A stretch of 63,331 bases of DNA, counting the filler, from Chrysochromulina tobinii (Eukaryota), in assembly GCA_001275005.1 (NCBI GenBank). It is 3 parts of 3 records of this genome, joined end to end, with 100 filler letters (N's around TTAATTAATTAA, not from the genome) between each part and the next. Parts side by side here need not be neighbours in the genome. Positions count along the whole stretch, not along the records: positions 1 to 28,129 come from JWZX01001410.1; positions 28,230 to 53,739 come from JWZX01001411.1; 1 more part is not named here. One strand, given 5' to 3'. Both the position numbers and the translations under genes were made by a program. The notes under the pieces were generated by a model that searched no databases, was not told the origin of the DNA, and worked only from the letters and a program-made list of their open reading frames with translations. Positions 1-63,331 of this stretch are shown here, piece after piece (within the stretch, counting starts at the first letter, position 1; every line of letters starts with the position of its first letter).

Positions 1-1337
1 GGCGCCGGCGCGGTCGCCGGCGCCGCGGCCGCCGTGAGCGCGCCTGCGCCACTCGCGCCGCCGTGCGCGCTCGCGCCGCCGTCTGCCGCGCCGCTCTGCG
101 CCGCATCCACCAGGGCCGGCGGTGACCCCCCCTCGACCGCTGTGCCCTCCGCCGTGCTCGCGTCGGCTGCGGCCTGCTGCGGGTCCGTCGGCAGCGTGGC
201 GCGCTTGCGCACTGGAGAGAGTGGCGCCGAGCCCATCGAGGCCTTGGCCACGGCGGAGGCGGCGATCTCGATCAGGGAGATGCTCGCGGCGTGCGCGCGC
301 GCGATGTCGCCGCCGACGAGAAAGGCGAGCGCGTCGCTCACCGAGGTGATGTTGCGCCGCATGGCGCGCAGCCCACCGCCGGAGCCCATCGCGTTGGACG
401 ACATGTCGGACCAGAGCCAGAGAGGGTCACCGCCTGACTCGCCGCCGTGCAGGGCACCGAGGCCGAAGATGATCGTGGGTGGCATGCGCAGCTGCAGCGG
501 CGGCAGCCCGCGCTGCTGCGTGTCGCGCACGGCGGCCTCGATGGCCGCGAAGAAGCACGAGCCTGGCCGGAGCACCCCGTCATACTTGTAACCACCCTCG
601 TTGGGGCCAAAGCGCATCTTCTCGATCAGGCTGAGTTGCGGCTCCATCGGCTCCATGGGCTCGGAAACGGTGGCGCCGTCGCCGCCGCTCGCCTCGGAAC
701 GGGCCGGTGTGAGGCGTGGGGCGCTGCTGCTGGGGCGCAGGCCGGGGCTGCTTCCCGGCCGAACGCCGCTGCTCGTGCTGTGTGGCTTGTACAGGGAGCC
801 TTTGAGAGCAGCCCTCTCGATCATCTCTTGGGACATGCCGTGCACACCGGGTAAGAGATTGCTCAGCGCGGCTCCCACGCTGCCGCGGCTCAGCGTCGCC
901 GACTGGGGCCGCGCGGGCATCGCCGACGCGGGTCTTGGCGCGGTCGCATCGATCGGGCTGCCTACCTTCCACGGCTGCCACTTGCCCACGCCCGGTCGGC
1001 GGCCCAGCTGCGGCGCCGTACGCTCGTTGGCCATGACGTGCGCAGGGCTGCTCGGCAGTGCGTACGCATCAAGATCAGCGGTGATCGCCTTGCTGCTCAC
1101 CCAACCTCTATCAGCAGCAGCGTCCACCGCCTTCTGTCGCTGCCTCTCACGCTTCGCCTCAGCGTTCTCGATGCCGCGCTCGCCGATACCTTTGGTGTCG
1201 CGTGGGCCGCCGTCGAATCTGTGCTCGGGCAGCGACTTCTTTGCCGCCTCCAAGGATGGCGAGACGAACTTGAGGCCCTCAAAGGCGGGTGGCGCCTGTG
1301 AGCCCTTGAGCCCGAGCGGTCGATGCTCGTCCGGCAT
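1..1337 (-). CDS. Hypothetical protein, 3' end runs off the window
   Basis: ATG at 1337 (MPDEHRPLGLKGSQ...). The frame was open wherever I translated it toward position 1. The + strand ORFs 34..591 and 601..1356 are Ser/Ala-rich antisense shadows of it. Confidence 0.55.
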   Translation of the reverse strand, partial: MPDEHRPLGLKGSQAPPAFEGLKFVSPSLEAAKKSLPEHRFDGGPRDTKGIGERGIENAEAKRERQRQKAVDAAADRGWVSSKAITADLDAYALPSSPAHVMANERTAPQLGRRPGVGKWQPWKVGSPIDATAPRPASAMPARPQSATLSRGSVGAALSNLLPGVHGMSQEMIERAALKGSLYKPHSTSSGVRPGSSPGLRPSSSAPRLTPARSEASGGDGATVSEPMEPMEPQLSLIEKMRFGPNEGGYKYDGVLRPGSCFFAAIEAAVRDTQQRGLPPLQLRMPPTIIFGLGALHGGESGGDPLWLWSDMSSNAMGSGGGLRAMRRNITSVSDALAFLVGGDIARAHAASISLIEIAASAVAKASMGSAPLSPVRKRATLPTDPQQAAADASTAEGTAVEGGSPPALVDAAQSGAADGGASAHGGASGAGALTAAAAPATAPA

Positions 1338-1513
1338 AGCAAAGCGCACCGGGTAAAAGGCAGGCTGTCTCTTCACACCCGTTTTGAAACCGCCTCGGGC
1401 AACAATGGAAGACGCCCAGAGATTTCCGTTCGTGCAACTTGCTCATGCGTTTCAAGGTTCGGCACTGATGTCACGAGATTTCGCGCTGATTGCAGGCTGC
1501 CGACGACTTAAAA

Positions 1514-2533
1514 ATGTACTCGCGCATCCCGATCCTCCTCGTCCTCGCCACGTTGCCTCGGTACGCCGAAGGCGGTGAGGCGCTCAAGGGGATGCTCGCG
1601 CCCGACCTGGGCTTCAAGTCCGACCTCGCCAAGCTGCAAGCGCAGATCGATGGCTTCAAGGGCGGCGACGTGATCGCACGCTTGGAGCGGCCGCCGGAGC
1701 GTAACTCAGCATCCGACAATGTGCCGGCCGCCATCGCGCCAGGCCCGCCCCGGCCCCGATCCTTCTTCATCGCGCGTGCCATGCCACCCGTCGTGCTTGG
1801 CGCCGCCGCCGCCGCCTTTGCGCTGCGCTCGCAGGTGGTGCAGCGCGCCGAGCGGCGACTGGAGGCGGAGCTCAGCGCGCTCGCCAAACAGAGCGGCTCG
1901 CGGCGCATCGCGGCGCCGGAGCACGCGCCCACCCTGCGTGGCATCCGCCAGGCGACAGATGAGGTCGCGCTTCGGCGCGAGCTCCTCGGCGCGATCCTGC
2001 CGCTCCTCGTCCAGCTCGATCAGCCTACGCCGGCAGCGCCGCAGCTGGCGGCGATGGATGCTTCCGAGCTCGTGCGCTTGAACGCGAGCCTGAGCGCGCG
2101 CGTGGAGGCGTGTGGCGCGCTGCTCGCCGAGTACGAAGCGCTCGGCCAGCCCGCGCCCCCCGGGTTCCGCTCCTGGCCCGTGCAGGAAGTGCATGCACGG
2201 CGCGCGCATCTCGTAGCCAAGGGCCCGCTGCTCCGCGAGATCATCGCACTGGGAGCGCCGCTCGGCTCGCCGCGTCTCGACTGGTCGATGCCCGAGTGGT
2301 CCGAGGAGCGTCTCGCGCAGCACGCCGAGGCTCTCCGAGCGCAGGCCGCGGAGACCCTCGAGCGTCGAGAGCATTCGATCATGCTCGGCAAGGTCGAGGC
2401 TGCCTTCTGGCGGCGAGGCGAGGAGACGCCCATAGCCACGGGATCGCTGAGCACCGAGCAGCTGCGGACGCTGCTTGCGTCGCTCGAACGGGCGGCGCCC
2501 ACGGCGACGGCGAAGAAGGAGGAGGAGGAGTGA
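1514..2533 (+). CDS. Hypothetical protein with N-terminal signal peptide and a probable TM segment
   Basis: MYSRIPILLVLATLP hydrophobic leader; VVLGAAAAAFAL segment; helical C-terminal part; acidic tail. Confidence 0.6.
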   Translation: MYSRIPILLVLATLPRYAEGGEALKGMLAPDLGFKSDLAKLQAQIDGFKGGDVIARLERPPERNSASDNVPAAIAPGPPRPRSFFIARAMPPVVLGAAAAAFALRSQVVQRAERRLEAELSALAKQSGSRRIAAPEHAPTLRGIRQATDEVALRRELLGAILPLLVQLDQPTPAAPQLAAMDASELVRLNASLSARVEACGALLAEYEALGQPAPPGFRSWPVQEVHARRAHLVAKGPLLREIIALGAPLGSPRLDWSMPEWSEERLAQHAEALRAQAAETLERREHSIMLGKVEAAFWRRGEETPIATGSLSTEQLRTLLASLERAAPTATAKKEEEE

Positions 2534-2699
2534 AACAAAAGCCAAAATAAGGAGAGTGGCATCAGAGCACAGAGGTCCAGGGGTCGTGTGGTCGATCCAC
2601 TTTGTGTGTTATAATTCGACCCAAGACCACGGACCGTTCACACCGAAGAGAAATCCGGAATCCCAGGTGCACACACGCGCACGGCCGACGGGCGGGTGA

Positions 2700-3941
2700 A
2701 TGGCGCACGACCGTCTCGCGGAGCTCCGCCGAGGAAGAGAGTCGGAGAGCCCCGCAGGGAGAGGGGGCGGTGGCAAGGGCGGTGGCCATGATGACGTTGA
2801 GATGGGCGCTGGGTCATTTATGCAGAACTTCTTTGACGAGGCAGGGGATATCAAGAAGACGATGGCGTCGATCCGGTACAACATTCGGCAGATTGAGCAG
2901 TCGCACGGCGAGTGCCTGACCGCCGTATCCGCTGACCAGGGTAGGGAATCTACAGAGCGGCTCGAGGAGCTCATGCGCACCACCAACGGCATGGCGACGC
3001 AGGTGCGCAACCGGCTGAAGTCCATGGACGTCGAGAATAAGGAGTATGCAAGGAGCAACGTGGGCGCGTCCGAGGCACGCATCCGCTCGAACATGCATGG
3101 TACACTGACGCGAAAGTTTGTGGACCTGATGGCCGAGTATCAGGAGTTGCAGACCAAGTACAAGAACAAGTACCGCGAGCGCGTCGAACGCCAGTACAAG
3201 ATCGTGAAGCCTCATGCGAGCAAGGACGAGATCGATGCTGCCTTCGACAGTGGAGATTCGCAGGATAATGTGTTCACGCAGCAGATCTTGCAAGGGCCCG
3301 GGCACGCGGCGGCGCGCTCGGCGCTCGCCGACATCCAAGAGCGGCACAAGGACATCACGCGACTCGAGACCTCGATCCAAGAGCTCCACCAACTCTTCCT
3401 GGATATGTCTGTCCTCGTCGAGTCGCAGGTGCGAGGATCGCCGTGGATTGCCACGAATCGTCTTGGAGTGCCTTGGACTGCCTTGGACTGCCTTGGACTG
3501 CCTTGGACTGCCTTGGAGCGCCATTGATTGGATATGTCGCCCCTCGTCGAGTCGCAGGGCGAGCTGCTCGACCAGATCGAGTACACGGTGTCTCAGTCGG
3601 TCAACTTCACTGGAAAGGCGGTGGAGGAGCTCCGAACCGCGAATCAATACCAAAAGAGGGTGCGCAAGAAGATGTGCTGCATCATTTGTGTGATCCTCAT
3701 CGTCATCATCGCCATCATCGCGCCGCTCCTCGTGAGCCGCATGACAAGTGCGAGGCGCCTCCTCGAGCTCGAGTGGGACTAATTGCCTCCCTAATTGCCT
3801 CCCTAATTGTGGGACGCCTCCCTAATTGCCTCCCTAATTGTGGGACGCCTACCTAATTGCCTCCCTAATCATGGGACGCCTCGTTGAGCTCGAGTGGGAC
3901 TTATGGACTGATGGGGGCGAGCAGCGTCGCCACTAGGCTGA
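2700..3941 (+). CDS. Plasma-membrane-type syntaxin (Qa-SNARE); exons 2700-3428, 3558-3747, 3937-3941
   Basis: N-terminal DRLAEL motif and Habc helices. The SNARE motif ERHKDITRLETSIQELHQLFLDMSVLVESQ|GELLDQIE is restored by removing 3429-3557. C-terminal TM CCIICVILIVIIAIIAPLL. The last mini-exon (ATG ACA A|GC TGA) is less certain. Confidence 0.9.
3429..3557 (+). other. GT-AG intron (129 bp) with CCTTGGACTG array and a 29-bp copy of the upstream exon end
   Basis: cag|gtgcga ... gtcgcag|ggc. 3400-3428 matches 3529-3557 at 26/29. Confidence 0.9.
3748..3936 (+). other. Probable GT-AG intron (189 bp) with CTAATTGCCTCC array
   Basis: Donor gtgcgagg is identical to that of syntaxin intron 1. Acceptor cactag. 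3908-3930 duplicates 3938-3960. Confidence 0.6.
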
Positions 3942-4617
3942 TGGGGGCGAGCTGCGTCGCCGCGCACACGTGGGGCTCCAAAATGCGTGGCGCTCCAAGG
4001 TGCGAAATGCAGTGTGAAATGGGGCTCCAAAATGCGAGGCGCTTACGTTGTGCGCTGCGCTGCAAGTGCCCGCCGACACGCGAGCGCTGGCAGTTGGCAG
4101 CGAGCTGGAGCATGTTAAGTTCACTGACACTCCGAACGCGTGCCACGTGGGGGTCGAGTCCACATGGTCGAGTGACGAGGTTCGGAGAGGAATTGCGGGG
4201 GAAAGGCCCGGGTCGCCGGGATCTGCCTCTTCTCCTTCGTTGCATTCGACGCGCATCCCCCCGCCCTGATTGGGGCTCCGCCCCGGGACGTAGATTTTCG
4301 GGTGTCGCACGTGTCGCGCGGTTGATTTTCCGTGACGGTCGCTGAGCTGACCTGCCGGCTCTGAATAATTCGGAGCTGTTCACACACACTGTCGACACAG
4401 CGCCAGCGACGCAAGACCCAGACAGTCACCCGACCGGTTCTTCCGTTCACGGCGCCACCATGGCGCGACGCGGCTATAAGCACAGACTCCGCGACGACTA
4501 CCTCAAGGCACCCCTAATCTAAACCCCTGGAGGCCCACACATTTCTCGGGGGAACACCCGACGGGTATTAACAGCCATTTCACGGCTTGTTGATGGCGCC
4601 GCGGCTTCGGGTCGTCG

Positions 4618-6405
4618 ATGCTCGTCGCTGCTGTTTGCCTGCTCTCGGCCGAGATCCGCGGCGGCCGTGGTCTCGTGGTGCGACATCGCGGAGCACGCAT
4701 GCTGATCACTCCGGACAAACTTGAGGAGGCGCGCAACGCTGCACGAGACATGCATGCCGCGGCGGTCGCATACAGCGAGGAGACTTATCACCGGGGCAGC
4801 ACGTGGCAATGCTCGGCGAGTACCTCACTTTCACGCACCGACTGGGATTGCTACGGCTTTCCCCGCGCTGGAAGTGGCCTCGGTTACGATGCCACAGCAC
4901 CCGGGGGCTACGGAGAGGATGAGCTGGCGCGAGTGAGCAGGAGACCCATCCTCTCCGTCGTCGAATGCTCCGCCATCATCGCGGAGGCCGAGCGCGTGGC
5001 TGCCTGGGAGGAGAGCGGACGCATCGCTCATTATGCACGGCGGGCAGGCTGCCTCACCCCTCTGAGCGCTCTGCCCGAGTCCTTGAAGATGCTCACTCCG
5101 GTCCTCTCGTCGGTCTTGCTCCCCAGCATCCAGACCGCCTTGCCTCGCGGATGCGGCTCCGCAGCATTGCGCGTCAGCGACGCGCGGCTCGTGAAGTACA
5201 ATGCGACGGCGTCGCAGACGCAGCTGGGCTTGCATCGTGATGGGCCGCTCGTCACCGCCACGATTGCCCTCAACAGGCAAGATGAGTACGATGGGGGCGG
5301 CACCCGGATCGAGGCCTTGCAAGGCAGGATGTTGCTCGGGCAGGATGACGTCGGCATTGGAGGCGGCGCAGCTGGCGGAGGCGGCACAGCCGGCGGAGCG
5401 AGCGTGCTGCGTGTTCCGCAAGGCCACGCCGTGCTCCATCCAGGCGCCGTACGCCACGGAGGAGAGCCGATCACCCGCGGTCTGAGGTACTTCCTCGTCG
5501 CCCCTGGGATGCCTATGAGCGCCGTCCCGAGCACCATCGATCCGCGCCGCGTGCATCCCTCGTCAGGTACGTGCTCGTCTTCTTCATCTTCGATAAGAAC
5601 ACCGTGGACTACGACCGCTTCAGCTTGCTCAAAGCCACCGGCCTCCTCGCCCAGGCGCGCCACTGATGATTGCCACTAAGTGCCCCCGATGGCCTCTGAT
5701 GACCTCTCTGATGACCTCTCTGATGGCCTCTCTGATGGCCTCTGATGACCTCCGATGACCTCCGATGGCCTCCAGGCGCGTCGAATCTCCTCTACTCGGG
5801 CCGAGATCGGAGCTCGGGCCGAGATCGGAGCTCGGGCCGAGATCGGAGCTCGGGTCGAGATCGGGATCCTGCAGGCTGCGGTCGACGCCTATCGTGTCGC
5901 CATCGCTCTCGGTGCCGCGACGGAGGCGGCGCCAAATGGACTCGGGCAGGCTCTGCTCGAGCTTGCCCGATTGACCGGAGATACGTCCCTTTTGCAGAGC
6001 TCCGCGGACGAGCTCGCTGCTGCAGTGGCTCTCGCGCCCACGGACTCGCACTCGCTCTCGACTCTCAGCGCGGTGCATCTTCAGATGAAGCGGCCCGAGC
6101 AGGCACTACTCGCGGCGGCGGCGGCGGCGCTCGCAGACCCTCGGAACACTGCAGCCCACAACAATCACGGCTGGCTGCTCTCGGAGCTCGGGCGCCACGA
6201 CGAGGCGATACGCGCGTACATAGTCGGGCTGAGGCTCGACCCGCGAGATGCCGAGCTGCTGTGCAACCTGGCCACCTCGACGGCAGAGCTCGGCCAGCTA
6301 CAGAGTGCGGTGACCATCTTCGAAGCTGCCATCAAGGCGGATCCCAACCACAAGCGTGCGAGGGCAAACCTTGACGCGGTGCGCTCCTTCTTACCCAACC
6401 CTTGA
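4618..6405 (+). CDS. 2OG-Fe(II) oxygenase (prolyl-4-hydroxylase-like) fused to TPRs; exons 4618-5486, 5567-5654, 5776-6405
   Basis: LGLHRD...TIALN...YDGGGT...H.GAVRHGG.PITRGLR|YVLVFF (HxD...H...R motif completed by splicing). TPR helices AHNNHGWLLSELGRHDEAIRAY. Hydrophobic N-terminus. Confidence 0.85.
5487..5566 (+). other. GT-AG intron (80 bp) ending in the shared acceptor-like motif
   Basis: Junctions aggtacttcctcgtc / aggtacgtgctcgtc; 3' end gtgcatccctcgtcag. Confidence 0.85.
5655..5775 (+). other. GC-AG intron (121 bp) with TGATG(A/G)CCTC array
   Basis: ccaggcgcg at both junctions. Removal joins ...GLLAQ|ARRISS in frame with the TPR ORF. Confidence 0.8.
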
Positions 6406-6675
6406 AGCAAGAAGGACGCGGGCCCAGTTGGCGAGTAGGATACTGCCGAGTGTGGACCCTTAGTGGACCCGAGGGCGTCACCAACCCCTCGCGCCCACAC
6501 CTGTGGATTTTTCTTCACAAATTAAGCTCGTAGAGAATTATTAAGTTGAGCGGAGTTACGCTGTACGTAACAACCAACAGGTGTTTCACAGCATGCAGCC
6601 AGCTGCTGGCCAAAGTAGTCTGTGTGGCTCTAGTGTGGCTCTACAAATGAGCTTCTGCCTTCGTCATCGCGGGCT

Positions 6676-9600
6676 TCAAGACTGCGGTCCAAGGATGCCG
6701 TCAAAGCGCTGATAGGCGATCAGGTATTCAGGATAGACTTGAGCATTCTGGAAGACGATGAACTCGCGGTATCGATAGGGCCCTCCACCGGCGTGGTTCT
6801 CAGCAACTAGCGTGTGGTGATTGACTGGCGGATCGACCCCGCCGACCGGCGCAAGCTCTCGCCATGACGGCTTAGGGGGGCTGCCCACCATCGGGAAGAT
6901 GCGCTCACTCGTGTCCGGGCTCTTCATGTTCTTATCGTGTGCCGTCAGCGTGCGGACCGTGCAGCCTGTAGCCACGCGGCAGGCCAGCAGGTAGAAGACC
7001 CGCCCAGGGTGGTCCGTGCCCTCAGGATACAAGCGCTGATGTAGCGCTTGAGTCCCAGCACTCCCCCGGGTGGCCGCCGAGGCGGGATCGTTTCGCTGCC
7101 ATGGGCGTATGTCGATGGTCGCGTAGTGGTCGCACTTGCCCGCGTCCTCGGCAAAGTACAGACCGTCGCCGAAGGCCGTGCCCGCATTCGTCCCCGAAAA
7201 GTGCTCATTCAGGCCGCTCGAGAGGATCGAAAGGAGGTTCTCGGGCGCCGTTGCGTGCAGCAGAATCTCCTCGCCTGCTAGCGTGTCAAGCTGTCCTGGC
7301 AGACGAGAGGCTGCATCGTGTAGCCGGCACTTGACATCGTGCACTGGCTTGCCTGCGTGCAGCACACGCTGCAAGCCCTCCGCCACCAAATTTCGGGCGC
7401 CTGCATACTTGACGAAGAGCGATTGGTGTTCGATGCGCCATGCCGCCGCCAGGCGCAGCCGGTCATAGCTTGGGGTTTGATGCTTGTAGTCTCGACCCTT
7501 GCCGAGCTCGGTGCCGTCTGTCTCGAGCAACGCACTCAGAGCGTTCCAAGCCTCGGAGTGCTTGGAGGGCTCGAGAGCCAACAGGGCAACCCCTTCGGCC
7601 GAGGCGGGTGCTGTGCTGTGCTGCCAGTAGTCGGGCAGTTTCAAGGACGCCTGCAGCTTGTGCAGCTGAGCGCGGTCGGCCGAGCTCTCCTTTTGTGCTG
7701 CGGCGAGGCTCGCGGCGTGCGCCCTCCGAGCGCGCTCCGCCTCCAGCACGACGAGCTCCGCAAGCGCCTGCTGCACCTGTATCGCCACCTCCGATGCCGA
7801 GGGTCGCTGCTCGGGCCGCTCAACCATCATGAGCCTCAGCAGCTTGGTCACGAGTTCCTGGTCCTCTAAGTCGGGCGGGGGGGGGCTACTGAGAACCCAT
7901 TCGAAGCTCTTGCCTAGGCTGTACACATCTGACTTGCTCGTGAGCTCGCTGACGGTGCCTTGGACCACCTCTGGAGCAAAGAACCCAAAGGTGCCGCCGC
8001 CAAACCCTTTGGTGGGTCCACCACCACCACCACCACCTCCTCCGCCGGCGGCGCTCGTACATTCGGCCGTGCTGATGACGAAGGAGCGCGAGCGGCGCGT
8101 CGTGGCCGGCACGCTCACGTCGAAGTCGGCGAGACGCGGGCGCATGCCCTCGTCGAAGAGAATGTTATCCGGCTTGATGTCCGAGTGGATGACGCCACGA
8201 GCGTGCAGGTTGGCCACCGCCTCGCTCAGCGCGAGCAGCAGCTCCAACATGAAGCGCGCTGTGAGGTGCGCCCTCTCGCGCACGGTGCTCAGAGTGCCGT
8301 TGGGGTAGTAGGGCATCTGGAGGTAGAAGCTGTCGTCCGACTCGAAGAGCGCTTCGAGCTCGACCACGGCCGGATGCTGGCACTTGAGCAGAAGCGCCGC
8401 CTCTTTGTAGCACACCTTGAGAGCCTCCGCATCGACATCGTACTTCTTGAGTGCGACGGCGCGACCGTCAAGGAGAGCGATCCACACCGGATGGCGCGAG
8501 AACGTCTGCAGCTTGCGCAACTCCGTGTACTGGTCAAGCTGGCGCCCCATCTTGTACAGGGGGAGGAGCTCTACCGGTATGCCGTCCGGCACACGGCGAC
8601 GTAGCTCGGGGAAGGCGTTCAGCTTCTTGAACAGTGTGGCGTGCAGCTGGCTCAGCTCTCCCTCGGCCGCGCGCACTGCGCCCTTGGCCACTTTGACATC
8701 CGCTGCGCGTTGCTCAACGGCATCATTGCCCGACTGCAGCTTGGCCCTCTTCAGCTTCGTGCCCTCTTCTTCGAGGTCGAGCTTGGCCAGCTCCACCTTG
8801 TTGCGCGCCCTCATCAGCTCCTCTTCGAATGCGTCCACACGCGTCTCGAGCAACTCCGAGAGCTTCGCGTGCTCGTGGCTGAGCCCCTTGCAGCGCTCGA
8901 GAATGCTCTGAAGCGACGCAGCAGCCTGGTGACGGCGCTCGGCAACGGCCGACCCAGCTTGCAGCAGTAGCTTGAGCGGGAACGCCGACAGTTGAGTCTG
9001 CCAGAAGCAGATCTCGGCGTCGACCTTGGCGTTGAGAACGCGCAGCCGCTCGCTGACGAGATTGGGCTCAACGGACATGTCCGATGTAAACATGCTCCCA
9101 TGTAGACATGTCATGTTGAGCGCAGCGAGGTCGGTGCCTGCCTGCTGTTCGGGCTCCACTTCGAAGGACTTCTCGTACTGATCAATGGCGCTCAAAGCCG
9201 AAAGCACACAAGAACCATCCGTGCCAGCCGTTGAAGATCGTGGGCCCGCATGGAGGTTGGACAGCGTGGCAGGGCCAAACACGTAGATGTCGACAATCAG
9301 CTTCAGGAGTTGGTCTGACTTGAGCAGGTGCTCCGTCGCTCGGGCGTCCGTGTGCTTCACCAGGTAGTCGCGCACGACGGCCTTGCACTGCGAAAGCGCC
9401 TCACCGCCGCTCAGCGTCTCGCGACCGCCGCCGCTGCTGCCCGCTCCCTTGGCCGCCCCACCCTCGCGCAGCGGCCCGTTTTGGTTCTGCAGGCCGTGTA
9501 CAATGTCCATGCACTGCCAGAGCATGTGGCTGCTGCTCACGCCCTTGTCCAGCCAATCCTGCCGCAGCGCCTGCACGGCCGTCGCTTTCGCCTGCGAGAG

Positions 9601-10866
9601 GATCTTGGCGCTCTCGGCAGCCTCGCGCGCTGCGGTCTCAGCGTGCGTGCGCAGCCCTTCCAGAGATGCAGCTTGGAAACTCGTGAGCAGCTGCTGAGCC
9701 TCGGTGGCAACGGACTCCATGTACGCTCGCCGTGCCGCATCCCGCTCGGCGATGGCCGCCATGAGACGTGCCTCATCCACTGGCGATGCGACAGCCTGCT
9801 GAGACACAAGCTCCTGCTTCTCCTGCAGCAGCTTGGCAGCTTGAGAATCACGAGAGATCTGGGGCCGGGATGTCTCCGTTGCCGTCTCGCCGTGTACCTC
9901 GGACAGCACCTGCGGGCACTCCTTGAGAATCTTGGCAATGCCCTGTATCTCATCCATGTTGGCTGCACGACGCTGTGGATTCGTGTGCAGCACGTCCCAC
10001 GCCCGAGCCGTGTGGGGAGGGATGTCTCCGTTGCCGTATCCATGTGTAATGGCCGCTCGGATGGATGCCACAAGTGGTCCAAAGGTGGCGACGAACGGCG
10101 GCGGGATGCCTCGGTGGCGACGAGCGCGTGCGTCGCTCAGCTTACGAAGAATCTCGGAGAGAGGCAGCTCAGGAGGAGCCTTGGTGCACTTGAGCGAAGG
10201 CTCCTCGGTCCACCTGCCTTCTGAGTACACCTTGTAAACCCAGTCGCTACCGACCTCTTCGCCGTACGGATATAGCTGAATGCACTTCGAGTTAATGTAG
10301 CCTAGGTGAGTGCCCAGATCTGCCTTGCTTTGGAACACCCACTTGCATACTGCACTCTTGCACAGGTAGCGATCGAGCCCCGCAGCATGGCGCCACACGG
10401 GGGCCCCATTTACCTCACGCCCTTCTTCGAGGGTGTAGTTTCCCAAGCACTCTGCTTGATGTGGCTCTAACGCGTGACTATCTCCCGTCAAGAAGATGAC
10501 TGGCGCGAACGGGGGAAGTTCTGCCTTGGTGCACTTGAGCGAAGGCAAATCGATCCACTTCCACTTGCCTTCTTTGTACAACCTGAAAACCCAGCCGCTA
10601 CCGACCTCTTCGCCGTACGGATGTAGCTGAATGCACTTCGATTGAAACCAGTTTCGGTCAGTGCCCAGTTCTGCCTTGCTTTGGAACACCCAATTGCCTA
10701 CTGCACTCTTGCACAGGTAGCGATTGAGCCCCGCAGCATGGCGCCACACGGGGGCCCCATTTACCTGACGCCCTTCTTCGAGGGTGTAGTAGCCCAAAAG
10801 TCCGGCCCATTTTGCAACCGCGTGATTGTCTGCCGTCAAGACGAGCACTGAAGGCAACGTTGACAT
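6676..10866 (-). CDS. Multidomain protein: two N-terminal ~115-aa repeats, coiled coil, Ser/Thr kinase, C-terminal PARP-type ADP-ribosyltransferase domain
   Basis: Kinase motifs VALKKY, KEAALL, HSDIKPDNIL, LADFD, FFAPE, KSDVYSLG. PARP motifs LLHAT, FGDGLYFAE...DHY, YREFIVF, YPEYLIAY. Intronless ORF. Confidence 0.85.
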   Translation of the reverse strand: MSTLPSVLVLTADNHAVAKWAGLLGYYTLEEGRQVNGAPVWRHAAGLNRYLCKSAVGNWVFQSKAELGTDRNWFQSKCIQLHPYGEEVGSGWVFRLYKEGKWKWIDLPSLKCTKAELPPFAPVIFLTGDSHALEPHQAECLGNYTLEEGREVNGAPVWRHAAGLDRYLCKSAVCKWVFQSKADLGTHLGYINSKCIQLYPYGEEVGSDWVYKVYSEGRWTEEPSLKCTKAPPELPLSEILRKLSDARARRHRGIPPPFVATFGPLVASIRAAITHGYGNGDIPPHTARAWDVLHTNPQRRAANMDEIQGIAKILKECPQVLSEVHGETATETSRPQISRDSQAAKLLQEKQELVSQQAVASPVDEARLMAAIAERDAARRAYMESVATEAQQLLTSFQAASLEGLRTHAETAAREAAESAKILSQAKATAVQALRQDWLDKGVSSSHMLWQCMDIVHGLQNQNGPLREGGAAKGAGSSGGGRETLSGGEALSQCKAVVRDYLVKHTDARATEHLLKSDQLLKLIVDIYVFGPATLSNLHAGPRSSTAGTDGSCVLSALSAIDQYEKSFEVEPEQQAGTDLAALNMTCLHGSMFTSDMSVEPNLVSERLRVLNAKVDAEICFWQTQLSAFPLKLLLQAGSAVAERRHQAAASLQSILERCKGLSHEHAKLSELLETRVDAFEEELMRARNKVELAKLDLEEEGTKLKRAKLQSGNDAVEQRAADVKVAKGAVRAAEGELSQLHATLFKKLNAFPELRRRVPDGIPVELLPLYKMGRQLDQYTELRKLQTFSRHPVWIALLDGRAVALKKYDVDAEALKVCYKEAALLLKCQHPAVVELEALFESDDSFYLQMPYYPNGTLSTVRERAHLTARFMLELLLALSEAVANLHARGVIHSDIKPDNILFDEGMRPRLADFDVSVPATTRRSRSFVISTAECTSAAGGGGGGGGGGPTKGFGGGTFGFFAPEVVQGTVSELTSKSDVYSLGKSFEWVLSSPPPPDLEDQELVTKLLRLMMVERPEQRPSASEVAIQVQQALAELVVLEAERARRAHAASLAAAQKESSADRAQLHKLQASLKLPDYWQHSTAPASAEGVALLALEPSKHSEAWNALSALLETDGTELGKGRDYKHQTPSYDRLRLAAAWRIEHQSLFVKYAGARNLVAEGLQRVLHAGKPVHDVKCRLHDAASRLPGQLDTLAGEEILLHATAPENLLSILSSGLNEHFSGTNAGTAFGDGLYFAEDAGKCDHYATIDIRPWQRNDPASAATRGSAGTQALHQRLYPEGTDHPGRVFYLLACRVATGCTVRTLTAHDKNMKSPDTSERIFPMVGSPPKPSWRELAPVGGVDPPVNHHTLVAENHAGGGPYRYREFIVFQNAQVYPEYLIAYQRFDGILGPQS
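10179..10790 (-). repeat. Intragenic tandem duplication (~345-bp period) encoding the N-terminal repeat domain
   Basis: ccttggtgcacttgagcgaagg at 10179 and 10524. Peptides YTLEEGRQVNGAPVWRHAAGLNRYLCKSAV and YTLEEGREVNGAPVWRHAAGLDRYLCKSAV. Confidence 0.9.
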
Positions 10867-11591
10867 GCTTGGCCGAAAGCGACGAGGGGGCCGCACTTCG
10901 AGGCGTTCCGGATTGACGTGACTTCATTCTGTTAATACACTGCTGCTGTTCAACACAGCAGCTAACACACAACACGTACAAAGCCCAGAAGAGAAGACAA
11001 TACTGTACAAGACCCCGAAACAAGGCCCCAAAGGGAGTCACATGCAGGCAGAGAGCCGAGAAACAGCCTATAAGAGAAGATCGGCGAGACCCAAATATGA
11101 ACTCGGGAGGGAGCGCGCCCGCCGACATGGGCGGTGAACCCCCGAATGGGCGAGCCAGGGGGCAGCCAGTAGAGGTATACAAGCCGCCCCCTGAAGAGCG
11201 ACGCTGGCTCCGTCCGTCCTCGCGCATGTCAACGACCTTGTCCTTGAACGACCCGGCATAGTCATAGAGCCGAAGTCACAACGCACCAACACGTGATCAC
11301 ACCGCCTACCCGCGCACGGATTCGCATCCTGTCGTGTTTACGTTCACACACGTGACAAAGAAAGTTCCAAACCCCGTTAAAATCGACGAACGCGGAGTTT
11401 CCAGTACCGGTACGCCAAGCCACAGTCGACGCTTCGTGATGACCGTCCATGTTGGGACCGGACATATGCCGACCAGAAGCGGTTCTGAGTGGGGTGAGAG
11501 GTGTGCGAAAATTGCCTGTCGCACCGAATGCGCGAGTACACTTTCACAGCATGAATGTTCCGAGTCCTTTCCCAATCGCATTCGCAGAATC

Positions 11592-12449
11592 ATGGCCGTC
11601 TCGAGCCTCGACAAGGACGTGGCGACGCGGCTCTTCCGGATGCTCGCCGTCAACGAGCAAGCCGCCGACGCGATCAAGCGCGACCATGCGTCCTACGCAA
11701 AGATGTCACTTTTGACGCAGCAGGCGCAACTGCTGCAGCATCAGGCAAAGACGGTGATCGACAAGTGCGAGGCGAAGGCGATCAAGTTCCAAAAGGTCGA
11801 GCAGGGCGCTGAGGCGCCCGGCGACACCCGCTTGGCGATCTCCGAGGAGTATGACGAGGGCGCAAAGCGCCTCTGTACCATGCTCGCCGTGAGTGAATCC
11901 ACGATCGCCTCGATCAGCACCGATCACGCGGCGTCGGCGCGGCTGTCGCTGCTCGCGGAGCAGGTAGGCCTGCTGCAGGAGCAGGCGAAGCAGGCGGTGA
12001 ACGACGCGGCGCTCAACAGGCTGCTCAGCGAGATTGGCATGAGCAGTCGTACCGTGCCCGGCTCCGTCTACTACCACTACACACAGAACGGCCGGCACGT
12101 GCTCTCGCGCATCGCCAATGATGAGTGGGACAATTACGACGAGTTCCACGGCAAGTACCTGTACGACTACGACTTCACGTTCCGCAAGCTGCATGGCGAC
12201 GTGAAGGATACCGAATGGTGCGCCGCCGTCATGCCGATGCCGCAGGGCCTCTACATGCCGCAGCTCGGCATGTCGCAGAAGATCAATGCGCTCAACGTGG
12301 AGCCGACGCCGCCGACGACGCACGACATGGACGCTGAGCAGCCCGCCGTGTCACCTGCCTTGGCTGCAAAGGGCGCCCTGGCCAATGCAGCCATGCGCGA
12401 TGCGCCGCCGCTACCAAAACCCGTTTGTGGCGTGCAATCACGCTGGTGA
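11592..12449 (+). CDS. DUF2452 / C1orf50-like protein with a duplicated N-terminal helical module
   Basis: LAEQVGLLQEQAKQAV...VPGSVYYHY...LSRIANDEW...FHGKYLYDYDFTF resembles DUF2452 as I recall it. Confidence 0.7.
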   Translation: MAVSSLDKDVATRLFRMLAVNEQAADAIKRDHASYAKMSLLTQQAQLLQHQAKTVIDKCEAKAIKFQKVEQGAEAPGDTRLAISEEYDEGAKRLCTMLAVSESTIASISTDHAASARLSLLAEQVGLLQEQAKQAVNDAALNRLLSEIGMSSRTVPGSVYYHYTQNGRHVLSRIANDEWDNYDEFHGKYLYDYDFTFRKLHGDVKDTEWCAAVMPMPQGLYMPQLGMSQKINALNVEPTPPTTHDMDAEQPAVSPALAAKGALANAAMRDAPPLPKPVCGVQSRW

Positions 12450-12937
12450 GAGGTGTTGAACGCGGCGCATGAAGCACTCGGCGCGGCGCCGGAAAGCCCA
12501 AACAACACATATATCTGCACTAAAAATGCGTTGTCAATACATCCACATGTGTTGCATGGTAGAAATCTCCAGTGCGTAACTCTTCTCTTTCTCCCGTTCC
12601 ACGGTCAATTTAGACCACTGTGGACCCCCCTCCGGATGCGAAGCGATAGTCCACAGCGCACAGGGAACTCGGACCGCACGCGTCGATGACCGATGAGCGA
12701 TGTGATCCTTCGTTGCGGGGGCGCTTGGCGACTTTTTTACCAAAATACCTCGCCTTCGCCCTCACACTGACACGGATTCTGTTGCTGTTGTCGTCGGAGC
12801 CCGGGCCAGTCTCGAGCGAGTCCGTCTGTGCTCTGTGGATCGCAATGCTGGATCGGTGCTTATGTTCGGTGCAGGGGGGGGAGTGTGTATACTCGAGCCC
12901 GTTCATTGATGAACGGGAGGGGGGGTACCATCCTTGT

Positions 12938-13013
12938 ACCGGCTCCCCCGGTGTCTTTTTACCGGCTCCCCCGGTGTCTTTTTACCGGCTCCCCCGGTGT
13001 CTTTTTACCAGTA
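12938..13013 (+). repeat. 3 x 23-bp tandem ACCGGCTCCCCCGGTGTCTTTTT; member of a dispersed motif family
   Basis: Exact units at 12938, 12961 and 12984. Related copies at ~35129, 57114, 57283 (reverse), 57335 and 61605. Confidence 0.9.
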
Positions 13014-13026
13014 GTAGGATTCCTAT

Positions 13027-15033
13027 ATGGATATGGCGCATATGGCGGAGCTCAACGCGCGGCTGCGTCGGGAGGCGGATTCGGGGATGGTGGATGCGGC
13101 AAGGGCCACCAAAAAGGAGCGGCAGCCCCCTCTGCCGCTGCCGTCGACTGCCTCGGCCGAGGCGATGGATGAGGCGAGGGCTTACGAAGCGCCGCTGGCC
13201 TATGCTGCAGATGAAGCTGCTGCGAAGGCACACGCACGAAGCACCGAGCCTAGATCTCCGGCCAAGCGCCAATGCCTGGAGCCCGTTGCGGTGTGCGCGG
13301 GCGCGTCCTCAAGCGTGGGCGCGCCAGCCGATGCGCTTGGTGCTGATGGGCCCGACCCTCGTTGGGACGATGCAGGGTTCAACGAATGGGCAGATGAAGC
13401 GCAGCTCCAATTCATTCTTCTTGGGTACTTGCGCACGCTTCGTAAGGAGGAGAAGATTCTTCCGGCAGCGCAATGGATCCCACGGCACGCCTATCACGCC
13501 GGCGCGCCACCATCGGGCGTGGAGATCTACAACGTCATCCACGTCAAGGGGACAAAAGAGCACCCGGACCCGTGGGGTGATCATCTGGCGGACCTTGTCG
13601 AGCACCTCAAAGATGCAGACGACTCTGATCTGGTCCTGATGACGTTTTGCGCGCGGCCACAACGTCACTACACAGCAGCTGGCGATGGGAGCCATACTGA
13701 ATTCAATTCCAATGGTCCATGCACAGACTCGCGTCTACGTCAGACGACCGAGAGTGATGGACGGCCGTGCTGGACCGACTTGACTGTCGAGCAGGAGCGG
13801 CGCTTAAGGGCCTTTGAGGATGGACTCAAACGAACCTCTTGGAACGTTACGTATTCGGGGCTGCGTACGGTGGTGCTGCACAGGAAGCCAGAGCGGCCGT
13901 TGCCAGCAGAGCATAGAGGCAGAGCCATACACGAGAGCGTGTGGGTCACCGCAGAGCTCATGCTGGCAGCGTTTTGTCAGCGGATTGTCAACTCCTCTGA
14001 CCCTGAAGTGAAGGAGCACTTCTCGGCTTCAGCGCTCATGAATCCAGTGCAGCGACTGCGTGAGGGTTACCAATCCGGCAAGCTCCGCATCACCATTGAC
14101 AGTGATCTCGAGGGGATCATCATTCCGGGGCTGACACGCTCATTGGCGCGCATGGTGCCAGTGCGAAAAGACGACAGCGGCTTCCGTGCCTTCTGCATCC
14201 AATCACGTATCGGTTGGATCAAGGTTGGCTTCATCCGACGCTTCGTGTCAGCGCACCAGCGACGGGCACAGGACGAGGTGCTTCTCTTCCCGCGACGCCA
14301 AGAGCTGCCTCGCGGCAGCTTTTATGAGGGCATGCCGCCAGAGAATCGGCGCCGCTTTGCTGTGAGCCATGGCTGGGCCTGTGAAAACCACCCCACGCCG
14401 AGCAGCGAGCGCATCCACCGACTCGCACTAGCACTCAAAACAGCACACGCGGATGACGACGATGCGGTGTTTCTCGACTACGCCAGCCTCTTCCAGAATC
14501 CCCGCTTCGGAACTCGCCTTGGCCTTCCGCCGCAGCGCGATCGGACGGCAGGCGAGAGCAAGTGCTTCCGCACGGCGCTCTTCGAGATGTCGCGCATGTT
14601 CGCCTTCGGTGGAGTTAAAGTCATCGTCCTGCCTCAGCTCGAACGCTGGCAGGACTTTCCAGCAGTGTTGGGATCACAAAACGCGCCAGTTCCCGAGTTC
14701 AGCGAGGTCAAGAATCGCGCCTGCGAGAAGTCTGACCTGTGGGGCTGGATCAACGCCGTGCCCTACGAAAATCGCGGCTGGTGCGCCGCCGAATTCTCGT
14801 GTGCGCTCAAGGCGGGAATCATCGCCAACTTGGAAGATCCTGACGTGCAGCGCGTCCTCCACGCTCGGGCTTGGCCGCAAAACGTGGACGAGTACCAGAA
14901 GATGATGGACGACCCCGCGATTGAGTTCACGGACAAGGGCGACAGCGACTTTGTCGCCTACCTGTTCTTCAAGATGTCTTTCGATCTGAGCGCTGCCCAG
15001 CATGGTCAGCCGAGCGGCGCCCATGGCCCATAA
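13027..15033 (+). CDS. Tandem HET-like domain protein, paralogue 1
   Basis: FAVSHGW...HPTP...VFLDYASLFQ...YENRGWCAAE, preceded by a degenerate copy (IHVKG..EHPDP...LMTFCARPQ...HESVWVTAE). Confidence 0.7.
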   Translation: MDMAHMAELNARLRREADSGMVDAARATKKERQPPLPLPSTASAEAMDEARAYEAPLAYAADEAAAKAHARSTEPRSPAKRQCLEPVAVCAGASSSVGAPADALGADGPDPRWDDAGFNEWADEAQLQFILLGYLRTLRKEEKILPAAQWIPRHAYHAGAPPSGVEIYNVIHVKGTKEHPDPWGDHLADLVEHLKDADDSDLVLMTFCARPQRHYTAAGDGSHTEFNSNGPCTDSRLRQTTESDGRPCWTDLTVEQERRLRAFEDGLKRTSWNVTYSGLRTVVLHRKPERPLPAEHRGRAIHESVWVTAELMLAAFCQRIVNSSDPEVKEHFSASALMNPVQRLREGYQSGKLRITIDSDLEGIIIPGLTRSLARMVPVRKDDSGFRAFCIQSRIGWIKVGFIRRFVSAHQRRAQDEVLLFPRRQELPRGSFYEGMPPENRRRFAVSHGWACENHPTPSSERIHRLALALKTAHADDDDAVFLDYASLFQNPRFGTRLGLPPQRDRTAGESKCFRTALFEMSRMFAFGGVKVIVLPQLERWQDFPAVLGSQNAPVPEFSEVKNRACEKSDLWGWINAVPYENRGWCAAEFSCALKAGIIANLEDPDVQRVLHARAWPQNVDEYQKMMDDPAIEFTDKGDSDFVAYLFFKMSFDLSAAQHGQPSGAHGP

Positions 15034-15882
15034 TCTTCAAGAACAAGCTTGGCCGTGCGACCAAAAAGCAAATCTCATCGTGAAACATCCATCCACGTAA
15101 TTGGAGAACCTGTAGATTGCCGTACTGAGAGAGAAGAGGTTGCCTACTTGCCTTATGTATGCTTGGGGGGGCACGGTGCATTTCGAGGGATGAATGCCTG
15201 CTTGATGTGGTGGGGATTTCACAATGCATGCCTGCATGTTTTTATGCCTCATGCTGATGGCTTCAAGCCTTCAACGCCTCGACACTTGATGCGCTTAGTG
15301 TATAGGACATGATGACGATTAATTGATGAACGGGAGGGGGCGGGGGATGGGGGGAATACGGCGGAGGCGTATGCAGATATGCTGCTCACGTTTCAGGTTC
15401 CATGGGAATCTCAAAATTGTTTGGTGTGCTTTCCGAACGATCTCAGAACATGTACCGTAGTTCAAACGGGAGGCGAGGCACGGTCTCCGTCTCGTCACTC
15501 GTGGGTGATCTCGTTGTGTGAGATTCGCGTACCGTACTGTACTGTACGATCCAGCGCGAGTGGCTCAGCTTACCGCCCACCCCTCACAAGGATAGGAGCC
15601 GGACTGGCCAGGCCAACCGGAGGGCGCGCGCGCATCTGCCCGAGAGCCTCTCGGAACACTTTGGTGGTGAGGTGGTTGCCTCGCCATGTCTACCACCGAT
15701 TCTGTGGCCCTGTTACGATATGTTGTCGTAGACGGCCCCGTCGGTCACACCTCCGTCCATTGCGATAGAGGCCCTCGTGCTTGGGGGTCCGGAGAGTGTG
15801 CGCGTTTGTGTTTCACAGCAGCAGCAGCCAGCGCGAATCGCGAATCCTCACAGAACACAGGCTTCACGGACCAGTCTTTTCG

Positions 15883-17898
15883 ATGGGCGCGGGTGCCTCG
15901 GCTTTGTCCGTCGAGAGCCCAGACGCGGACATCAAGGCCGCGTACGAAGGTGCATCGGCAGATGAGCGGTCGGCCTTCCTCGTCAAAGTGGGCGATCAAG
16001 AAAAGATGAAGCTGGAAAGCCTCGGCCTTGACGTCTCGAAGGCAGCTCAGTCTGGAAACGAATCCGCGAACACCAATAACGTCCCTAATTACGAACCCAA
16101 TGACCCACCGTATTTGGTGGAGCTCAACGCACGGCTGCGTCGGGAGGCGGATTCGGGGATGGTGTCAGCGGCAAGGGAGGTGGCAGCCCCCCAAAAGGAG
16201 CAGCCGCCCCCTCCGCCGCTGCCGTTGACTGCGCTTGGTGCTGATGGGCCCGACCCTCGTTGGGACCATGCAGGGTTCAACGAATGGGCAGATGAAGCGC
16301 AGCTCCAATTCATTCTTCTTGGGTACTTGCGCACGCTACATAAGGAGGAGAAGATTCTTCCGGCAGCGCAATGGATCCCACGGCACGCCTATCACGCCGG
16401 CGCGCCACCATCGGGCGTGGAGATCTACAACGTCATCCACCTCTGGGGGACAAAAGAGCACCCGGACCCGTGGGGTGATCATCTGGCGGACCTTGTCGAG
16501 TACCTCAAAGATGCAGACGACTCTGATCTGGTCCTGATGATGTTTTGCGCGCGGCCACAACGTCACTACACAGCAGCTGGCGATGGGAGCCGTACTGCAT
16601 TCAATCCCAAAGGTCCATACACAGACTCACGTCTACGTCAGTCGACCGAGAGCGATGGACGGCCGTGCTTGACCGACCTGACTGTCGAGCAGGAGCGTCG
16701 CTTAAGGGCCTTTGAGGATGGAAGCAGTCGAACCTTTTGGAGCGTCACGTATTCGGGGCTGCGTACGGTGGTGCTGCACAGGCATAGCGACAGAGCCATA
16801 CATGAGAGCGTGTGGGTCACCGCAGAGCTCATGCTGGCAGCGTTTTGCCAGCGGATTGTCAACGCCTCTGACCCTGAATTGAAGGAGCACTTCTCGGCTT
16901 CAGCGCTCATGAATCCAGTGGAGCGACTGCGTGAGGGTCACCGTTCCGGCACGCTCAAAATTGAGAGTGATCTCGAGGGGATCATCATTCCGGGGCTGAC
17001 ACGCTCATTGGAGCGCATGGTGCCAGTGCGAGTAGACGATAGCGGCTTCCGCGCCTTCTGCATCCAATCACGTATCGGTTGGATCAAGGTTGGCTTCATC
17101 CGACGCATCGTGTCGGCGCACCAGCGACGGGCACAGGACGAGGTGCTTCTCTTCCCGCGACGCCAGGAGCTGCCCCGTGGCAGCTTTTATGAGGGCATGC
17201 CGCCAGAGAATCGGCGCCGCTTTGCTGTGAGCCATGGCTGGGCCTGTGAAAACCACCCCACGCCGAGCGCCAAGCGCATCCAACGACTCGCACAAGCACT
17301 CAAAACCGCACGCGCGGATGACGACGATGCGGTCTTTCTCGACTACGCCAGCCTCTTCCAGAATGCCCGCTTCGGAACCGGCCTTGGCCTTCCGCCGCAG
17401 CGCGATCGGACGGCAGGCGAGAGCAAGTGCTTCCGCACGGCGCTCTTCGAGATATCGCGCATGTTCGCCTTCCGTGGAGTTGAAGTCATCGTCCTACCTC
17501 AGCTCGAACGCTGGCAGGACTTTCCAGCAGTGTTGGGTTCACAAAACGCGCCAGTTCCCGAGTTCAGCGAGGTCAAGAATCGCGACTGCGAGCGGTCTGC
17601 CCTGTGGGGTTGGATCAACGACGTGCCTTACCATAATCGCGGCTGGTGCGCCGCCGAATTCTCGTGTGCGCTCAAGGCGGGTATCATCGCCAACTTGGAA
17701 GATCCGGACGTGCAGCGCGTCCGCAACGCTCGGGCTTGGCCAAAAACCGTGGAAGAGTACCAGAAGATGATGGACGACCCCGCGATTGAGTTCACGGCCA
17801 AGGGCGACCGCGACTATGTCGCCTACCTGTTCTTCAAGATGTCTTTCGATCTGAGCGCTGCCCAGCGGGGTCAGCCGAGCGGCGCCCATGGCCCATAA
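15883..17898 (+). CDS. Tandem HET-like domain protein, paralogue 2, with MGAGAS N-myristoylation-type start
   Basis: Near-identical to 13027..15033 from ELNARLRREADSG onward, including the 3' flank. Distinct N-terminus. Confidence 0.7.
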   Translation: MGAGASALSVESPDADIKAAYEGASADERSAFLVKVGDQEKMKLESLGLDVSKAAQSGNESANTNNVPNYEPNDPPYLVELNARLRREADSGMVSAAREVAAPQKEQPPPPPLPLTALGADGPDPRWDHAGFNEWADEAQLQFILLGYLRTLHKEEKILPAAQWIPRHAYHAGAPPSGVEIYNVIHLWGTKEHPDPWGDHLADLVEYLKDADDSDLVLMMFCARPQRHYTAAGDGSRTAFNPKGPYTDSRLRQSTESDGRPCLTDLTVEQERRLRAFEDGSSRTFWSVTYSGLRTVVLHRHSDRAIHESVWVTAELMLAAFCQRIVNASDPELKEHFSASALMNPVERLREGHRSGTLKIESDLEGIIIPGLTRSLERMVPVRVDDSGFRAFCIQSRIGWIKVGFIRRIVSAHQRRAQDEVLLFPRRQELPRGSFYEGMPPENRRRFAVSHGWACENHPTPSAKRIQRLAQALKTARADDDDAVFLDYASLFQNARFGTGLGLPPQRDRTAGESKCFRTALFEISRMFAFRGVEVIVLPQLERWQDFPAVLGSQNAPVPEFSEVKNRDCERSALWGWINDVPYHNRGWCAAEFSCALKAGIIANLEDPDVQRVRNARAWPKTVEEYQKMMDDPAIEFTAKGDRDYVAYLFFKMSFDLSAAQRGQPSGAHGP

Positions 17899-18698
17899 TC
17901 TTCAAGAACAAGCTTGGCCGTGCGACCAAAAAGCAAAACTCATCGTGAAACATCCATCCAGTCATTGGAGAACCTGTAGATTGCCGTACTGAGAGAGAAG
18001 AGGTTGCCTTATGTATGCTTGGGGGGCACCGTGCATTTCGAGGGATGAATGCCTGCTTGATATGGTGGGGATTTCACAATGCATGCCTGCATGTCGTGGC
18101 CTCATGCTGTTGTCTTCAAGCCTTGTTCAACGGCCTCGACACTTGATGAGCTTAGTGTCTCGTTGGAGGGGGCGACACAACCGTGTTCGTATGTAAGTCG
18201 GAGGTGGGTGGGTGTGGTAGCGATCTTGCCCCACGGTCGTCGTGGCGCTATGGCCGCTTGGGGGGGCACGCGCGGCGCGGGGCATTTCGACCATTCGAGG
18301 GATGAATGCCTGCTTGATGTGTACTTGATGTGTACTTGATCGGATGTGGCTAGGATGTGGCGGGGGGGATTGGTGATGCGGTGAGCCCCGATTACGGCGT
18401 AGAGACGCAGCAGCTCTAGCCACTGCGCGGAGAGAATTGAGAAAGGCAGTGCACACTGACCCACGACAGCACTGACGATCAGACTCGACCGTCTCGAAGC
18501 GGCGAAGCACTGAGACTTAACTGAGACTCGAGCGCGGTGAATGTCTCGCTTCTCGTCTCGGGCTTCTGCCTTCTCTCGTAGAGACTAGAGTCTGTGAGAG
18601 TCTCTATATTCATTCTATGAGAACAGCTACAACTTATATAGCGAGTATTGATTTTTTGTGACGATTTGTGATGTGAGCTCCCTGAACTCCCACCGTCG

Positions 18699-21600
18699 TC
18701 ACATGCGTTGCTGATCCTCGGCGGCGCGCCGGTGCATGCGGAGCATCTGCTCTTGTTGGCTGAGCACCGCCTTGAGGTTGACAAGCTGCACCGTGAGCGA
18801 CGAAGCCTCCGCCGCCTTGGCCTCGAGCTGCGCACTGAGCATAGCCTCGCGATCGCCCATTCCGCCACCAGCAGCGCCATCGCGGGAGCGGCCCTGCTCG
18901 GCGAGGCCTCCTCCTCCGCCGCCGCCGCCGGAGCCCCCGCCAAACAGACTCTCGAAAAAGCCAGCGCCGCCAGCGCCGCCAGAAGCAGCGCCGCCAGCGC
19001 TCGCGCCAGCGCCGCCCGAGCGAGCCTGCTCGTCGCGCATCTGGAGCTCGCGGTGGAGCTCCGCCAGCTGCTGCTGCAACGCCGCCACCTGCTTGCGCGA
19101 CATGACCACGTCATTGTCGCCGACGCCGCGCGCCCGGCGCAGCGCCTCGAGCTCGGCCAGCTCGGTTGCATGGACATGGGCGAGCTCCTTACGGATCGCA
19201 TCCCGCGTCTTCTCCTCGAAGGCCTCTCGCTCGAGCCGCTCGCGCTGCCGTTGGTTCTGCGTCTCGACGACGCTGAGCTGGCTCGCGCGAGATTCCTTGA
19301 AGTGCGCAAGCTCGGCCTGTCGGATGCGATCTTGTGCATCGAGCTCCGTCCTGCGAAGCGATGCCTCGAGCGACGCGATGCGCGCCTGTGCCTCGAGACG
19401 CGCCTCCGAGCGCACCTGACGAGGGAGGCAATTATGGGTCATCAGTGATCATCAGAGGTCATCAGAGGTCATCAGAGCTCGAGACGCGCCTCCGAGCGCA
19501 CCATGTCGACACGGCGCGCCTCCGCCTCGCGACCCGCCAGCGCGAGTCGGAGCTGAGCTGCGAGCGCATCACGCTCCTCCATGGCCCGAAGCACGCTCCC
19601 CGCGTTCCCGTGCAGCCGGCTCGCGAGCACATGCGCGCGCCATGCGTGGAAGAGCTGTCGAGTCCAGCCGCGTGAACGGTGGACCTCAAAGGCGGTGAGC
19701 AGCTTGCTCAGTCGAGCCGCCGCGCCCTTCTCGGCCCGCTCTTCTTGCGCGTGCAGCATCTCATCGCGCTCGCGTGTCAGGGCAGACGTCCTCGCAAGCT
19801 CATGCCACGCATGCAGGATCCGTTGCACGGAGGCCCCGATCATCACCTTGAGGACCCGGCTCGCCATCTTCTCCTTATGGGCTGAGAAGAGCTCCTTCTG
19901 GAGCCGAGTCTCGGCGGCGCGCTCGTCCGCCGCCGAACGGCGCCTCTCGAGCTCACGAGCTCGAATCTCCCCTCGAACGAGATGGCTCCATGCGCTGAAG
20001 ACGGCGCGTTGACCGATGCAGCCGGCCACGCCGTGTAGGAGCCTCTTCGCCGCTTTCAGAGTCCTTCTCTCGAGCACCAGCTCCACCCTCTCTCGCTCCC
20101 GCTCATCCCTCTCTTGCTGGGTGAGGGTGGCCCAGGCACGAAAGGTGGCACGCAGGCCGATGCCGAAGGCGACGAGGACGCCCAGCTTGCGAGCCAGCGT
20201 CTCCTTTTGAACCATCGCCTTCTGCTCGGCCGCCAGTTTCTGGTGCTCTTGCGCTGCGGCCGCAGCACGCGCCGCACGCGCCGCCGCCGTCTCGTTCTCG
20301 AGCTGCGAGCGGAGGGCCGCATTCTCTTGCCGGTAGGCCTCGAGGGCGGTGGAGCGGCTAAGGGCCTCGAGGCGCATTGCGCCAATGGACTCGCCTGATG
20401 AGGGAGGCAATCAGAGGTCATCAGAGGTCATCAGAGGTCATCAGAAGTGATCAGCCACTGCTGATCGAGGCGCATCAATGGACTCGCCTGTAATGGCCTT
20501 CTGCTGCTCGATTTGGCGAGCGAGCTGCTTGGACTGATCCTCGGCGGTACGGCGCACCTGATGAGGCAGTAATCAGGCAATAATGAGGCAGTAATGAGGC
20601 AGGCCATCAAGGATCCTCGGCGGAACGGCGCACCTGATGAGGCAGGCCATCAAGGAGCTCATTACAGGCCCTCAGCGGGCAATCACGCTCATCCATGGCG
20701 CGGCCACGAGCTGTCATTGCTCATCAACGCACCTGGTCCGCCGCGGCGACAAGCTGTGCCGCACGCTCCCTCGATGCGAGCAGCCGCTGCGTGCGAGCGT
20801 AGCGTGCCCACGCGCTGAGGACGATGCGCACGAGACGCTCGCGCGCGCCGTGCAAGAGCTTCTCGGCGGTGACCGTACGCATCTGGAGCCAGCGCTGCAG
20901 CTGGTTCTCGTGTGCCTCCTCGGCGCTCAAGGCAGCCTCCTCCCTGTCGAGTTTGCGGAGCTCCTCCTGCTCGCTGAGCTCCGAAGTGGCCTCGGTGAGC
21001 TGCGCCTGGCACCTTGCAAGAGCGGCCTCGGCCTCATCCAAATTGCACTGCGCATCGCTCAGGTCAGCCTGCAGCTTCGCGACCTCGGCTTTGGCAGCCT
21101 CGAGCTCCCTCTCATGCGCGCGCCTCTCATGCGCACGATCGAGCTCCGATCTCTCGAGCTCGCCCAATCTCCGCTGCATCCTCGCGAGCTGCTCGGGCGA
21201 GGTGGCCTGCTGGTGCGCCGAGAGCATCTGCAGCTGCTGCTGCAGGCTGAGCACCTCCGCCTGCTGCTGCTGCACCTGCTGCATGAGCGCAGCCCCTCGC
21301 GCGTGGGCGGCCTGCGTCGCGACACTCGCCTCGGCGGCCTCGCGACGCGCCTCGGCTAGCTGTGCCTTCCACGCCTCCTCGGCTGCGAGACGGCGCCGCT
21401 CGCGCTCCTGCACGTCGCCATACCGGTGCCCCTTTTCATCGGCGAGCCTTTGCTCGAAGCTCCTCTGCTGCTTCCCCTTTTCGTCCTCGAGCTCGGCCAC
21501 TCGCCGCTGAAGCGCGCCTAGCTCGGCGGCGTGAGTCTGGCTCGCCTCGTCCACCTGCGCCGCCGCGAGCGAGCGCGCCACCTTCACCTCGGCCTCGAGC

Positions 21601-24600
21601 TCGAGGAGGCGCTTCTTGTAGCCCTCTCTCTCTTGGGCAGCCTCGCCGCTGTTCGCCTCGCGTTGCCTTTTGTGGAAGGCGCGCACCATCGCCTTCTCCT
21701 CGTCGAGAGCTTCGCGCACCTGTGGAGGAATGCAATCGGGGACGCCATCGGAGTCGCACTCGATCGCACTCTGAGGACTGATGAGGGACGCCATCAAGTC
21801 GGCACTCAACCAGGGCAATCACGCTCATCAGGGGGCTGATGAGGGAGGCCATCGAGGGAGGATGAGGGAGGCCATGAAGTCGGCACGAAACCAGGGCAAT
21901 CACGCTCATCAGCCGCACACACACACACACACACACACCTCGCGAAGGTGGTTCATCTTCTCAGCGAGGGCGGCAAGATCCGTGCGCTCATCTCCAGCGC
22001 TCGTGAGCGCCTCGAGCACGGCCATCAGCTTCACAATGCGCCGCTCGTGCGTCTCCATCTCGCGAGCTCGCTGCGCCTCCACCTCGCCCACCTTCTTCTC
22101 GCCAGTGCCTCGCAGACCGCGTATCTCGTCCTCGAGCTCCCGCAGACGCTTCGCCTGCGACGCCTCACGCTCGCGCACCTGCTGCAGCTCCATCTGCTGC
22201 AGCTTGTGCTGTGAGGCCGTCTTAAAGTTGCGTACCTCGTCCTGCAGCAGGTTCACCTTACTGCGGCTCGCCTCGCGCTCGCCAAGCTGATCGAGCTCCC
22301 ATCGCAATCTCTCAATCTCCGCGGCCTTATCCCGCTCGCCATCCTGAGCTCGCTTGAGCTCGGACTTGTAGATGCGGCCCTGCTGCTTGCGGCCCTCCTC
22401 GGCGCGCTCCGCGGCCCGGGCCACATGACGGAGCTTCTCCTTGAGCACTTGCACCTGAGGAGGGAGGCACTTGGGAGCAAATCAGGGAGCAATCAGGGAG
22501 CAATCATGGAGCAACCAGGCGGATTCCGAGCGCAATCCAGTGCAATCCCTCCCTTCCAATCCAGTGCAATCGAGTGCAATCCCTTCCAATCCAGTGCAAT
22601 CGAGTGCAATCCAGTGCCATCCAGTGCCATCCAGTGCCATCCAATGCCACTACCTGCCCCTCGAGTGAACCGGCGCCCTCGCCTAGGTCGCCCAACACGC
22701 CGCCCCAGTCAAAGGCACCTCCGTCGTCGAGGAGCAGCTGGGCATTGCCGTTAGGCGAGCCGCCAGAGCCTGAAGAGGCACCGAACCCAAAGCCGCCTGA
22801 GCATGTCGCCGAGCCGACGCCGCCTCCCACGCCGCCGCCGCCGCTGGCGCCGCCGCCGGCACCGCCGCCTAGGGCGGATGAGAAGGCGGCGCGCGACACG
22901 CTGCTCACGTGTGCCGAGGCCGGTGGGCGCGGCAGGCCCGTCCTCGGATCGACAGCCGGCGGCGGCGGCAGCGAGGGCCAGAACTCGGGAGATTGCGGCA
23001 GATGGCCGGACGACTGGCCGATGCCATATAAGGGAGGCGATCTCGGCAACTCAATCGGTGGGGGGGGTGAAGTTCCCTTGAGCTGCATCCCAAGCTCCCG
23101 TGCCCTCCCTCGCGAGGGAGGCGCCGTCCCAAGCGCCCAGGCTCGCGAACGCAGGCGCCGTACCAGGCACTTGCTCGTCCGCCCACGCCCGTGCCGCTCC
23201 GTACGCGCTGTGCGGCTCGGCGATTGCATCTCGGCTGAGCTCGGCGCTGAGGGCTCGGCCGAGCGGCGCCGTGGCCGAACCGTTGAACCGGCCGGCCGCC
23301 GCGCCGCCCTGAGCGCCCGAGACAGCGCCCGAGCCGCCGCCGAAGGACGCACGTGGCGGCCGGTGCTTCTGGCGCGCGCCGTACTGAGCGTCGCCGCCCC
23401 CCTTCGTTGGGGTCGCGTCCGCCCCGAGCTTGGGCGCCGTGCTGGGCGCCCCTGGTTTGGGCGGCGTCGCGTCGCGCTTCTTGTCGACGGAGCTGGAACG
23501 TGCCTCGTGTGCGAGGTTGCGCGTGGCGACGTTCACCACCGCGCGCGCGCGCGACGCAAAGTGTAGCGTCGAGAGGGACTCGTGCAGCGACGAGATCGAG
23601 GGCGAGATGGTGCACAGCATGACGCAGAGCGCGGATCCACCCAAACTCTCCTTGAGGAGGTGGGTCAATTTCGAGTTGCGATAGGGCACGTGCGCGGCTG
23701 AGTCCTTACCGGTAGCTGACGAGGCGCCGCCCTGAGCGCCGCCCGCCGCTCCCGGCGGTGGCGGCGGCTGCTGCGGCGGCTGCTGCTGCTGCTGCTCGGC
23801 GAGCGTCTTGATGACCAGTCCGAGGGTCGTGAGGCTCTGGTTGATCGCGATCGCCTCTTGCTGACGCGCGGGCGCGTCGCCCGCGTCCTTGTACCGCTCC
23901 GAGCCAGCGAGATCGACGAGGTGCGCGCGCGAGGTGACTGTCTTGCCGCCTCCCGCGCGCGAGCGGGCGGGCAGCGTCAGCGCAAGCGTGAGCAGCGCGT
24001 GCGAGCGCGACGAGTGCGCATTCATCTTGGTCGCGGCCGTGATGCGCGCACCTTCCGCCTTGGCGAGCAGTTGCAGGAGCTCCTTCGCGGATTGCACGCG
24101 CGGCTCGCTGAGACCTTGGACGTGCACGCCCTTGGCCTCCGAGCGGCGCAGGCGAAGCTCCGCCTTCGAGCTCGGATCGAGCAGGTCGAAGAAGGTCTCG
24201 TTGTGCAGCTGGCAGTAGCTCACATGCACCTTGGCTCCCGGGATCGCGCCCACGCGCTCGAAGAGCTCGGCGCCAAAGCGCGGGATGATGCCCGCCGCGC
24301 GCGCGCGCTCGGCGGGCGAGGCTGTCTCGTCGCTGCTGCCCATCATGCTGAACGTCTTGCCGCTGCCCGTCTGGCCGTAGGCCAGGATCGTGCAGTTGAA
24401 GCCGTCGAAGAGCGCCGCCATCGGGCTGGCGACGAGCTCCGTGTACACCTCGTGCTGCGCCGCCGATTCGGCAAAGCACGCGTCGAACGTGAACGTCGCC
24501 TCCTCCTCACCCGAGGTCACCGTCACTGTCGTGTTCGACGGCATAGCGATGCACGGCTCGCCATCGGCCGGCGTGGACGGCCGGCATCGCACGGCGACCC

Positions 24601-24646
24601 GTACGGGCAGCCGCGCCGCCGCGGAGGTGGCGTCGCCCGAGCCCAT
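18699..24646 (-). CDS. Large kinesin: N-terminal motor and long coiled-coil tail; exons 24646-22654 (one frameshift at the G8 run 23060-23067), 22454-21939, 21719-20733, 20557-20488, 20394-19502, 19415-18699
   Basis: Motor motifs VRVAVRCRP, FTFD, AYGQTGSGKT, NAHSSRSH, LVDLAGSER, HVPYRNSKLTHLLKESLGG. Five introns whose removal gives phase-consistent coiled-coil sequence. The motor-to-tail link depends on the homopolymer frameshift. Confidence 0.75.
19416..19501 (-). other. GT-AG intron (86 bp); its first 24 nt copy the downstream exon
   Basis: ctcgagacgcgcctccgagcgcacc at 19392-19416 and 19478-19502. TGATGACCTC units. Ends taattgcctccctcgtcag. Confidence 0.9.
20395..20487 (-). other. GC-AG intron (93 bp) whose 5' end copies the downstream exon start
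   Basis: Donor cag|gcgagt; ends tgattgcctccctcatcag. 20465-20487 equals 20367-20394 minus 5 nt. Confidence 0.85.
20558..20732 (-). other. GT-AG intron (175 bp) with an internal copy of its own acceptor junction
   Basis: 20612-20645 matches 20536-20569 at 33/34. Confidence 0.85.
21720..21938 (-). other. GT-AG intron (219 bp) with a (GT)n 5' end and internal duplicated acceptor-like motifs
   Basis: HLRE|VREALDEEK in phase. A ~50-bp block at 21781-21831 is repeated at ~21863-21912. Confidence 0.85.
22455..22653 (-). other. GT-AG intron (199 bp) with GGAT(T/G)GCACT array
   Basis: EGQ|VQVLKEKL in phase; ends caagtgcctccctcctcag. Confidence 0.85.
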
Positions 24647-24895
24647 GGGTTACGGACGTCTCCTGTGGCACGTCTCGACCTAGACTGACTCCGTCTGCAC
24701 CGTCGATGTCCGCTGTACCTCCACCCCTCAAAATGGACGGCGCCTCAACCCAAGCCGTGCGGAAAAGCTCCAAGTGCGTTGAAGAGGTGCTCGCAAAACC
24801 CCTTTTTTTCTGGTTCACGACGGGGCATCTCGTTTTTTGGTGCATCGGCGCCCTCGCCGCTTCCGCCACCGCCGCCGGTTCCGCTGCCAGCGCCG

Positions 24896-25645
24896 ATGCC
24901 GTCGACACCGCAACAACCAACATTGTCGGAAGATGAGGAGGTCGCCGCGCTGCGCGCGCTGCTGAACAGTGGCCCTCGGACCAACCGCGCACGGCCCCCA
25001 GCCCTCTCCCCGAACAAGTCGCCGGCACGGCCCGGCGCCGCCGCCAGCGGGGACCAGGCGGCACGGCTGCTGGAGCTCCTGCAGGACAAATCGGGGCTCG
25101 ACCAGGCGAGGCCGATGCTCGAGGCCGAGCTGCGCCAGCGCGAGGCGACCAAGGGCCCCAACTCGCCCGAGACGCTCCTTAGCGTCACTTGTCTCGCGAT
25201 GCTGCTTCAGGCCAAGGGCGAGCTTGCGGAGGCGCGCCCACTCTACGAGCGCGCGCTCATGGGCTTCGAGAAGCAGTACGGGCCCAACCACCGCGACACG
25301 CTCATCGCGGTCAACAACCTCGCGGTGCTCCTCAAGTCGATGGGCCAGCTAGACGCGGCGCGGCCGCTCTACGAGCGTGTGCTCGCGGGCGACGAGCAGC
25401 AACTCGGGCCGAGCCACCCGCACACGCTCGACAGCGTGTATAACCTGGCGCGACTGCTGCATGCGGAGGGCAAGACTGCGGAGGCCATCCCGCTCTTCCA
25501 GCGCGAGCTCGCCGGCTGCGAGCAGCAGTACGGCATCACGCACAACGAGACCAAGACGTCAGCGGCCAACCTATATAATCTCCATCTCGAGCTCGGGCAG
25601 ACGAAGCCGGCGGAGGCGCTGCGCGTCAAGTACGCGCTCGGCTGA
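24896..25645 (+). CDS. TPR protein of the kinesin-light-chain-like (42-aa repeat) type
   Basis: GPNHRDTLIAVNNLAVLLKSMGQLDAARPLYERVL-type repeats. Start uncertain; the ORF is open to 24779. Confidence 0.8.
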   Translation: MPSTPQQPTLSEDEEVAALRALLNSGPRTNRARPPALSPNKSPARPGAAASGDQAARLLELLQDKSGLDQARPMLEAELRQREATKGPNSPETLLSVTCLAMLLQAKGELAEARPLYERALMGFEKQYGPNHRDTLIAVNNLAVLLKSMGQLDAARPLYERVLAGDEQQLGPSHPHTLDSVYNLARLLHAEGKTAEAIPLFQRELAGCEQQYGITHNETKTSAANLYNLHLELGQTKPAEALRVKYALG

Positions 25646-26324
25646 GCGCGTGCGAGCACTCAGGCGGGTGCGGCACGCATGCACGTGAGTGAGTAAGAGC
25701 ACGGTGCTTTCCTCAGAATGGCACCCGGCTCGGCCGTGGAGACGGTTATGGAGACGACGCACATGCGTGAAACCTCAGGTGCAGGTGTATGGACGCGGCG
25801 GGCGGCGCTGGGGAGGCGTGTTGTCCACCCCCCCCGATGCACTGTCATGTGGACCGATCGAAGGCTCTTATTGCGAAGTAGCGTCGTGTGCCGGCGGGGA
25901 CCGCGTCCGGGACCCCGGGCGACAACTACGTGCGAGAAAGGAAAGCATGCGTTATCCGTTTCGTATTAACGAGATTCTTTATTTTGTTTAATACGCGATA
26001 CGCCCCCGGTCCGCGCGGTCGACGTGTCGGTGTTGAAGGCACCCGGGTCAACCCGGCGGGAGGCCTCGCGGCGGGCCGGAGCCCCGGACGCGCCTCGCAC
26101 GGGGCGCCGTCGCTCTGCTCGTACTCGGCTCGCTGGCTCGCTGCCCCCGATAGTAGTGCAGCTCTAGGCTGGGAGGGATATTGTTTCTTCTCCGATCTGC
26201 TGATCTCGTGAACCGCACTGTCCGGCGCGGGTTGGGGGCCGCGGTGCGGTGTGGTGCACGCGCACAACGGCGCGTCAGCGTCGAACGCGCGTGATGAGGC
26301 GCCTCATCACAGCGGACGCTAGCG

Positions 26325-28009
26325 TTAGCGTAAGTGAGTGCTGCGGCTCGGGCGGCCCAGCTCAGTGGCCCCGGTGCTCACACGACGGAGTGGCGTGACG
26401 CCCTTGGCCGTGTGGAGCACTGGGGTGATGCGCGCCGCCGCCGACGAGCTGTGGGATGAGCTGTGGCTCCGTTTGAGGCATGCGGCCTCCACGTACTCAG
26501 CGCTACTGACCGCTAGGAAGCCCGACGAGACGAGCATCATGCCGAGGAGCAACGAGCCGTTGAGCCGCGCGCGGCCGCGCAGCACGTCGGAGGCCAGCGC
26601 AAGTGGGATGGAGAGCGACAAGCCGACCGTCGCCACGAGCGGCGACGAGAGGAGCATCGCCTTGGCGAGGAGCAATCAGACGTCATCAGAGGCAATCAGA
26701 CGTCATCAGAGGCAATCAGACGTCATCAGAGGCAATCAGACGTCATCAAGGGGCCATCCGGTGCGAGCATCACCTTGGCGAGGAGCACATTCGAGAGCAA
26801 TCAAGAGCAAACAAGAGCAATCAAGAGCATCACCTTGGCGAGGAGCACATTCGAGAGCAATCAAGAGCAATCAAGAGCAATCAAGAGCATCACCTTGGCG
26901 AGGAGCACATTCGAGAGCAATCAAGAGCAATCAAGAGCAATGAAGAGCATCACCTTGGCGAGGAGCACATTCGAGAGCACGGTGCCGAGGATCGCGTTGA
27001 GAGCGAGCGCGAGCATCGTACTACTGGAGGGCAGCGCGAAGAGCTCCCAGTGGAGCAGGTGGAGCAGTGGTAGCCCGACGGCCGTGATGACACTCGTACT
27101 CAGCCCTATCAGGCCGAAGAGGTAGGGCATCGGCAGGGCTGACTCGTCGGGCAGCTCACGCTTGAGCTGGGCAGCATACCCTCCGTATAGCACCGCAGAC
27201 ACGAGCGAGATCGCATTGCCCTGGAGCGGCCGGGAGCCATATGCGCCGACGCTGACGCCGCCACCCTGGAGCATGCGCAGGCCATGCGCACCGGCGCCGC
27301 TGCCACCGCCGCTACTGCTGCTGCTGCTGCCGGCGGCGCGCGCGCCGCCGCCGCCGTAGCGCACGACGACGAGCACGCCGCAAAAGGAGATGATGGTGGC
27401 AAGGAGCTTGACGGGTCCGACGCGCTCACGTAGGAACAGCACCGAGAAGAGCAGCGTCCACAGAGACGACGACGCCGCGATAAGCGTCACCGACGAGACC
27501 GTCGACATCTCGAGCCCCAGAATGAAGCACAGCTGCGACGCGAAAAATAGCAGGCCAACGCGCGCGCCAACTGCGAGCTCGGCGAGCGGGCCGAGCGGCG
27601 CGGCGCGGAGCGACTCGTCGCCCAGGCGGGAGGTGTCACCGCTCGCGCCGTGCACGAGTTCGTATTTGCTGCGGCAGCCGCACAGCGCGGCCCAGAGCTT
27701 CGCCGTGCGCTGCGGGTAAAAGGGAAGGTACACGTTGAGCATCGCCATCGAGAAGTATGTGACGAAGTAGGGCTTCTCGTAGTGATCGGACTCGAAGACG
27801 AAGTGCTGCATCGCCACAGACGAGGCGGTCCACAGCACGACGACGAGCAGCACGAGCAGCGCGCCAAGCACCCTCGGCGAGCACGGCAGCCGCAGCCTAG
27901 CAATGGCGCGCAGCAGCCGGACCGTCAGGGCAATGACCGTCACCACAAAAAGCCCGACGACCGCGAGCGCGAACTTACGAAACGGGGACTCGCCGCCGCC
28001 GTCGTCCAT
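26325..28009 (-). CDS. SLC35F5-like DMT-superfamily transporter; exons 28009-26954, 26660-26325
   Basis: YEKPYFVTY, TVSSVTLIAASSSLWTLL, and LLAK|AMLLSSPLVATVGLSLSIPLA restored by splicing. Many TM segments. Confidence 0.85.
26661..26953 (-). other. GT-AG intron (293 bp) with three extra 60-bp copies of the exon-end/donor junction and a 20-bp array
   Basis: gagcatcaccttggcgaggagcacattcgagagca at 26765, 26825, 26885 and 26945. ggcaatcagacgtcatcaga array at ~26671-26748. Confidence 0.9.
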
Positions 28010-28129
28010 GTGAAGTCGAGACTACCGGGTACCCAAAAATGGGGCAATTTTTCCGTGTTGGGGAGAAAGGAAAAGGGGGGGGCGCGCGCAGCGCGCGGGG
28101 GCGCGGAGCGCCCGAGGGCGCCGCCGGAG

Positions 28130-28229
28130 NNNNNNNNNNNNNNNNNNNNNNNNNNNNNNNNNNNNNNNNNNNNTTAATTAATTAANNNNNNNNNNNNNNN
28201 NNNNNNNNNNNNNNNNNNNNNNNNNNNNN
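28130..28229. other. Artificial contig spacer (Ns plus the six-frame stop linker TTAATTAATTAA)
   Basis: 44 N + TTAATTAATTAA + 44 N. Confidence 0.97.
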
Positions 28230-28591
28230 GCCGCGAGAAAAGTCGAGTGGGGTCCCGCATTGCGGGAGTTCGAAAATTTTGTCGGATCTCGTTTCACACC
28301 GGCGTGCAACACGTCGGAAGATCTCCAGGAGGTCGCCTCGATGTCGGAGATAAGAGTCGAGTGGAGAGTCGGGCCCTGGCGCCGGATCTGGTTTCTTAGT
28401 GGCGGGGCGTGCTCCTGCATCTTTGAGACCTTTGTGCGCTTGGCCGTTACGTACGAGTTATAGAATCACTCGTTACAGTTCTCGTTACCGCAGTGCCCCG
28501 GACAGAATCGTACAGGTGCGACACGACGAACAAATTGTATGGACGTTGCACGTCGGGCAAGCAGGGGAGGCGGTGCGCAACTGATCTTCCT

Positions 28592-29380
28592 TCACGAGAG
28601 GTCACGTGCCAAATCTTCCTTCACGGGCGGCGGTGGGCGGTCGTTCGGGTGCCACTTTTGTCCTGGAGGGTTCTCGAGGAGGAGCGTAAGTGGCGTGGCG
28701 CGCGACTGAACGAGCTGGGCAACCTGTCCCACGAACCAGTCCTTCACCTCGGGGTTGTCGACGAGCCCCTCATTTTTTGAGAGGTCGACACGCGTGAGCG
28801 AGGTGTTCGTCGCCAGCATGGCCGCGATGTGGCGCGCGCCCTGTTCGTCCATGCCATTATCTCCCAGGTCGAGGTTGGTGAGCGTCTTGTGGTGTGCGCA
28901 CGCCTTCGCGATGTACTCGGTGCCCTCCCAGCCCAGCTTGCAGTAGTGCAGCTTGATCGACTTTATGCGCGGGTGAACAGCGAGCGCGTCCGCAAGGTAC
29001 CTTGCGCCTTCGGGCTCAATCTGCCACTGCTGCAGGTCGATCTGCACGAGCTTTGGCATGTGCAGCAGCGCGCGGCCGATGGCCTTGCCACCCGCGGGGC
29101 CGACCTCGTTGACGAACATGTTGACGTTGACCGCGTTCGCCGCGTGCGAGAGCAGGTCGCCTAGCGCCTCCGCGTGCTCGCCGGTAAGCTCCCGCCAGCC
29201 CCAGTCGATCGTCTTCGCAGCGCTCACTTCAGCGATCGTCGTGTTGAGCTTCTCGGCGAGCGACTCCGCAGTCCACTCGGTCACCTTCGTCTTTTGCCAC
29301 GACGCACCCTTGCCTGCTTGAAGTTTGGCTGCTACGTCTCCCTGCATGGCCGCAGGAACAAGTGCGTTCTGGCCCGGCAT
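28592..29380 (-). CDS. RNI-like leucine-rich repeat protein
   Basis: 28-aa LRRs such as LTNLDLGDNGMDEQGARHIAAMLATNTSLTRVDLSKN. Confidence 0.85.
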   Translation of the reverse strand: MPGQNALVPAAMQGDVAAKLQAGKGASWQKTKVTEWTAESLAEKLNTTIAEVSAAKTIDWGWRELTGEHAEALGDLLSHAANAVNVNMFVNEVGPAGGKAIGRALLHMPKLVQIDLQQWQIEPEGARYLADALAVHPRIKSIKLHYCKLGWEGTEYIAKACAHHKTLTNLDLGDNGMDEQGARHIAAMLATNTSLTRVDLSKNEGLVDNPEVKDWFVGQVAQLVQSRATPLTLLLENPPGQKWHPNDRPPPPVKEDLARDLS

Positions 29381-29544
29381 GGTGCCACCAGAAGAGAGCA
29401 GGCCACTGCCGCGCCACAAGTTTCCCCAAGTTTACCCCCAAGTTTGGTGCAAGTTTGGGAGGCATGAGAACTTAGACTCTACACAACCTCTCCTGTACTC
29501 CCGTGCATCCTCAACTCCCCGTAGCATTCCGGCTCGACCCGCAC

Positions 29545-31482
29545 CTACATAGCCTCCAGACGGCTCGCCGCGAATTCCACGACACTCTCGATAGAGATGC
29601 CATCACCGACAAGCGCCACATCGTCGCGGAAGAGATCGAGGGCCAATGCGCCGACAACCTCATGGACGGCATGCCGCTTCAGGTAGGCTGAGAGCTCGAC
29701 GCCGCGGAGGACCGCCCCTCCCTCAACCACCTCTGGCAAAGACTCGACACGCCGCGAGGCATGCGCGCGCAGGTGGGACGCCATCTGAGCGTATGGCGGC
29801 CCGTTTGGCCGCACAGAGAGCACCGCGTTGAGTGCATGCGAGAGCCGCTGACCAAGCTCATCGACTGCAGCCTCCTTGGACACCGTGGTGGCAATGACGG
29901 TGTCAACCGCGGTCGAAGAGGAGGCTGTGTCGCTCGAGGCCGTATCGATGGACTCGGCCACCGATGCCACCTTCATAGGCGCCGTCGTTGAATTCACCTC
30001 CGCCTCCGCCTCCTCCGCCTCCTCCGCCTCGGCAGCATTTGCCTGGTCCGCCTCCGCTGCCACCACCTCTGCCCCCGAGCGTGGAGCCCCATCCGGCATC
30101 CTCCTGCGCCCGCCGCGTCGCCTCCGTCGCCTCCCCCCTCCGGTGACAGAGGAGGTGTCGCTGTATGCTGAATCCGCCTTTTCAGCCGCCGCCTTCTCGG
30201 CCGCCGCCTTCTCCGCCGCCGCCTTCGCGTCCACCACCGCCTTCGCCTCCGCCGCCGCCATCGCCTCGGCCGCCGCCTTCGCCTCGGCCGCCGCCTTCGC
30301 CTCCGCCGCCTTCGCCTCCGCCGCCGCCATCGCCTCGGCCGCCGCCTTCGCCTCGGCCGCCGCCTTCGCCGCCGCCGCCTTCGCCTCGGCCGCCGCCTTC
30401 GCCTCGGCCGCCGCCTTCGCCTCGGCCGCCTTTGCCTCGGCCGCCGCCTTCGCCTCGGCCGCCGCCTTCGCCTCCGCCGCCTTTGCCTCGGCCGCCGCCT
30501 TCGCCTCGGCCGCCGCCTTCGCCTCCGCCGCCTTTGCCTCGGCCGCCGCCTTCGCCTCAGCCGCCGCCATCGCCTCGGCCGCCGCCTTCGCCTCCGCCGC
30601 CGCCTTCGCCTCCGCCGCCTTTGCCTCGGCCGCCGCCTTCGCCTCGGCCGCCGCCTTCGCCTCCGCCGCCATCGCCTCTGCCGCCTTCGCCTCCGCCACA
30701 GCCTTCGCCTCGGCCGCTTCCTTCTCTGCAACAAGGGCTCTGGAGGCCTCACGAAGCCACTCGGGCGACGGGCCGTCATCTGTTGTCCGCGGTGTGGGCG
30801 GACTTGAGGTGGGAGAGCCGACCTCGTCCTCCTCCGTGTCCGCCTCCGCCTCCTCCGCCCTCTTCGCCTCCTCCACCCTCTGCGCTGCCTCCTCCTCCCC
30901 CCTCCGCAGCGACTCTTCTGCCACCTCTCGCGCCTCGTCGAGGAGACGCTGTCGCTCCTCATCTTCCATCCGCAGCCCCTCCGCCTCGGCCTCAAGCCTT
31001 AGCCGCTCCTCCTCCAAGCGCTCCTCAAACCGGTCTGCCTCCAGTCGGAGACGCTCCTTCTCATCGGCGGTCTGAAGCTCCTCCTCGGCCTCTAGCCTCA
31101 GCCGCTCCTCGACCTCGCGATGCTCCTGCTCCTCGAACCTGATCGACAAACTCAGCTCCGCCATACCGCGGACCTCAAGAGAGCAGCTTAGGAGATCTCC
31201 AACGCTCTTACGGGGTGCCGCTGCGGTGACCTCCTCGCCCTGCTCGTTGAATAGTTGCTCGCATGGTCGCTCGGGGGCCTTCCCGTCGACCACGTCGTCT
31301 GCGCCAAGTGCCGTCTGTGGGTTTTTGGGGGGCATGCTCTGTTCTGACGCAGCCATCTTGGCCTTGAAATCATCGATGAACTCAGATTGGTCTGCGTGGT
31401 CCCCGACCCTGTTATCGCAGCCGCATAGCTTCAGCAAGTTTGCGTATACAGAGCGCAACGGGTCGTTGCTGTAAGTGTCCAT
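29545..31482 (-). CDS. Glu/Ala/Lys-rich repeat protein with C-terminal Dpy-30/RIIa-like helical motifs
   Basis: Long EAKAAA array. C-terminal LSHALNAVLSVRPNGPPYAQMASHL and YLKRHAVHEVVGALALDLF. Confidence 0.65.
   Translation of the reverse strand: MDTYSNDPLRSVYANLLKLCGCDNRVGDHADQSEFIDDFKAKMAASEQSMPPKNPQTALGADDVVDGKAPERPCEQLFNEQGEEVTAAAPRKSVGDLLSCSLEVRGMAELSLSIRFEEQEHREVEERLRLEAEEELQTADEKERLRLEADRFEERLEEERLRLEAEAEGLRMEDEERQRLLDEAREVAEESLRRGEEEAAQRVEEAKRAEEAEADTEEDEVGSPTSSPPTPRTTDDGPSPEWLREASRALVAEKEAAEAKAVAEAKAAEAMAAEAKAAAEAKAAAEAKAAEAKAAAEAKAAAEAMAAAEAKAAAEAKAAEAKAAAEAKAAAEAKAAEAKAAAEAKAAAEAKAAEAKAAAEAKAAAEAKAAAAKAAAEAKAAAEAMAAAEAKAAEAKAAAEAKAAAEAMAAAEAKAVVDAKAAAEKAAAEKAAAEKADSAYSDTSSVTGGGRRRRRRGGRRRMPDGAPRSGAEVVAAEADQANAAEAEEAEEAEAEVNSTTAPMKVASVAESIDTASSDTASSSTAVDTVIATTVSKEAAVDELGQRLSHALNAVLSVRPNGPPYAQMASHLRAHASRRVESLPEVVEGGAVLRGVELSAYLKRHAVHEVVGALALDLFRDDVALVGDGISIESVVEFAASRLEAM
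30175..30720 (-). repeat. Coding minisatellite (15/18-bp units) encoding EAKAA(A)
   Basis: Repeated gccgccttcgcctcggcc on the + strand. Confidence 0.95.
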
Positions 31483-31817
31483 GGTGAAGATCGTTCGCTT
31501 GATGAAGGCCGCACCGGCCCCGCGGCTCAATCGCGTGTCGACGTGGAGTTTCGTTCCCAAAACGAACTGCCCCAAAAGGGGGAATAGGCATCTCGAAAGC
31601 AACGCACGACTACCGGGTACGATCACGTTCGATTACTTTCAAAAGCGACGGAAAATGAAAATGTTTCATTCTCATGAGTTTTTGCCGCACCCCCGTCGCA
31701 AACTCTCGATGCGGACGGCAGCAGCGGCGGCCTCAGCGGCGGCAGCGACGCTGGTGCCAGTGCTCTGAACACGTGGCTCGTTTGCTCTCCCGTCGCGACG
31801 CTCTATCGCACGCCACG

Positions 31818-32897
31818 ATGCCCTCTGAGCGCGTCGACGGCGCACCGGCTCTCGACTACATCGAGCCGATCGACGTGCTCAACCTCTTGTCGATGCCCAA
31901 GTTCCTCATCATTGACTGCCGGCGCATCCTTCGCACCGGGCTGCTTCCCAACACGGCCGTCTTCCGGCGTCGAGGCGAGGAGACACTCGAGAAGGCCATG
32001 GGCCGCATCATCGAGGACGTCATGTTCACCAACCCACCCGAGGACCAGAGCCGCGCCCTGATCGTTGACTACAATGGTTCAGGGGCCGGCGTTGAGGCGG
32101 AGGACATGGCGGGTGTTGCCGCCTATCTGAGTGCGCGGGTGGGCTGCTCTCAGTGCATGCGCATCCAGGGCGGCGCGCACGCGCTCATGGCGTCGCATCG
32201 GTTTCTCTTCAGTCTGAGCAAGGAAGCCGCCGCCAACCTGCCCTCGAAACTCAGCAGCCGCCTCTTCATTGGCTCGACGGCGAGCGCTATCGATCCACAG
32301 ATGCTCGATGGGCTCGGCATCACGCACGTGGTGAGTGTGCTGCGCCGGCAGCTGCAGCTCGAGCACGTGCCGCGCGAGCGCCATCTCGTGCTGCACGTGG
32401 GTGCCACGCAATGCGAGGGCACCAGCGGCGTGCGCCACCTGCTCAAGATGGCGCTGCCGTTCCTAGTCGAGGTGCTCAGCGGCGCGGACGATGTTCGACG
32501 GGTGCTCATTCACAGCGAAGACGGCAAGGGGGCGGGCGCGACGGCGCTTGCATGCGCCGCGCTCCTCGCCGACAGTGCCTGCCAGATGGACCTCGATGGC
32601 GTGATCGGCCACCTCGCCCAATGCCGGCCAGCAGCGCCGCTGCTGGCGCCGACGGTGCAGCAGCTGCGGGAAGTGGAGGCATGGCTCTTGGATGGTGTGA
32701 ATGATGGTATGCCGATTCCGGGCGCCGATGACGTCGATGAAGACTGCATGCCGCCCAAATGCGCGCACGCGCCCTCCTGCGACAAGACTCAGGCGATGAG
32801 TATCGGCCCTCCACCGCCATTGCCCTTGCCACCCGCTCCGCTTGCGCCGCCAGCGGACAAGGACGAGGAAGACGACGACGGCGACTTTGCTGGCTGA
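31818..32897 (+). CDS. Rhodanese + dual-specificity phosphatase fold (MAPK-phosphatase-like), probably catalytically inactive
   Basis: LIIDCR, IQGG, PSKLSSRLFIGS, LGITHVVSV. The P-loop reads VLIHSEDGKGAG instead of HCxxGxxR. Confidence 0.8.
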   Translation: MPSERVDGAPALDYIEPIDVLNLLSMPKFLIIDCRRILRTGLLPNTAVFRRRGEETLEKAMGRIIEDVMFTNPPEDQSRALIVDYNGSGAGVEAEDMAGVAAYLSARVGCSQCMRIQGGAHALMASHRFLFSLSKEAAANLPSKLSSRLFIGSTASAIDPQMLDGLGITHVVSVLRRQLQLEHVPRERHLVLHVGATQCEGTSGVRHLLKMALPFLVEVLSGADDVRRVLIHSEDGKGAGATALACAALLADSACQMDLDGVIGHLAQCRPAAPLLAPTVQQLREVEAWLLDGVNDGMPIPGADDVDEDCMPPKCAHAPSCDKTQAMSIGPPPPLPLPPAPLAPPADKDEEDDDGDFAG

Positions 32898-33294
32898 CGC
32901 CGAAGCGCGTTTTGAGCACATTTTAGGGAAGTTAAAGGAAGTGGGAATTGATCCAAGAACGCCATGCCATGTCCGATGTCGCATTTTGGCCCTCACCGGG
33001 CGTCGCGCAAATACGACCGCGCCCGCGAATTAGCCGAAACAATTCGTGTTTCGTCCCGAAACCGACCGCGCCGACGAGGCGCCTTACGAGTTCCGCCCCC
33101 CCGTCGCGTGGCGGCGTGGGGCGTGGCGCGGCGGTCTGTGGGGTGCGTGGACTTGCATGCGATGAAATTGCGAATCATGGTCCGTTCTAGGTCCGTTCAT
33201 GAACCTTGAACCATGTACGATGTAGCATGTACGATTTGGCGCCGCCGCCGGGGGGCTTGTGCCCGCCATGTGACACAGTATGCGAATTATACGC

Positions 33295-34416
33295 TCAAGG
33301 GGATGAACTCATAATGCGCATGCGACGTCCGAGTCGCCTCCTTGCCGCCTCGCGGCTGTGGTTCAACATCCGCCTCTTACTCTTGCCACGGCCACCTCCG
33401 CCGTCGCTGCCGTTGCTACTGGGGCTGTCGGTGTCGCCCGGACACACACGCTGCGTCGGCGAGTAGATGTAGATTGCGTCCGTGAGCCGTGCCTTGAACT
33501 CGGGCACTCGCGAAACAACCCACGGGTATGAAATCTTTTCATAAGCGCTCCAGCGAGCCACCTCGTGCAGCCAGAGTCGAGACATCTTCTCCGTCACGTT
33601 GCCTGGCGCCGGCCAGATCATCCACAGCGTATCGACTACAGGCAGCCGATCAGATGTGTTGAAGCCTGTATGCGCCATACGCGCGAGGACCTCGTCAAGC
33701 TCAACAAGATCCCTGCCTGCACCAACATCCTTGCTCGAGTTGCGCCGCTCCAAGTAACCACGGGTCATCTCGATCTGGCCAGGCATGACTGCACGGCCTG
33801 ACCAGCCCGGTATCTTGGACGCCAGTAGGTGGGGCTGGTCTGCAGCGCCTCTTTCAAGCTCTTTTCCGCGCACCATGTGCGGCAGTCCAAGACAACGAGC
33901 CTGTGGCAGAGCGTGGTTGACGAAGACGATTCGTTGTTGGACAAGAACAGCCGGCATGATCACCTTGAAGATGTTTTCATTGCGCTCGTATGTGCCAAAG
34001 AGGACCAAAGGGATCTTCGTCCAGGATGGTGCGACATGCTCTTCGCGGTCCATGAATGCCAGCCAACATTCAGATGAGTTGGTGTGCGGCGGCCTCAATG
34101 CTGCGAGGCTTCCTTGGTAGATGGCAGTGATCACGACCCAGTCGCAATTCTTCCGTGCGGCGTGCACTGCTGGCTGGGAGCGGCTCAGCTCGACGAGATG
34201 ATGATCGCTCATCGCTTTGTTGAACTTTGGAACAACGTTGGGGATGTCACCGTACACATCCTGCTGCAGATAAGTACCTGCCATGTGACGTCTCGCGAAA
34301 CACGAAGTCCGCGCCTCGGCGCGCCGCGGCGCGGGGTCCTGTGGCCCAATTGCAATCGTCATCGACACGCGGACCGACTTCGCATCTAGCCGACGCCCAC
34401 TCGATGACGAGAGCAA
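33295..34416 (-). CDS. DUF616 (TOD1/MUCI70-like) putative glycosyltransferase
   Basis: VVITAIY, CWLAFMD, RNENIFKVIMP and LWLHEVARWSAYEKISYPWV resemble DUF616 blocks. Start uncertain (ATG 34284 is possible). Confidence 0.55.
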   Translation of the reverse strand: MLSSSSGRRLDAKSVRVSMTIAIGPQDPAPRRAEARTSCFARRHMAGTYLQQDVYGDIPNVVPKFNKAMSDHHLVELSRSQPAVHAARKNCDWVVITAIYQGSLAALRPPHTNSSECWLAFMDREEHVAPSWTKIPLVLFGTYERNENIFKVIMPAVLVQQRIVFVNHALPQARCLGLPHMVRGKELERGAADQPHLLASKIPGWSGRAVMPGQIEMTRGYLERRNSSKDVGAGRDLVELDEVLARMAHTGFNTSDRLPVVDTLWMIWPAPGNVTEKMSRLWLHEVARWSAYEKISYPWVVSRVPEFKARLTDAIYIYSPTQRVCPGDTDSPSSNGSDGGGGRGKSKRRMLNHSREAARRRLGRRMRIMSSSP

Positions 34417-35231
34417 TTAGGGCTCCGCGCGAGCGGGAACGGCGGAGAGTGACGTGCAGTACCCTTGCAGTGACGGTAATAGTTGCTGACCGCGAGACAA
34501 CCAGAGAGAGAGTTGTAACTTACCTTACTTACCAAGCTACCTACACATTGGCAGGACCTGCGAGACAACCAAACGTCCAAACCTTGGTCTCGAAGGGGGT
34601 CTCGAACCTTGGTCCAAACCTCACATCCCCTACATGTAGCCCCACTTGCTCAGTCCTTCAGTCAGTAAGTTATGTCGCGGTCCCCCCGCGCTCACCGCAC
34701 TCCGTCTCAAAGGACGGCTCCGCTGCCCTCTCGGTCAACACAAGTACTAAGTACTCGCTCTCTCGGGCTACTCAATTGTTGCTACATGTAGTGAGGTCGT
34801 TCTGACGTGCTCTCCCAGTGCGCACAGGGTGATCCCTGCAGGGGTTCCCTGCAGCTCGCTGCCCGTAGATGCTGCTGGGCGGGATTGTGACCTACTTGCT
34901 ACTAACCCTGCGCTCTAGTAGCCGCCCTCTTGTAAACACTATAAGTATAACCGGATCCAATTCCAAAATCGAGCTGAGTCGTATGGGTCGCGACACCGAG
35001 ACTGGGGCACTGGGCAGTGGCACACGGCCACCCCGGCCGGACGGGACTCGGGAGGCAATCCCCGTGAGCGGTGAACGCTGAACCCGGACCCGACTCAATC
35101 GTGCGTGCGTGAGAGTCCCTAGAGAGAGTCCCGGCTCCCCCCGGGGTCTTTGAACTAACATAAACGTTTAGAATAACCTCCAAGTTTTTCGTGGGCTCCG
35201 AACACGGCTTTGATTACGTACAAAACCCCGT

Positions 35232-36155
35232 CTACCAATCGTCCGGACGATCATCGTCCGCGATAAGGACGCCGTCCCAACGAACGTAGGCACCCGCCTT
35301 AGCGAGGACTACCTGCAGCGCCCGCCCGTGCACCGGATGCTCCTCGTCGATGACCCAATAGCTCTCGTCTGGGACGGCACGCCCCTTGAGCTGCCCTTCC
35401 ACGAGGCGGCTGTCGACCGTATCAGGCGCGCCCACGCGCACCGACAGCTTGGTCGGTCGGATGTCGCAGGTCACGTCACGTGCGCCCTCGCCCTCGTGCA
35501 GCGGCAGCCACAGCGTGACCTCCTCACCACCCTCGCTCCACGTGTACGCCTTGGCGGTGCCCGAGCTCGCCGCCTTGCCCTCGAGAGCCTTCTTGTACGT
35601 GTCCACGTCGAACGAGTCATTCTCGACTGGCGGACCTGCATGCCACTCGATGAGCTCGACGTCGTACAGCAGCGTCGCATTCGGCGGGATGTGGGAGCCG
35701 ACGCCCTTGGTGCCGTACGCCCAGCGCGGCTCGCAGCGCAAGCGGGCGCGCTCGCCCGTACGCATCGAGCGTACGCCACGCTCCATGCCATCGACGACCG
35801 TGCCGGTGTTGAGCTGAAACTCGTAAGGCTTCTCGGCAAAGGCGTCGTCGAAGACGGTGCCGTTCGGGAATTTACCAACGAAGCGTACGCTCACCATGGC
35901 GCCCCAAGCGGGCGTCTCGCTGTTCTCGTCCGCCGCGGGGCGTGTCACTGTCTTAGTGAGGCCACCTTCTGATGAGAGCGCCACCGAGGGCAGCGCTGCA
36001 CCATCAGCGTCTGCGGCGGTGTCGGCGAGCGGCACATCGCAGCAGCGCACACTTGCTCGGGTGATCGTGCACGGCCGAAGCGAATGTGCGGCTCGTACGG
36101 ATTGAAGCAGGTACGATGGTGTCGCTACATGCAGGGCGACAAGGGCCGCCCACAT
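35232..36155 (-). CDS. FKBP-type peptidyl-prolyl isomerase + CS/NudC domain, with a probable targeting leader
   Basis: GKFPNGTVFD, GMERGVRSMRTGE, AYG..G....IPPNATLLYDVELI. CS domain YTWSE...LKGRAVPDESYWVID. Confidence 0.9.
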   Translation of the reverse strand: MWAALVALHVATPSYLLQSVRAAHSLRPCTITRASVRCCDVPLADTAADADGAALPSVALSSEGGLTKTVTRPAADENSETPAWGAMVSVRFVGKFPNGTVFDDAFAEKPYEFQLNTGTVVDGMERGVRSMRTGERARLRCEPRWAYGTKGVGSHIPPNATLLYDVELIEWHAGPPVENDSFDVDTYKKALEGKAASSGTAKAYTWSEGGEEVTLWLPLHEGEGARDVTCDIRPTKLSVRVGAPDTVDSRLVEGQLKGRAVPDESYWVIDEEHPVHGRALQVVLAKAGAYVRWDGVLIADDDRPDDW

Positions 36156-36437
36156 ACCCGCGTCTCCGTGTAAGGGTGTGAAAACATACGAAAGGTCAGC
36201 TCAGAACGTCAAGAAACGCACCGCCTCTCGGCCACTAGCATCGGTAGACAGCTAAAAAAATTACGGCGAAAAGGTCAGCCCAGTAATCCGACGGCGAACG
36301 CGCCTCGAATGGCCACCTCAGGACCCCCTCACGAAACACTGCCACGCAGCGGGCGCGTCGCAGTCGGCACGCGGTGGACAAAGACACCGGAGGACAACAT
36401 TGCGAACACCAGCCCGTGGAGTGTGAATAGGCATGGT

Positions 36438-37640
36438 TCACATCTCACCGGCCGTGGTCGGCCGCCCTTGCTCCTTGCGCAGCCTCTGCAGCGACTCGTA
36501 CGCCATCTGCACTTCGCGGAAGCGCAGCTCGTGGACCTCGCGCTCGGCTTCGTCGGGTACCTTATCAGGATGGAACGCGAGCGCCATCTGCCGGTACGCC
36601 TTCCTGATCTCGGCGAGGGAGGCGCCCCGCGCGACGCCGAGCGACTCGCACGCGCGCCCCTCGCCGGTCGGATCGAACGTGTGCCACGCGCGTACCGCCG
36701 CCCTCCACAGCCCATGATGCGGAATGCTCTCGCGGAGTATACCGAGCGCCTCGGAGATGAGACTATGGGCATGGGCACGCACCTCGGCATCGTCCATGAG
36801 GCCGTGGACGGCGTGGGCGGCGGGTACCCACCGAACCTGCTCGTACGACCAGTACGAGCCCCACATATAGTACGCGAGCACGTAGCAAAGCCAGCCAGCC
36901 GAGCCCACAAGCAGCATGCGCGGTAGCCTCCACACGAGGCTGAGAGAGACTCCGGCCAAACGGCCTCGTTGTAGGCACGGGCAGATGAGCGCCCTCCGAT
37001 GCACGCCGAGAGAGGCGCCGATTACGGAGAGCGCGCAGGGTACGGCGCGCACCGCGCCACACAGCGTTCGGAGCCACCCAGGCAGACGCTCGTTCAGGTT
37101 GAGCAGCAGGTCGAGAGGCACTGCCAGGAGGAGCCCGGCGATGCTCGAGAGCACGCCCGAGAGGAAGCTGGTGTGGAGTGGCGGAGCCGAGCTGACGAGC
37201 CACGCGCCCAGCGTGGCGAATATGGGGCAGAGAACGCTTCCAACCCACGCGAGCACATCGGGAGGTACGTCGGCGATGGCGTAGCCAACATCTGGAGGTG
37301 CTGCGATCGCGCTGGGTACTGCCAATCCGAGGATGGCGCTCATGGCGATTGTGCCGACCCAGCGTGGCGCCGAAAAGAAGGGATGGGCAGGGGCTGCGCC
37401 ACCGCATGCCACGTGCACGTAGTGCGGCATCGCGAACCCATCATAGAGCCATGCAAAGCCAAAGCCGCCGAAGGTAGCGGCATGCGCCATGCCCTGCGTG
37501 TCCCGCCCGAGGTAGAGATGGTGCAGTCCGAGCGGTGGCGCGAGTAGCCACAGCAGATACGCCACCGCGAGGCTCAAGTGTGGCATCGCGACGTCCACAG
37601 CCGCCGCAGCAGAGGCGGTGCTCAGCGTGGGTGCCGACAT
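36438..37640 (-). CDS. DNAJC22: TM2-domain + C-terminal J-domain membrane protein (DNAJC22-like)
   Basis: AYLLWLL...[11 protein letters not shown] (TM2) and [16 protein letters not shown] (J domain). Confidence 0.8.
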
Positions 37641-37857
37641 TGAAAACACCCCTCGCGTTCGCGCACTTCAACGAATCGCGTGGTTCGAAACTTCGCAGCG
37701 CAGAAAAGTGCCCTTTTTGGAAGGTTCACGTTCACGACGTTAATTTGCCATCTCGGCAAGACGCACGACCACCGGTCCCGTGGAGACACACTGTGGAGGG
37801 CGCACGCCCTTTTTGGAATGTATCTTTTGAGAGAACGCAGCCATTTTACTACGGTCC

Positions 37858-37904
37858 TCAACGCCCCCACGAAGCCTGTTCACGGCGTACCTTGGGGACG
37901 CTTC

Positions 37905-37960
<56 letters not shown>

Positions 37961-39421
37961 TGCGGCGGCTCGGAGGTGCTTCCTTGTCGGCTCTCATGTA
38001 GTTTCCGTGGCGGCGGCAGCGGTGGCTTGGGGAAGCTCTCTTGTAGCTTTCGTGGCGGCGGCGGCGGTGGCTTGGAGAAGCTGGCCGCGTGCAGTTTTCG
38101 TGGCGGTGGCGGCGGTGGCTTGGGGAAGCTGGTCGCGTGGCGGCTGTGGTCATAGTGGCGCGAGTAGTTGACCGGTAGGAGCGGCGCGGCAAGGTCGGGC
38201 GCCATGCCGGGCGCATTTTCGAGCTCGAAGCGCGGCGACGTGGCGACGGTGGCGACGGCGGTGAGCACGAGGCCGAGAACAATGAGGGACGCGCCCGCGA
38301 GGCATCCACTCCGAGGGGCTTCCCCTAGCACGGCGTACGCCATCAGGCTCGTGAGAAGGGGCTGCACGATGCCGTACAGCGTGAGCAGCGTCGCAGGCAG
38401 CCGCTGGTTGGCATAGGTGAAGAGGCAGTAGGCGCCCACTCCGACGAAACTCACCTGATGAGGGACGCAATCAGACGCAATCAGTCATCAGGCAGTAGGC
38501 GCCCACTCCGACGAAACTCACTGTGAACGCGAGCGCCGCGAGCTCCTCGCGGCCGAGTGTAAAACGACCCAGCGCCATCGCGGGCGCCTGCTTGCACGCC
38601 ACGTAGTACGCCGCGCACGTGCCCGCCAAACTCACAGACGCGAGCGCGTATGCAGCAGCGAGCACCTCAAGCTCCCCATGACGGCGTAACAGGGCCTTCT
38701 GCGTGAGCACGAAGGCGACGCTGCCGCACGACGAGAGGAGCAGGAAAGCGCAGCCCACCAGGTACTGCATCTCGCCCTCTGGGTGAGTGCCGTCCTGAGC
38801 GCCCGTCGGGTTGTAGATGAGGACGGCGCAGCCGGCGCAGGCGCAGAGCACACCGGCGACCTTGGTGTACGACGGGCAGAGGGCGGAGCATCGTGCACCG
38901 CAGAGCGGCAGCGGCTCCCAGCCGAGCACTCCTGTGGTTACGAGCGTGAGGATCGGGATGAGCAGGTTGGACAGGCTCGCCGTGGTGGCGTCCACCTTGC
39001 GCACTCCGAGCAAGAAGGTCAGCTGCATGGCGCCCATCGCCACGCCGCAGCAAACAAGCAGAAAGACCTCGCGGCGCGTGTATGAGGACGATGGCTCACG
39101 TGAGACCCAGCGCTGAACGGCAGTCGCCATGCACAGAACAAGCGCGCAGCCCAGCTCGCGACAGGTCGCAAATATGATCGGATCGCTTCCGGTGCCCATC
39201 AAGCGCTTGCTGAGCACAGTCCACGAGCTCCACACAAGCTGCGCGCCGATCACCGCCGCGTGCGCTGCGGGCGCGGTGCAGAAAAGGCGCGTGCCGTTCG
39301 CCACCATGAAGACTCCCGACCCCGCGAGCGAGGCGTTGTCGCCCGCCGCAGGGAAGAATGACGAAAAAGGAATAGGATTTGTTTTGTCCCTAATGCGGAC
39401 AAATGCTTGAACTTCTTCCAA
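37858..39421 (-). CDS. EamA/DMT (WAT1-like) transporter with a Pro-rich tail; exons 39421-38522, 38454-37858
   Basis: DPIIFATCRELG, LSNLLIPILT, TKVAGV, YGIVQPLLTSLMAYAVLGE. Start uncertain. Confidence 0.85.
37906..37968 (+). repeat. (GGC)n microsatellite encoding poly-Pro in the DMT tail
   Basis: Run of ggc triplets. Adjacent ~45-48-bp repeats encode SFPKPPPPPPRKL. Confidence 0.9.
38455..38521 (-). other. GT-AG intron (67 bp) = perfect 32-bp exon duplication + 35-bp repeat/acceptor cassette
   Basis: 38423-38454 is identical to 38490-38521. Cassette: gatgactgattgcgtctgattgcgtccctcatcag. Confidence 0.92.
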
Positions 39422-39720
39422 GCTCCTTACTCCTCACTCCATGTAAGTCAATCCATGTACTGATGTACGCCAGAGGACGCATACATTGTACCTTTGTACG
39501 CATGCAACATGTTGGGCGCGAGCTCGTAGCTCGGGCAAAGCGACGCGCGAAGAACAGCGGGAGGAAAGGCGGCACAGCCGTAACGCGTCGAGCGCTCAGA
39601 TGAGCGTTCAGAACATGATCATAAACTTAATCAGCGTGCGTTGGCCCGCAGAGGCTGTTGCCGCGGTCTGAATCTGTGTCGCGAGCGACGCTTGTACCGG
39701 CATCACCCAGAGGTAGCGAC

Positions 39721-40770
39721 ATGGCGGAGAAGGACTCCGCTCCCGACGCACAACCCTTACAGCGCAGGAATAGCTTGTCGGATATGACGGCCGCAGCGTC
39801 GGCCGCAGCAGCACGCTCGACGAAGTTCGTGTCCGACCAGACAGCTATGGTGCTCGAGCAGCTCGATCAGATTGGTGACGGGGACCCGGCGCCCAAGACA
39901 GTTCAAGGCTTCCTGCTTACGTTTGCTGCCATGGCCCTGCTCATCGCGTACACAGTGATCGAGTCGCTCAAATTCAATGATGCGCCTTTTCCCAAGTCCG
40001 CCGAGCTCAAATGGACCGTCGTTGATGGGCCGATTGGCGGCGTCGGCAATGGGCCGCTCTTTCCGATGAATATTGTCTGCCAGGCGGCATCGGGCTGCCT
40101 GCTCGCACTGTCGTACTCGGGGCAGCGTGGCAGCTCGGCAAACTGTCGCGCTGCGACGGCTGCGGCGGGGGCACCGCTGCAGCATGGGCAGATCGTTTCG
40201 CTGCTAGATGGCGAGGCTATCACAACGTTCGCGTGCTACACAGACAACCCGGAGGATGGTTTGTTCGCGTACCACAACGGCACGTCGCCGTTCGGAGTGG
40301 GTGTCACCTCGATAGGGTTCGTGACGGGGGGGCCCGTCGCGCTCGACGTTCCGATCCGCGCGGGACGCACGCTCTTCAACCTCGTCAACACGACCAACCA
40401 CACGACGGTGGGGTTTGGCTACGTGCGCTACGAGTGGTACCCCTCTCTTTTGGGCGTGACGCTCGTTGACACGTCGGTGGCGGAGTTGCACAACGTGACG
40501 TCCCAGTATGCCACGCAACTCTTCATCGACGCACAGTGGACCTCGGTCGAAGTGGACCAGAAAGATCTCCTCCAGTTCATCTCCACCGTCGGTGGCACCT
40601 GGACGCTGCTGCTCACCGTGGGGGCCCTCACACTGTACTTCTACCAAAAGTCCGTCGACCTCTACACCTCGCCAAGCGCGAAGCGCTTCTTGGCGACGCT
40701 CTGCTGCATCGAACTACCCGCGGATTCTCGGACGGCGCGAAAACAAGTCTCGCCTGCGACGTCGAGTTAG
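39721..40770 (+). CDS. Two-TM membrane protein with a large Cys/N-glycan-site ectodomain
   Basis: TM1 GFLLTFAAMALLIAYTVI; TM2 LLQFISTVGGTWTLLLTVGALTLYF. Confidence 0.7.
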   Translation: MAEKDSAPDAQPLQRRNSLSDMTAAASAAAARSTKFVSDQTAMVLEQLDQIGDGDPAPKTVQGFLLTFAAMALLIAYTVIESLKFNDAPFPKSAELKWTVVDGPIGGVGNGPLFPMNIVCQAASGCLLALSYSGQRGSSANCRAATAAAGAPLQHGQIVSLLDGEAITTFACYTDNPEDGLFAYHNGTSPFGVGVTSIGFVTGGPVALDVPIRAGRTLFNLVNTTNHTTVGFGYVRYEWYPSLLGVTLVDTSVAELHNVTSQYATQLFIDAQWTSVEVDQKDLLQFISTVGGTWTLLLTVGALTLYFYQKSVDLYTSPSAKRFLATLCCIELPADSRTARKQVSPATSS

Positions 40771-41354
40771 GGGGTATAGGGGTCAAAAGGGGATGGTGGC
40801 ATGAACCCTGATACACGAGACTCAAGAGTGGTGCGTAATGTTGTTAGCGGGAACCCGGGTGTGGGTAGCGTGGCGCCGCCCAAAATAGGCGTCGGGACGG
40901 GCAGGGCCAGGGCACGTCCGGATGGCGGCTGGCGCCGCGCCGGACCCGGCGCGCGCGCGGCCGCCGCGCGGCGGATCGAGTCAGCGGGGACACACGGGCG
41001 GCTTGTTTTCTGTTGTATGTTCAGCGTTTTCAGACGGTTATCAGACCATGTTTGAAGTTAATACTGCTGTATTAGATCCTGGCTGCTGGGTTTCATTTCA
41101 TGGTTTCATTTTAAATTTCAATTTTAAAGAGGGACAAGAGCGGGTAAATGAGACTTGGGTAAATAAGTGCAATTAGGGTAGGGATTAGACGCGGCCGCCC
41201 CTCACGCGCTCCCCCCCCAGACGCTGCGCCACCCATGACACTTGAAAACCTCGCATGCACGGCGCGATTCACTCTGCAGGCTGACGGGGCTGACATCATC
41301 AAGAATCTGTACTCGTACAGACTTGAGCCGCGAGTCTCCGTGTCCGCAACAAAC

Positions 41355-42760
41355 ATGCTGTCTCGCCTCGCATGTCGAACCGCGATGCCTTCATCCTCAC
41401 GTGCAGCTGCTGCTGGTGCCAGCTGCACGCAACGCTCGAAAAGCACGCTGCCCAAGAGTGGCACGTGGATTGACAGGGAGCTAGGCTACAATACGTGCGT
41501 GCCGACCGACCGCACACGCACACAAGCGGCAACGTCCGTTTGCCAATCTATCACGCGATCCTTTTGCTCTGAGCCGCGGCCGTGTGCGGTTCGCGTGCAT
41601 TCCGCAGGAAGCTCGTGCACGCCGCGATCGATCCGGATCCCATTTCAGGCGCCATCCTCACTCCCATCTACCAGTCGACCACGTACATTCAGGAGTCGAT
41701 CGAGCAGTACCTCGAGAAGGGCTACTCGTACTCGCGCACGAACAACCCGACGGTGTCGACGCTCGAGCGTAAGATTGCGATGCTCGAGGGCGGCTACGGC
41801 TCAGCGTGCTTTGGGACGGGCATGGCGGCCACCATCGCCGTCGTCAGCGGCACGATGAAGGCGGGCGATCACTGCGTCATCACAAACTGCTCGTATGGCG
41901 GCACGAACCGCGTGTGCCGAACGATGTTCACGGACATGGGGATGCAGTTCGACTTTGTCGACTTCACCGACGTTGCCACCATCGCCAAATACATCAAGCC
42001 GAACACGAAGCTCATCTTCTCCGAATCGCCTGCAAATCCGACCCTCACGTTGACCGACATCCCCGCCGTCTCGGCGCTTGCGAAGAAGCACGGCATCCCT
42101 CATGTGGTCGACTCGACGTTCGCAACGCCGATCATCCAGCGGCCAATCGAGCTCGGCGCCGACCTTGTCATCCAGTCGACGACCAAGTTCTATGACGGCC
42201 ACAACATGACCGTGGGGGGCGCCGTGATCTGCGCCACCAAGGAGCTCTACGAGCGCATCAAGCACATGCAGAATGTGCATGGCAACATCATGTCGCCACA
42301 GAACGCGTTCTACACGCTGCAGACGACGAAGACGCTCGCGCTGCGCGTCAAGCAGCAGAGCGCCACAGCGATGACGATTGCCAAGTTTCTCGAGAAGCAC
42401 CCGGCCGTTGAGACGGTGCGCTATCCAGGCCTCGACTCGCACCCACAGAAGGAGCTCGCCGACCGTCAGCACCTGGACGGTGTGCACGGCTCGATGCTCT
42501 GGTTTGAAGTCAAGGGCGGCACTGAGAGCGGCCGTGCGATGATGAACTCCATCCAGCGCCCGTGGTCGCTCTGCGAGAACCTCGGAGCTGCCGAATCCAT
42601 CTGCACAGCGCCCGCGGTCATGACGCACGCGAACATGCTCAAGGAGGACCGTCTGAAGGTGGGCATCACCGACGGGTTCGTGCGCATCTCGTGTGGCCTC
42701 GAGGACGCCGACGACCTCATCGCCTCACTCAAGCAGTCCCTCGATGCTCTACGCCGGTAG
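41355..42760 (+). CDS. Cys/Met metabolism PLP enzyme (cystathionine gamma-lyase/synthase family) with a mitochondrial-type leader; intron 41465-41607
   Basis: PIYQSTTY, YSRTNNPT, SESPANP, VVDSTFATP, QSTTKFYDGH (PLP Lys), VRISCGLED. Splicing gives ...SGT|KLVHAA. Confidence 0.92.
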
Positions 42761-43274
42761 ATTCGCGCGCGCATGCAACAGCCCTTGCATGCACGCAAGG
42801 TACGGTACGCCTCGCCCCGCCAGCGTGTCGCCTCCTGTGGCAGCAACGTGCCGGCCGTCCAGGCATCGAGCTCGATGCGACCTCGAGCGACATTGATGCC
42901 GGCATGCGAGCGAGCCTCAAGGCCGCGAGGCGTGTGCGACTGCGAGTGCGCAAGTCGGAGCTGCGTCGCCCGCGCGGCCGATGGCCAAACTGTAGCTTGG
43001 AGAGAGAATATGTACATGTGTTATTTTTTACGCACTCGTCTGTGGGCGCTTACATGTACAATGCGATTTTTGGGGGTGACCATTCACACCGTTATTCTCT
43101 TATTTCACGATGGCGAAACTTGGAGACGCGAAACGAGCCACCTTTGCCTTTTGGCCGGACACCTTGCTCCCAAGGCTCGCCAACTGCGCTAAAGGCCGTT
43201 GCGCGCGCGCGCTCGCGGGACCGCTGCAGCCGCCCGGATAGCCGCCGACCGCGCCCGTAGGCGGCCGTCGCATC

Positions 43275-46187
43275 ATGTCGGGAAAGGTGGGTGCGTCACC
43301 CCAGTACGCCGCCGTCAAGGCGGCGCTCGCTGACATCGAGAAGAGGCTCGCCGATCGGAACAGGCAGCTGTATCCGGGCCGGGAGATGAAGGCGCTCGAG
43401 CAGGCCACAGAGGAGGCCAAGAAGGCACTGGGCGCCCTCGTCGAGGTGCGCAATGAGTTGAAGGTCAAAAAGGCCGACAAGGTGGAGGAGAAGCTCGCCA
43501 AGACGCTCGAGCAGGCGACGGCGGAGCTGGAGAAGATGAAAGGAGCCGTGAAGTTAGTCGCTGAGAAGTCGCGGAGGACGCTCACGGCGGTGGTGGCAAC
43601 GGCGTCGGAGCTGACGGGCGACCGGGCGGTGATGCAGGCGACGCTCGATGCCGGCGTGGATGCAGGCCTGGATGAGAAGGAGCTCGCCGACGCGCGCGAG
43701 AAGCTGAGCGCGATCATCTCGTTCCAGCTCGAGCTGACGGAGGGCATTGAGTCGCTGCGCAATTTGTCGGAGGGCGGGGCATGGGACATCAACGTGCCCA
43801 AGCTCGAGGGGGCGATTACTGCCACCAAGGCGCCTGGCGGCGCGTACAACACGCTCCAGAGGCTGGAGGTAGAGGAGTGGATGAAGGTTCTCATCAAGCC
43901 GGAGCCGATGGCGGTGGCGACCGACGAGATGGAAAAGGCGCTCAAGACGGCGTTGGCACTCGGGATGGACGAGGCCGTGCTGAAGCCGCTGCGCAAGAAG
44001 AACGACGACGCGAAGACGACACAGAATGCCTACAAGGCCGAAAGAAAGAGGGCGAAGAAGCCGGAGAGCGAGCCGCCCGCGCCGCCGGCGAGGCCCGAGC
44101 CGCACGCCGACGTCGCCAAGATGAAGGCGGATCTGGAGGCGTTGCTCGAGGCGGCGGCTGTGAAGCTGGCGGAGGCGAAGGCGACGTACGCGATGAAGGT
44201 GGCCGTCGAGGGCATCGACCCTGCCGAGCTGCTCGATCTCGGAGTGCGCCCGCTCACGGAGATGCCGCCAGTGCTGCTGATGCTCAAGGAGGCGCTCGTG
44301 ACGGCTCAAGCGGCCTCCGCCGACCCGGAGAAGCTCGCCAAGGCACAGAAGGCGTACGAGGACGCGATCGTGCAGCGCAAGGAGGCGCGCCAGGACCTTG
44401 CCAAGGAGCGCCTTGCCGGCGCGTGCACCACGCCGCCCTCGGATTGCGACATGGCAGCCCTGAGCGCGGCGATCACGGTGGCGGAGGAGGAGGGCATCGA
44501 GGAGCAGCTCATCTTGGATGCAAAGGCGCACGAGTTCGTGTGCCGCAAGACGCAGAGCGAGGACAAGCTGCTGCCACTCGCGCAGCCGCAGCTGCTCACT
44601 CACGACGGCTTCGGCATCATCGAGGATCTCAAGCTGGCCCTCGAGGAGGCCAACCGGTGCGGAGGGCAGGAGGACCTGCGAATCAAAGCACAGGCGAAGC
44701 TCGACTTCTGGCTCGAGGCGCGCACGAGGCGCGACAATGCGCTCAAGGCTCTCACGACGGCGATGAAGGTGCCGACACTCATGATCGACGTGGCCAAGGT
44801 GAATGAAATCCTCATCGAGTGCATCGAGGCGCGCGTCGACCCAGCGATCATCGAGGAGAGCGAGAAGCGCATCGCGAGCCTAGGCAAGTCGGCCGGGCTC
44901 TTTGCCAAGGCGGAGAAGCCGCCGGGGCTGCTCAATATCCCCGAGCTCATGGCCGAGCTCGCGGATGTGGGCGGTGAGGAGCAAATGTTCCAGCAGCAGC
45001 GGCAGGAGGAGCTCGAGGTGCGGGTGGGTGCCCTCAAGGCGAAGATCGAATTGATTAAGGAGACGATGGACCAGCAGAAGAAGCGCGATGCGTTCCTCAA
45101 GAAGCAGGTGACGAAGCGCGCGCACCATCAGAAGCCCGAGGACCGGTCGAAGACGGGCGAGCTGCTGCCGGCGTGGGTGCGCACGGATACGATCACGGAG
45201 CGGGAGATCGAGCATGAGATCCCCAGACCGCCCGCAGCTCAGCAGGAGATTGAGCTCCGTGCACTCGAGCAGGAGTTGATAGGCGCTCAGGAGGCGCTCA
45301 AAGCGCAGGTGGCGGTGATCAAGGCGATTGCACTGGATGCGACAGTGCCGCAGGACCTGGTCGCCTTTGCGCAGAAGAAGCTCGCGATCGCGACGGTCGC
45401 CGACCGCATGCAGACCCTGTGCGAACCTGCAATCTCGCCGCTCGAGATCGATTGCGCGGCGCTCGAGGCGGCGATCCGAAAGTGCGAGGAGAAGCATGCC
45501 GCCATGACCATATTTGGCATGGGGGAGTTGGACGTGAACGTTCCCGATGAGGTGCTTGCGACGGCCAAGGCGCGTCTAGCCGCCGCCACCAAGGCGCAGT
45601 CCAAGCAGTCCAAGAGCCGCGAGGCGCTCACGGCGCGCGTCAACGCGCCCACCGGCACGGCGACGTTCGACACGCTGGTCAAGCTCGTCGCCGAAGCCAA
45701 GGAGAACTGCGTGGAGGAGGCGCTCATCTTGCGCGCCGAGCTCAAGCTGAAGAAGATGGAGGACTTGGCGGCGGCGAGCCTGCGTGCAGGGCCGCTCGCT
45801 TTCATCTCGTTCCACTTCCCATGCCTGCGCCCCCTTCTCGTCCCGTGCGCGATCTCGATGATCGAGCAGGCCGAGGTGAAGCGCCTCGAGATGGCCTCGA
45901 GGCAGGAGGCGGCGCGCAAGGAGCTGATCGAGCTCGTGGGCAGCTGGCACTACGGCATCTTCGACAGCTCGCTCGAGAGCACGGACGAGGTCGCGCTGAA
46001 GACGGCGCTCAAGGTCGGCTTCGAGGTGGGCTTGCCGCAGGAGGACCTCGAGTTAGCGCGCATCAAGGTGCAGGTGATGGACAAGTACAAGCGCGACAAG
46101 ACGATCGGTCTGATCCAGGACGCGAGCGCGGAAGGCAGCGCGGCCATGGCCAGCAAGGATGGACAGAAGATCTCGAAAAGGGTATGA
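43275..46187 (+). CDS. Large alpha-helical / coiled-coil protein of unknown function
   Basis: 970-aa ORF, Glu/Lys/Ala-rich helical repeats, strong coding-like codon use. Confidence 0.8.
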   Translation: MSGKVGASPQYAAVKAALADIEKRLADRNRQLYPGREMKALEQATEEAKKALGALVEVRNELKVKKADKVEEKLAKTLEQATAELEKMKGAVKLVAEKSRRTLTAVVATASELTGDRAVMQATLDAGVDAGLDEKELADAREKLSAIISFQLELTEGIESLRNLSEGGAWDINVPKLEGAITATKAPGGAYNTLQRLEVEEWMKVLIKPEPMAVATDEMEKALKTALALGMDEAVLKPLRKKNDDAKTTQNAYKAERKRAKKPESEPPAPPARPEPHADVAKMKADLEALLEAAAVKLAEAKATYAMKVAVEGIDPAELLDLGVRPLTEMPPVLLMLKEALVTAQAASADPEKLAKAQKAYEDAIVQRKEARQDLAKERLAGACTTPPSDCDMAALSAAITVAEEEGIEEQLILDAKAHEFVCRKTQSEDKLLPLAQPQLLTHDGFGIIEDLKLALEEANRCGGQEDLRIKAQAKLDFWLEARTRRDNALKALTTAMKVPTLMIDVAKVNEILIECIEARVDPAIIEESEKRIASLGKSAGLFAKAEKPPGLLNIPELMAELADVGGEEQMFQQQRQEELEVRVGALKAKIELIKETMDQQKKRDAFLKKQVTKRAHHQKPEDRSKTGELLPAWVRTDTITEREIEHEIPRPPAAQQEIELRALEQELIGAQEALKAQVAVIKAIALDATVPQDLVAFAQKKLAIATVADRMQTLCEPAISPLEIDCAALEAAIRKCEEKHAAMTIFGMGELDVNVPDEVLATAKARLAAATKAQSKQSKSREALTARVNAPTGTATFDTLVKLVAEAKENCVEEALILRAELKLKKMEDLAAASLRAGPLAFISFHFPCLRPLLVPCAISMIEQAEVKRLEMASRQEAARKELIELVGSWHYGIFDSSLESTDEVALKTALKVGFEVGLPQEDLELARIKVQVMDKYKRDKTIGLIQDASAEGSAAMASKDGQKISKRV

Positions 46188-46466
46188 GGTACCCCCGCCG
46201 GCGCCGGCTGCAGTGTGTGATCGGGGCGGTATGCACGGGCGGCGGTGTCTGCTGCATGGCGGTGTCTGCGGCATGGCAGTGACGGCGCAAGCCAGCGCAT
46301 GCAGCGGGTCGATCTCGGGCGATCTCTCGGATGTGATGTCTCGCATGGACTCAAACGTAGTAATGTGTGCATTGTGCGCAGAGTGGCGTGCGTCACTGCA
46401 TCGTCCAAGGAACACTTCACCATTTCCTTTTTTGGACGGCGGCCGGACTGTGAAATCGCCTTTTTG

Positions 46467-49018
46467 ATGGCGTCGCCGGACGTGGCGCAGCTCATCGCGA
46501 GCGCCGCGCTCGCCCTCCGCCGCACAGACGCCGCGGATGTGCGCACGCGTGTTGCGCTTGCGCTCCGGCTAGGTGCTGCCTTTGAGCACGGCGGGCAAGA
46601 AATTCGTGCCGCGCGCTCGTTTGGGCTCGCTGTGAAATTGGGAGGTGGCACCGAGGCGTACATGGCCCTCGGCATGGTTCTGGGTCGTTTGCAGCGCGCT
46701 GAGCAAGCACGTGAGGCCTTTCTCGCTGCACGGGCCCTCAGCCCTGGCCACGCTCCGACGCACCGCGCGCTTGCACTCGCCGAGTCCTTCCTCGGTCGGC
46801 CTGAGCACGCGGCCGAGGCGTTGGGCCGAGCGGTGCGCCTGATGCCCACGTACGAGGACGCGCACTTCGAGCTCGGCCTCGTGCACCAACGGCTGGAACG
46901 GCCGCACGCCGCGCTCGCGGCGTACGACGCGCTGCTCGCGCACAATGGCCGCCATGCGGGCGCGCTCACCAACAGAGGCACCGTGCTCAAGGAGCTTTCG
47001 CGGGCGCACGAGGCGCACGCAGCCTACCTTCGGGCGCTGCTGGTGGCGCCAACCATGGGCGAGATCTACAACAATCTGGCGGTGCTCGCCACAGGCGAGC
47101 TCCGCTTACCCGAGCTCGCGCTTCGCCACATCCAAGACGGTCGACGCCTCTCGCCTTCGATTGATTGGGATACGCCCCAGGGGCTCGCCCTCTCTCAACT
47201 TCGACGGTACTCGGAGGCAGCGGCCGCGCTCGCGGCGGCGGCGCGTGCGGCGCCGTCGAGCGAGGGCGCCGCGTGCCAGCTCGCGATTGCGCGCATGCGG
47301 ATCGCGGACTGGAGAGACGTCGAAGGGCTCATGCACAGAGCGAGAGCCGCCATCGAGCGTGGTGCGTGAGCTCATCGAGCTCTGATGACCTCTGATTAGC
47401 TCTGATTAGCTCTGATTACCTCAGCCATCGAGCGTGGCGCGTGAGCTCACGAGTGTGATGGCCTCCGATGGCCTCCGATGGCTACTGATGGCCTCCGATG
47501 GCTACTGATGGCCTACGATGGCCTCCATCATCAGGTGCGTGTGCTCGTGATTGGGATCCATTGTATGGGCTCGCCTCACCTCTCCCCGCACGCTCGAGCC
47601 GACTGTATGCCGAGGCACGCGCGCAGCGTGACCTTACGACGGCACGCCTCGTGAGGGTTGCCCAATACGGCGCGCACAGCGAGGGCACGAGCGCACGCCG
47701 ACAGTTCGTCAGTTTAGTCAACGGCTCCGGCAGTTTAGTCAACGGCTCCGGCAGGCGTGCGGGTGTGCACGTGCCAACACGGCGCTCCTTACGGGTCGGC
47801 TTGCTGTCTGCGGATTTGCGGCTACACGTGATGGCCTTCCTCACGCTCGGGCTCTTCGAAGAGCTCTGCAGGCGGGCGGAGGCTCCCCACGCCACCGGCC
47901 GGGAGATCGGGGGGGATCGGGGCAGGTGGCGCTCGGCACGGCGCGGCGCTCTTCACGACTCTGGCGGGGCCCCATTACGCGTGAATGCCGAGCGCGGCGG
48001 CGCAGGCTCGGGTGTAGGCTCGGTTGTCGGCGCGGGCGGCAGCTCGGGTCTGGAGGTTTGGACCCTCTCCCTGAGCGCCGACGACGATTCCGGCTGGCAG
48101 CCCCGTTTTGTGCACGCCGCCGCGGCCGGTCGCCGTTTCGTCAACCTCTCCGAGATCATCGATCTCGCTGGTACCTCGGCCGCCGCGGATCGCATCGCAT
48201 CTCTCGGGCTGGATGTGCTCATCGACCTCAACGGGTACACCACCGATGAGCGCGCGGAGCTCTTGGCAATGGGCCTCGCGCCGATCGTGATGCATGCTGT
48301 GGGATACCCAGGCTCGATGGGAGCCTCCTTTGTCCCCTATATGCTCCTCGACCGTTACGCCGCGCCCCCGCTCGCCACGGCGCGTGCCCGCGAAGCGCTG
48401 AGCGAACGCCTTGTGCTACAGCCGCACTGTTATCAGGTCAACGACCACGGGCGCCACCCGCTGCCGCCATCGCACGCGCAGCAGCAGCAGCCGCAGCAGC
48501 CGCAGCAACAGCAGCCGCAGCAGCCGCAGCAGCAGCCGCCGCCGCAGCAGCCGCCCTCGTCGCAACGGCCGATCCTCATCAACTTCAACCAAGCGTATAA
48601 GCTCTCGCGCGTGGCTGGAGAGCTCTGGTGCGCGGCGCTGCTGCGCTCGGGGCCCGACTCCCGCCTGTGGCTGCTGCGTCAGCCGGACGATGCCGAGCCC
48701 TTTCTGCGTGCCGAGCTCGCCGCGTGTGGCGTGCACGAGCGGCGGCGCGTCATGTTTGCGCCCATGGTGGCGGACATCCCGGGGCACCTGGCGCGGGTGG
48801 CGACGGCAAGCCTGGGCGTCGACACGCCCGAGTACAACACGCACACGACCGGCTCGGACGCCCTGTGGGGCGGCGTGCCCATGGTCTCCGCGCCCGGCGA
48901 GCCGATGGCGGCCCGCGTCGCCTCCTCCCTCCTCAAGGCGACCGCGATGTCCAGCGGCGTCGTGGGCGGACTCAAGGAGTATGTAGACGCGGTGGCGGCG
49001 CTGGTCGCCGCGTCGTGA
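46467..49018 (+). CDS. OGT/SPINDLY-like TPR + GT41 glycosyltransferase; exons 46467-47361, 47535-49018
   Basis: TPRs; LRVGLLSADLRLHVM, LDVLIDLNGYT, GYPGSMGA, NFNQAYKL, DTPEYNTHTTGSDALWGGVPMV, MAARVASSLL. Confidence 0.88.
47362..47534 (+). other. GT-AG intron (173 bp) with two decamer arrays and an internal copy of the donor junction
   Basis: 47424-47449 matches 47349-47374 at 25/26. TCTGATTAGC and GCCTCCGATG arrays. Ends cgatggcctccatcatcag. Confidence 0.88.
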
Positions 49019-49192
49019 CGCGGTGCGCCGCGCCGGTGAGGTGTGCGAAAGTATCGCCTACATGTCACGTACTGTATGAACTTGAACTTACTCCGCGGTT
49101 CCCAAACTTTCTTTCCAAAATAGTTCTCCTATAGTCGCTCGCTCCGTCGATTTACTCGCTTTGCTTTTGCGCTTGCAGCAACCCAGACCGCG

Positions 49193-50827
49193 ATGGAGAG
49201 CTTGAGTGCCTCCCTCGGGCCCAATCGAACATCACGTCCATCATCGCGTCCATCATCATCGCCTCCATCTTCATCATCTCGTCCATCCTCGTCGCCTCCA
49301 TCATCGAAGGCCTTGCCTCCGCCAACCGGCTCCAATCCGGCAGCCGCAAAGGCAAAGGCAGAGCGGACAAAGATGGAGATGGAGACCGAGCGGGTGGCGG
49401 CGATGGGTATTCGAGACTGGCAAGTTCATGAGGCGGCCGATGCGGAGCTCGCCGCGCTCCGGGCCAAATTGGATGCAGAGCTCCGCGCTAGGGAGGAAGC
49501 CAAGCGCAAATGGATGGATGCGGAGCCGCTGCAGATGAATCCGCGCCAAGAAACCCGCACCAAGGAATTAGCCAGACTGAACGCCATTTTCAAGCACGAT
49601 GAGGATGCTGGGAATGCAATTGAAGCCATGAAAATACTGCGGCAAAGCCCTCCGAATAGCACCACTGGAGGCAGCAAGATCCTAGCGGCAGTCGAAGGCC
49701 TTCGCAAACTAGAGAAGAAGCCAGAGGAGAAGCTGGCTGCTATGAACCTGGCTGCGACCGACCAGACGTTGGACCTATCGGACGATCACATACACCTCCT
49801 CCGATCATCCACTGCTGGTGGAGGTTCGCCTGCACTTCGCGACGTGGAGTCGCTCCGCTCTGAAGCACTTGAAGCACGCCGTCGCTCCGTTGAAGTCAGA
49901 CGCAATTCCTTTGGCGAGGACTTCGGAGAGTACAAGAAGACGCCATCGTCAAACATCCTGTGCTGCAAGACAGCCGGAGCTTTTTCGGTGCTGGTGCTAC
50001 TTCTCTTGGTCTTCGCTCGACGGCCGATAAAGGAAGAGGCAGAGGTTTTCAAGGCAGGGGTTCTTCAAATCGAGGCAGAGGTTCTCGGAGAAGTGCTTCT
50101 CGTGGAACATGCCATTCAATCGGAACTCGTGGAATTCGGCTTTTTTGGCCTTCCGCCCCCGGCAATGCCCCCCCTCCCGCCCTTCCCTCCAGGCTTTGTG
50201 CCGTTTCCGCCTCGGCCGCCGTTTCCACCGCCGTTGCCACCACCGCCGCCACCGCCGTCGCCGTCGCCACCACCGCCGCCGTCGCCGCCACCGCCGTCTC
50301 CGTCTCCGTCACCGCCACCGCCGCCGCCATCGCCATTGCCGCCACCGCCACCGCCACCGCCACCGCCATCGCCATTGCCGCCACCGCCACCGCCACCGCC
50401 ACCGCCATCGCCACTGCCGCCACCGCCACCGCCGCCATCGCCATCGCCGCCACCGCCGTCGCCGCCGTCGCCACCGCCACCGGCAATGCCACCATTGTCA
50501 CCACCATCGCCGCCGCCGCCGCCGCCGCCACCGCGGTCGCCGCCGCCACCGCCGCCCTCGCCGCCACCGCATCCGCCGCAGTCGCCGCCACCGCCACCGC
50601 CGCCGTCGCCATCGCCGCCCTCGCCGCCAGCGCCACCACCGCCGAAAGCCATCCCCGTCCATACTGGGGTTCTCTCATTCGTCGGCACCGCCGTCGCTTC
50701 CACCGCCGCCGCCACCGCCTTCGCTCTCGTCTTCTTCGTAGTGCAATTGTACCGGCTGACATGCGGCGGCGGTGTAGGCATGGGGGGCGCCCTCAAAAGA
50801 GGGGCTCCGGGCCGGCAGTGTATGTGA
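49193..50827 (+). CDS. Membrane protein with an extensin-like Ser-Pro(n) tract between two TM segments
   Basis: AFSVLVLLLLVFA; long SPPPP tract (~50150-50645); AFALVFFVVQLY. Confidence 0.75.
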   Translation: MESLSASLGPNRTSRPSSRPSSSPPSSSSRPSSSPPSSKALPPPTGSNPAAAKAKAERTKMEMETERVAAMGIRDWQVHEAADAELAALRAKLDAELRAREEAKRKWMDAEPLQMNPRQETRTKELARLNAIFKHDEDAGNAIEAMKILRQSPPNSTTGGSKILAAVEGLRKLEKKPEEKLAAMNLAATDQTLDLSDDHIHLLRSSTAGGGSPALRDVESLRSEALEARRRSVEVRRNSFGEDFGEYKKTPSSNILCCKTAGAFSVLVLLLLVFARRPIKEEAEVFKAGVLQIEAEVLGEVLLVEHAIQSELVEFGFFGLPPPAMPPLPPFPPGFVPFPPRPPFPPPLPPPPPPPSPSPPPPPSPPPPSPSPSPPPPPPSPLPPPPPPPPPPSPLPPPPPPPPPPSPLPPPPPPPSPSPPPPSPPSPPPPAMPPLSPPSPPPPPPPPRSPPPPPPSPPPHPPQSPPPPPPPSPSPPSPPAPPPPKAIPVHTGVLSFVGTAVASTAAATAFALVFFVVQLYRLTCGGGVGMGGALKRGAPGRQCM

Positions 50828-51034
50828 GACAAATGCCAGTTGCCCCTTTTATGAAGAATCGGTGTCTTACCCGGTACCTCACAAGCAAGACATTTGTTTT
50901 CTCATCACGGTTCGCTGTTCACATCGATATCGTCATCAAGATTGTCGAGTTCTTCAATGATGGCGCTTCTGGCTTGGCTATTGGGAGGGCAGTGCTGCTA
51001 GCCACGGCACGCTTTCCTCTCCTCCCGTGATTGC

Positions 51035-52066
51035 ATGTCGATCGACCTCGTCGTAACGCGCTACCGCGAGCCGCTCGGCTGGCTCGAGCCCTACTTGGCG
51101 CGCCCGGGTTGGCGGCTGTTTGTGTACAACACGGGCAAGAAGCCGCCGCCGGCGCGGATATGCGCACTCGCCACATTGTGCCGGCAGGTGCCAAATGCCG
51201 GCTTCGAGTGGCATGGCTACTTGCGTCACATCGTCGACCGATACGACCAGCTCGCGGACACGACCATCTTCGTGCAGGGCGATCCGTACACCGTGTCTCC
51301 CGACATGGACTGCCTGCTCAATCAGACGAGCTCATACGCGCCTGTGCAGGTGCTCTCCTGGGTGCAGCAGGCGAAGCGCAAGATGGAGCTTTTCTCGCGC
51401 TGCCATGCGTCGTACCTCGGCGGTTGTCGCGTGTGGGTCGAGCCCGTCACGGCAGCCCTGCGCCCGATGCTACACGGCGACCGTTGGCTGCACCGCGCCT
51501 GTCGCATGGCGAAACGGTTCAAGGGCGCTCTCTTTCAGTTTCTGTACTCGCAGCTGGCGGGAGAGCCGGTGGAGAGCACGACGGGCCCTGCCGCCGTGCA
51601 CCGCGCGCTCATCACGAGTACGCGCGTGCCAGCGCGCCTCTACCGGGCGTACGGAGCCCAGTTTGGGGCCAGTCGTGGAGAGCTCCGAGGGCGCAGCGCT
51701 GCCTTTTACGCGAGGCTGCTGCTTTGGCTGACGACGCCGCACGACGACATGGGGCGCGCGGGCTTCTTGCCGATTTGGCGCGCGTACACGACCAAGGAGA
51801 AGGCGATCCTCATCGAGCTCATGTGGATGAGCCTCTTCCGAGCTGAGCGTTTCATCCCGACCGACGTGTGCCGAGAGTGTCTGGGGATCGCCGCTAGCCT
51901 CCCCCGACCTCCCGATGCGAAGGCCGGCGCCTCGTGCGATCGGGACTACTTTAGTGCGGCACCGCGCCTTGAGCCATGCAACGTCACCGGCGATGGCTGG
52001 GGCGGCCCTCCCTCGAAACGCCTCAAGGCGAAATGTCCCATCACCAAGAATGACGATGAGGCCTGA
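51035..52066 (+). CDS. DUF3431-like protein
   Basis: DLVVTRYREPLGWL...PNAGFEWHGYLRHIVDRYDQLADTTIFVQGDP. Confidence 0.75.
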   Translation: MSIDLVVTRYREPLGWLEPYLARPGWRLFVYNTGKKPPPARICALATLCRQVPNAGFEWHGYLRHIVDRYDQLADTTIFVQGDPYTVSPDMDCLLNQTSSYAPVQVLSWVQQAKRKMELFSRCHASYLGGCRVWVEPVTAALRPMLHGDRWLHRACRMAKRFKGALFQFLYSQLAGEPVESTTGPAAVHRALITSTRVPARLYRAYGAQFGASRGELRGRSAAFYARLLLWLTTPHDDMGRAGFLPIWRAYTTKEKAILIELMWMSLFRAERFIPTDVCRECLGIAASLPRPPDAKAGASCDRDYFSAAPRLEPCNVTGDGWGGPPSKRLKAKCPITKNDDEA

Positions 52067-52525
52067 TCGCGGGCCGGCGACGTGTCAAGACGGTTGCGAA
52101 GACGGTAGGCTCCTTGGGCTCCGCTGGATTTTCAGATTATTGACGCTAACCCCACTTTCTCTCCGACAGCGTGATGCTGCGAGCGTATTCCGTATACAGC
52201 TGCCGGCTCCACCCCCGACGCCGGCGCGCAACCGCCCGGGCCCGCCCGGCGGGCACGGGCGGCAGGGCGACCGCTGGGCGACCGCCGACGACGCGACGCC
52301 GACGGCTTGGTACTCGCTAGGAAGCCCTGCGGGGGTTATAACATCTAATGCAAGATGGTGTGATCTAAAATTGCGCCGGGCGTAGCAGCGGGCAGGGGCG
52401 CCACCAGACCACACTCCATAGTAGACGCTGGACGTCTCGATGGAGTTCGTCTCGCCTGTACCGTGTGGCGCACGTCATGTACGGACCGCGGTGCGAAGGC
52501 GATACGGACGCGCCTGGTCCTCACC

Positions 52526-53332
52526 TCAGTTCGGGCTTACTTGGGGCCCGCGGTACGGTCGATTGACCACGCGCAGGCTCGGCGGCCATCCAATCTCTCG
52601 TAGCTGGACACTGTCCAACGGCTGAGCGTCCAGGACGGCGCCCGGGGCCTCCACCTCGTAGTAGTGGCAAGATCGTCCGGATCGGTCGTCGTACGGCGGC
52701 GTGAGGACGTCGAAGATGGCGGTGTGCTCGACGGCGACGAACTCGTGTATGTTGCCGCGCACGGGATCGAGGCGCAGCGTCGGACATGGCGCGACGACTG
52801 TGTGCCGCACTGGCGCTGCGCACTGAAGCTGCTGGGAAGCTCCTCTGCCACCAAAGAGCGTAAACGGTCCGCCGAACTTGGGCGGTGGTGGCGAGGGCGA
52901 TGCAGAGGGGAGCGGCCGGTCGAAGGAGGTGACCTCGAGCTTGCCGAAGAGCACCTTGGAGAGCACGGACATGCCCGGATGGTCGTGCAGCGGGATTGCG
53001 CTACCGGCAGGCAAGACAAAGATGCCGACCGAGATGTCCTGGTCTGCGTAGACGTGGTGGTAGCCGACGGGTCCGCCAGGCGTCAGCCCGGCGGTGGTGA
53101 CGCCCAAGTCCTCGGCGGTGAGCTCGTCCATGGCGACAGCCGTGCCGTCGAGGTCACCTCTCGCTGCCAGGTCTAGCACGCGCTGGAGCAGAAGCGGTGC
53201 GGTACTGGCACCCGCCGCCGCAGACGCTCGGAGCCAGCGCGCCGCCGCGGGTCGCACTGCTGGCCGCAGCAGGCGGCCTGAGAGGTTGTGCGGCGTATGC
53301 GCTGCTGCGAGTAAAGTCGCGGAGATTAGCAT
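52526..53332 (-). CDS. Cysteamine dioxygenase / plant cysteine oxidase (ADO/PCO) family
   Basis: IPLHDHPGMSVLSKVLFGKL, GNIHEF, FDVLTPPYD...GRSCHYY. Confidence 0.9.
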   Translation of the reverse strand: MLISATLLAAAHTPHNLSGRLLRPAVRPAAARWLRASAAAGASTAPLLLQRVLDLAARGDLDGTAVAMDELTAEDLGVTTAGLTPGGPVGYHHVYADQDISVGIFVLPAGSAIPLHDHPGMSVLSKVLFGKLEVTSFDRPLPSASPSPPPPKFGGPFTLFGGRGASQQLQCAAPVRHTVVAPCPTLRLDPVRGNIHEFVAVEHTAIFDVLTPPYDDRSGRSCHYYEVEAPGAVLDAQPLDSVQLREIGWPPSLRVVNRPYRGPQVSPN

Positions 53333-53739
53333 CGCGAGGCTGCCAGCGGCGGCTTCGTCGGCCGAACATGACAAGGAAGGATAATCTTGTAAACCCCCTC
53401 AAACATGTTTCATGTAGACCTGTAAATTGTACCTGTTTTGACATGCGTTCCGTTTCCTACGGAATAAGTTTGGCTTCCAGTTGCGGATCTATACGCCGCG
53501 AGACGTATCACCCCCGCGAAGTCAGCAAGAGCGGCGTGGGCGGCGGCGTAGGCGGCGTAGGCGGTACTGCGCTACTGTACATGTAACTGGATGCCAGGGT
53601 GGAGAGGAGACACCCCTGACACGCAACGCGCATGAACACGCCATGACATTCTGGGGGCGGCCACTCCTGTCCGTTCGTTTCGAGTGATGGGGATGCGGCG
53701 CGTGAGTGTCAGAGTCAATCAGTTACACTGGGGGAGGTT

Positions 53740-53839
53740 NNNNNNNNNNNNNNNNNNNNNNNNNNNNNNNNNNNNNNNNNNNNTTAATTAATTAANNNNN
53801 NNNNNNNNNNNNNNNNNNNNNNNNNNNNNNNNNNNNNNN
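53740..53839. other. Artificial contig spacer
   Basis: Same N/TTAATTAATTAA/N structure as 28130-28229. Confidence 0.97.
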
Positions 53840-55276
53840 GGCGGGCGGCGCGGCGGCGGGCGGCGCGGGCGTATCGCACATTTCGCAGACGGCCATCAAC
53901 GAAACATTGTCTGCGAACGTGCACACGGCGCAGGTCCACCTGCCGAGGGACACCGCAGCTGCGGTTGCCGTCGCGGTGGCGGCGAGCAGCGAGCCGGTCG
54001 CTGCAAAGGAGGGCTGTTGAAAGAAGGGCCGTGGCGGCGGCGGCGGCTCGTTTGCCCGCGCGCGTCGCTCCGCAGCAAGCCGTGCCATTGCTCGAGGGTC
54101 GCTCTCGGCAGCGCATGATGCGCTGCCGCTGCCGCTGCCCAACGCGGCGCTGCCCAACGCGTAGCTCGAGGCTCCCGAGACGACGCCCAACACGGTGCCC
54201 CCTACCGAGTGGGCTGAGCGCTTGGAAGGAGGGAGGGGACCAGCGGTGCTCCCTGCGGGCCGTTTGGTGCCCGCGACAGCGGGCGTGTAAGGCGGATGGG
54301 TACTCGTGTCACGGTCGGAGTCATGGCCAGGGTCGGGGCCGGCTCCAGGGACCCGCCGGTCCGGTGGAATCGGACCTGGTGGCTGTCGATACCGACTGCG
54401 CGAAACGGCGTCGTCTCGAGCGCCGTCTTCAGCGTCGTCTTCGTTCCAGCGACTGCCACCGCCGCCGCCGCCAGCGAAGCTGCCGCTACCGCTGCCGCCT
54501 CCGCCGCCAGCGAAGCTGCGGCTACCGCTGCCGCCTCCGCCGCCAGCGAAGCTGCCGCTACCGCTGCCGCTACCGCTGCCGCCTCCGCTGAACTTGGCAA
54601 GCATGAGCGGGATGAAGGCGCGGCCCGCATCGGTGAGTGCCCACTGGTCGACGCTCGTCTTGTACACGCGATGGGCGGTGAAGTCCAGGGCGCCCTCATC
54701 GCGGTCGACCAACCTGTGTTTCTCGAGGGTGCTGATGGAGGCCCAGCCCTGCTTCATCATCGCCGCACGACCGCCCGCTGCGTGGTAGTTGAGCTCCATC
54801 GCGACGTTGCAGTACGGCTGAGCGGCGCGGATGATCTGCGCCTTGGTTAGCACCGCGCCGCCGTGATCGTGAAAGGCACGCAGAATGGCGTATGAACCCT
54901 CTCGGTACTTCATAGTGCGCAGGAGCGGCGGCTCGTCTGAAGAGACGAGGCCTGAGCTGCCGCCGCCGCCGCCACGACTGGTGCCGCCACTGCTGCCGCT
55001 GCCACGGCCGCTTCCCTGCGGAGTCGTCGCGTCGAGTTGACCGCGGATCACCCGCTCAAGGTAGTGGACGACGGTCTTACTCAGGCCGTCGGGCAGATTC
55101 TTGATCGAGTCCGTGGACGTGATGTAGATCTTCTTGGCTGTGCCCTCGATCTTGCTCTTGGCGTTGATCCACTGGAACTCGTGGCTCGAGCCCATTGCCG
55201 AAGCCTGGGCGCGGCGGGCCTCGCACGCACTTATGAGGTCGTCGTTCCAGATTTTTTGGTTCTTAGCGGGCGGCAT
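53840..55276 (-). CDS. MUS81-like N-terminal region (winged helix) + RanBP2-type zinc finger, truncated by the gap
   Basis: YREGSYAILRAF...LTKAQIIRAAQPYC...WASISTLEKHRLV...WALTDAG resembles the MUS81 winged helix. WTCAVCTF...CEMCDTP. No ERCC4 nuclease domain is visible before the gap. Confidence 0.7.
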
Positions 55277-55600
55277 GCGAGGGAGGAGAGGACGGCGGGA
55301 TCGTCCGACCCTCCGATGCACACGCCATGAAATGCATGCGCGTTGTGTTGAACATCAGCTTTAAAAAGTAATTAAATCCAACGCCTGCCTTGACAGCCGA
55401 CAACGCCATCCTTTTTGGATCTGTGAACCTATCGACACATGCATGGCGCTCTGCAGACGTGTATCTTGGGGCCTTATCCGTTATCGTGTCCATCTAGACA
55501 AGAAGACAACACGTTACACGCGAGGAACCCGTGAGCCGTGACTCCGTGCGTGAGACTTTTGTCGCAACGATGTCGTTAATTTTGACTAAAGTACATTCGC

Positions 55601-57031
55601 TCACCGTGTGCGTAGGACCGGAGGTAACGGCGGCGGCGGCGGCGGCGGCGGCGGCACCATGGTACACCCCCTCGCATGTGAATTTGGCGGCCGCGTCGGG
55701 GACGTGCACGGGAAGAAAAAGGAGCCTGGGATCTTATGCTGTTTCATGAGTTCGCTGTCGTTGAGGAGCGGCGACCAGCCGCATGGGATAGCCTTGGCCA
55801 TCACCATAGCGATTGGTAGATTCAACATGAGCAGTCGAACCCCGCGCGCTTCGAGATGAAGGGCCGTTTGCTCCTCCTGGCACAATCCAAAGCAGCGCAC
55901 GAGGGTGTTGCTCGTATAGAATATCTTGCGGTCGGCCGTCATGCTGGCTAAGTGCGCCATCGAGCGTGGAGTCCCTATCTGCAACCAGTCTGACCACTGC
56001 CAACGCATTTTCGCTCCTTTGGGGCACTCCAGAACAGCCTGGCCCATGGCCTGTTCGCTTCTCAGCTGACCGCTCATCGACCAGGGCTGATGCGGAGCCT
56101 TGCAGGGACGCATGTCCATCCGTGCAGCTGGCTCGATCTGGGTGTAGTAGCCGACGACCCCAATCTCCGGAGGCCAAGGTGCGCTCGTGGCCGATGCTGC
56201 AGAAGCGCTCGATGTGTCACTCGAGGTGGGCTGGGGGCGCTGCGTTGGGTCATCACGTCGCATGAGGAGCACGACCGCCGAGTGATTGCCCACGACGCGC
56301 ACCAAACCGCCGCGGAGCGCGAGAAAAGTAATCGGCACAGTTAGAGACACGTCGAGCCGCAACCGCACGATTACGTCATGAGGGCCAAAGGCACGGCGCA
56401 GCAGCTCCGACTTGGCGACGTGATCATACTGCGGGAACCACTTGTACATGAAGACGGGCGCTCGGCTAATCGAATGTCCGCTTACCAATGGGGCGCCAGT
56501 TGTCGGGTTGATTCTTCCACCAACGGCGGCTCTCATGGCGTCCATTGCACGACCGCCGTAACTATGCGGCGTTGTCGGATCCTCTGCCGAAACGAGCGCC
56601 ACGTGCAGCCTGGGCCAGAAATCGAAGAGCACCCTCGCTTGGCGGGTCAGCTCATGCTCGGCGGTCGCAAAATCGCCTTCTAGGTAAGCCGTGCGAGCGT
56701 GCTTGGGTGCTACGCACCAAGAGGTGGGATCGACTGTCAGGAAAACATCCATTGAGTTTGGACGAATGATGTGCTGCAGGTGCTCACGTGCAACGTGCGC
56801 AAATGCAGATGGCCCAAACCAGCGTCCGGCGTACAAGGCTGCAATTTTAAGCGTGTCAGAATATGTTTTTCTGCTGGGGACGAGCATCTCCTGACGTTCG
56901 CTGCGGAGTCCAAGGCTGTTCGTCACGTTATCGTCGTCGTTTGACGCCGCCATCGCATGTGACATCATAACATCGTCGAGTGGTATTGCACGTGGTTCGG
57001 CAGCGTTCCGAGACCGAGGTACGCACACCAA
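55601..57031 (-). CDS. Hypothetical protein, possibly glycosyltransferase-like
   Basis: 476-aa ORF with IAALYAGR, MDVFL and HDVIVRLRLD motifs. Start uncertain. Confidence 0.55.
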   Translation of the reverse strand: MVCVPRSRNAAEPRAIPLDDVMMSHAMAASNDDDNVTNSLGLRSERQEMLVPSRKTYSDTLKIAALYAGRWFGPSAFAHVAREHLQHIIRPNSMDVFLTVDPTSWCVAPKHARTAYLEGDFATAEHELTRQARVLFDFWPRLHVALVSAEDPTTPHSYGGRAMDAMRAAVGGRINPTTGAPLVSGHSISRAPVFMYKWFPQYDHVAKSELLRRAFGPHDVIVRLRLDVSLTVPITFLALRGGLVRVVGNHSAVVLLMRRDDPTQRPQPTSSDTSSASAASATSAPWPPEIGVVGYYTQIEPAARMDMRPCKAPHQPWSMSGQLRSEQAMGQAVLECPKGAKMRWQWSDWLQIGTPRSMAHLASMTADRKIFYTSNTLVRCFGLCQEEQTALHLEARGVRLLMLNLPIAMVMAKAIPCGWSPLLNDSELMKQHKIPGSFFFPCTSPTRPPNSHARGCTMVPPPPPPPPPLPPVLRTR

Positions 57032-57113
57032 TCGACACTTGTTGTCGCAAGCTAAAGCTCAAACGGGCTGGTGTCGGCCACACCTCCGTCCATACTACGG
57101 TAGACTGTTTCAG

Positions 57114-57314
57114 TCCCGGCTCCCCCCGGCGTCTTTTTACCGGTAGTGAGAGTGGCTCTCGTGCTTGGGGGTCCGGAGCGTGTGCGCGTTGTGTTGAGCA
57201 GCAGCAGCAGCAGCGGAAGCCATCGGCGCGCGCGAGCGCGGGGGGCTCCATGTTAGGGTCATGTTAGGGTCATTTACTCATTTACTGGTAAAAAGACACC
57301 CGGGGGAGCCGGGA
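57114..57314. mobile_element. MITE-like element with 32-bp terminal inverted repeats
   Basis: 57114-57145 matches the reverse complement of 57283-57314 at 29/32. No ORF and no clear TSD. Confidence 0.55.
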
Positions 57315-57779
57315 ACTCATTTACTGGTAAGTGGTCCCGGCTCCCCCCGGTGTTTTTGAACCGGTAAAGGGTAAACGTTCGACAAGCCGCGGGATGTGAC
57401 GGTTGTCGTATTCACACACCATGGGCCGGTCTCCCTTCGCTTCTAACCGCTGGTACCCGCCCAATTGTACCACCATGGTGCGTGTAGTCATTGTCCGTGG
57501 GGTGTGTGATCTGTGATGTGAGTCTGTGCGGGTTTTCCTAGACGATACACGGCGTGTTCACTCGACACCCGACCCGGATCAAGACCCGACGCGCATGCCC
57601 CGACGCGGCACCGGTCCGACCGGGACGCACGCGAAAGTACCGGCATTGTCCGCATAATACTACAATTTAACCCAAGGCGCAAGGGGGTAGGGGAGGGATG
57701 GATTTGTGCAGCCCATTCACCTCGTCGATCCTTCGTCCGGTCATTACCCCGATTTCAAACTGAGTGTACTCCGAATGCT

Positions 57780-59366
57780 TTAACCACCATCCACCTCAAC
57801 TACATAGATGGGCTCCTCCTGGGCTGCGGTGGCCGTCGGCACGGAAGATCTTCCAAAGAGGCGCGCAATCGTGTCGGCGACGGGTGGGTTGTGACGCTTC
57901 GAGAGGCCGACGCGGAGCGGCAGAGGCGCGAGGTCGCCGCCAAAGACGCGCTCGATGCTCTTTTTCGGCTCTCGCTCGCTGCCTACGCGCCCACCTGCAG
58001 CCTGGCCCTGCACGCGGGCTTGCCGAATGGCCATGTCAACCGAGTGCGCCCTGGCCGTTGTGCCCATAGGGCCCATGGCTCGCCGAAGAGCGTGCATACG
58101 AGCAAGGTCCGCCGCGGCGTCCGCCATCGCCTTCGCCTTGGCCTCGGCTGCCTTTGCCTCCTGTTGTGCGGCGAGCGCGGCAAACGTCTCCGCCACGGCT
58201 TGCAGCGCCCTCGCCGTCTCCGCGGCCCGCTCACGCGCGGCCTGCGCCTGCGCCGCACGCTGCACGCTCGCCTCTTCCTTCGCATTCCACAGCTGCGCAT
58301 CTTCGCCGAGCTGCCACGACGACGCGCCCAAGCCAAGCGCGCCGTCGCGGGCGAGCCCCTCGAGAAGGGCACGGCTTGACGGCTCGCATGCCACGAGCCG
58401 CAAGGGCACGCCCTGGATCGGTACGACGGCTCCGATGCGCAGATCGCGCAGCTCGACGAACCCCGAGGCGGACTCGCGATTTGGCGCGCGGAGCCGTCGG
58501 AGCAGGGCCACTCGCTCGGGGCGCGTGCCCGCTGGGCCTGCGCCCCCGCCGCTGAGCCTCTCAACGTCCGCGCCGAAGACCTCGTGTACCTGGAGCGTGT
58601 CGTCCGCGAGGAAGAAGGCGAGGAAGAAGTGGCGCGGCTCGCCGGCGTTGGCCCCGACTGCTCGGAAATGGACTGCGCGATCGCCAAAATGGAGCGAGCG
58701 CGAGTGACGCTCCGCCTCTACGGGGTCGGGGTGCTTCCCACGCCTCTGCGCCGCACGAAAGCGCTTCAGCTCGTCGAGAGTCGGGTCGCCGTGGAGCTGC
58801 CGGCTCGCTGCGACGGCGGCCGCCCGCTGGCACACCGCTGCGCCATACTCGCCACCGTAAATCGCGCCCTCGGCGGTCGCGCCAGCCGCCGCGTATGCCA
58901 TAGCGCGCGCCTTGCTATCTTCGTCCTCCGTTACATTGTGCTCGTTTGGAGGTGGGCCCGCAGGAAGTCCATGGCTTGTTAGCCACTCGTGCGTCGCAGC
59001 GTCGGCGGCAGCGGTGATCGCCAACGGCATACCGTAAATCCTCAACGTCTCGCCAATGCGGATGGCCTCGGGCTGCAGAAGGCACTCGGACACGGCAGCC
59101 GGCCAGTTGAGTTTCTGATGTCGTGAAGGCCTGTCATTGCTGTCAGCGCCACCATATGGGTGGAAGCTGAATGCCGAATCCTCCTTCAAGCCACGTCCAT
59201 ACGGTACGCGCATGCGGCGGACGAGCAGCTGCTCGTTTCCGTCTGGCAAGCGCTCTCGGATCTCGAGAGTGTTGGCCTCGCCGCCCGTCTTATCAGCTTC
59301 GGTGTAATACGTGAGCGAGAGCTTGCGTGTGCCGGCGAGCGACGCACGAAAGCGCAGGACGGTCAT
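57780..59366 (-). CDS. Two-DM10-domain (EFHC/Rib72-like) flagellar-type protein
   Basis: VLRFRA...LTYY...TLEIRE...IRIGETLRIYG...DAATHEWL and VHFRA...FFLADDTLQVHE...DLRIGAVVPIQG. Confidence 0.75.
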   Translation of the reverse strand: MTVLRFRASLAGTRKLSLTYYTEADKTGGEANTLEIRERLPDGNEQLLVRRMRVPYGRGLKEDSAFSFHPYGGADSNDRPSRHQKLNWPAAVSECLLQPEAIRIGETLRIYGMPLAITAAADAATHEWLTSHGLPAGPPPNEHNVTEDEDSKARAMAYAAAGATAEGAIYGGEYGAAVCQRAAAVAASRQLHGDPTLDELKRFRAAQRRGKHPDPVEAERHSRSLHFGDRAVHFRAVGANAGEPRHFFLAFFLADDTLQVHEVFGADVERLSGGGAGPAGTRPERVALLRRLRAPNRESASGFVELRDLRIGAVVPIQGVPLRLVACEPSSRALLEGLARDGALGLGASSWQLGEDAQLWNAKEEASVQRAAQAQAARERAAETARALQAVAETFAALAAQQEAKAAEAKAKAMADAAADLARMHALRRAMGPMGTTARAHSVDMAIRQARVQGQAAGGRVGSEREPKKSIERVFGGDLAPLPLRVGLSKRHNPPVADTIARLFGRSSVPTATAAQEEPIYVVEVDGG

Positions 59367-59600
59367 GCCGTTCGCGCCGCCCGTGTTTTTTCACGACTTC
59401 GCCATCGCCTGGAGGGGTGGTTCGTGAGATTGCTCATATTTAGTGTTGCCCTCTGTTGCTGTTCACAGTGGAGCCGCTTATTCATGCAGAAGAGCCTACC
59501 TTCGAGACGGACACACACGAAGTCCAAGTCCCGCGCGGAAAGTGTGCGCTTGGGTAGGTGGAGCTTCTCGCCGACGGGCAGGTTCAATCCCGCTTTCCAC

Positions 59601-61448
59601 ATGATGTCGGCGACATCCTTCAAATCCCTCCGGGACCTCTTTGGGGAGCCACCACAACCTTCGACTCGCACAGCAACCCCGAGCCCAACACTTCGGCGAC
59701 AGCTCTTAGTAAATGGACTCATCATGAGCTCCGCGTTTGCTGGGCTTGAGGGATGCGTCATCGCCGCCATCAATCTCTCGGCTGCGCTCTTTTCGCCCGA
59801 CCTGGCAGCCGATGTGAACGCCATGCTGTTTTTCTGCTTTTCGTTGGGCACCCTGCTCGCGCCGTCTATTGTGCGCATCACGGGCCTCAAGAACGCACTG
59901 GTTGGCTCGATGGGCATCTACAATGTGTATCTTCTGCCCTTCATCTGGGCGATGCGGGGCTGGCTGTTATTTGGCGCAGCTCTCGGCGGTCTCGCCGGTT
60001 CGGTGCTGTGGACGGCGCAGGGCGTCTACTTCACACGAAACGCAGTGGCATACGCGGAGGCAGCGGGTCCGACCCCCGAGCTCCTCTCCAAGCTCACGGG
60101 CGAGACGCGCGCCATCTCCGTCTTTGCGGGCTTTTTTGCTGTCATCTTCCAGCTGGTCATCACGCTCTGCAAGCCCTTCGCGGCGACGATGCTCACCGTG
60201 TTTCCGGACGATCGCGCTCGGCTCTTCTCGTCCTTCATCGTTCTCGCGGCCTTATGCACCGTCGCGATGACGCGCATCCGGACGTTTGCCGGTGACTCAC
60301 ACCGAGGCGAAGGCGAGGGCCATCCAGCCAAGGTGAGGGCGAGCGCGGTGCCGGGGCTCCGTGCCGCCCTCGAGCGTCACGCGGCGCGCTTGACGGCACG
60401 CGCCGATGCGGTCCCACAGCTCCGCACCGCGCGGCTCACACTCGTGCGTGCCGCCCAGAGGTGCCCAGTCAGGCCCGGCTACCCGGCGCTCTTGCGCGTC
60501 GCGTGCGATCGTCGCATGTTGCTGCTGACCGTGTACAACATCGCTTACGGCCTGTCGACCGCCTTCTTCCCGAGCCACGTCACCGTACTGACGAAGCAGA
60601 GCCTTCAGCAGCCCTGTCTAGAGACGCCGCCGTGGGCCGTGGGCAACGCGACGGCGGCGAACGCGACGGCGGCGAATGCGACGGCGGCGGCGCCCGGCGC
60701 CGTCTGCGCGGGCGGCGCCGCGGCCGTGGGGTGGATGTACGCGTTGGCGGGGCTGAGCTCGGTCGTGATCGCGGCGACCTTCGCGTGGGGCTCCGACCGC
60801 TTTTTGTGGGGCCGGACAGCGGCCCTCGCCCTAGGTTCTGTGGGGTTTGGCGTGCCGTGCCGGCTTATGCTCGCAGCGGCGCAGCTTGCCTCCGATGATG
60901 GGCGGCTGCCTTTGGGCATGCTCTTTGCGTGCTTCATCTGCTACGGCGGCGGCGTGGCAGCGTGGCAAGGCAGCGCGATGGCCTTGGTGGGCGACCTGTT
61001 CAGGTCTGTAGAGGATGAGCACCGCGCTGCCTTTGCATACCTGAAGCTCACCTCCGGAATGGCGAGTACCCTCGGCTTTATGAATTTCCGCCGAATGGGC
61101 CTCCCCGCCTCGGCCGCCATCACGCTCCTGGCGAACGCGTGCGGCCTCGCCGCGATAGGAACGCTCGCTGTGCTTGACTTTGTGGCGGCGCCCGCGCAGC
61201 CCATACCCCTGATGACCACCCATACAGACGTGCAGGCTACTCGTGCGGCGGCGGCAGGGCACGGCGGCCCCGTCACCCAGATCGAGGGCAGGGTCACGGC
61301 GCTTGAGGGCAGGGTCACGGCGATTGAGCTGAGAGGGGCTACTGAGGAGGCAGGCGAAACGCTCCGGTCGACTCCTACGACTGCGGGCAAGCCAACTCCG
61401 TTCTTGGCGACTCCACGTCGGATGCAGGACGACTGGGAGGAGCTTTGA
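59601..61448 (+). CDS. UNC-93-like MFS membrane protein
   Basis: APSIVRITGLK, GAALGGLAGSVLWTAQGVY, AAFAYLKL. A possible in-frame intron lies at 60333-60458. Confidence 0.8.
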   Translation: MMSATSFKSLRDLFGEPPQPSTRTATPSPTLRRQLLVNGLIMSSAFAGLEGCVIAAINLSAALFSPDLAADVNAMLFFCFSLGTLLAPSIVRITGLKNALVGSMGIYNVYLLPFIWAMRGWLLFGAALGGLAGSVLWTAQGVYFTRNAVAYAEAAGPTPELLSKLTGETRAISVFAGFFAVIFQLVITLCKPFAATMLTVFPDDRARLFSSFIVLAALCTVAMTRIRTFAGDSHRGEGEGHPAKVRASAVPGLRAALERHAARLTARADAVPQLRTARLTLVRAAQRCPVRPGYPALLRVACDRRMLLLTVYNIAYGLSTAFFPSHVTVLTKQSLQQPCLETPPWAVGNATAANATAANATAAAPGAVCAGGAAAVGWMYALAGLSSVVIAATFAWGSDRFLWGRTAALALGSVGFGVPCRLMLAAAQLASDDGRLPLGMLFACFICYGGGVAAWQGSAMALVGDLFRSVEDEHRAAFAYLKLTSGMASTLGFMNFRRMGLPASAAITLLANACGLAAIGTLAVLDFVAAPAQPIPLMTTHTDVQATRAAAAGHGGPVTQIEGRVTALEGRVTAIELRGATEEAGETLRSTPTTAGKPTPFLATPRRMQDDWEEL

Positions 61449-61794
61449 GAAGGGGATCTAGCAGCCGGGGCCCGGGGGTTCCACTTAAGGTTCCTCGGGT
61501 TCCGTTCAGAGTCTATACACTCTACTCTGTACTCAGAACCCAAATTTTTGGGAAAAAGGAGCCCCTGTGGTTGCGAGGTTCGCCTGTCCGTGTGCCCCGA
61601 GTGTGTCCCGGCTCCACCCGGTGTCATTTTACCGGTACCCGGTGTCTTTGAACCGGGGGGGGGGTTAGGTTACCTGTACGGCATGTAACGACGTTTTCAG
61701 TTTCCCAAGTTTCCCTCTCTTTTTGGATCACCTCCCCTGGAAAGAGGTTGAGGCAATGCGGGCCACGACCTCGTGGTGAGGGGTGCAGGTATCC

Positions 61795-63004
61795 ATGATG
61801 TATTACCGTTTTGGCCGAATCATCTTCCGACTGTACGAGCACAGGCCCATCACTATGAATGCGATTGTGGGTGGTGCAGTGTATGGGGGCGCTGAGTGTG
61901 TTGCACAGCTGAACTCTTCACCTCACCCGAAGCTCAACTTGCAGCGAGTCGGCCCGATCAGTGCGCTCGGTGCATTTGAAGTTGGCGGGGTGATGCGATT
62001 CTGGTACAGTGCACTCGATCGTCACGTCGGCATGGCTGGCACGACAGGGATCGTGTTGGTCAAGTGCGCACTGGATCAGTTGTTCTTTGCCACGCAGGGC
62101 GACGGGCTCTTCCTTGCGCTCTGTGCGCACTTCGATGCCGAGGACATGCCGAATGCAGTTACCGAAGTAAAGAGGACCTTTCTCACGACCTGGATCAACG
62201 ACTGTGCCGTTTGGCCGCTGGTCAACTTCGTAGGCTTCGCTGCGATGCCGGCTGCGGTGTTGCCGACTTACATGGCTTCCATGCAGCTCCTGTGGCAGCT
62301 GTCCCTCTCCTTCAACTCACAAGGCGCATCGGCGGGCGGCAGCGATGAGGGCCGCACCGCAGGCGGCCGCGAGGGCTCGAGCGAGCTTTCAATCTCGAGC
62401 GAGCTCAATCTCGACCGAAAGCTCGAGGTCCCTGCGGACGATAAGGAGCTCGAGCAGATCTTCAACGACTTTGACAGCGACCGCAGCGGCAACATCGATG
62501 CGGCGGAGCTACGGCTCGCCCTCCCAGCAGCGCGGGATCGTTGCATCCGAGGCCGAGGTCAAGGCGATGATGCGCTTCGGCGATAGCGATGGTGATGGCC
62601 AGGTGAGCCTAGCTGAGTTTAAGCAGGTTGCTCGCTCGCGCAAGAGCAACTCGGAGGGCATATTCTGGAAAGTCGCGATGACGGCGAAGAAGCGCGGATT
62701 GGAGAAGGGCTCCGTCGCCGCACTTTCGCGCCTCAAGGAATATGACCAGGCCAAGGGCGAACGGCTGCAAAGGCGAGGAGGTAGCGTCCTCGAGCCCCAG
62801 GCTGCACACGGCGATGGCATGCTGCACGCGTCGGCTAGCAGCTCCTTCTCAGCTGCGTGGAAAGCGCTGACCACACCCTATCCAGAGAGCCTCAAGGACG
62901 AAGCCTGGCGCCGCGAGCGCTCCGAGGCACAACGCAACTGCGCTGTGGGCCAGGGCTTGCTTGCAGGGGGTGTCATCATCCGCCTGGTGATATTCAAGAT
63001 GTAG
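61795..63004 (+). CDS. Mpv17/PMP22 family protein fused to two EF-hands (frameshift near 62523)
   Basis: RFWYSALD, KCALDQLFF, VWPLVNFVGF. EF-hands DSDRSGNIDAAEL and DSDGDGQVSLAEF lie in different frames and join if one C is removed from ctcccag. Confidence 0.75.
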
Positions 63005-63331
63005 TCGCAGGTGTCGTACGCCTGTCGTGTAGCCCGGTCGGATGGTCCTCAAGATCGCAGCGTTCCTTATGGCCAATATGGCCAAGTGGCCTTCTTTTCA
63101 CAGATGTTTCCAGGATTACGAGGTGATGGTGTGACGAAATAGAGCGCGGGGGGGGGCGGACGAAACTGACATACAGAACGGCGATTGAGGCCGAAACGAC
63201 AACGTTTCAAATAGCAAGGTGTTCCACAAACAACACATTCACAAGGCGAAGGGTCTTTTCTGCATCGTCGATGACGGTGTGTGAAGAACACCGTCATCGA
63301 CGCGTTTTGTCGATGACGGTCTTCACTCAAG

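What the first reader, a model, noticed from the sequence alone, without database searches (positions are those of the whole stretch)
3400..47534. Candidate intron-generating system: introns built from a long exon duplication, a sense-strand decamer array and a shared acceptor cassette
Seen: 12 introns in 6 unrelated genes (3429-3557, 3748-3936, 5487-5566, 5655-5775, 19416-19501, 20395-20487, 20558-20732, 21720-21938, 22455-22653, 26661-26953, 38455-38521, 47362-47534) share one recipe. Ten carry a ~9-34 bp near-perfect copy of the adjacent exon or junction, most carry a ~10-bp tandem array, and many end in the same ~19-nt acceptor. Removing each restores a conserved motif or the reading frame. 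Established: described introners (e.g. Micromonas, Aureococcus) are near-identical short elements, some with TIRs and short fixed-length TSDs. Inference: here the duplications are long and variable, there are no TIRs, and the body is a reiterated unit. That fits target-primed or reiterative synthesis at staggered breaks (RT-, telomerase-like or repair-polymerase activity) creating spliceable inserts. High duplication identity implies recent gain. I cannot confirm from here that this is undescribed.
Basis: partly seen in the sequence, partly recalled or inferred. Interest (0 to 1): 0.92.

Follow-up and report, generated by a model that had tools for sequence, protein, structure and literature searches.

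The report
Self-copying intron ends in lake alga
In the freshwater alga Chrysochromulina tobinii many introns consist of a long copy of the neighbouring exon plus a short repeated splice-signal filler, and wild strains differ by whole added layers of this kind, which likely come from error-prone DNA repair that copies existing intron ends and so likely both creates new introns and rebuilds old ones.

Summary
The pattern is real but narrower than stated. The organism is the haptophyte Chrysochromulina tobinii/parva. Eleven of the 12 segments behave as introns; 3748-3936 is not spliced. Five of 12 carry an in-register exon copy (15-32 nt) beyond the chance maximum and two more an internal copy. 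Ten of 11 introns hold a sense-strand 10-11-nt array, and 7 of 11 end in the shared acceptor. Four of six positions testable in other haptophytes are empty there (likely gains); two are occupied, including one with a perfect 25-nt copy, so perfect copies do not date the gain. No intronless allele was found in the clade. Strains do differ by whole 60-87-nt layers (exon copy plus filler) added at the ends of existing introns, with fillers matching the same intron. There are no TIRs, no fixed TSD length and no single repeat unit, so this is not a classical introner or a telomerase product. Best reading: template-switching repair that copies intron 3' ends between staggered duplications. It combines Daphnia-type break-repair gain with amphioxus 'mirage' duplications. 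The scan noted the same footprint once before on another piece of this genome.

The parts
3429..3557 (+). Syntaxin intron, phase 0: degenerate decamers, array (5.6 x 10 nt), then a 29-nt copy (26 matches) of the upstream exon end that supplies the acceptor
   Evidence: spliced length 317 aa equals KOO33844.1. Array number varies among clade alleles. Position also occupied in 4 other lineages.
3765..3901 (+). Unspliced relative of the recipe: 16-nt direct repeat (3765, 3886) around acceptor-like 12/31-nt arrays at the syntaxin stop codon; not an intron
   Evidence: RNA coverage through it; protein ends ELEWD. The second copy reads on for 12 further codons, probably the older C-terminus (inference).
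5487..5566 (+). Probable older member: 13/15 junction copy, decayed acceptor, no array
   Evidence: Frame restored only with 5655 also removed; retained in one X18 contig.
5655..5775 (+). GC-AG intron, 9-nt junction duplication, 10/12-nt array
   Evidence: frame evidence only.
19416..19501 (-). Kinesin intron: 24-nt perfect copy of the downstream exon start, array, acceptor cassette; position shared with a distant relative
   Evidence: RNA contig edges.
20395..20487 (-). Kinesin GC-AG intron: exon-start copy (28 nt in L003/L004, shortened by a 5-nt deletion here), array, cassette; L006 carries an extra 72-nt layer at its 5' end
   Evidence: Spliced in 3 of 3 RNA runs; alleles; absent in relative P0278.
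20558..20732 (-). Kinesin intron = 99-nt older intron (20634-20732) plus 76-nt layer (20558-20633: 22-nt exon-start copy and a re-copied, reiterated local acceptor)
   Evidence: Spliced as one unit in 3 of 3 RNA runs; L004 has only the 99-nt part; absent in P0278.
21720..21938 (-). Kinesin intron with internal acceptor cassettes; 134-136 nt in other strains; no exon copy
   Evidence: shares a 17-nt non-array string with 20558.
22455..22653 (-). Kinesin intron, mostly 10/11-nt arrays and cassette; no exon copy; 165 nt in L006
26661..26953 (-). SLC35F5-like intron: inner single-layer intron (about 26661-26773, 9+14-nt junction duplication, AAG acceptor taken from the exon copy) plus three 60-nt layers at the 5' end
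   Evidence: Position empty in 11 of 11 informative outside hits; layer absent in sister cluster and 3 clade alleles.
38455..38521 (-). EamA intron: 32-nt perfect copy of the downstream exon start plus 35-nt filler ending in the cassette; simplest member
   Evidence: empty in 2 of 2 outside clusters, present in 15 of 15 listed clade members; RNA contig edge at 38490.
47362..47534 (+). GT41/TPR intron, two layers: donor, array and upstream-exon copy, then exon-start copy, array and cassette
   Evidence: frame 356 to 848 aa on removal.
41495..41607 (+). Control: ordinary GT-AG intron of a Cys/Met PLP enzyme without duplication, array or cassette
   Evidence: Joint in 4 of 4 RNA runs; features scored with coordinates one base off; Pfam.

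Best explanation
These introns are likely built by error-prone, template-switching DNA repair or replication that duplicates 9-35 nt around a site and fills the gap with a copy of an existing intron 3' end (branch-point-like decamers plus pyrimidine tract plus CAG). SHOWN: the anatomy; splicing; many loci carry the same acceptor; layers of this anatomy are present or absent among strains at existing intron ends; in the two layers read at DNA level the filler matches the same intron; four positions are empty in other haptophytes. INFERRED: (1) staggered breaks or a stalled fork start synthesis, which jumps at 2-5-nt microhomologies between exon and array; (2) at an intronless exon site the filler comes from another intron, and only products whose copy starts with GT/GC in sense orientation are spliced and survive; (3) at an existing intron the same event adds a layer, and loss of the older part between the repeats leaves an old position with young-looking sequence; (4) arrays then grow and shrink by slippage. 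Each new intron is a new template, so the class would propagate without a discrete element. The enzyme (Pol theta-like end joining or fork switching) and the template (DNA or the gene's own RNA) are not determined.
For: L006 has a 72-nt layer on intron 20395 (35-nt junction duplication plus 37-nt copy of the intron's own array) whose two junction 16-mers occur in neither the window nor L001-L005. The 76-87-nt layer of 20558 copies that intron's own unusual acceptor and is absent in L004. At 26661 the sister cluster (14 proteins) and 3 clade proteins show the inner intron only and 19 show the outer layer, so the layer is the later state. Internal junction copies at 20395, 20558 and 26661 match unspliced DNA junctions, not exon-exon junctions. 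Units differ between loci but form one family. A product that cannot be spliced survives at a dispensable stop codon (3765-3901). A further layered example lies in L018. Acceptor-end contigs run into many unlike sequences: 139 loose ends, agreement 0.43. Templated insertions with repeat motifs are the described signature of synthesis-dependent MMEJ (PMC7407515, passages).
Against: No intronless allele in the clade: 0 of 12 intron-by-strain comparisons in L003-L006, 0 of 37 SLC35F5 and 0 of 15 EamA listed clade proteins, and none among 23 syntaxin read-throughs (spliced-type syntaxin records cannot be told from transcripts). De novo gain WITH the long duplication is therefore inferred from distant outgroups only. 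Six exon-start-type cases end exactly at the AG, which RNA-templated insertion also predicts. The microhomologies were read by eye and not tested. L004's short allele could be an assembly collapse of a 26-34-nt repeat or a deletion. Only one window and six loci were available; no genome was held.
Confidence: 0.5

Rival explanations
1. Target-primed reverse transcription in trans: a LINE-type RT copies a short non-autonomous RNA, or excised intron RNA, from its 3' AG end into a staggered nick. This gives a long variable TSD, a fixed 3' end, 5' truncation and stutter at the branch point.
For: Exon-start-type introns (19416, 20395, 38455, inner 47362, the 20558 layer, L018) have a variable duplication on one side and end exactly at the shared CAG. 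Sense bias 66:1. The repeated unit holds a YTRAY branch-like motif 16-17 nt from the AG in 4 introns. Non-LTR introners make up 5% of classified families (PMC12130899 section 6). Variable TSD length in TPRT is own knowledge.
Against: Exon-end-type layers (3429, outer 26661, outer 47362, L006) stop inside the array, not at an AG, and copy local sequence. Bodies are only 17-77% identical pairwise (28 pairs). No RT or transposase family in 31 window ORFs (weak, one window). Selection for splicing alone can explain the AG end and the strand.
Confidence: 0.22
2. Two unrelated steps: introns were gained earlier by another route (for example a short-TSD introner) or are ancient. Long duplications and arrays are secondary 'mirage'-type junction duplications and slippage, with selection for branch point and acceptor giving the family look.
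For: All polymorphic events seen are on existing introns. Positions 19416 and 3429 are occupied in distant relatives. 21720 and 22455 have arrays without duplication. Arrays vary from about 2 to 7 units at 3429. Chrysochromulina sp. introners with 4-bp TSDs and no TIRs exist (PMC9860276 passages).
Against: Single-layer introns at positions empty in outgroups (38455, inner 26661, 20395) would each need a layer plus exact loss of the older intron. An ordinary intron splices well without the cassette, so the cassette is not required. The unspliced insert at 3765-3901 has the same sense-oriented filler.
Confidence: 0.23
3. Telomerase-like reiterative synthesis from one RNA template.
For: Sense-strand tandem units of nearly fixed period.
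Against: At least seven different dominant units among 11 introns; units resemble local flanks; copy number behaves as a slippage VNTR.
Confidence: 0.04
4. Assembly artefact.
For: Short-read assemblies; L004's short allele could be a collapse.
Against: The same duplications, with independent point changes, occur in lake metagenome strains and dozens of protein records. DNA contigs of X6 span several introns (X6 may be the window's source).
Confidence: 0.01

Closest known systems
Intron gain by staggered double-strand-break repair in Daphnia pulex (Li et al. 2014, PMC4202315; abstract, passages, sections 19 and 25 read)
   Same: Direct repeat of an adjacent exon end; repeated rounds of insertion into young introns; parallel gains at one site are common (43 of 90).
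   Different: Daphnia repeats are 4-12 bp and shared motifs are AT-rich; here copies are up to 32-35 nt and the filler is a GC-rich, sense-strand family with ready-made branch-like motif and acceptor.
Amphioxus 'mirage' minisatellites (PMC3087553, passages read)
   Same: Tandem duplication across 5' or 3' intron-exon boundaries, polymorphic, spliced out, proposed as a route to new introns.
   Different: Mirages are plain head-to-tail copies; here each layer has a rearranged or reiterated filler, and single-layer introns stand at positions empty in relatives.
Intron gain by tandem genomic duplication (Rogers model; PMC3443670, passages read)
   Same: Splice sites are recruited from a duplicated exon segment (both sites at 26661 and 5655, the donor at 19416, 20395, 38455).
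   Different: The intron is not just the duplicated exon: non-exonic filler makes up half or more, and AGGT is not required (38455 follows CA).
Introners / ILEs (PMC9860276 passages; PMC12130899 passages and section 6; bioRxiv 10.1101/2020.10.14.339549 parts 1-2 of 4)
   Same: Many loci share a carried 3' splice site while the donor comes from the duplication, as in Symbiodinium and Polarella classes 4/5; one-strand orientation.
   Different: Those have 3-9-bp TSDs, fixed per class in Polarella, often TIRs, and closely similar bodies; here duplication length is 9-35 nt, there are no TIRs and bodies are 17-77% identical. The Chrysochromulina sp. family figured there has a 4-bp TSD and carries its 5' site.
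10-11-bp tandem repeats in Emiliania huxleyi introns (Read et al. 2013; recalled only, paper not held)
   Same: As recalled: strand-biased 10-11-bp repeats enriched in haptophyte introns.
   Different: I recall no link there to junction duplications or intron gain; unverified.

Membership tests
Introner (DNA-transposon type) | Near-identical copies across loci | tested here: not met
   Bodies 17-77% identical over 28 pairs; longest shared strings 22 nt between genes, 28 nt within one gene.
Introner (DNA-transposon type) | Short TSD of fixed length | tested here: not met
   In-register copies 5-32 nt; layers 22-35 nt.
Introner (DNA-transposon type) | Terminal inverted repeats | tested here: not met
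   Longest inverted match 5-8 nt in 11 introns, mean 6.3 against 5.8 in controls.
Introner (any type) | Creates introns at positions empty in relatives | tested here: met
   4 of 6 testable positions empty outside the clade; 2 occupied.
Introner (any type) | Precise presence/absence with an empty allele | tested here: inconclusive
   Met for layers, not found for whole introns; P0277 lacks 20395 but may be a transcript.
Non-LTR / TPRT product | Variable TSD, fixed 3' end, 5' truncation | tested here: inconclusive
   Fits six exon-start-type cases, not four exon-end-type layers.
Non-LTR / TPRT product | Autonomous RT partner with the same 3' end | not testable with these tools
   No genome held; none in 31 window ORFs.
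Telomerase-like addition | One invariant repeat unit | tested here: not met
   Seven or more dominant units.
Break-repair intron gain (Daphnia type) | Exon-end direct repeat and later rounds of insertion | tested here: met
Break-repair intron gain (Daphnia type) | Repeat 4-12 bp, AT-rich shared motifs | tested here: not met
   15-35 nt copies, GC-rich shared filler.
Break-repair intron gain (Daphnia type) | Dependence on end-joining enzymes | not testable with these tools
   Needs mutants or induced breaks.
Mirage minisatellite | Polymorphic tandem duplication across an intron-exon boundary, spliced out | tested here: met
   20558 spliced as one unit; 1 versus 3 units at 26661.
Mirage minisatellite | Unit is an unmodified copy of the boundary | tested here: not met
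   Layers contain deleted or reiterated filler.

The most novel reading that the evidence does not exclude
Spliceosomal intron 3' ends are themselves the mobile unit: excised or nascent intron RNA is copied from its terminal AG into staggered breaks, the polymerase stutters around the branch point to give the decamer array, and the 9-35-nt duplication supplies the donor. This would be an element-free, self-propagating intron factory that also overwrites old introns in place, still segregating in lake populations of a culturable alga.
Probability: 0.2. Interest if true: 0.92.

Novelty: new variant of a known kind. Interest (0 to 1): 0.72.

Why it matters
Where new introns get their branch point and acceptor is the weak step in break-repair and tandem-duplication models of intron gain. 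Here the filler appears to be copied from existing intron ends, at many loci, with intermediate states segregating in wild strains, so the question becomes testable by population sequencing in a culturable alga. Similarity-based introner searches would miss the class because bodies are not near-identical. It also warns that a perfect 'target-site duplication' does not date an intron: old positions can be overwritten.

Tried and rejected
No whole genome was held, so genome-wide scoring and the search for an autonomous element could not be run. Cassette or array patterns: viral contigs 0, 0, 1, 1 hits (L018 a chimeric contig with a haptophyte-like end, L019 a lone array with no intron context); genome contigs 0 and 11 hits (11 is about the chance level, prokaryotic, dropped). 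The one metagenome scan gave 6 loci, two near-identical to the window and so not independent. The syntaxin tree (58 rows) labels spliced transcripts and intronless genes alike, so its change count (6; 124-129 of 500 shuffles as low) is no test; I used it only for topology. P0279 is unrelated and was dropped; P0223, P0230 and P0233 do not cover the SLC35F5 site and were dropped. Copying from spliced cDNA was rejected because internal copies match unspliced junctions. One search was an empty alignment. Ten full-text searches found no paper describing this anatomy in haptophytes; the library lacks most subscription journals, and I read no supplements, where introner family lists for Chrysochromulina might hold related families. 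A second kinesin intron candidate (about 23014-23170) and 60333-60419 were left unverified.
Full report
ORGANISM AND DATA. The window is GC-rich eukaryotic DNA. Its syntaxin exon is 100% identical to Chrysochromulina tobinii KOO33844.1 and a C. parva protein. No whole genome was held. I therefore used RNA and DNA contigs of public runs, six metagenome loci, and proteins predicted from metagenomes. A gene caller that reads into an intron leaves its start in the protein, which shows the intron state of a relative.

OBSERVATION. All 12 segments are GT/GC..AG. RNA joints skip 20395-20487 and 20558-20732 in 3 of 3 RNA runs and not in the DNA run (only 15 of 148 joints were listed). Contig edges fit splicing of 19416, 21720, 22455 and 38455. 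Removing the introns gives open frames to the natural stop: syntaxin 317 aa, SLC35F5-like 463, EamA 460, GT41/TPR 848, both TPR-gene introns 528, five kinesin introns 1179 from position 23010. The segment 3748-3936 is covered by RNA contigs at exon depth and the protein ends inside it, so it is not an intron. In-register exon copies beat all 132 controls in 5 of 12 cases, are internal in 2, marginal in 2 and absent in 3. Arrays lie in 10 of 11 introns, 66 motifs to 1 on the sense strand, and 7 of 11 end in the cassette against 0 of 7390 other AG sites. In DNA run X6 summed depth over 20416-21081 is about 29,900 against about 40 in unique bins, and 139 contigs leave the acceptor at 20394 into unlike sequences: a class at many loci, though not a copy number. 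An ordinary intron (41495-41607) has none of the features and is spliced in 4 of 4 runs, so the cassette is not the obligatory splice signal of this genome.

ARE THEY GAINS? At 26661, 11 of 11 informative outside hits (41-68% identity; 4 clusters on contigs of 4-15 kb, so probably genomic) read through the site. At 38455, 2 of 2 outside clusters do. One distant kinesin orthologue, P0278, reads through 20558 and 20395 but breaks at exactly the 19416 codon and resumes out of frame about 30 residues later. The syntaxin position is occupied in four other lineages (P0009/P0011, P0047, P0048, P0189) and empty in genomic records of the nearest relatives, such as P0150; parallel gain at CAG|G and repeated loss both remain open. 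So 4 of 6 testable positions look like lineage-specific gains and 2 of 6 are shared. 5487, 5655, 21720, 22455 and 47362 were not tested. Within the clade no intronless allele appeared. P0277 lacks 20395 but is chimeric and may be a transcript.

WHAT STRAINS SHOW. L003, L004 and L006 differ from the window by 0.6-1.1% outside these introns. (a) At 20558, L004 has a 99-nt intron; the window, L003 and L006 add 76-87 nt made of a 22-nt copy of the next exon and a re-copied, reiterated version of this intron's own acceptor. Collapse or deletion in L004 is possible. (b) At 20395, L006 alone adds 72 nt: donor, 37 nt of the intron's own array, then a 29-nt copy of the previous exon end; both new junctions are absent from the window and five other loci. 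(c) At 26661, the sister cluster (14 proteins, 90% identity) and 3 clade proteins have only the inner intron, 19 have the outer 60-nt layer, in 1 copy in L006 and 3 in the window. (d) Arrays and internal segments also vary without touching exons (21720, 22455, 3429). In L003 both acceptor copies of 20558 share one variant, so identity between copies is no clock.

MECHANISM. The simplest process giving both exon-start and exon-end copies, variable lengths, locus-specific units and local fillers is synthesis with template switches at short microhomologies, as described for synthesis-dependent MMEJ and for nick-induced tandem duplications (PMC7407515, passages). At an empty site (38455, inner 26661, 20395) the filler would come from another intron end, and splicing filters the products. 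The insert at 3765-3901, with a 16-nt repeat and sense-oriented acceptor-like filler but no usable splice sites, looks like an unspliced product tolerated at a stop codon. A layer plus loss of the older part between repeats would explain 19416. These steps are inferred. Target-primed copying of intron RNA by an RT fits the exon-start type well (exact AG end, a branch-like motif in the repeated unit) and is the main novel rival. Secondary remodelling of introns gained otherwise is the main conservative rival.

COMPARISON. It fails the introner tests of identity, fixed short TSD and TIRs (PMC9860276; preprint) and the telomerase test of one unit. It works like Daphnia break-repair gain (4-12-bp repeats, repeated rounds) joined to amphioxus mirages (lead from earlier scan notes), but with longer copies and a shared, splice-competent filler. 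Strand-biased 10-11-bp intron repeats in Emiliania are recalled from Read et al. 2013, which I could not read. Ten searches found no description of this anatomy in haptophytes. An earlier scan note on another piece of this genome (e1-2577349) reports a 15-bp-flanked intron and over a hundred relatives, and reads them as a mobile family; I did not re-test its count.

VERDICT. Real, unusual and testable; a new variant of repair- or duplication-driven intron gain with ongoing overwriting of intron ends. Interest 0.72.

Noticed in passing
window 13332-15301 and 16230-18158: Two 670-aa ORFs without Pfam match form a 1.9-kb direct duplication at 92.5% identity.
   Followed up: no
window 12937-13009, 57110-57365, 61616-61656: A 21-23-nt motif occurs as tandem and inverted copies in three intergenic places; the first lies in a bin of high DNA depth. 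Possible small mobile element end.
   Followed up: no
window 15690-15830 and 57155-57230; 34558-34870: Dispersed intergenic repeats with high depth in DNA or RNA contigs.
   Followed up: no
window 23014-23170 (- strand): A frame change in the kinesin gene needs one more intron; one candidate holds acceptor-like motifs related to those at 3765-3901.
   Followed up: partly
L018 1-345 (- strand): An AT-rich IMG/VR contig begins with a GC-rich haptophyte-like piece carrying a layered acceptor (14-nt exon copy plus filler); probably a chimera.
   Followed up: partly
P0278 C-terminus (orthologue of window 19416): The relative's intron read-through suggests its own short repeated motif and a 9-nt exon-like start, so a similar process may act in other haptophytes (protein level only).
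   Followed up: no
syntaxin orthologues P0038-P0189: Haptophyte syntaxins break at many different lineage-specific positions, and P0189 and P0187 differ at the 3429 site despite very short branches: high intron turnover across the group.
   Followed up: partly
window 6679-10866 (- strand): 1396-aa ORF joining a protein kinase and a PARP catalytic domain, with a 330-bp internal duplication near its N-terminus.
   Followed up: no
window 26661 and 38455 genes: The public annotation misses these introns: KOO33840.1 starts in exon 2, and the NCBI EamA record ends in the intron read-through.
   Followed up: no
window 60333-60419: Possible ordinary 87-nt in-frame intron in the UNC-93-like gene; unverified.
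   Followed up: partly
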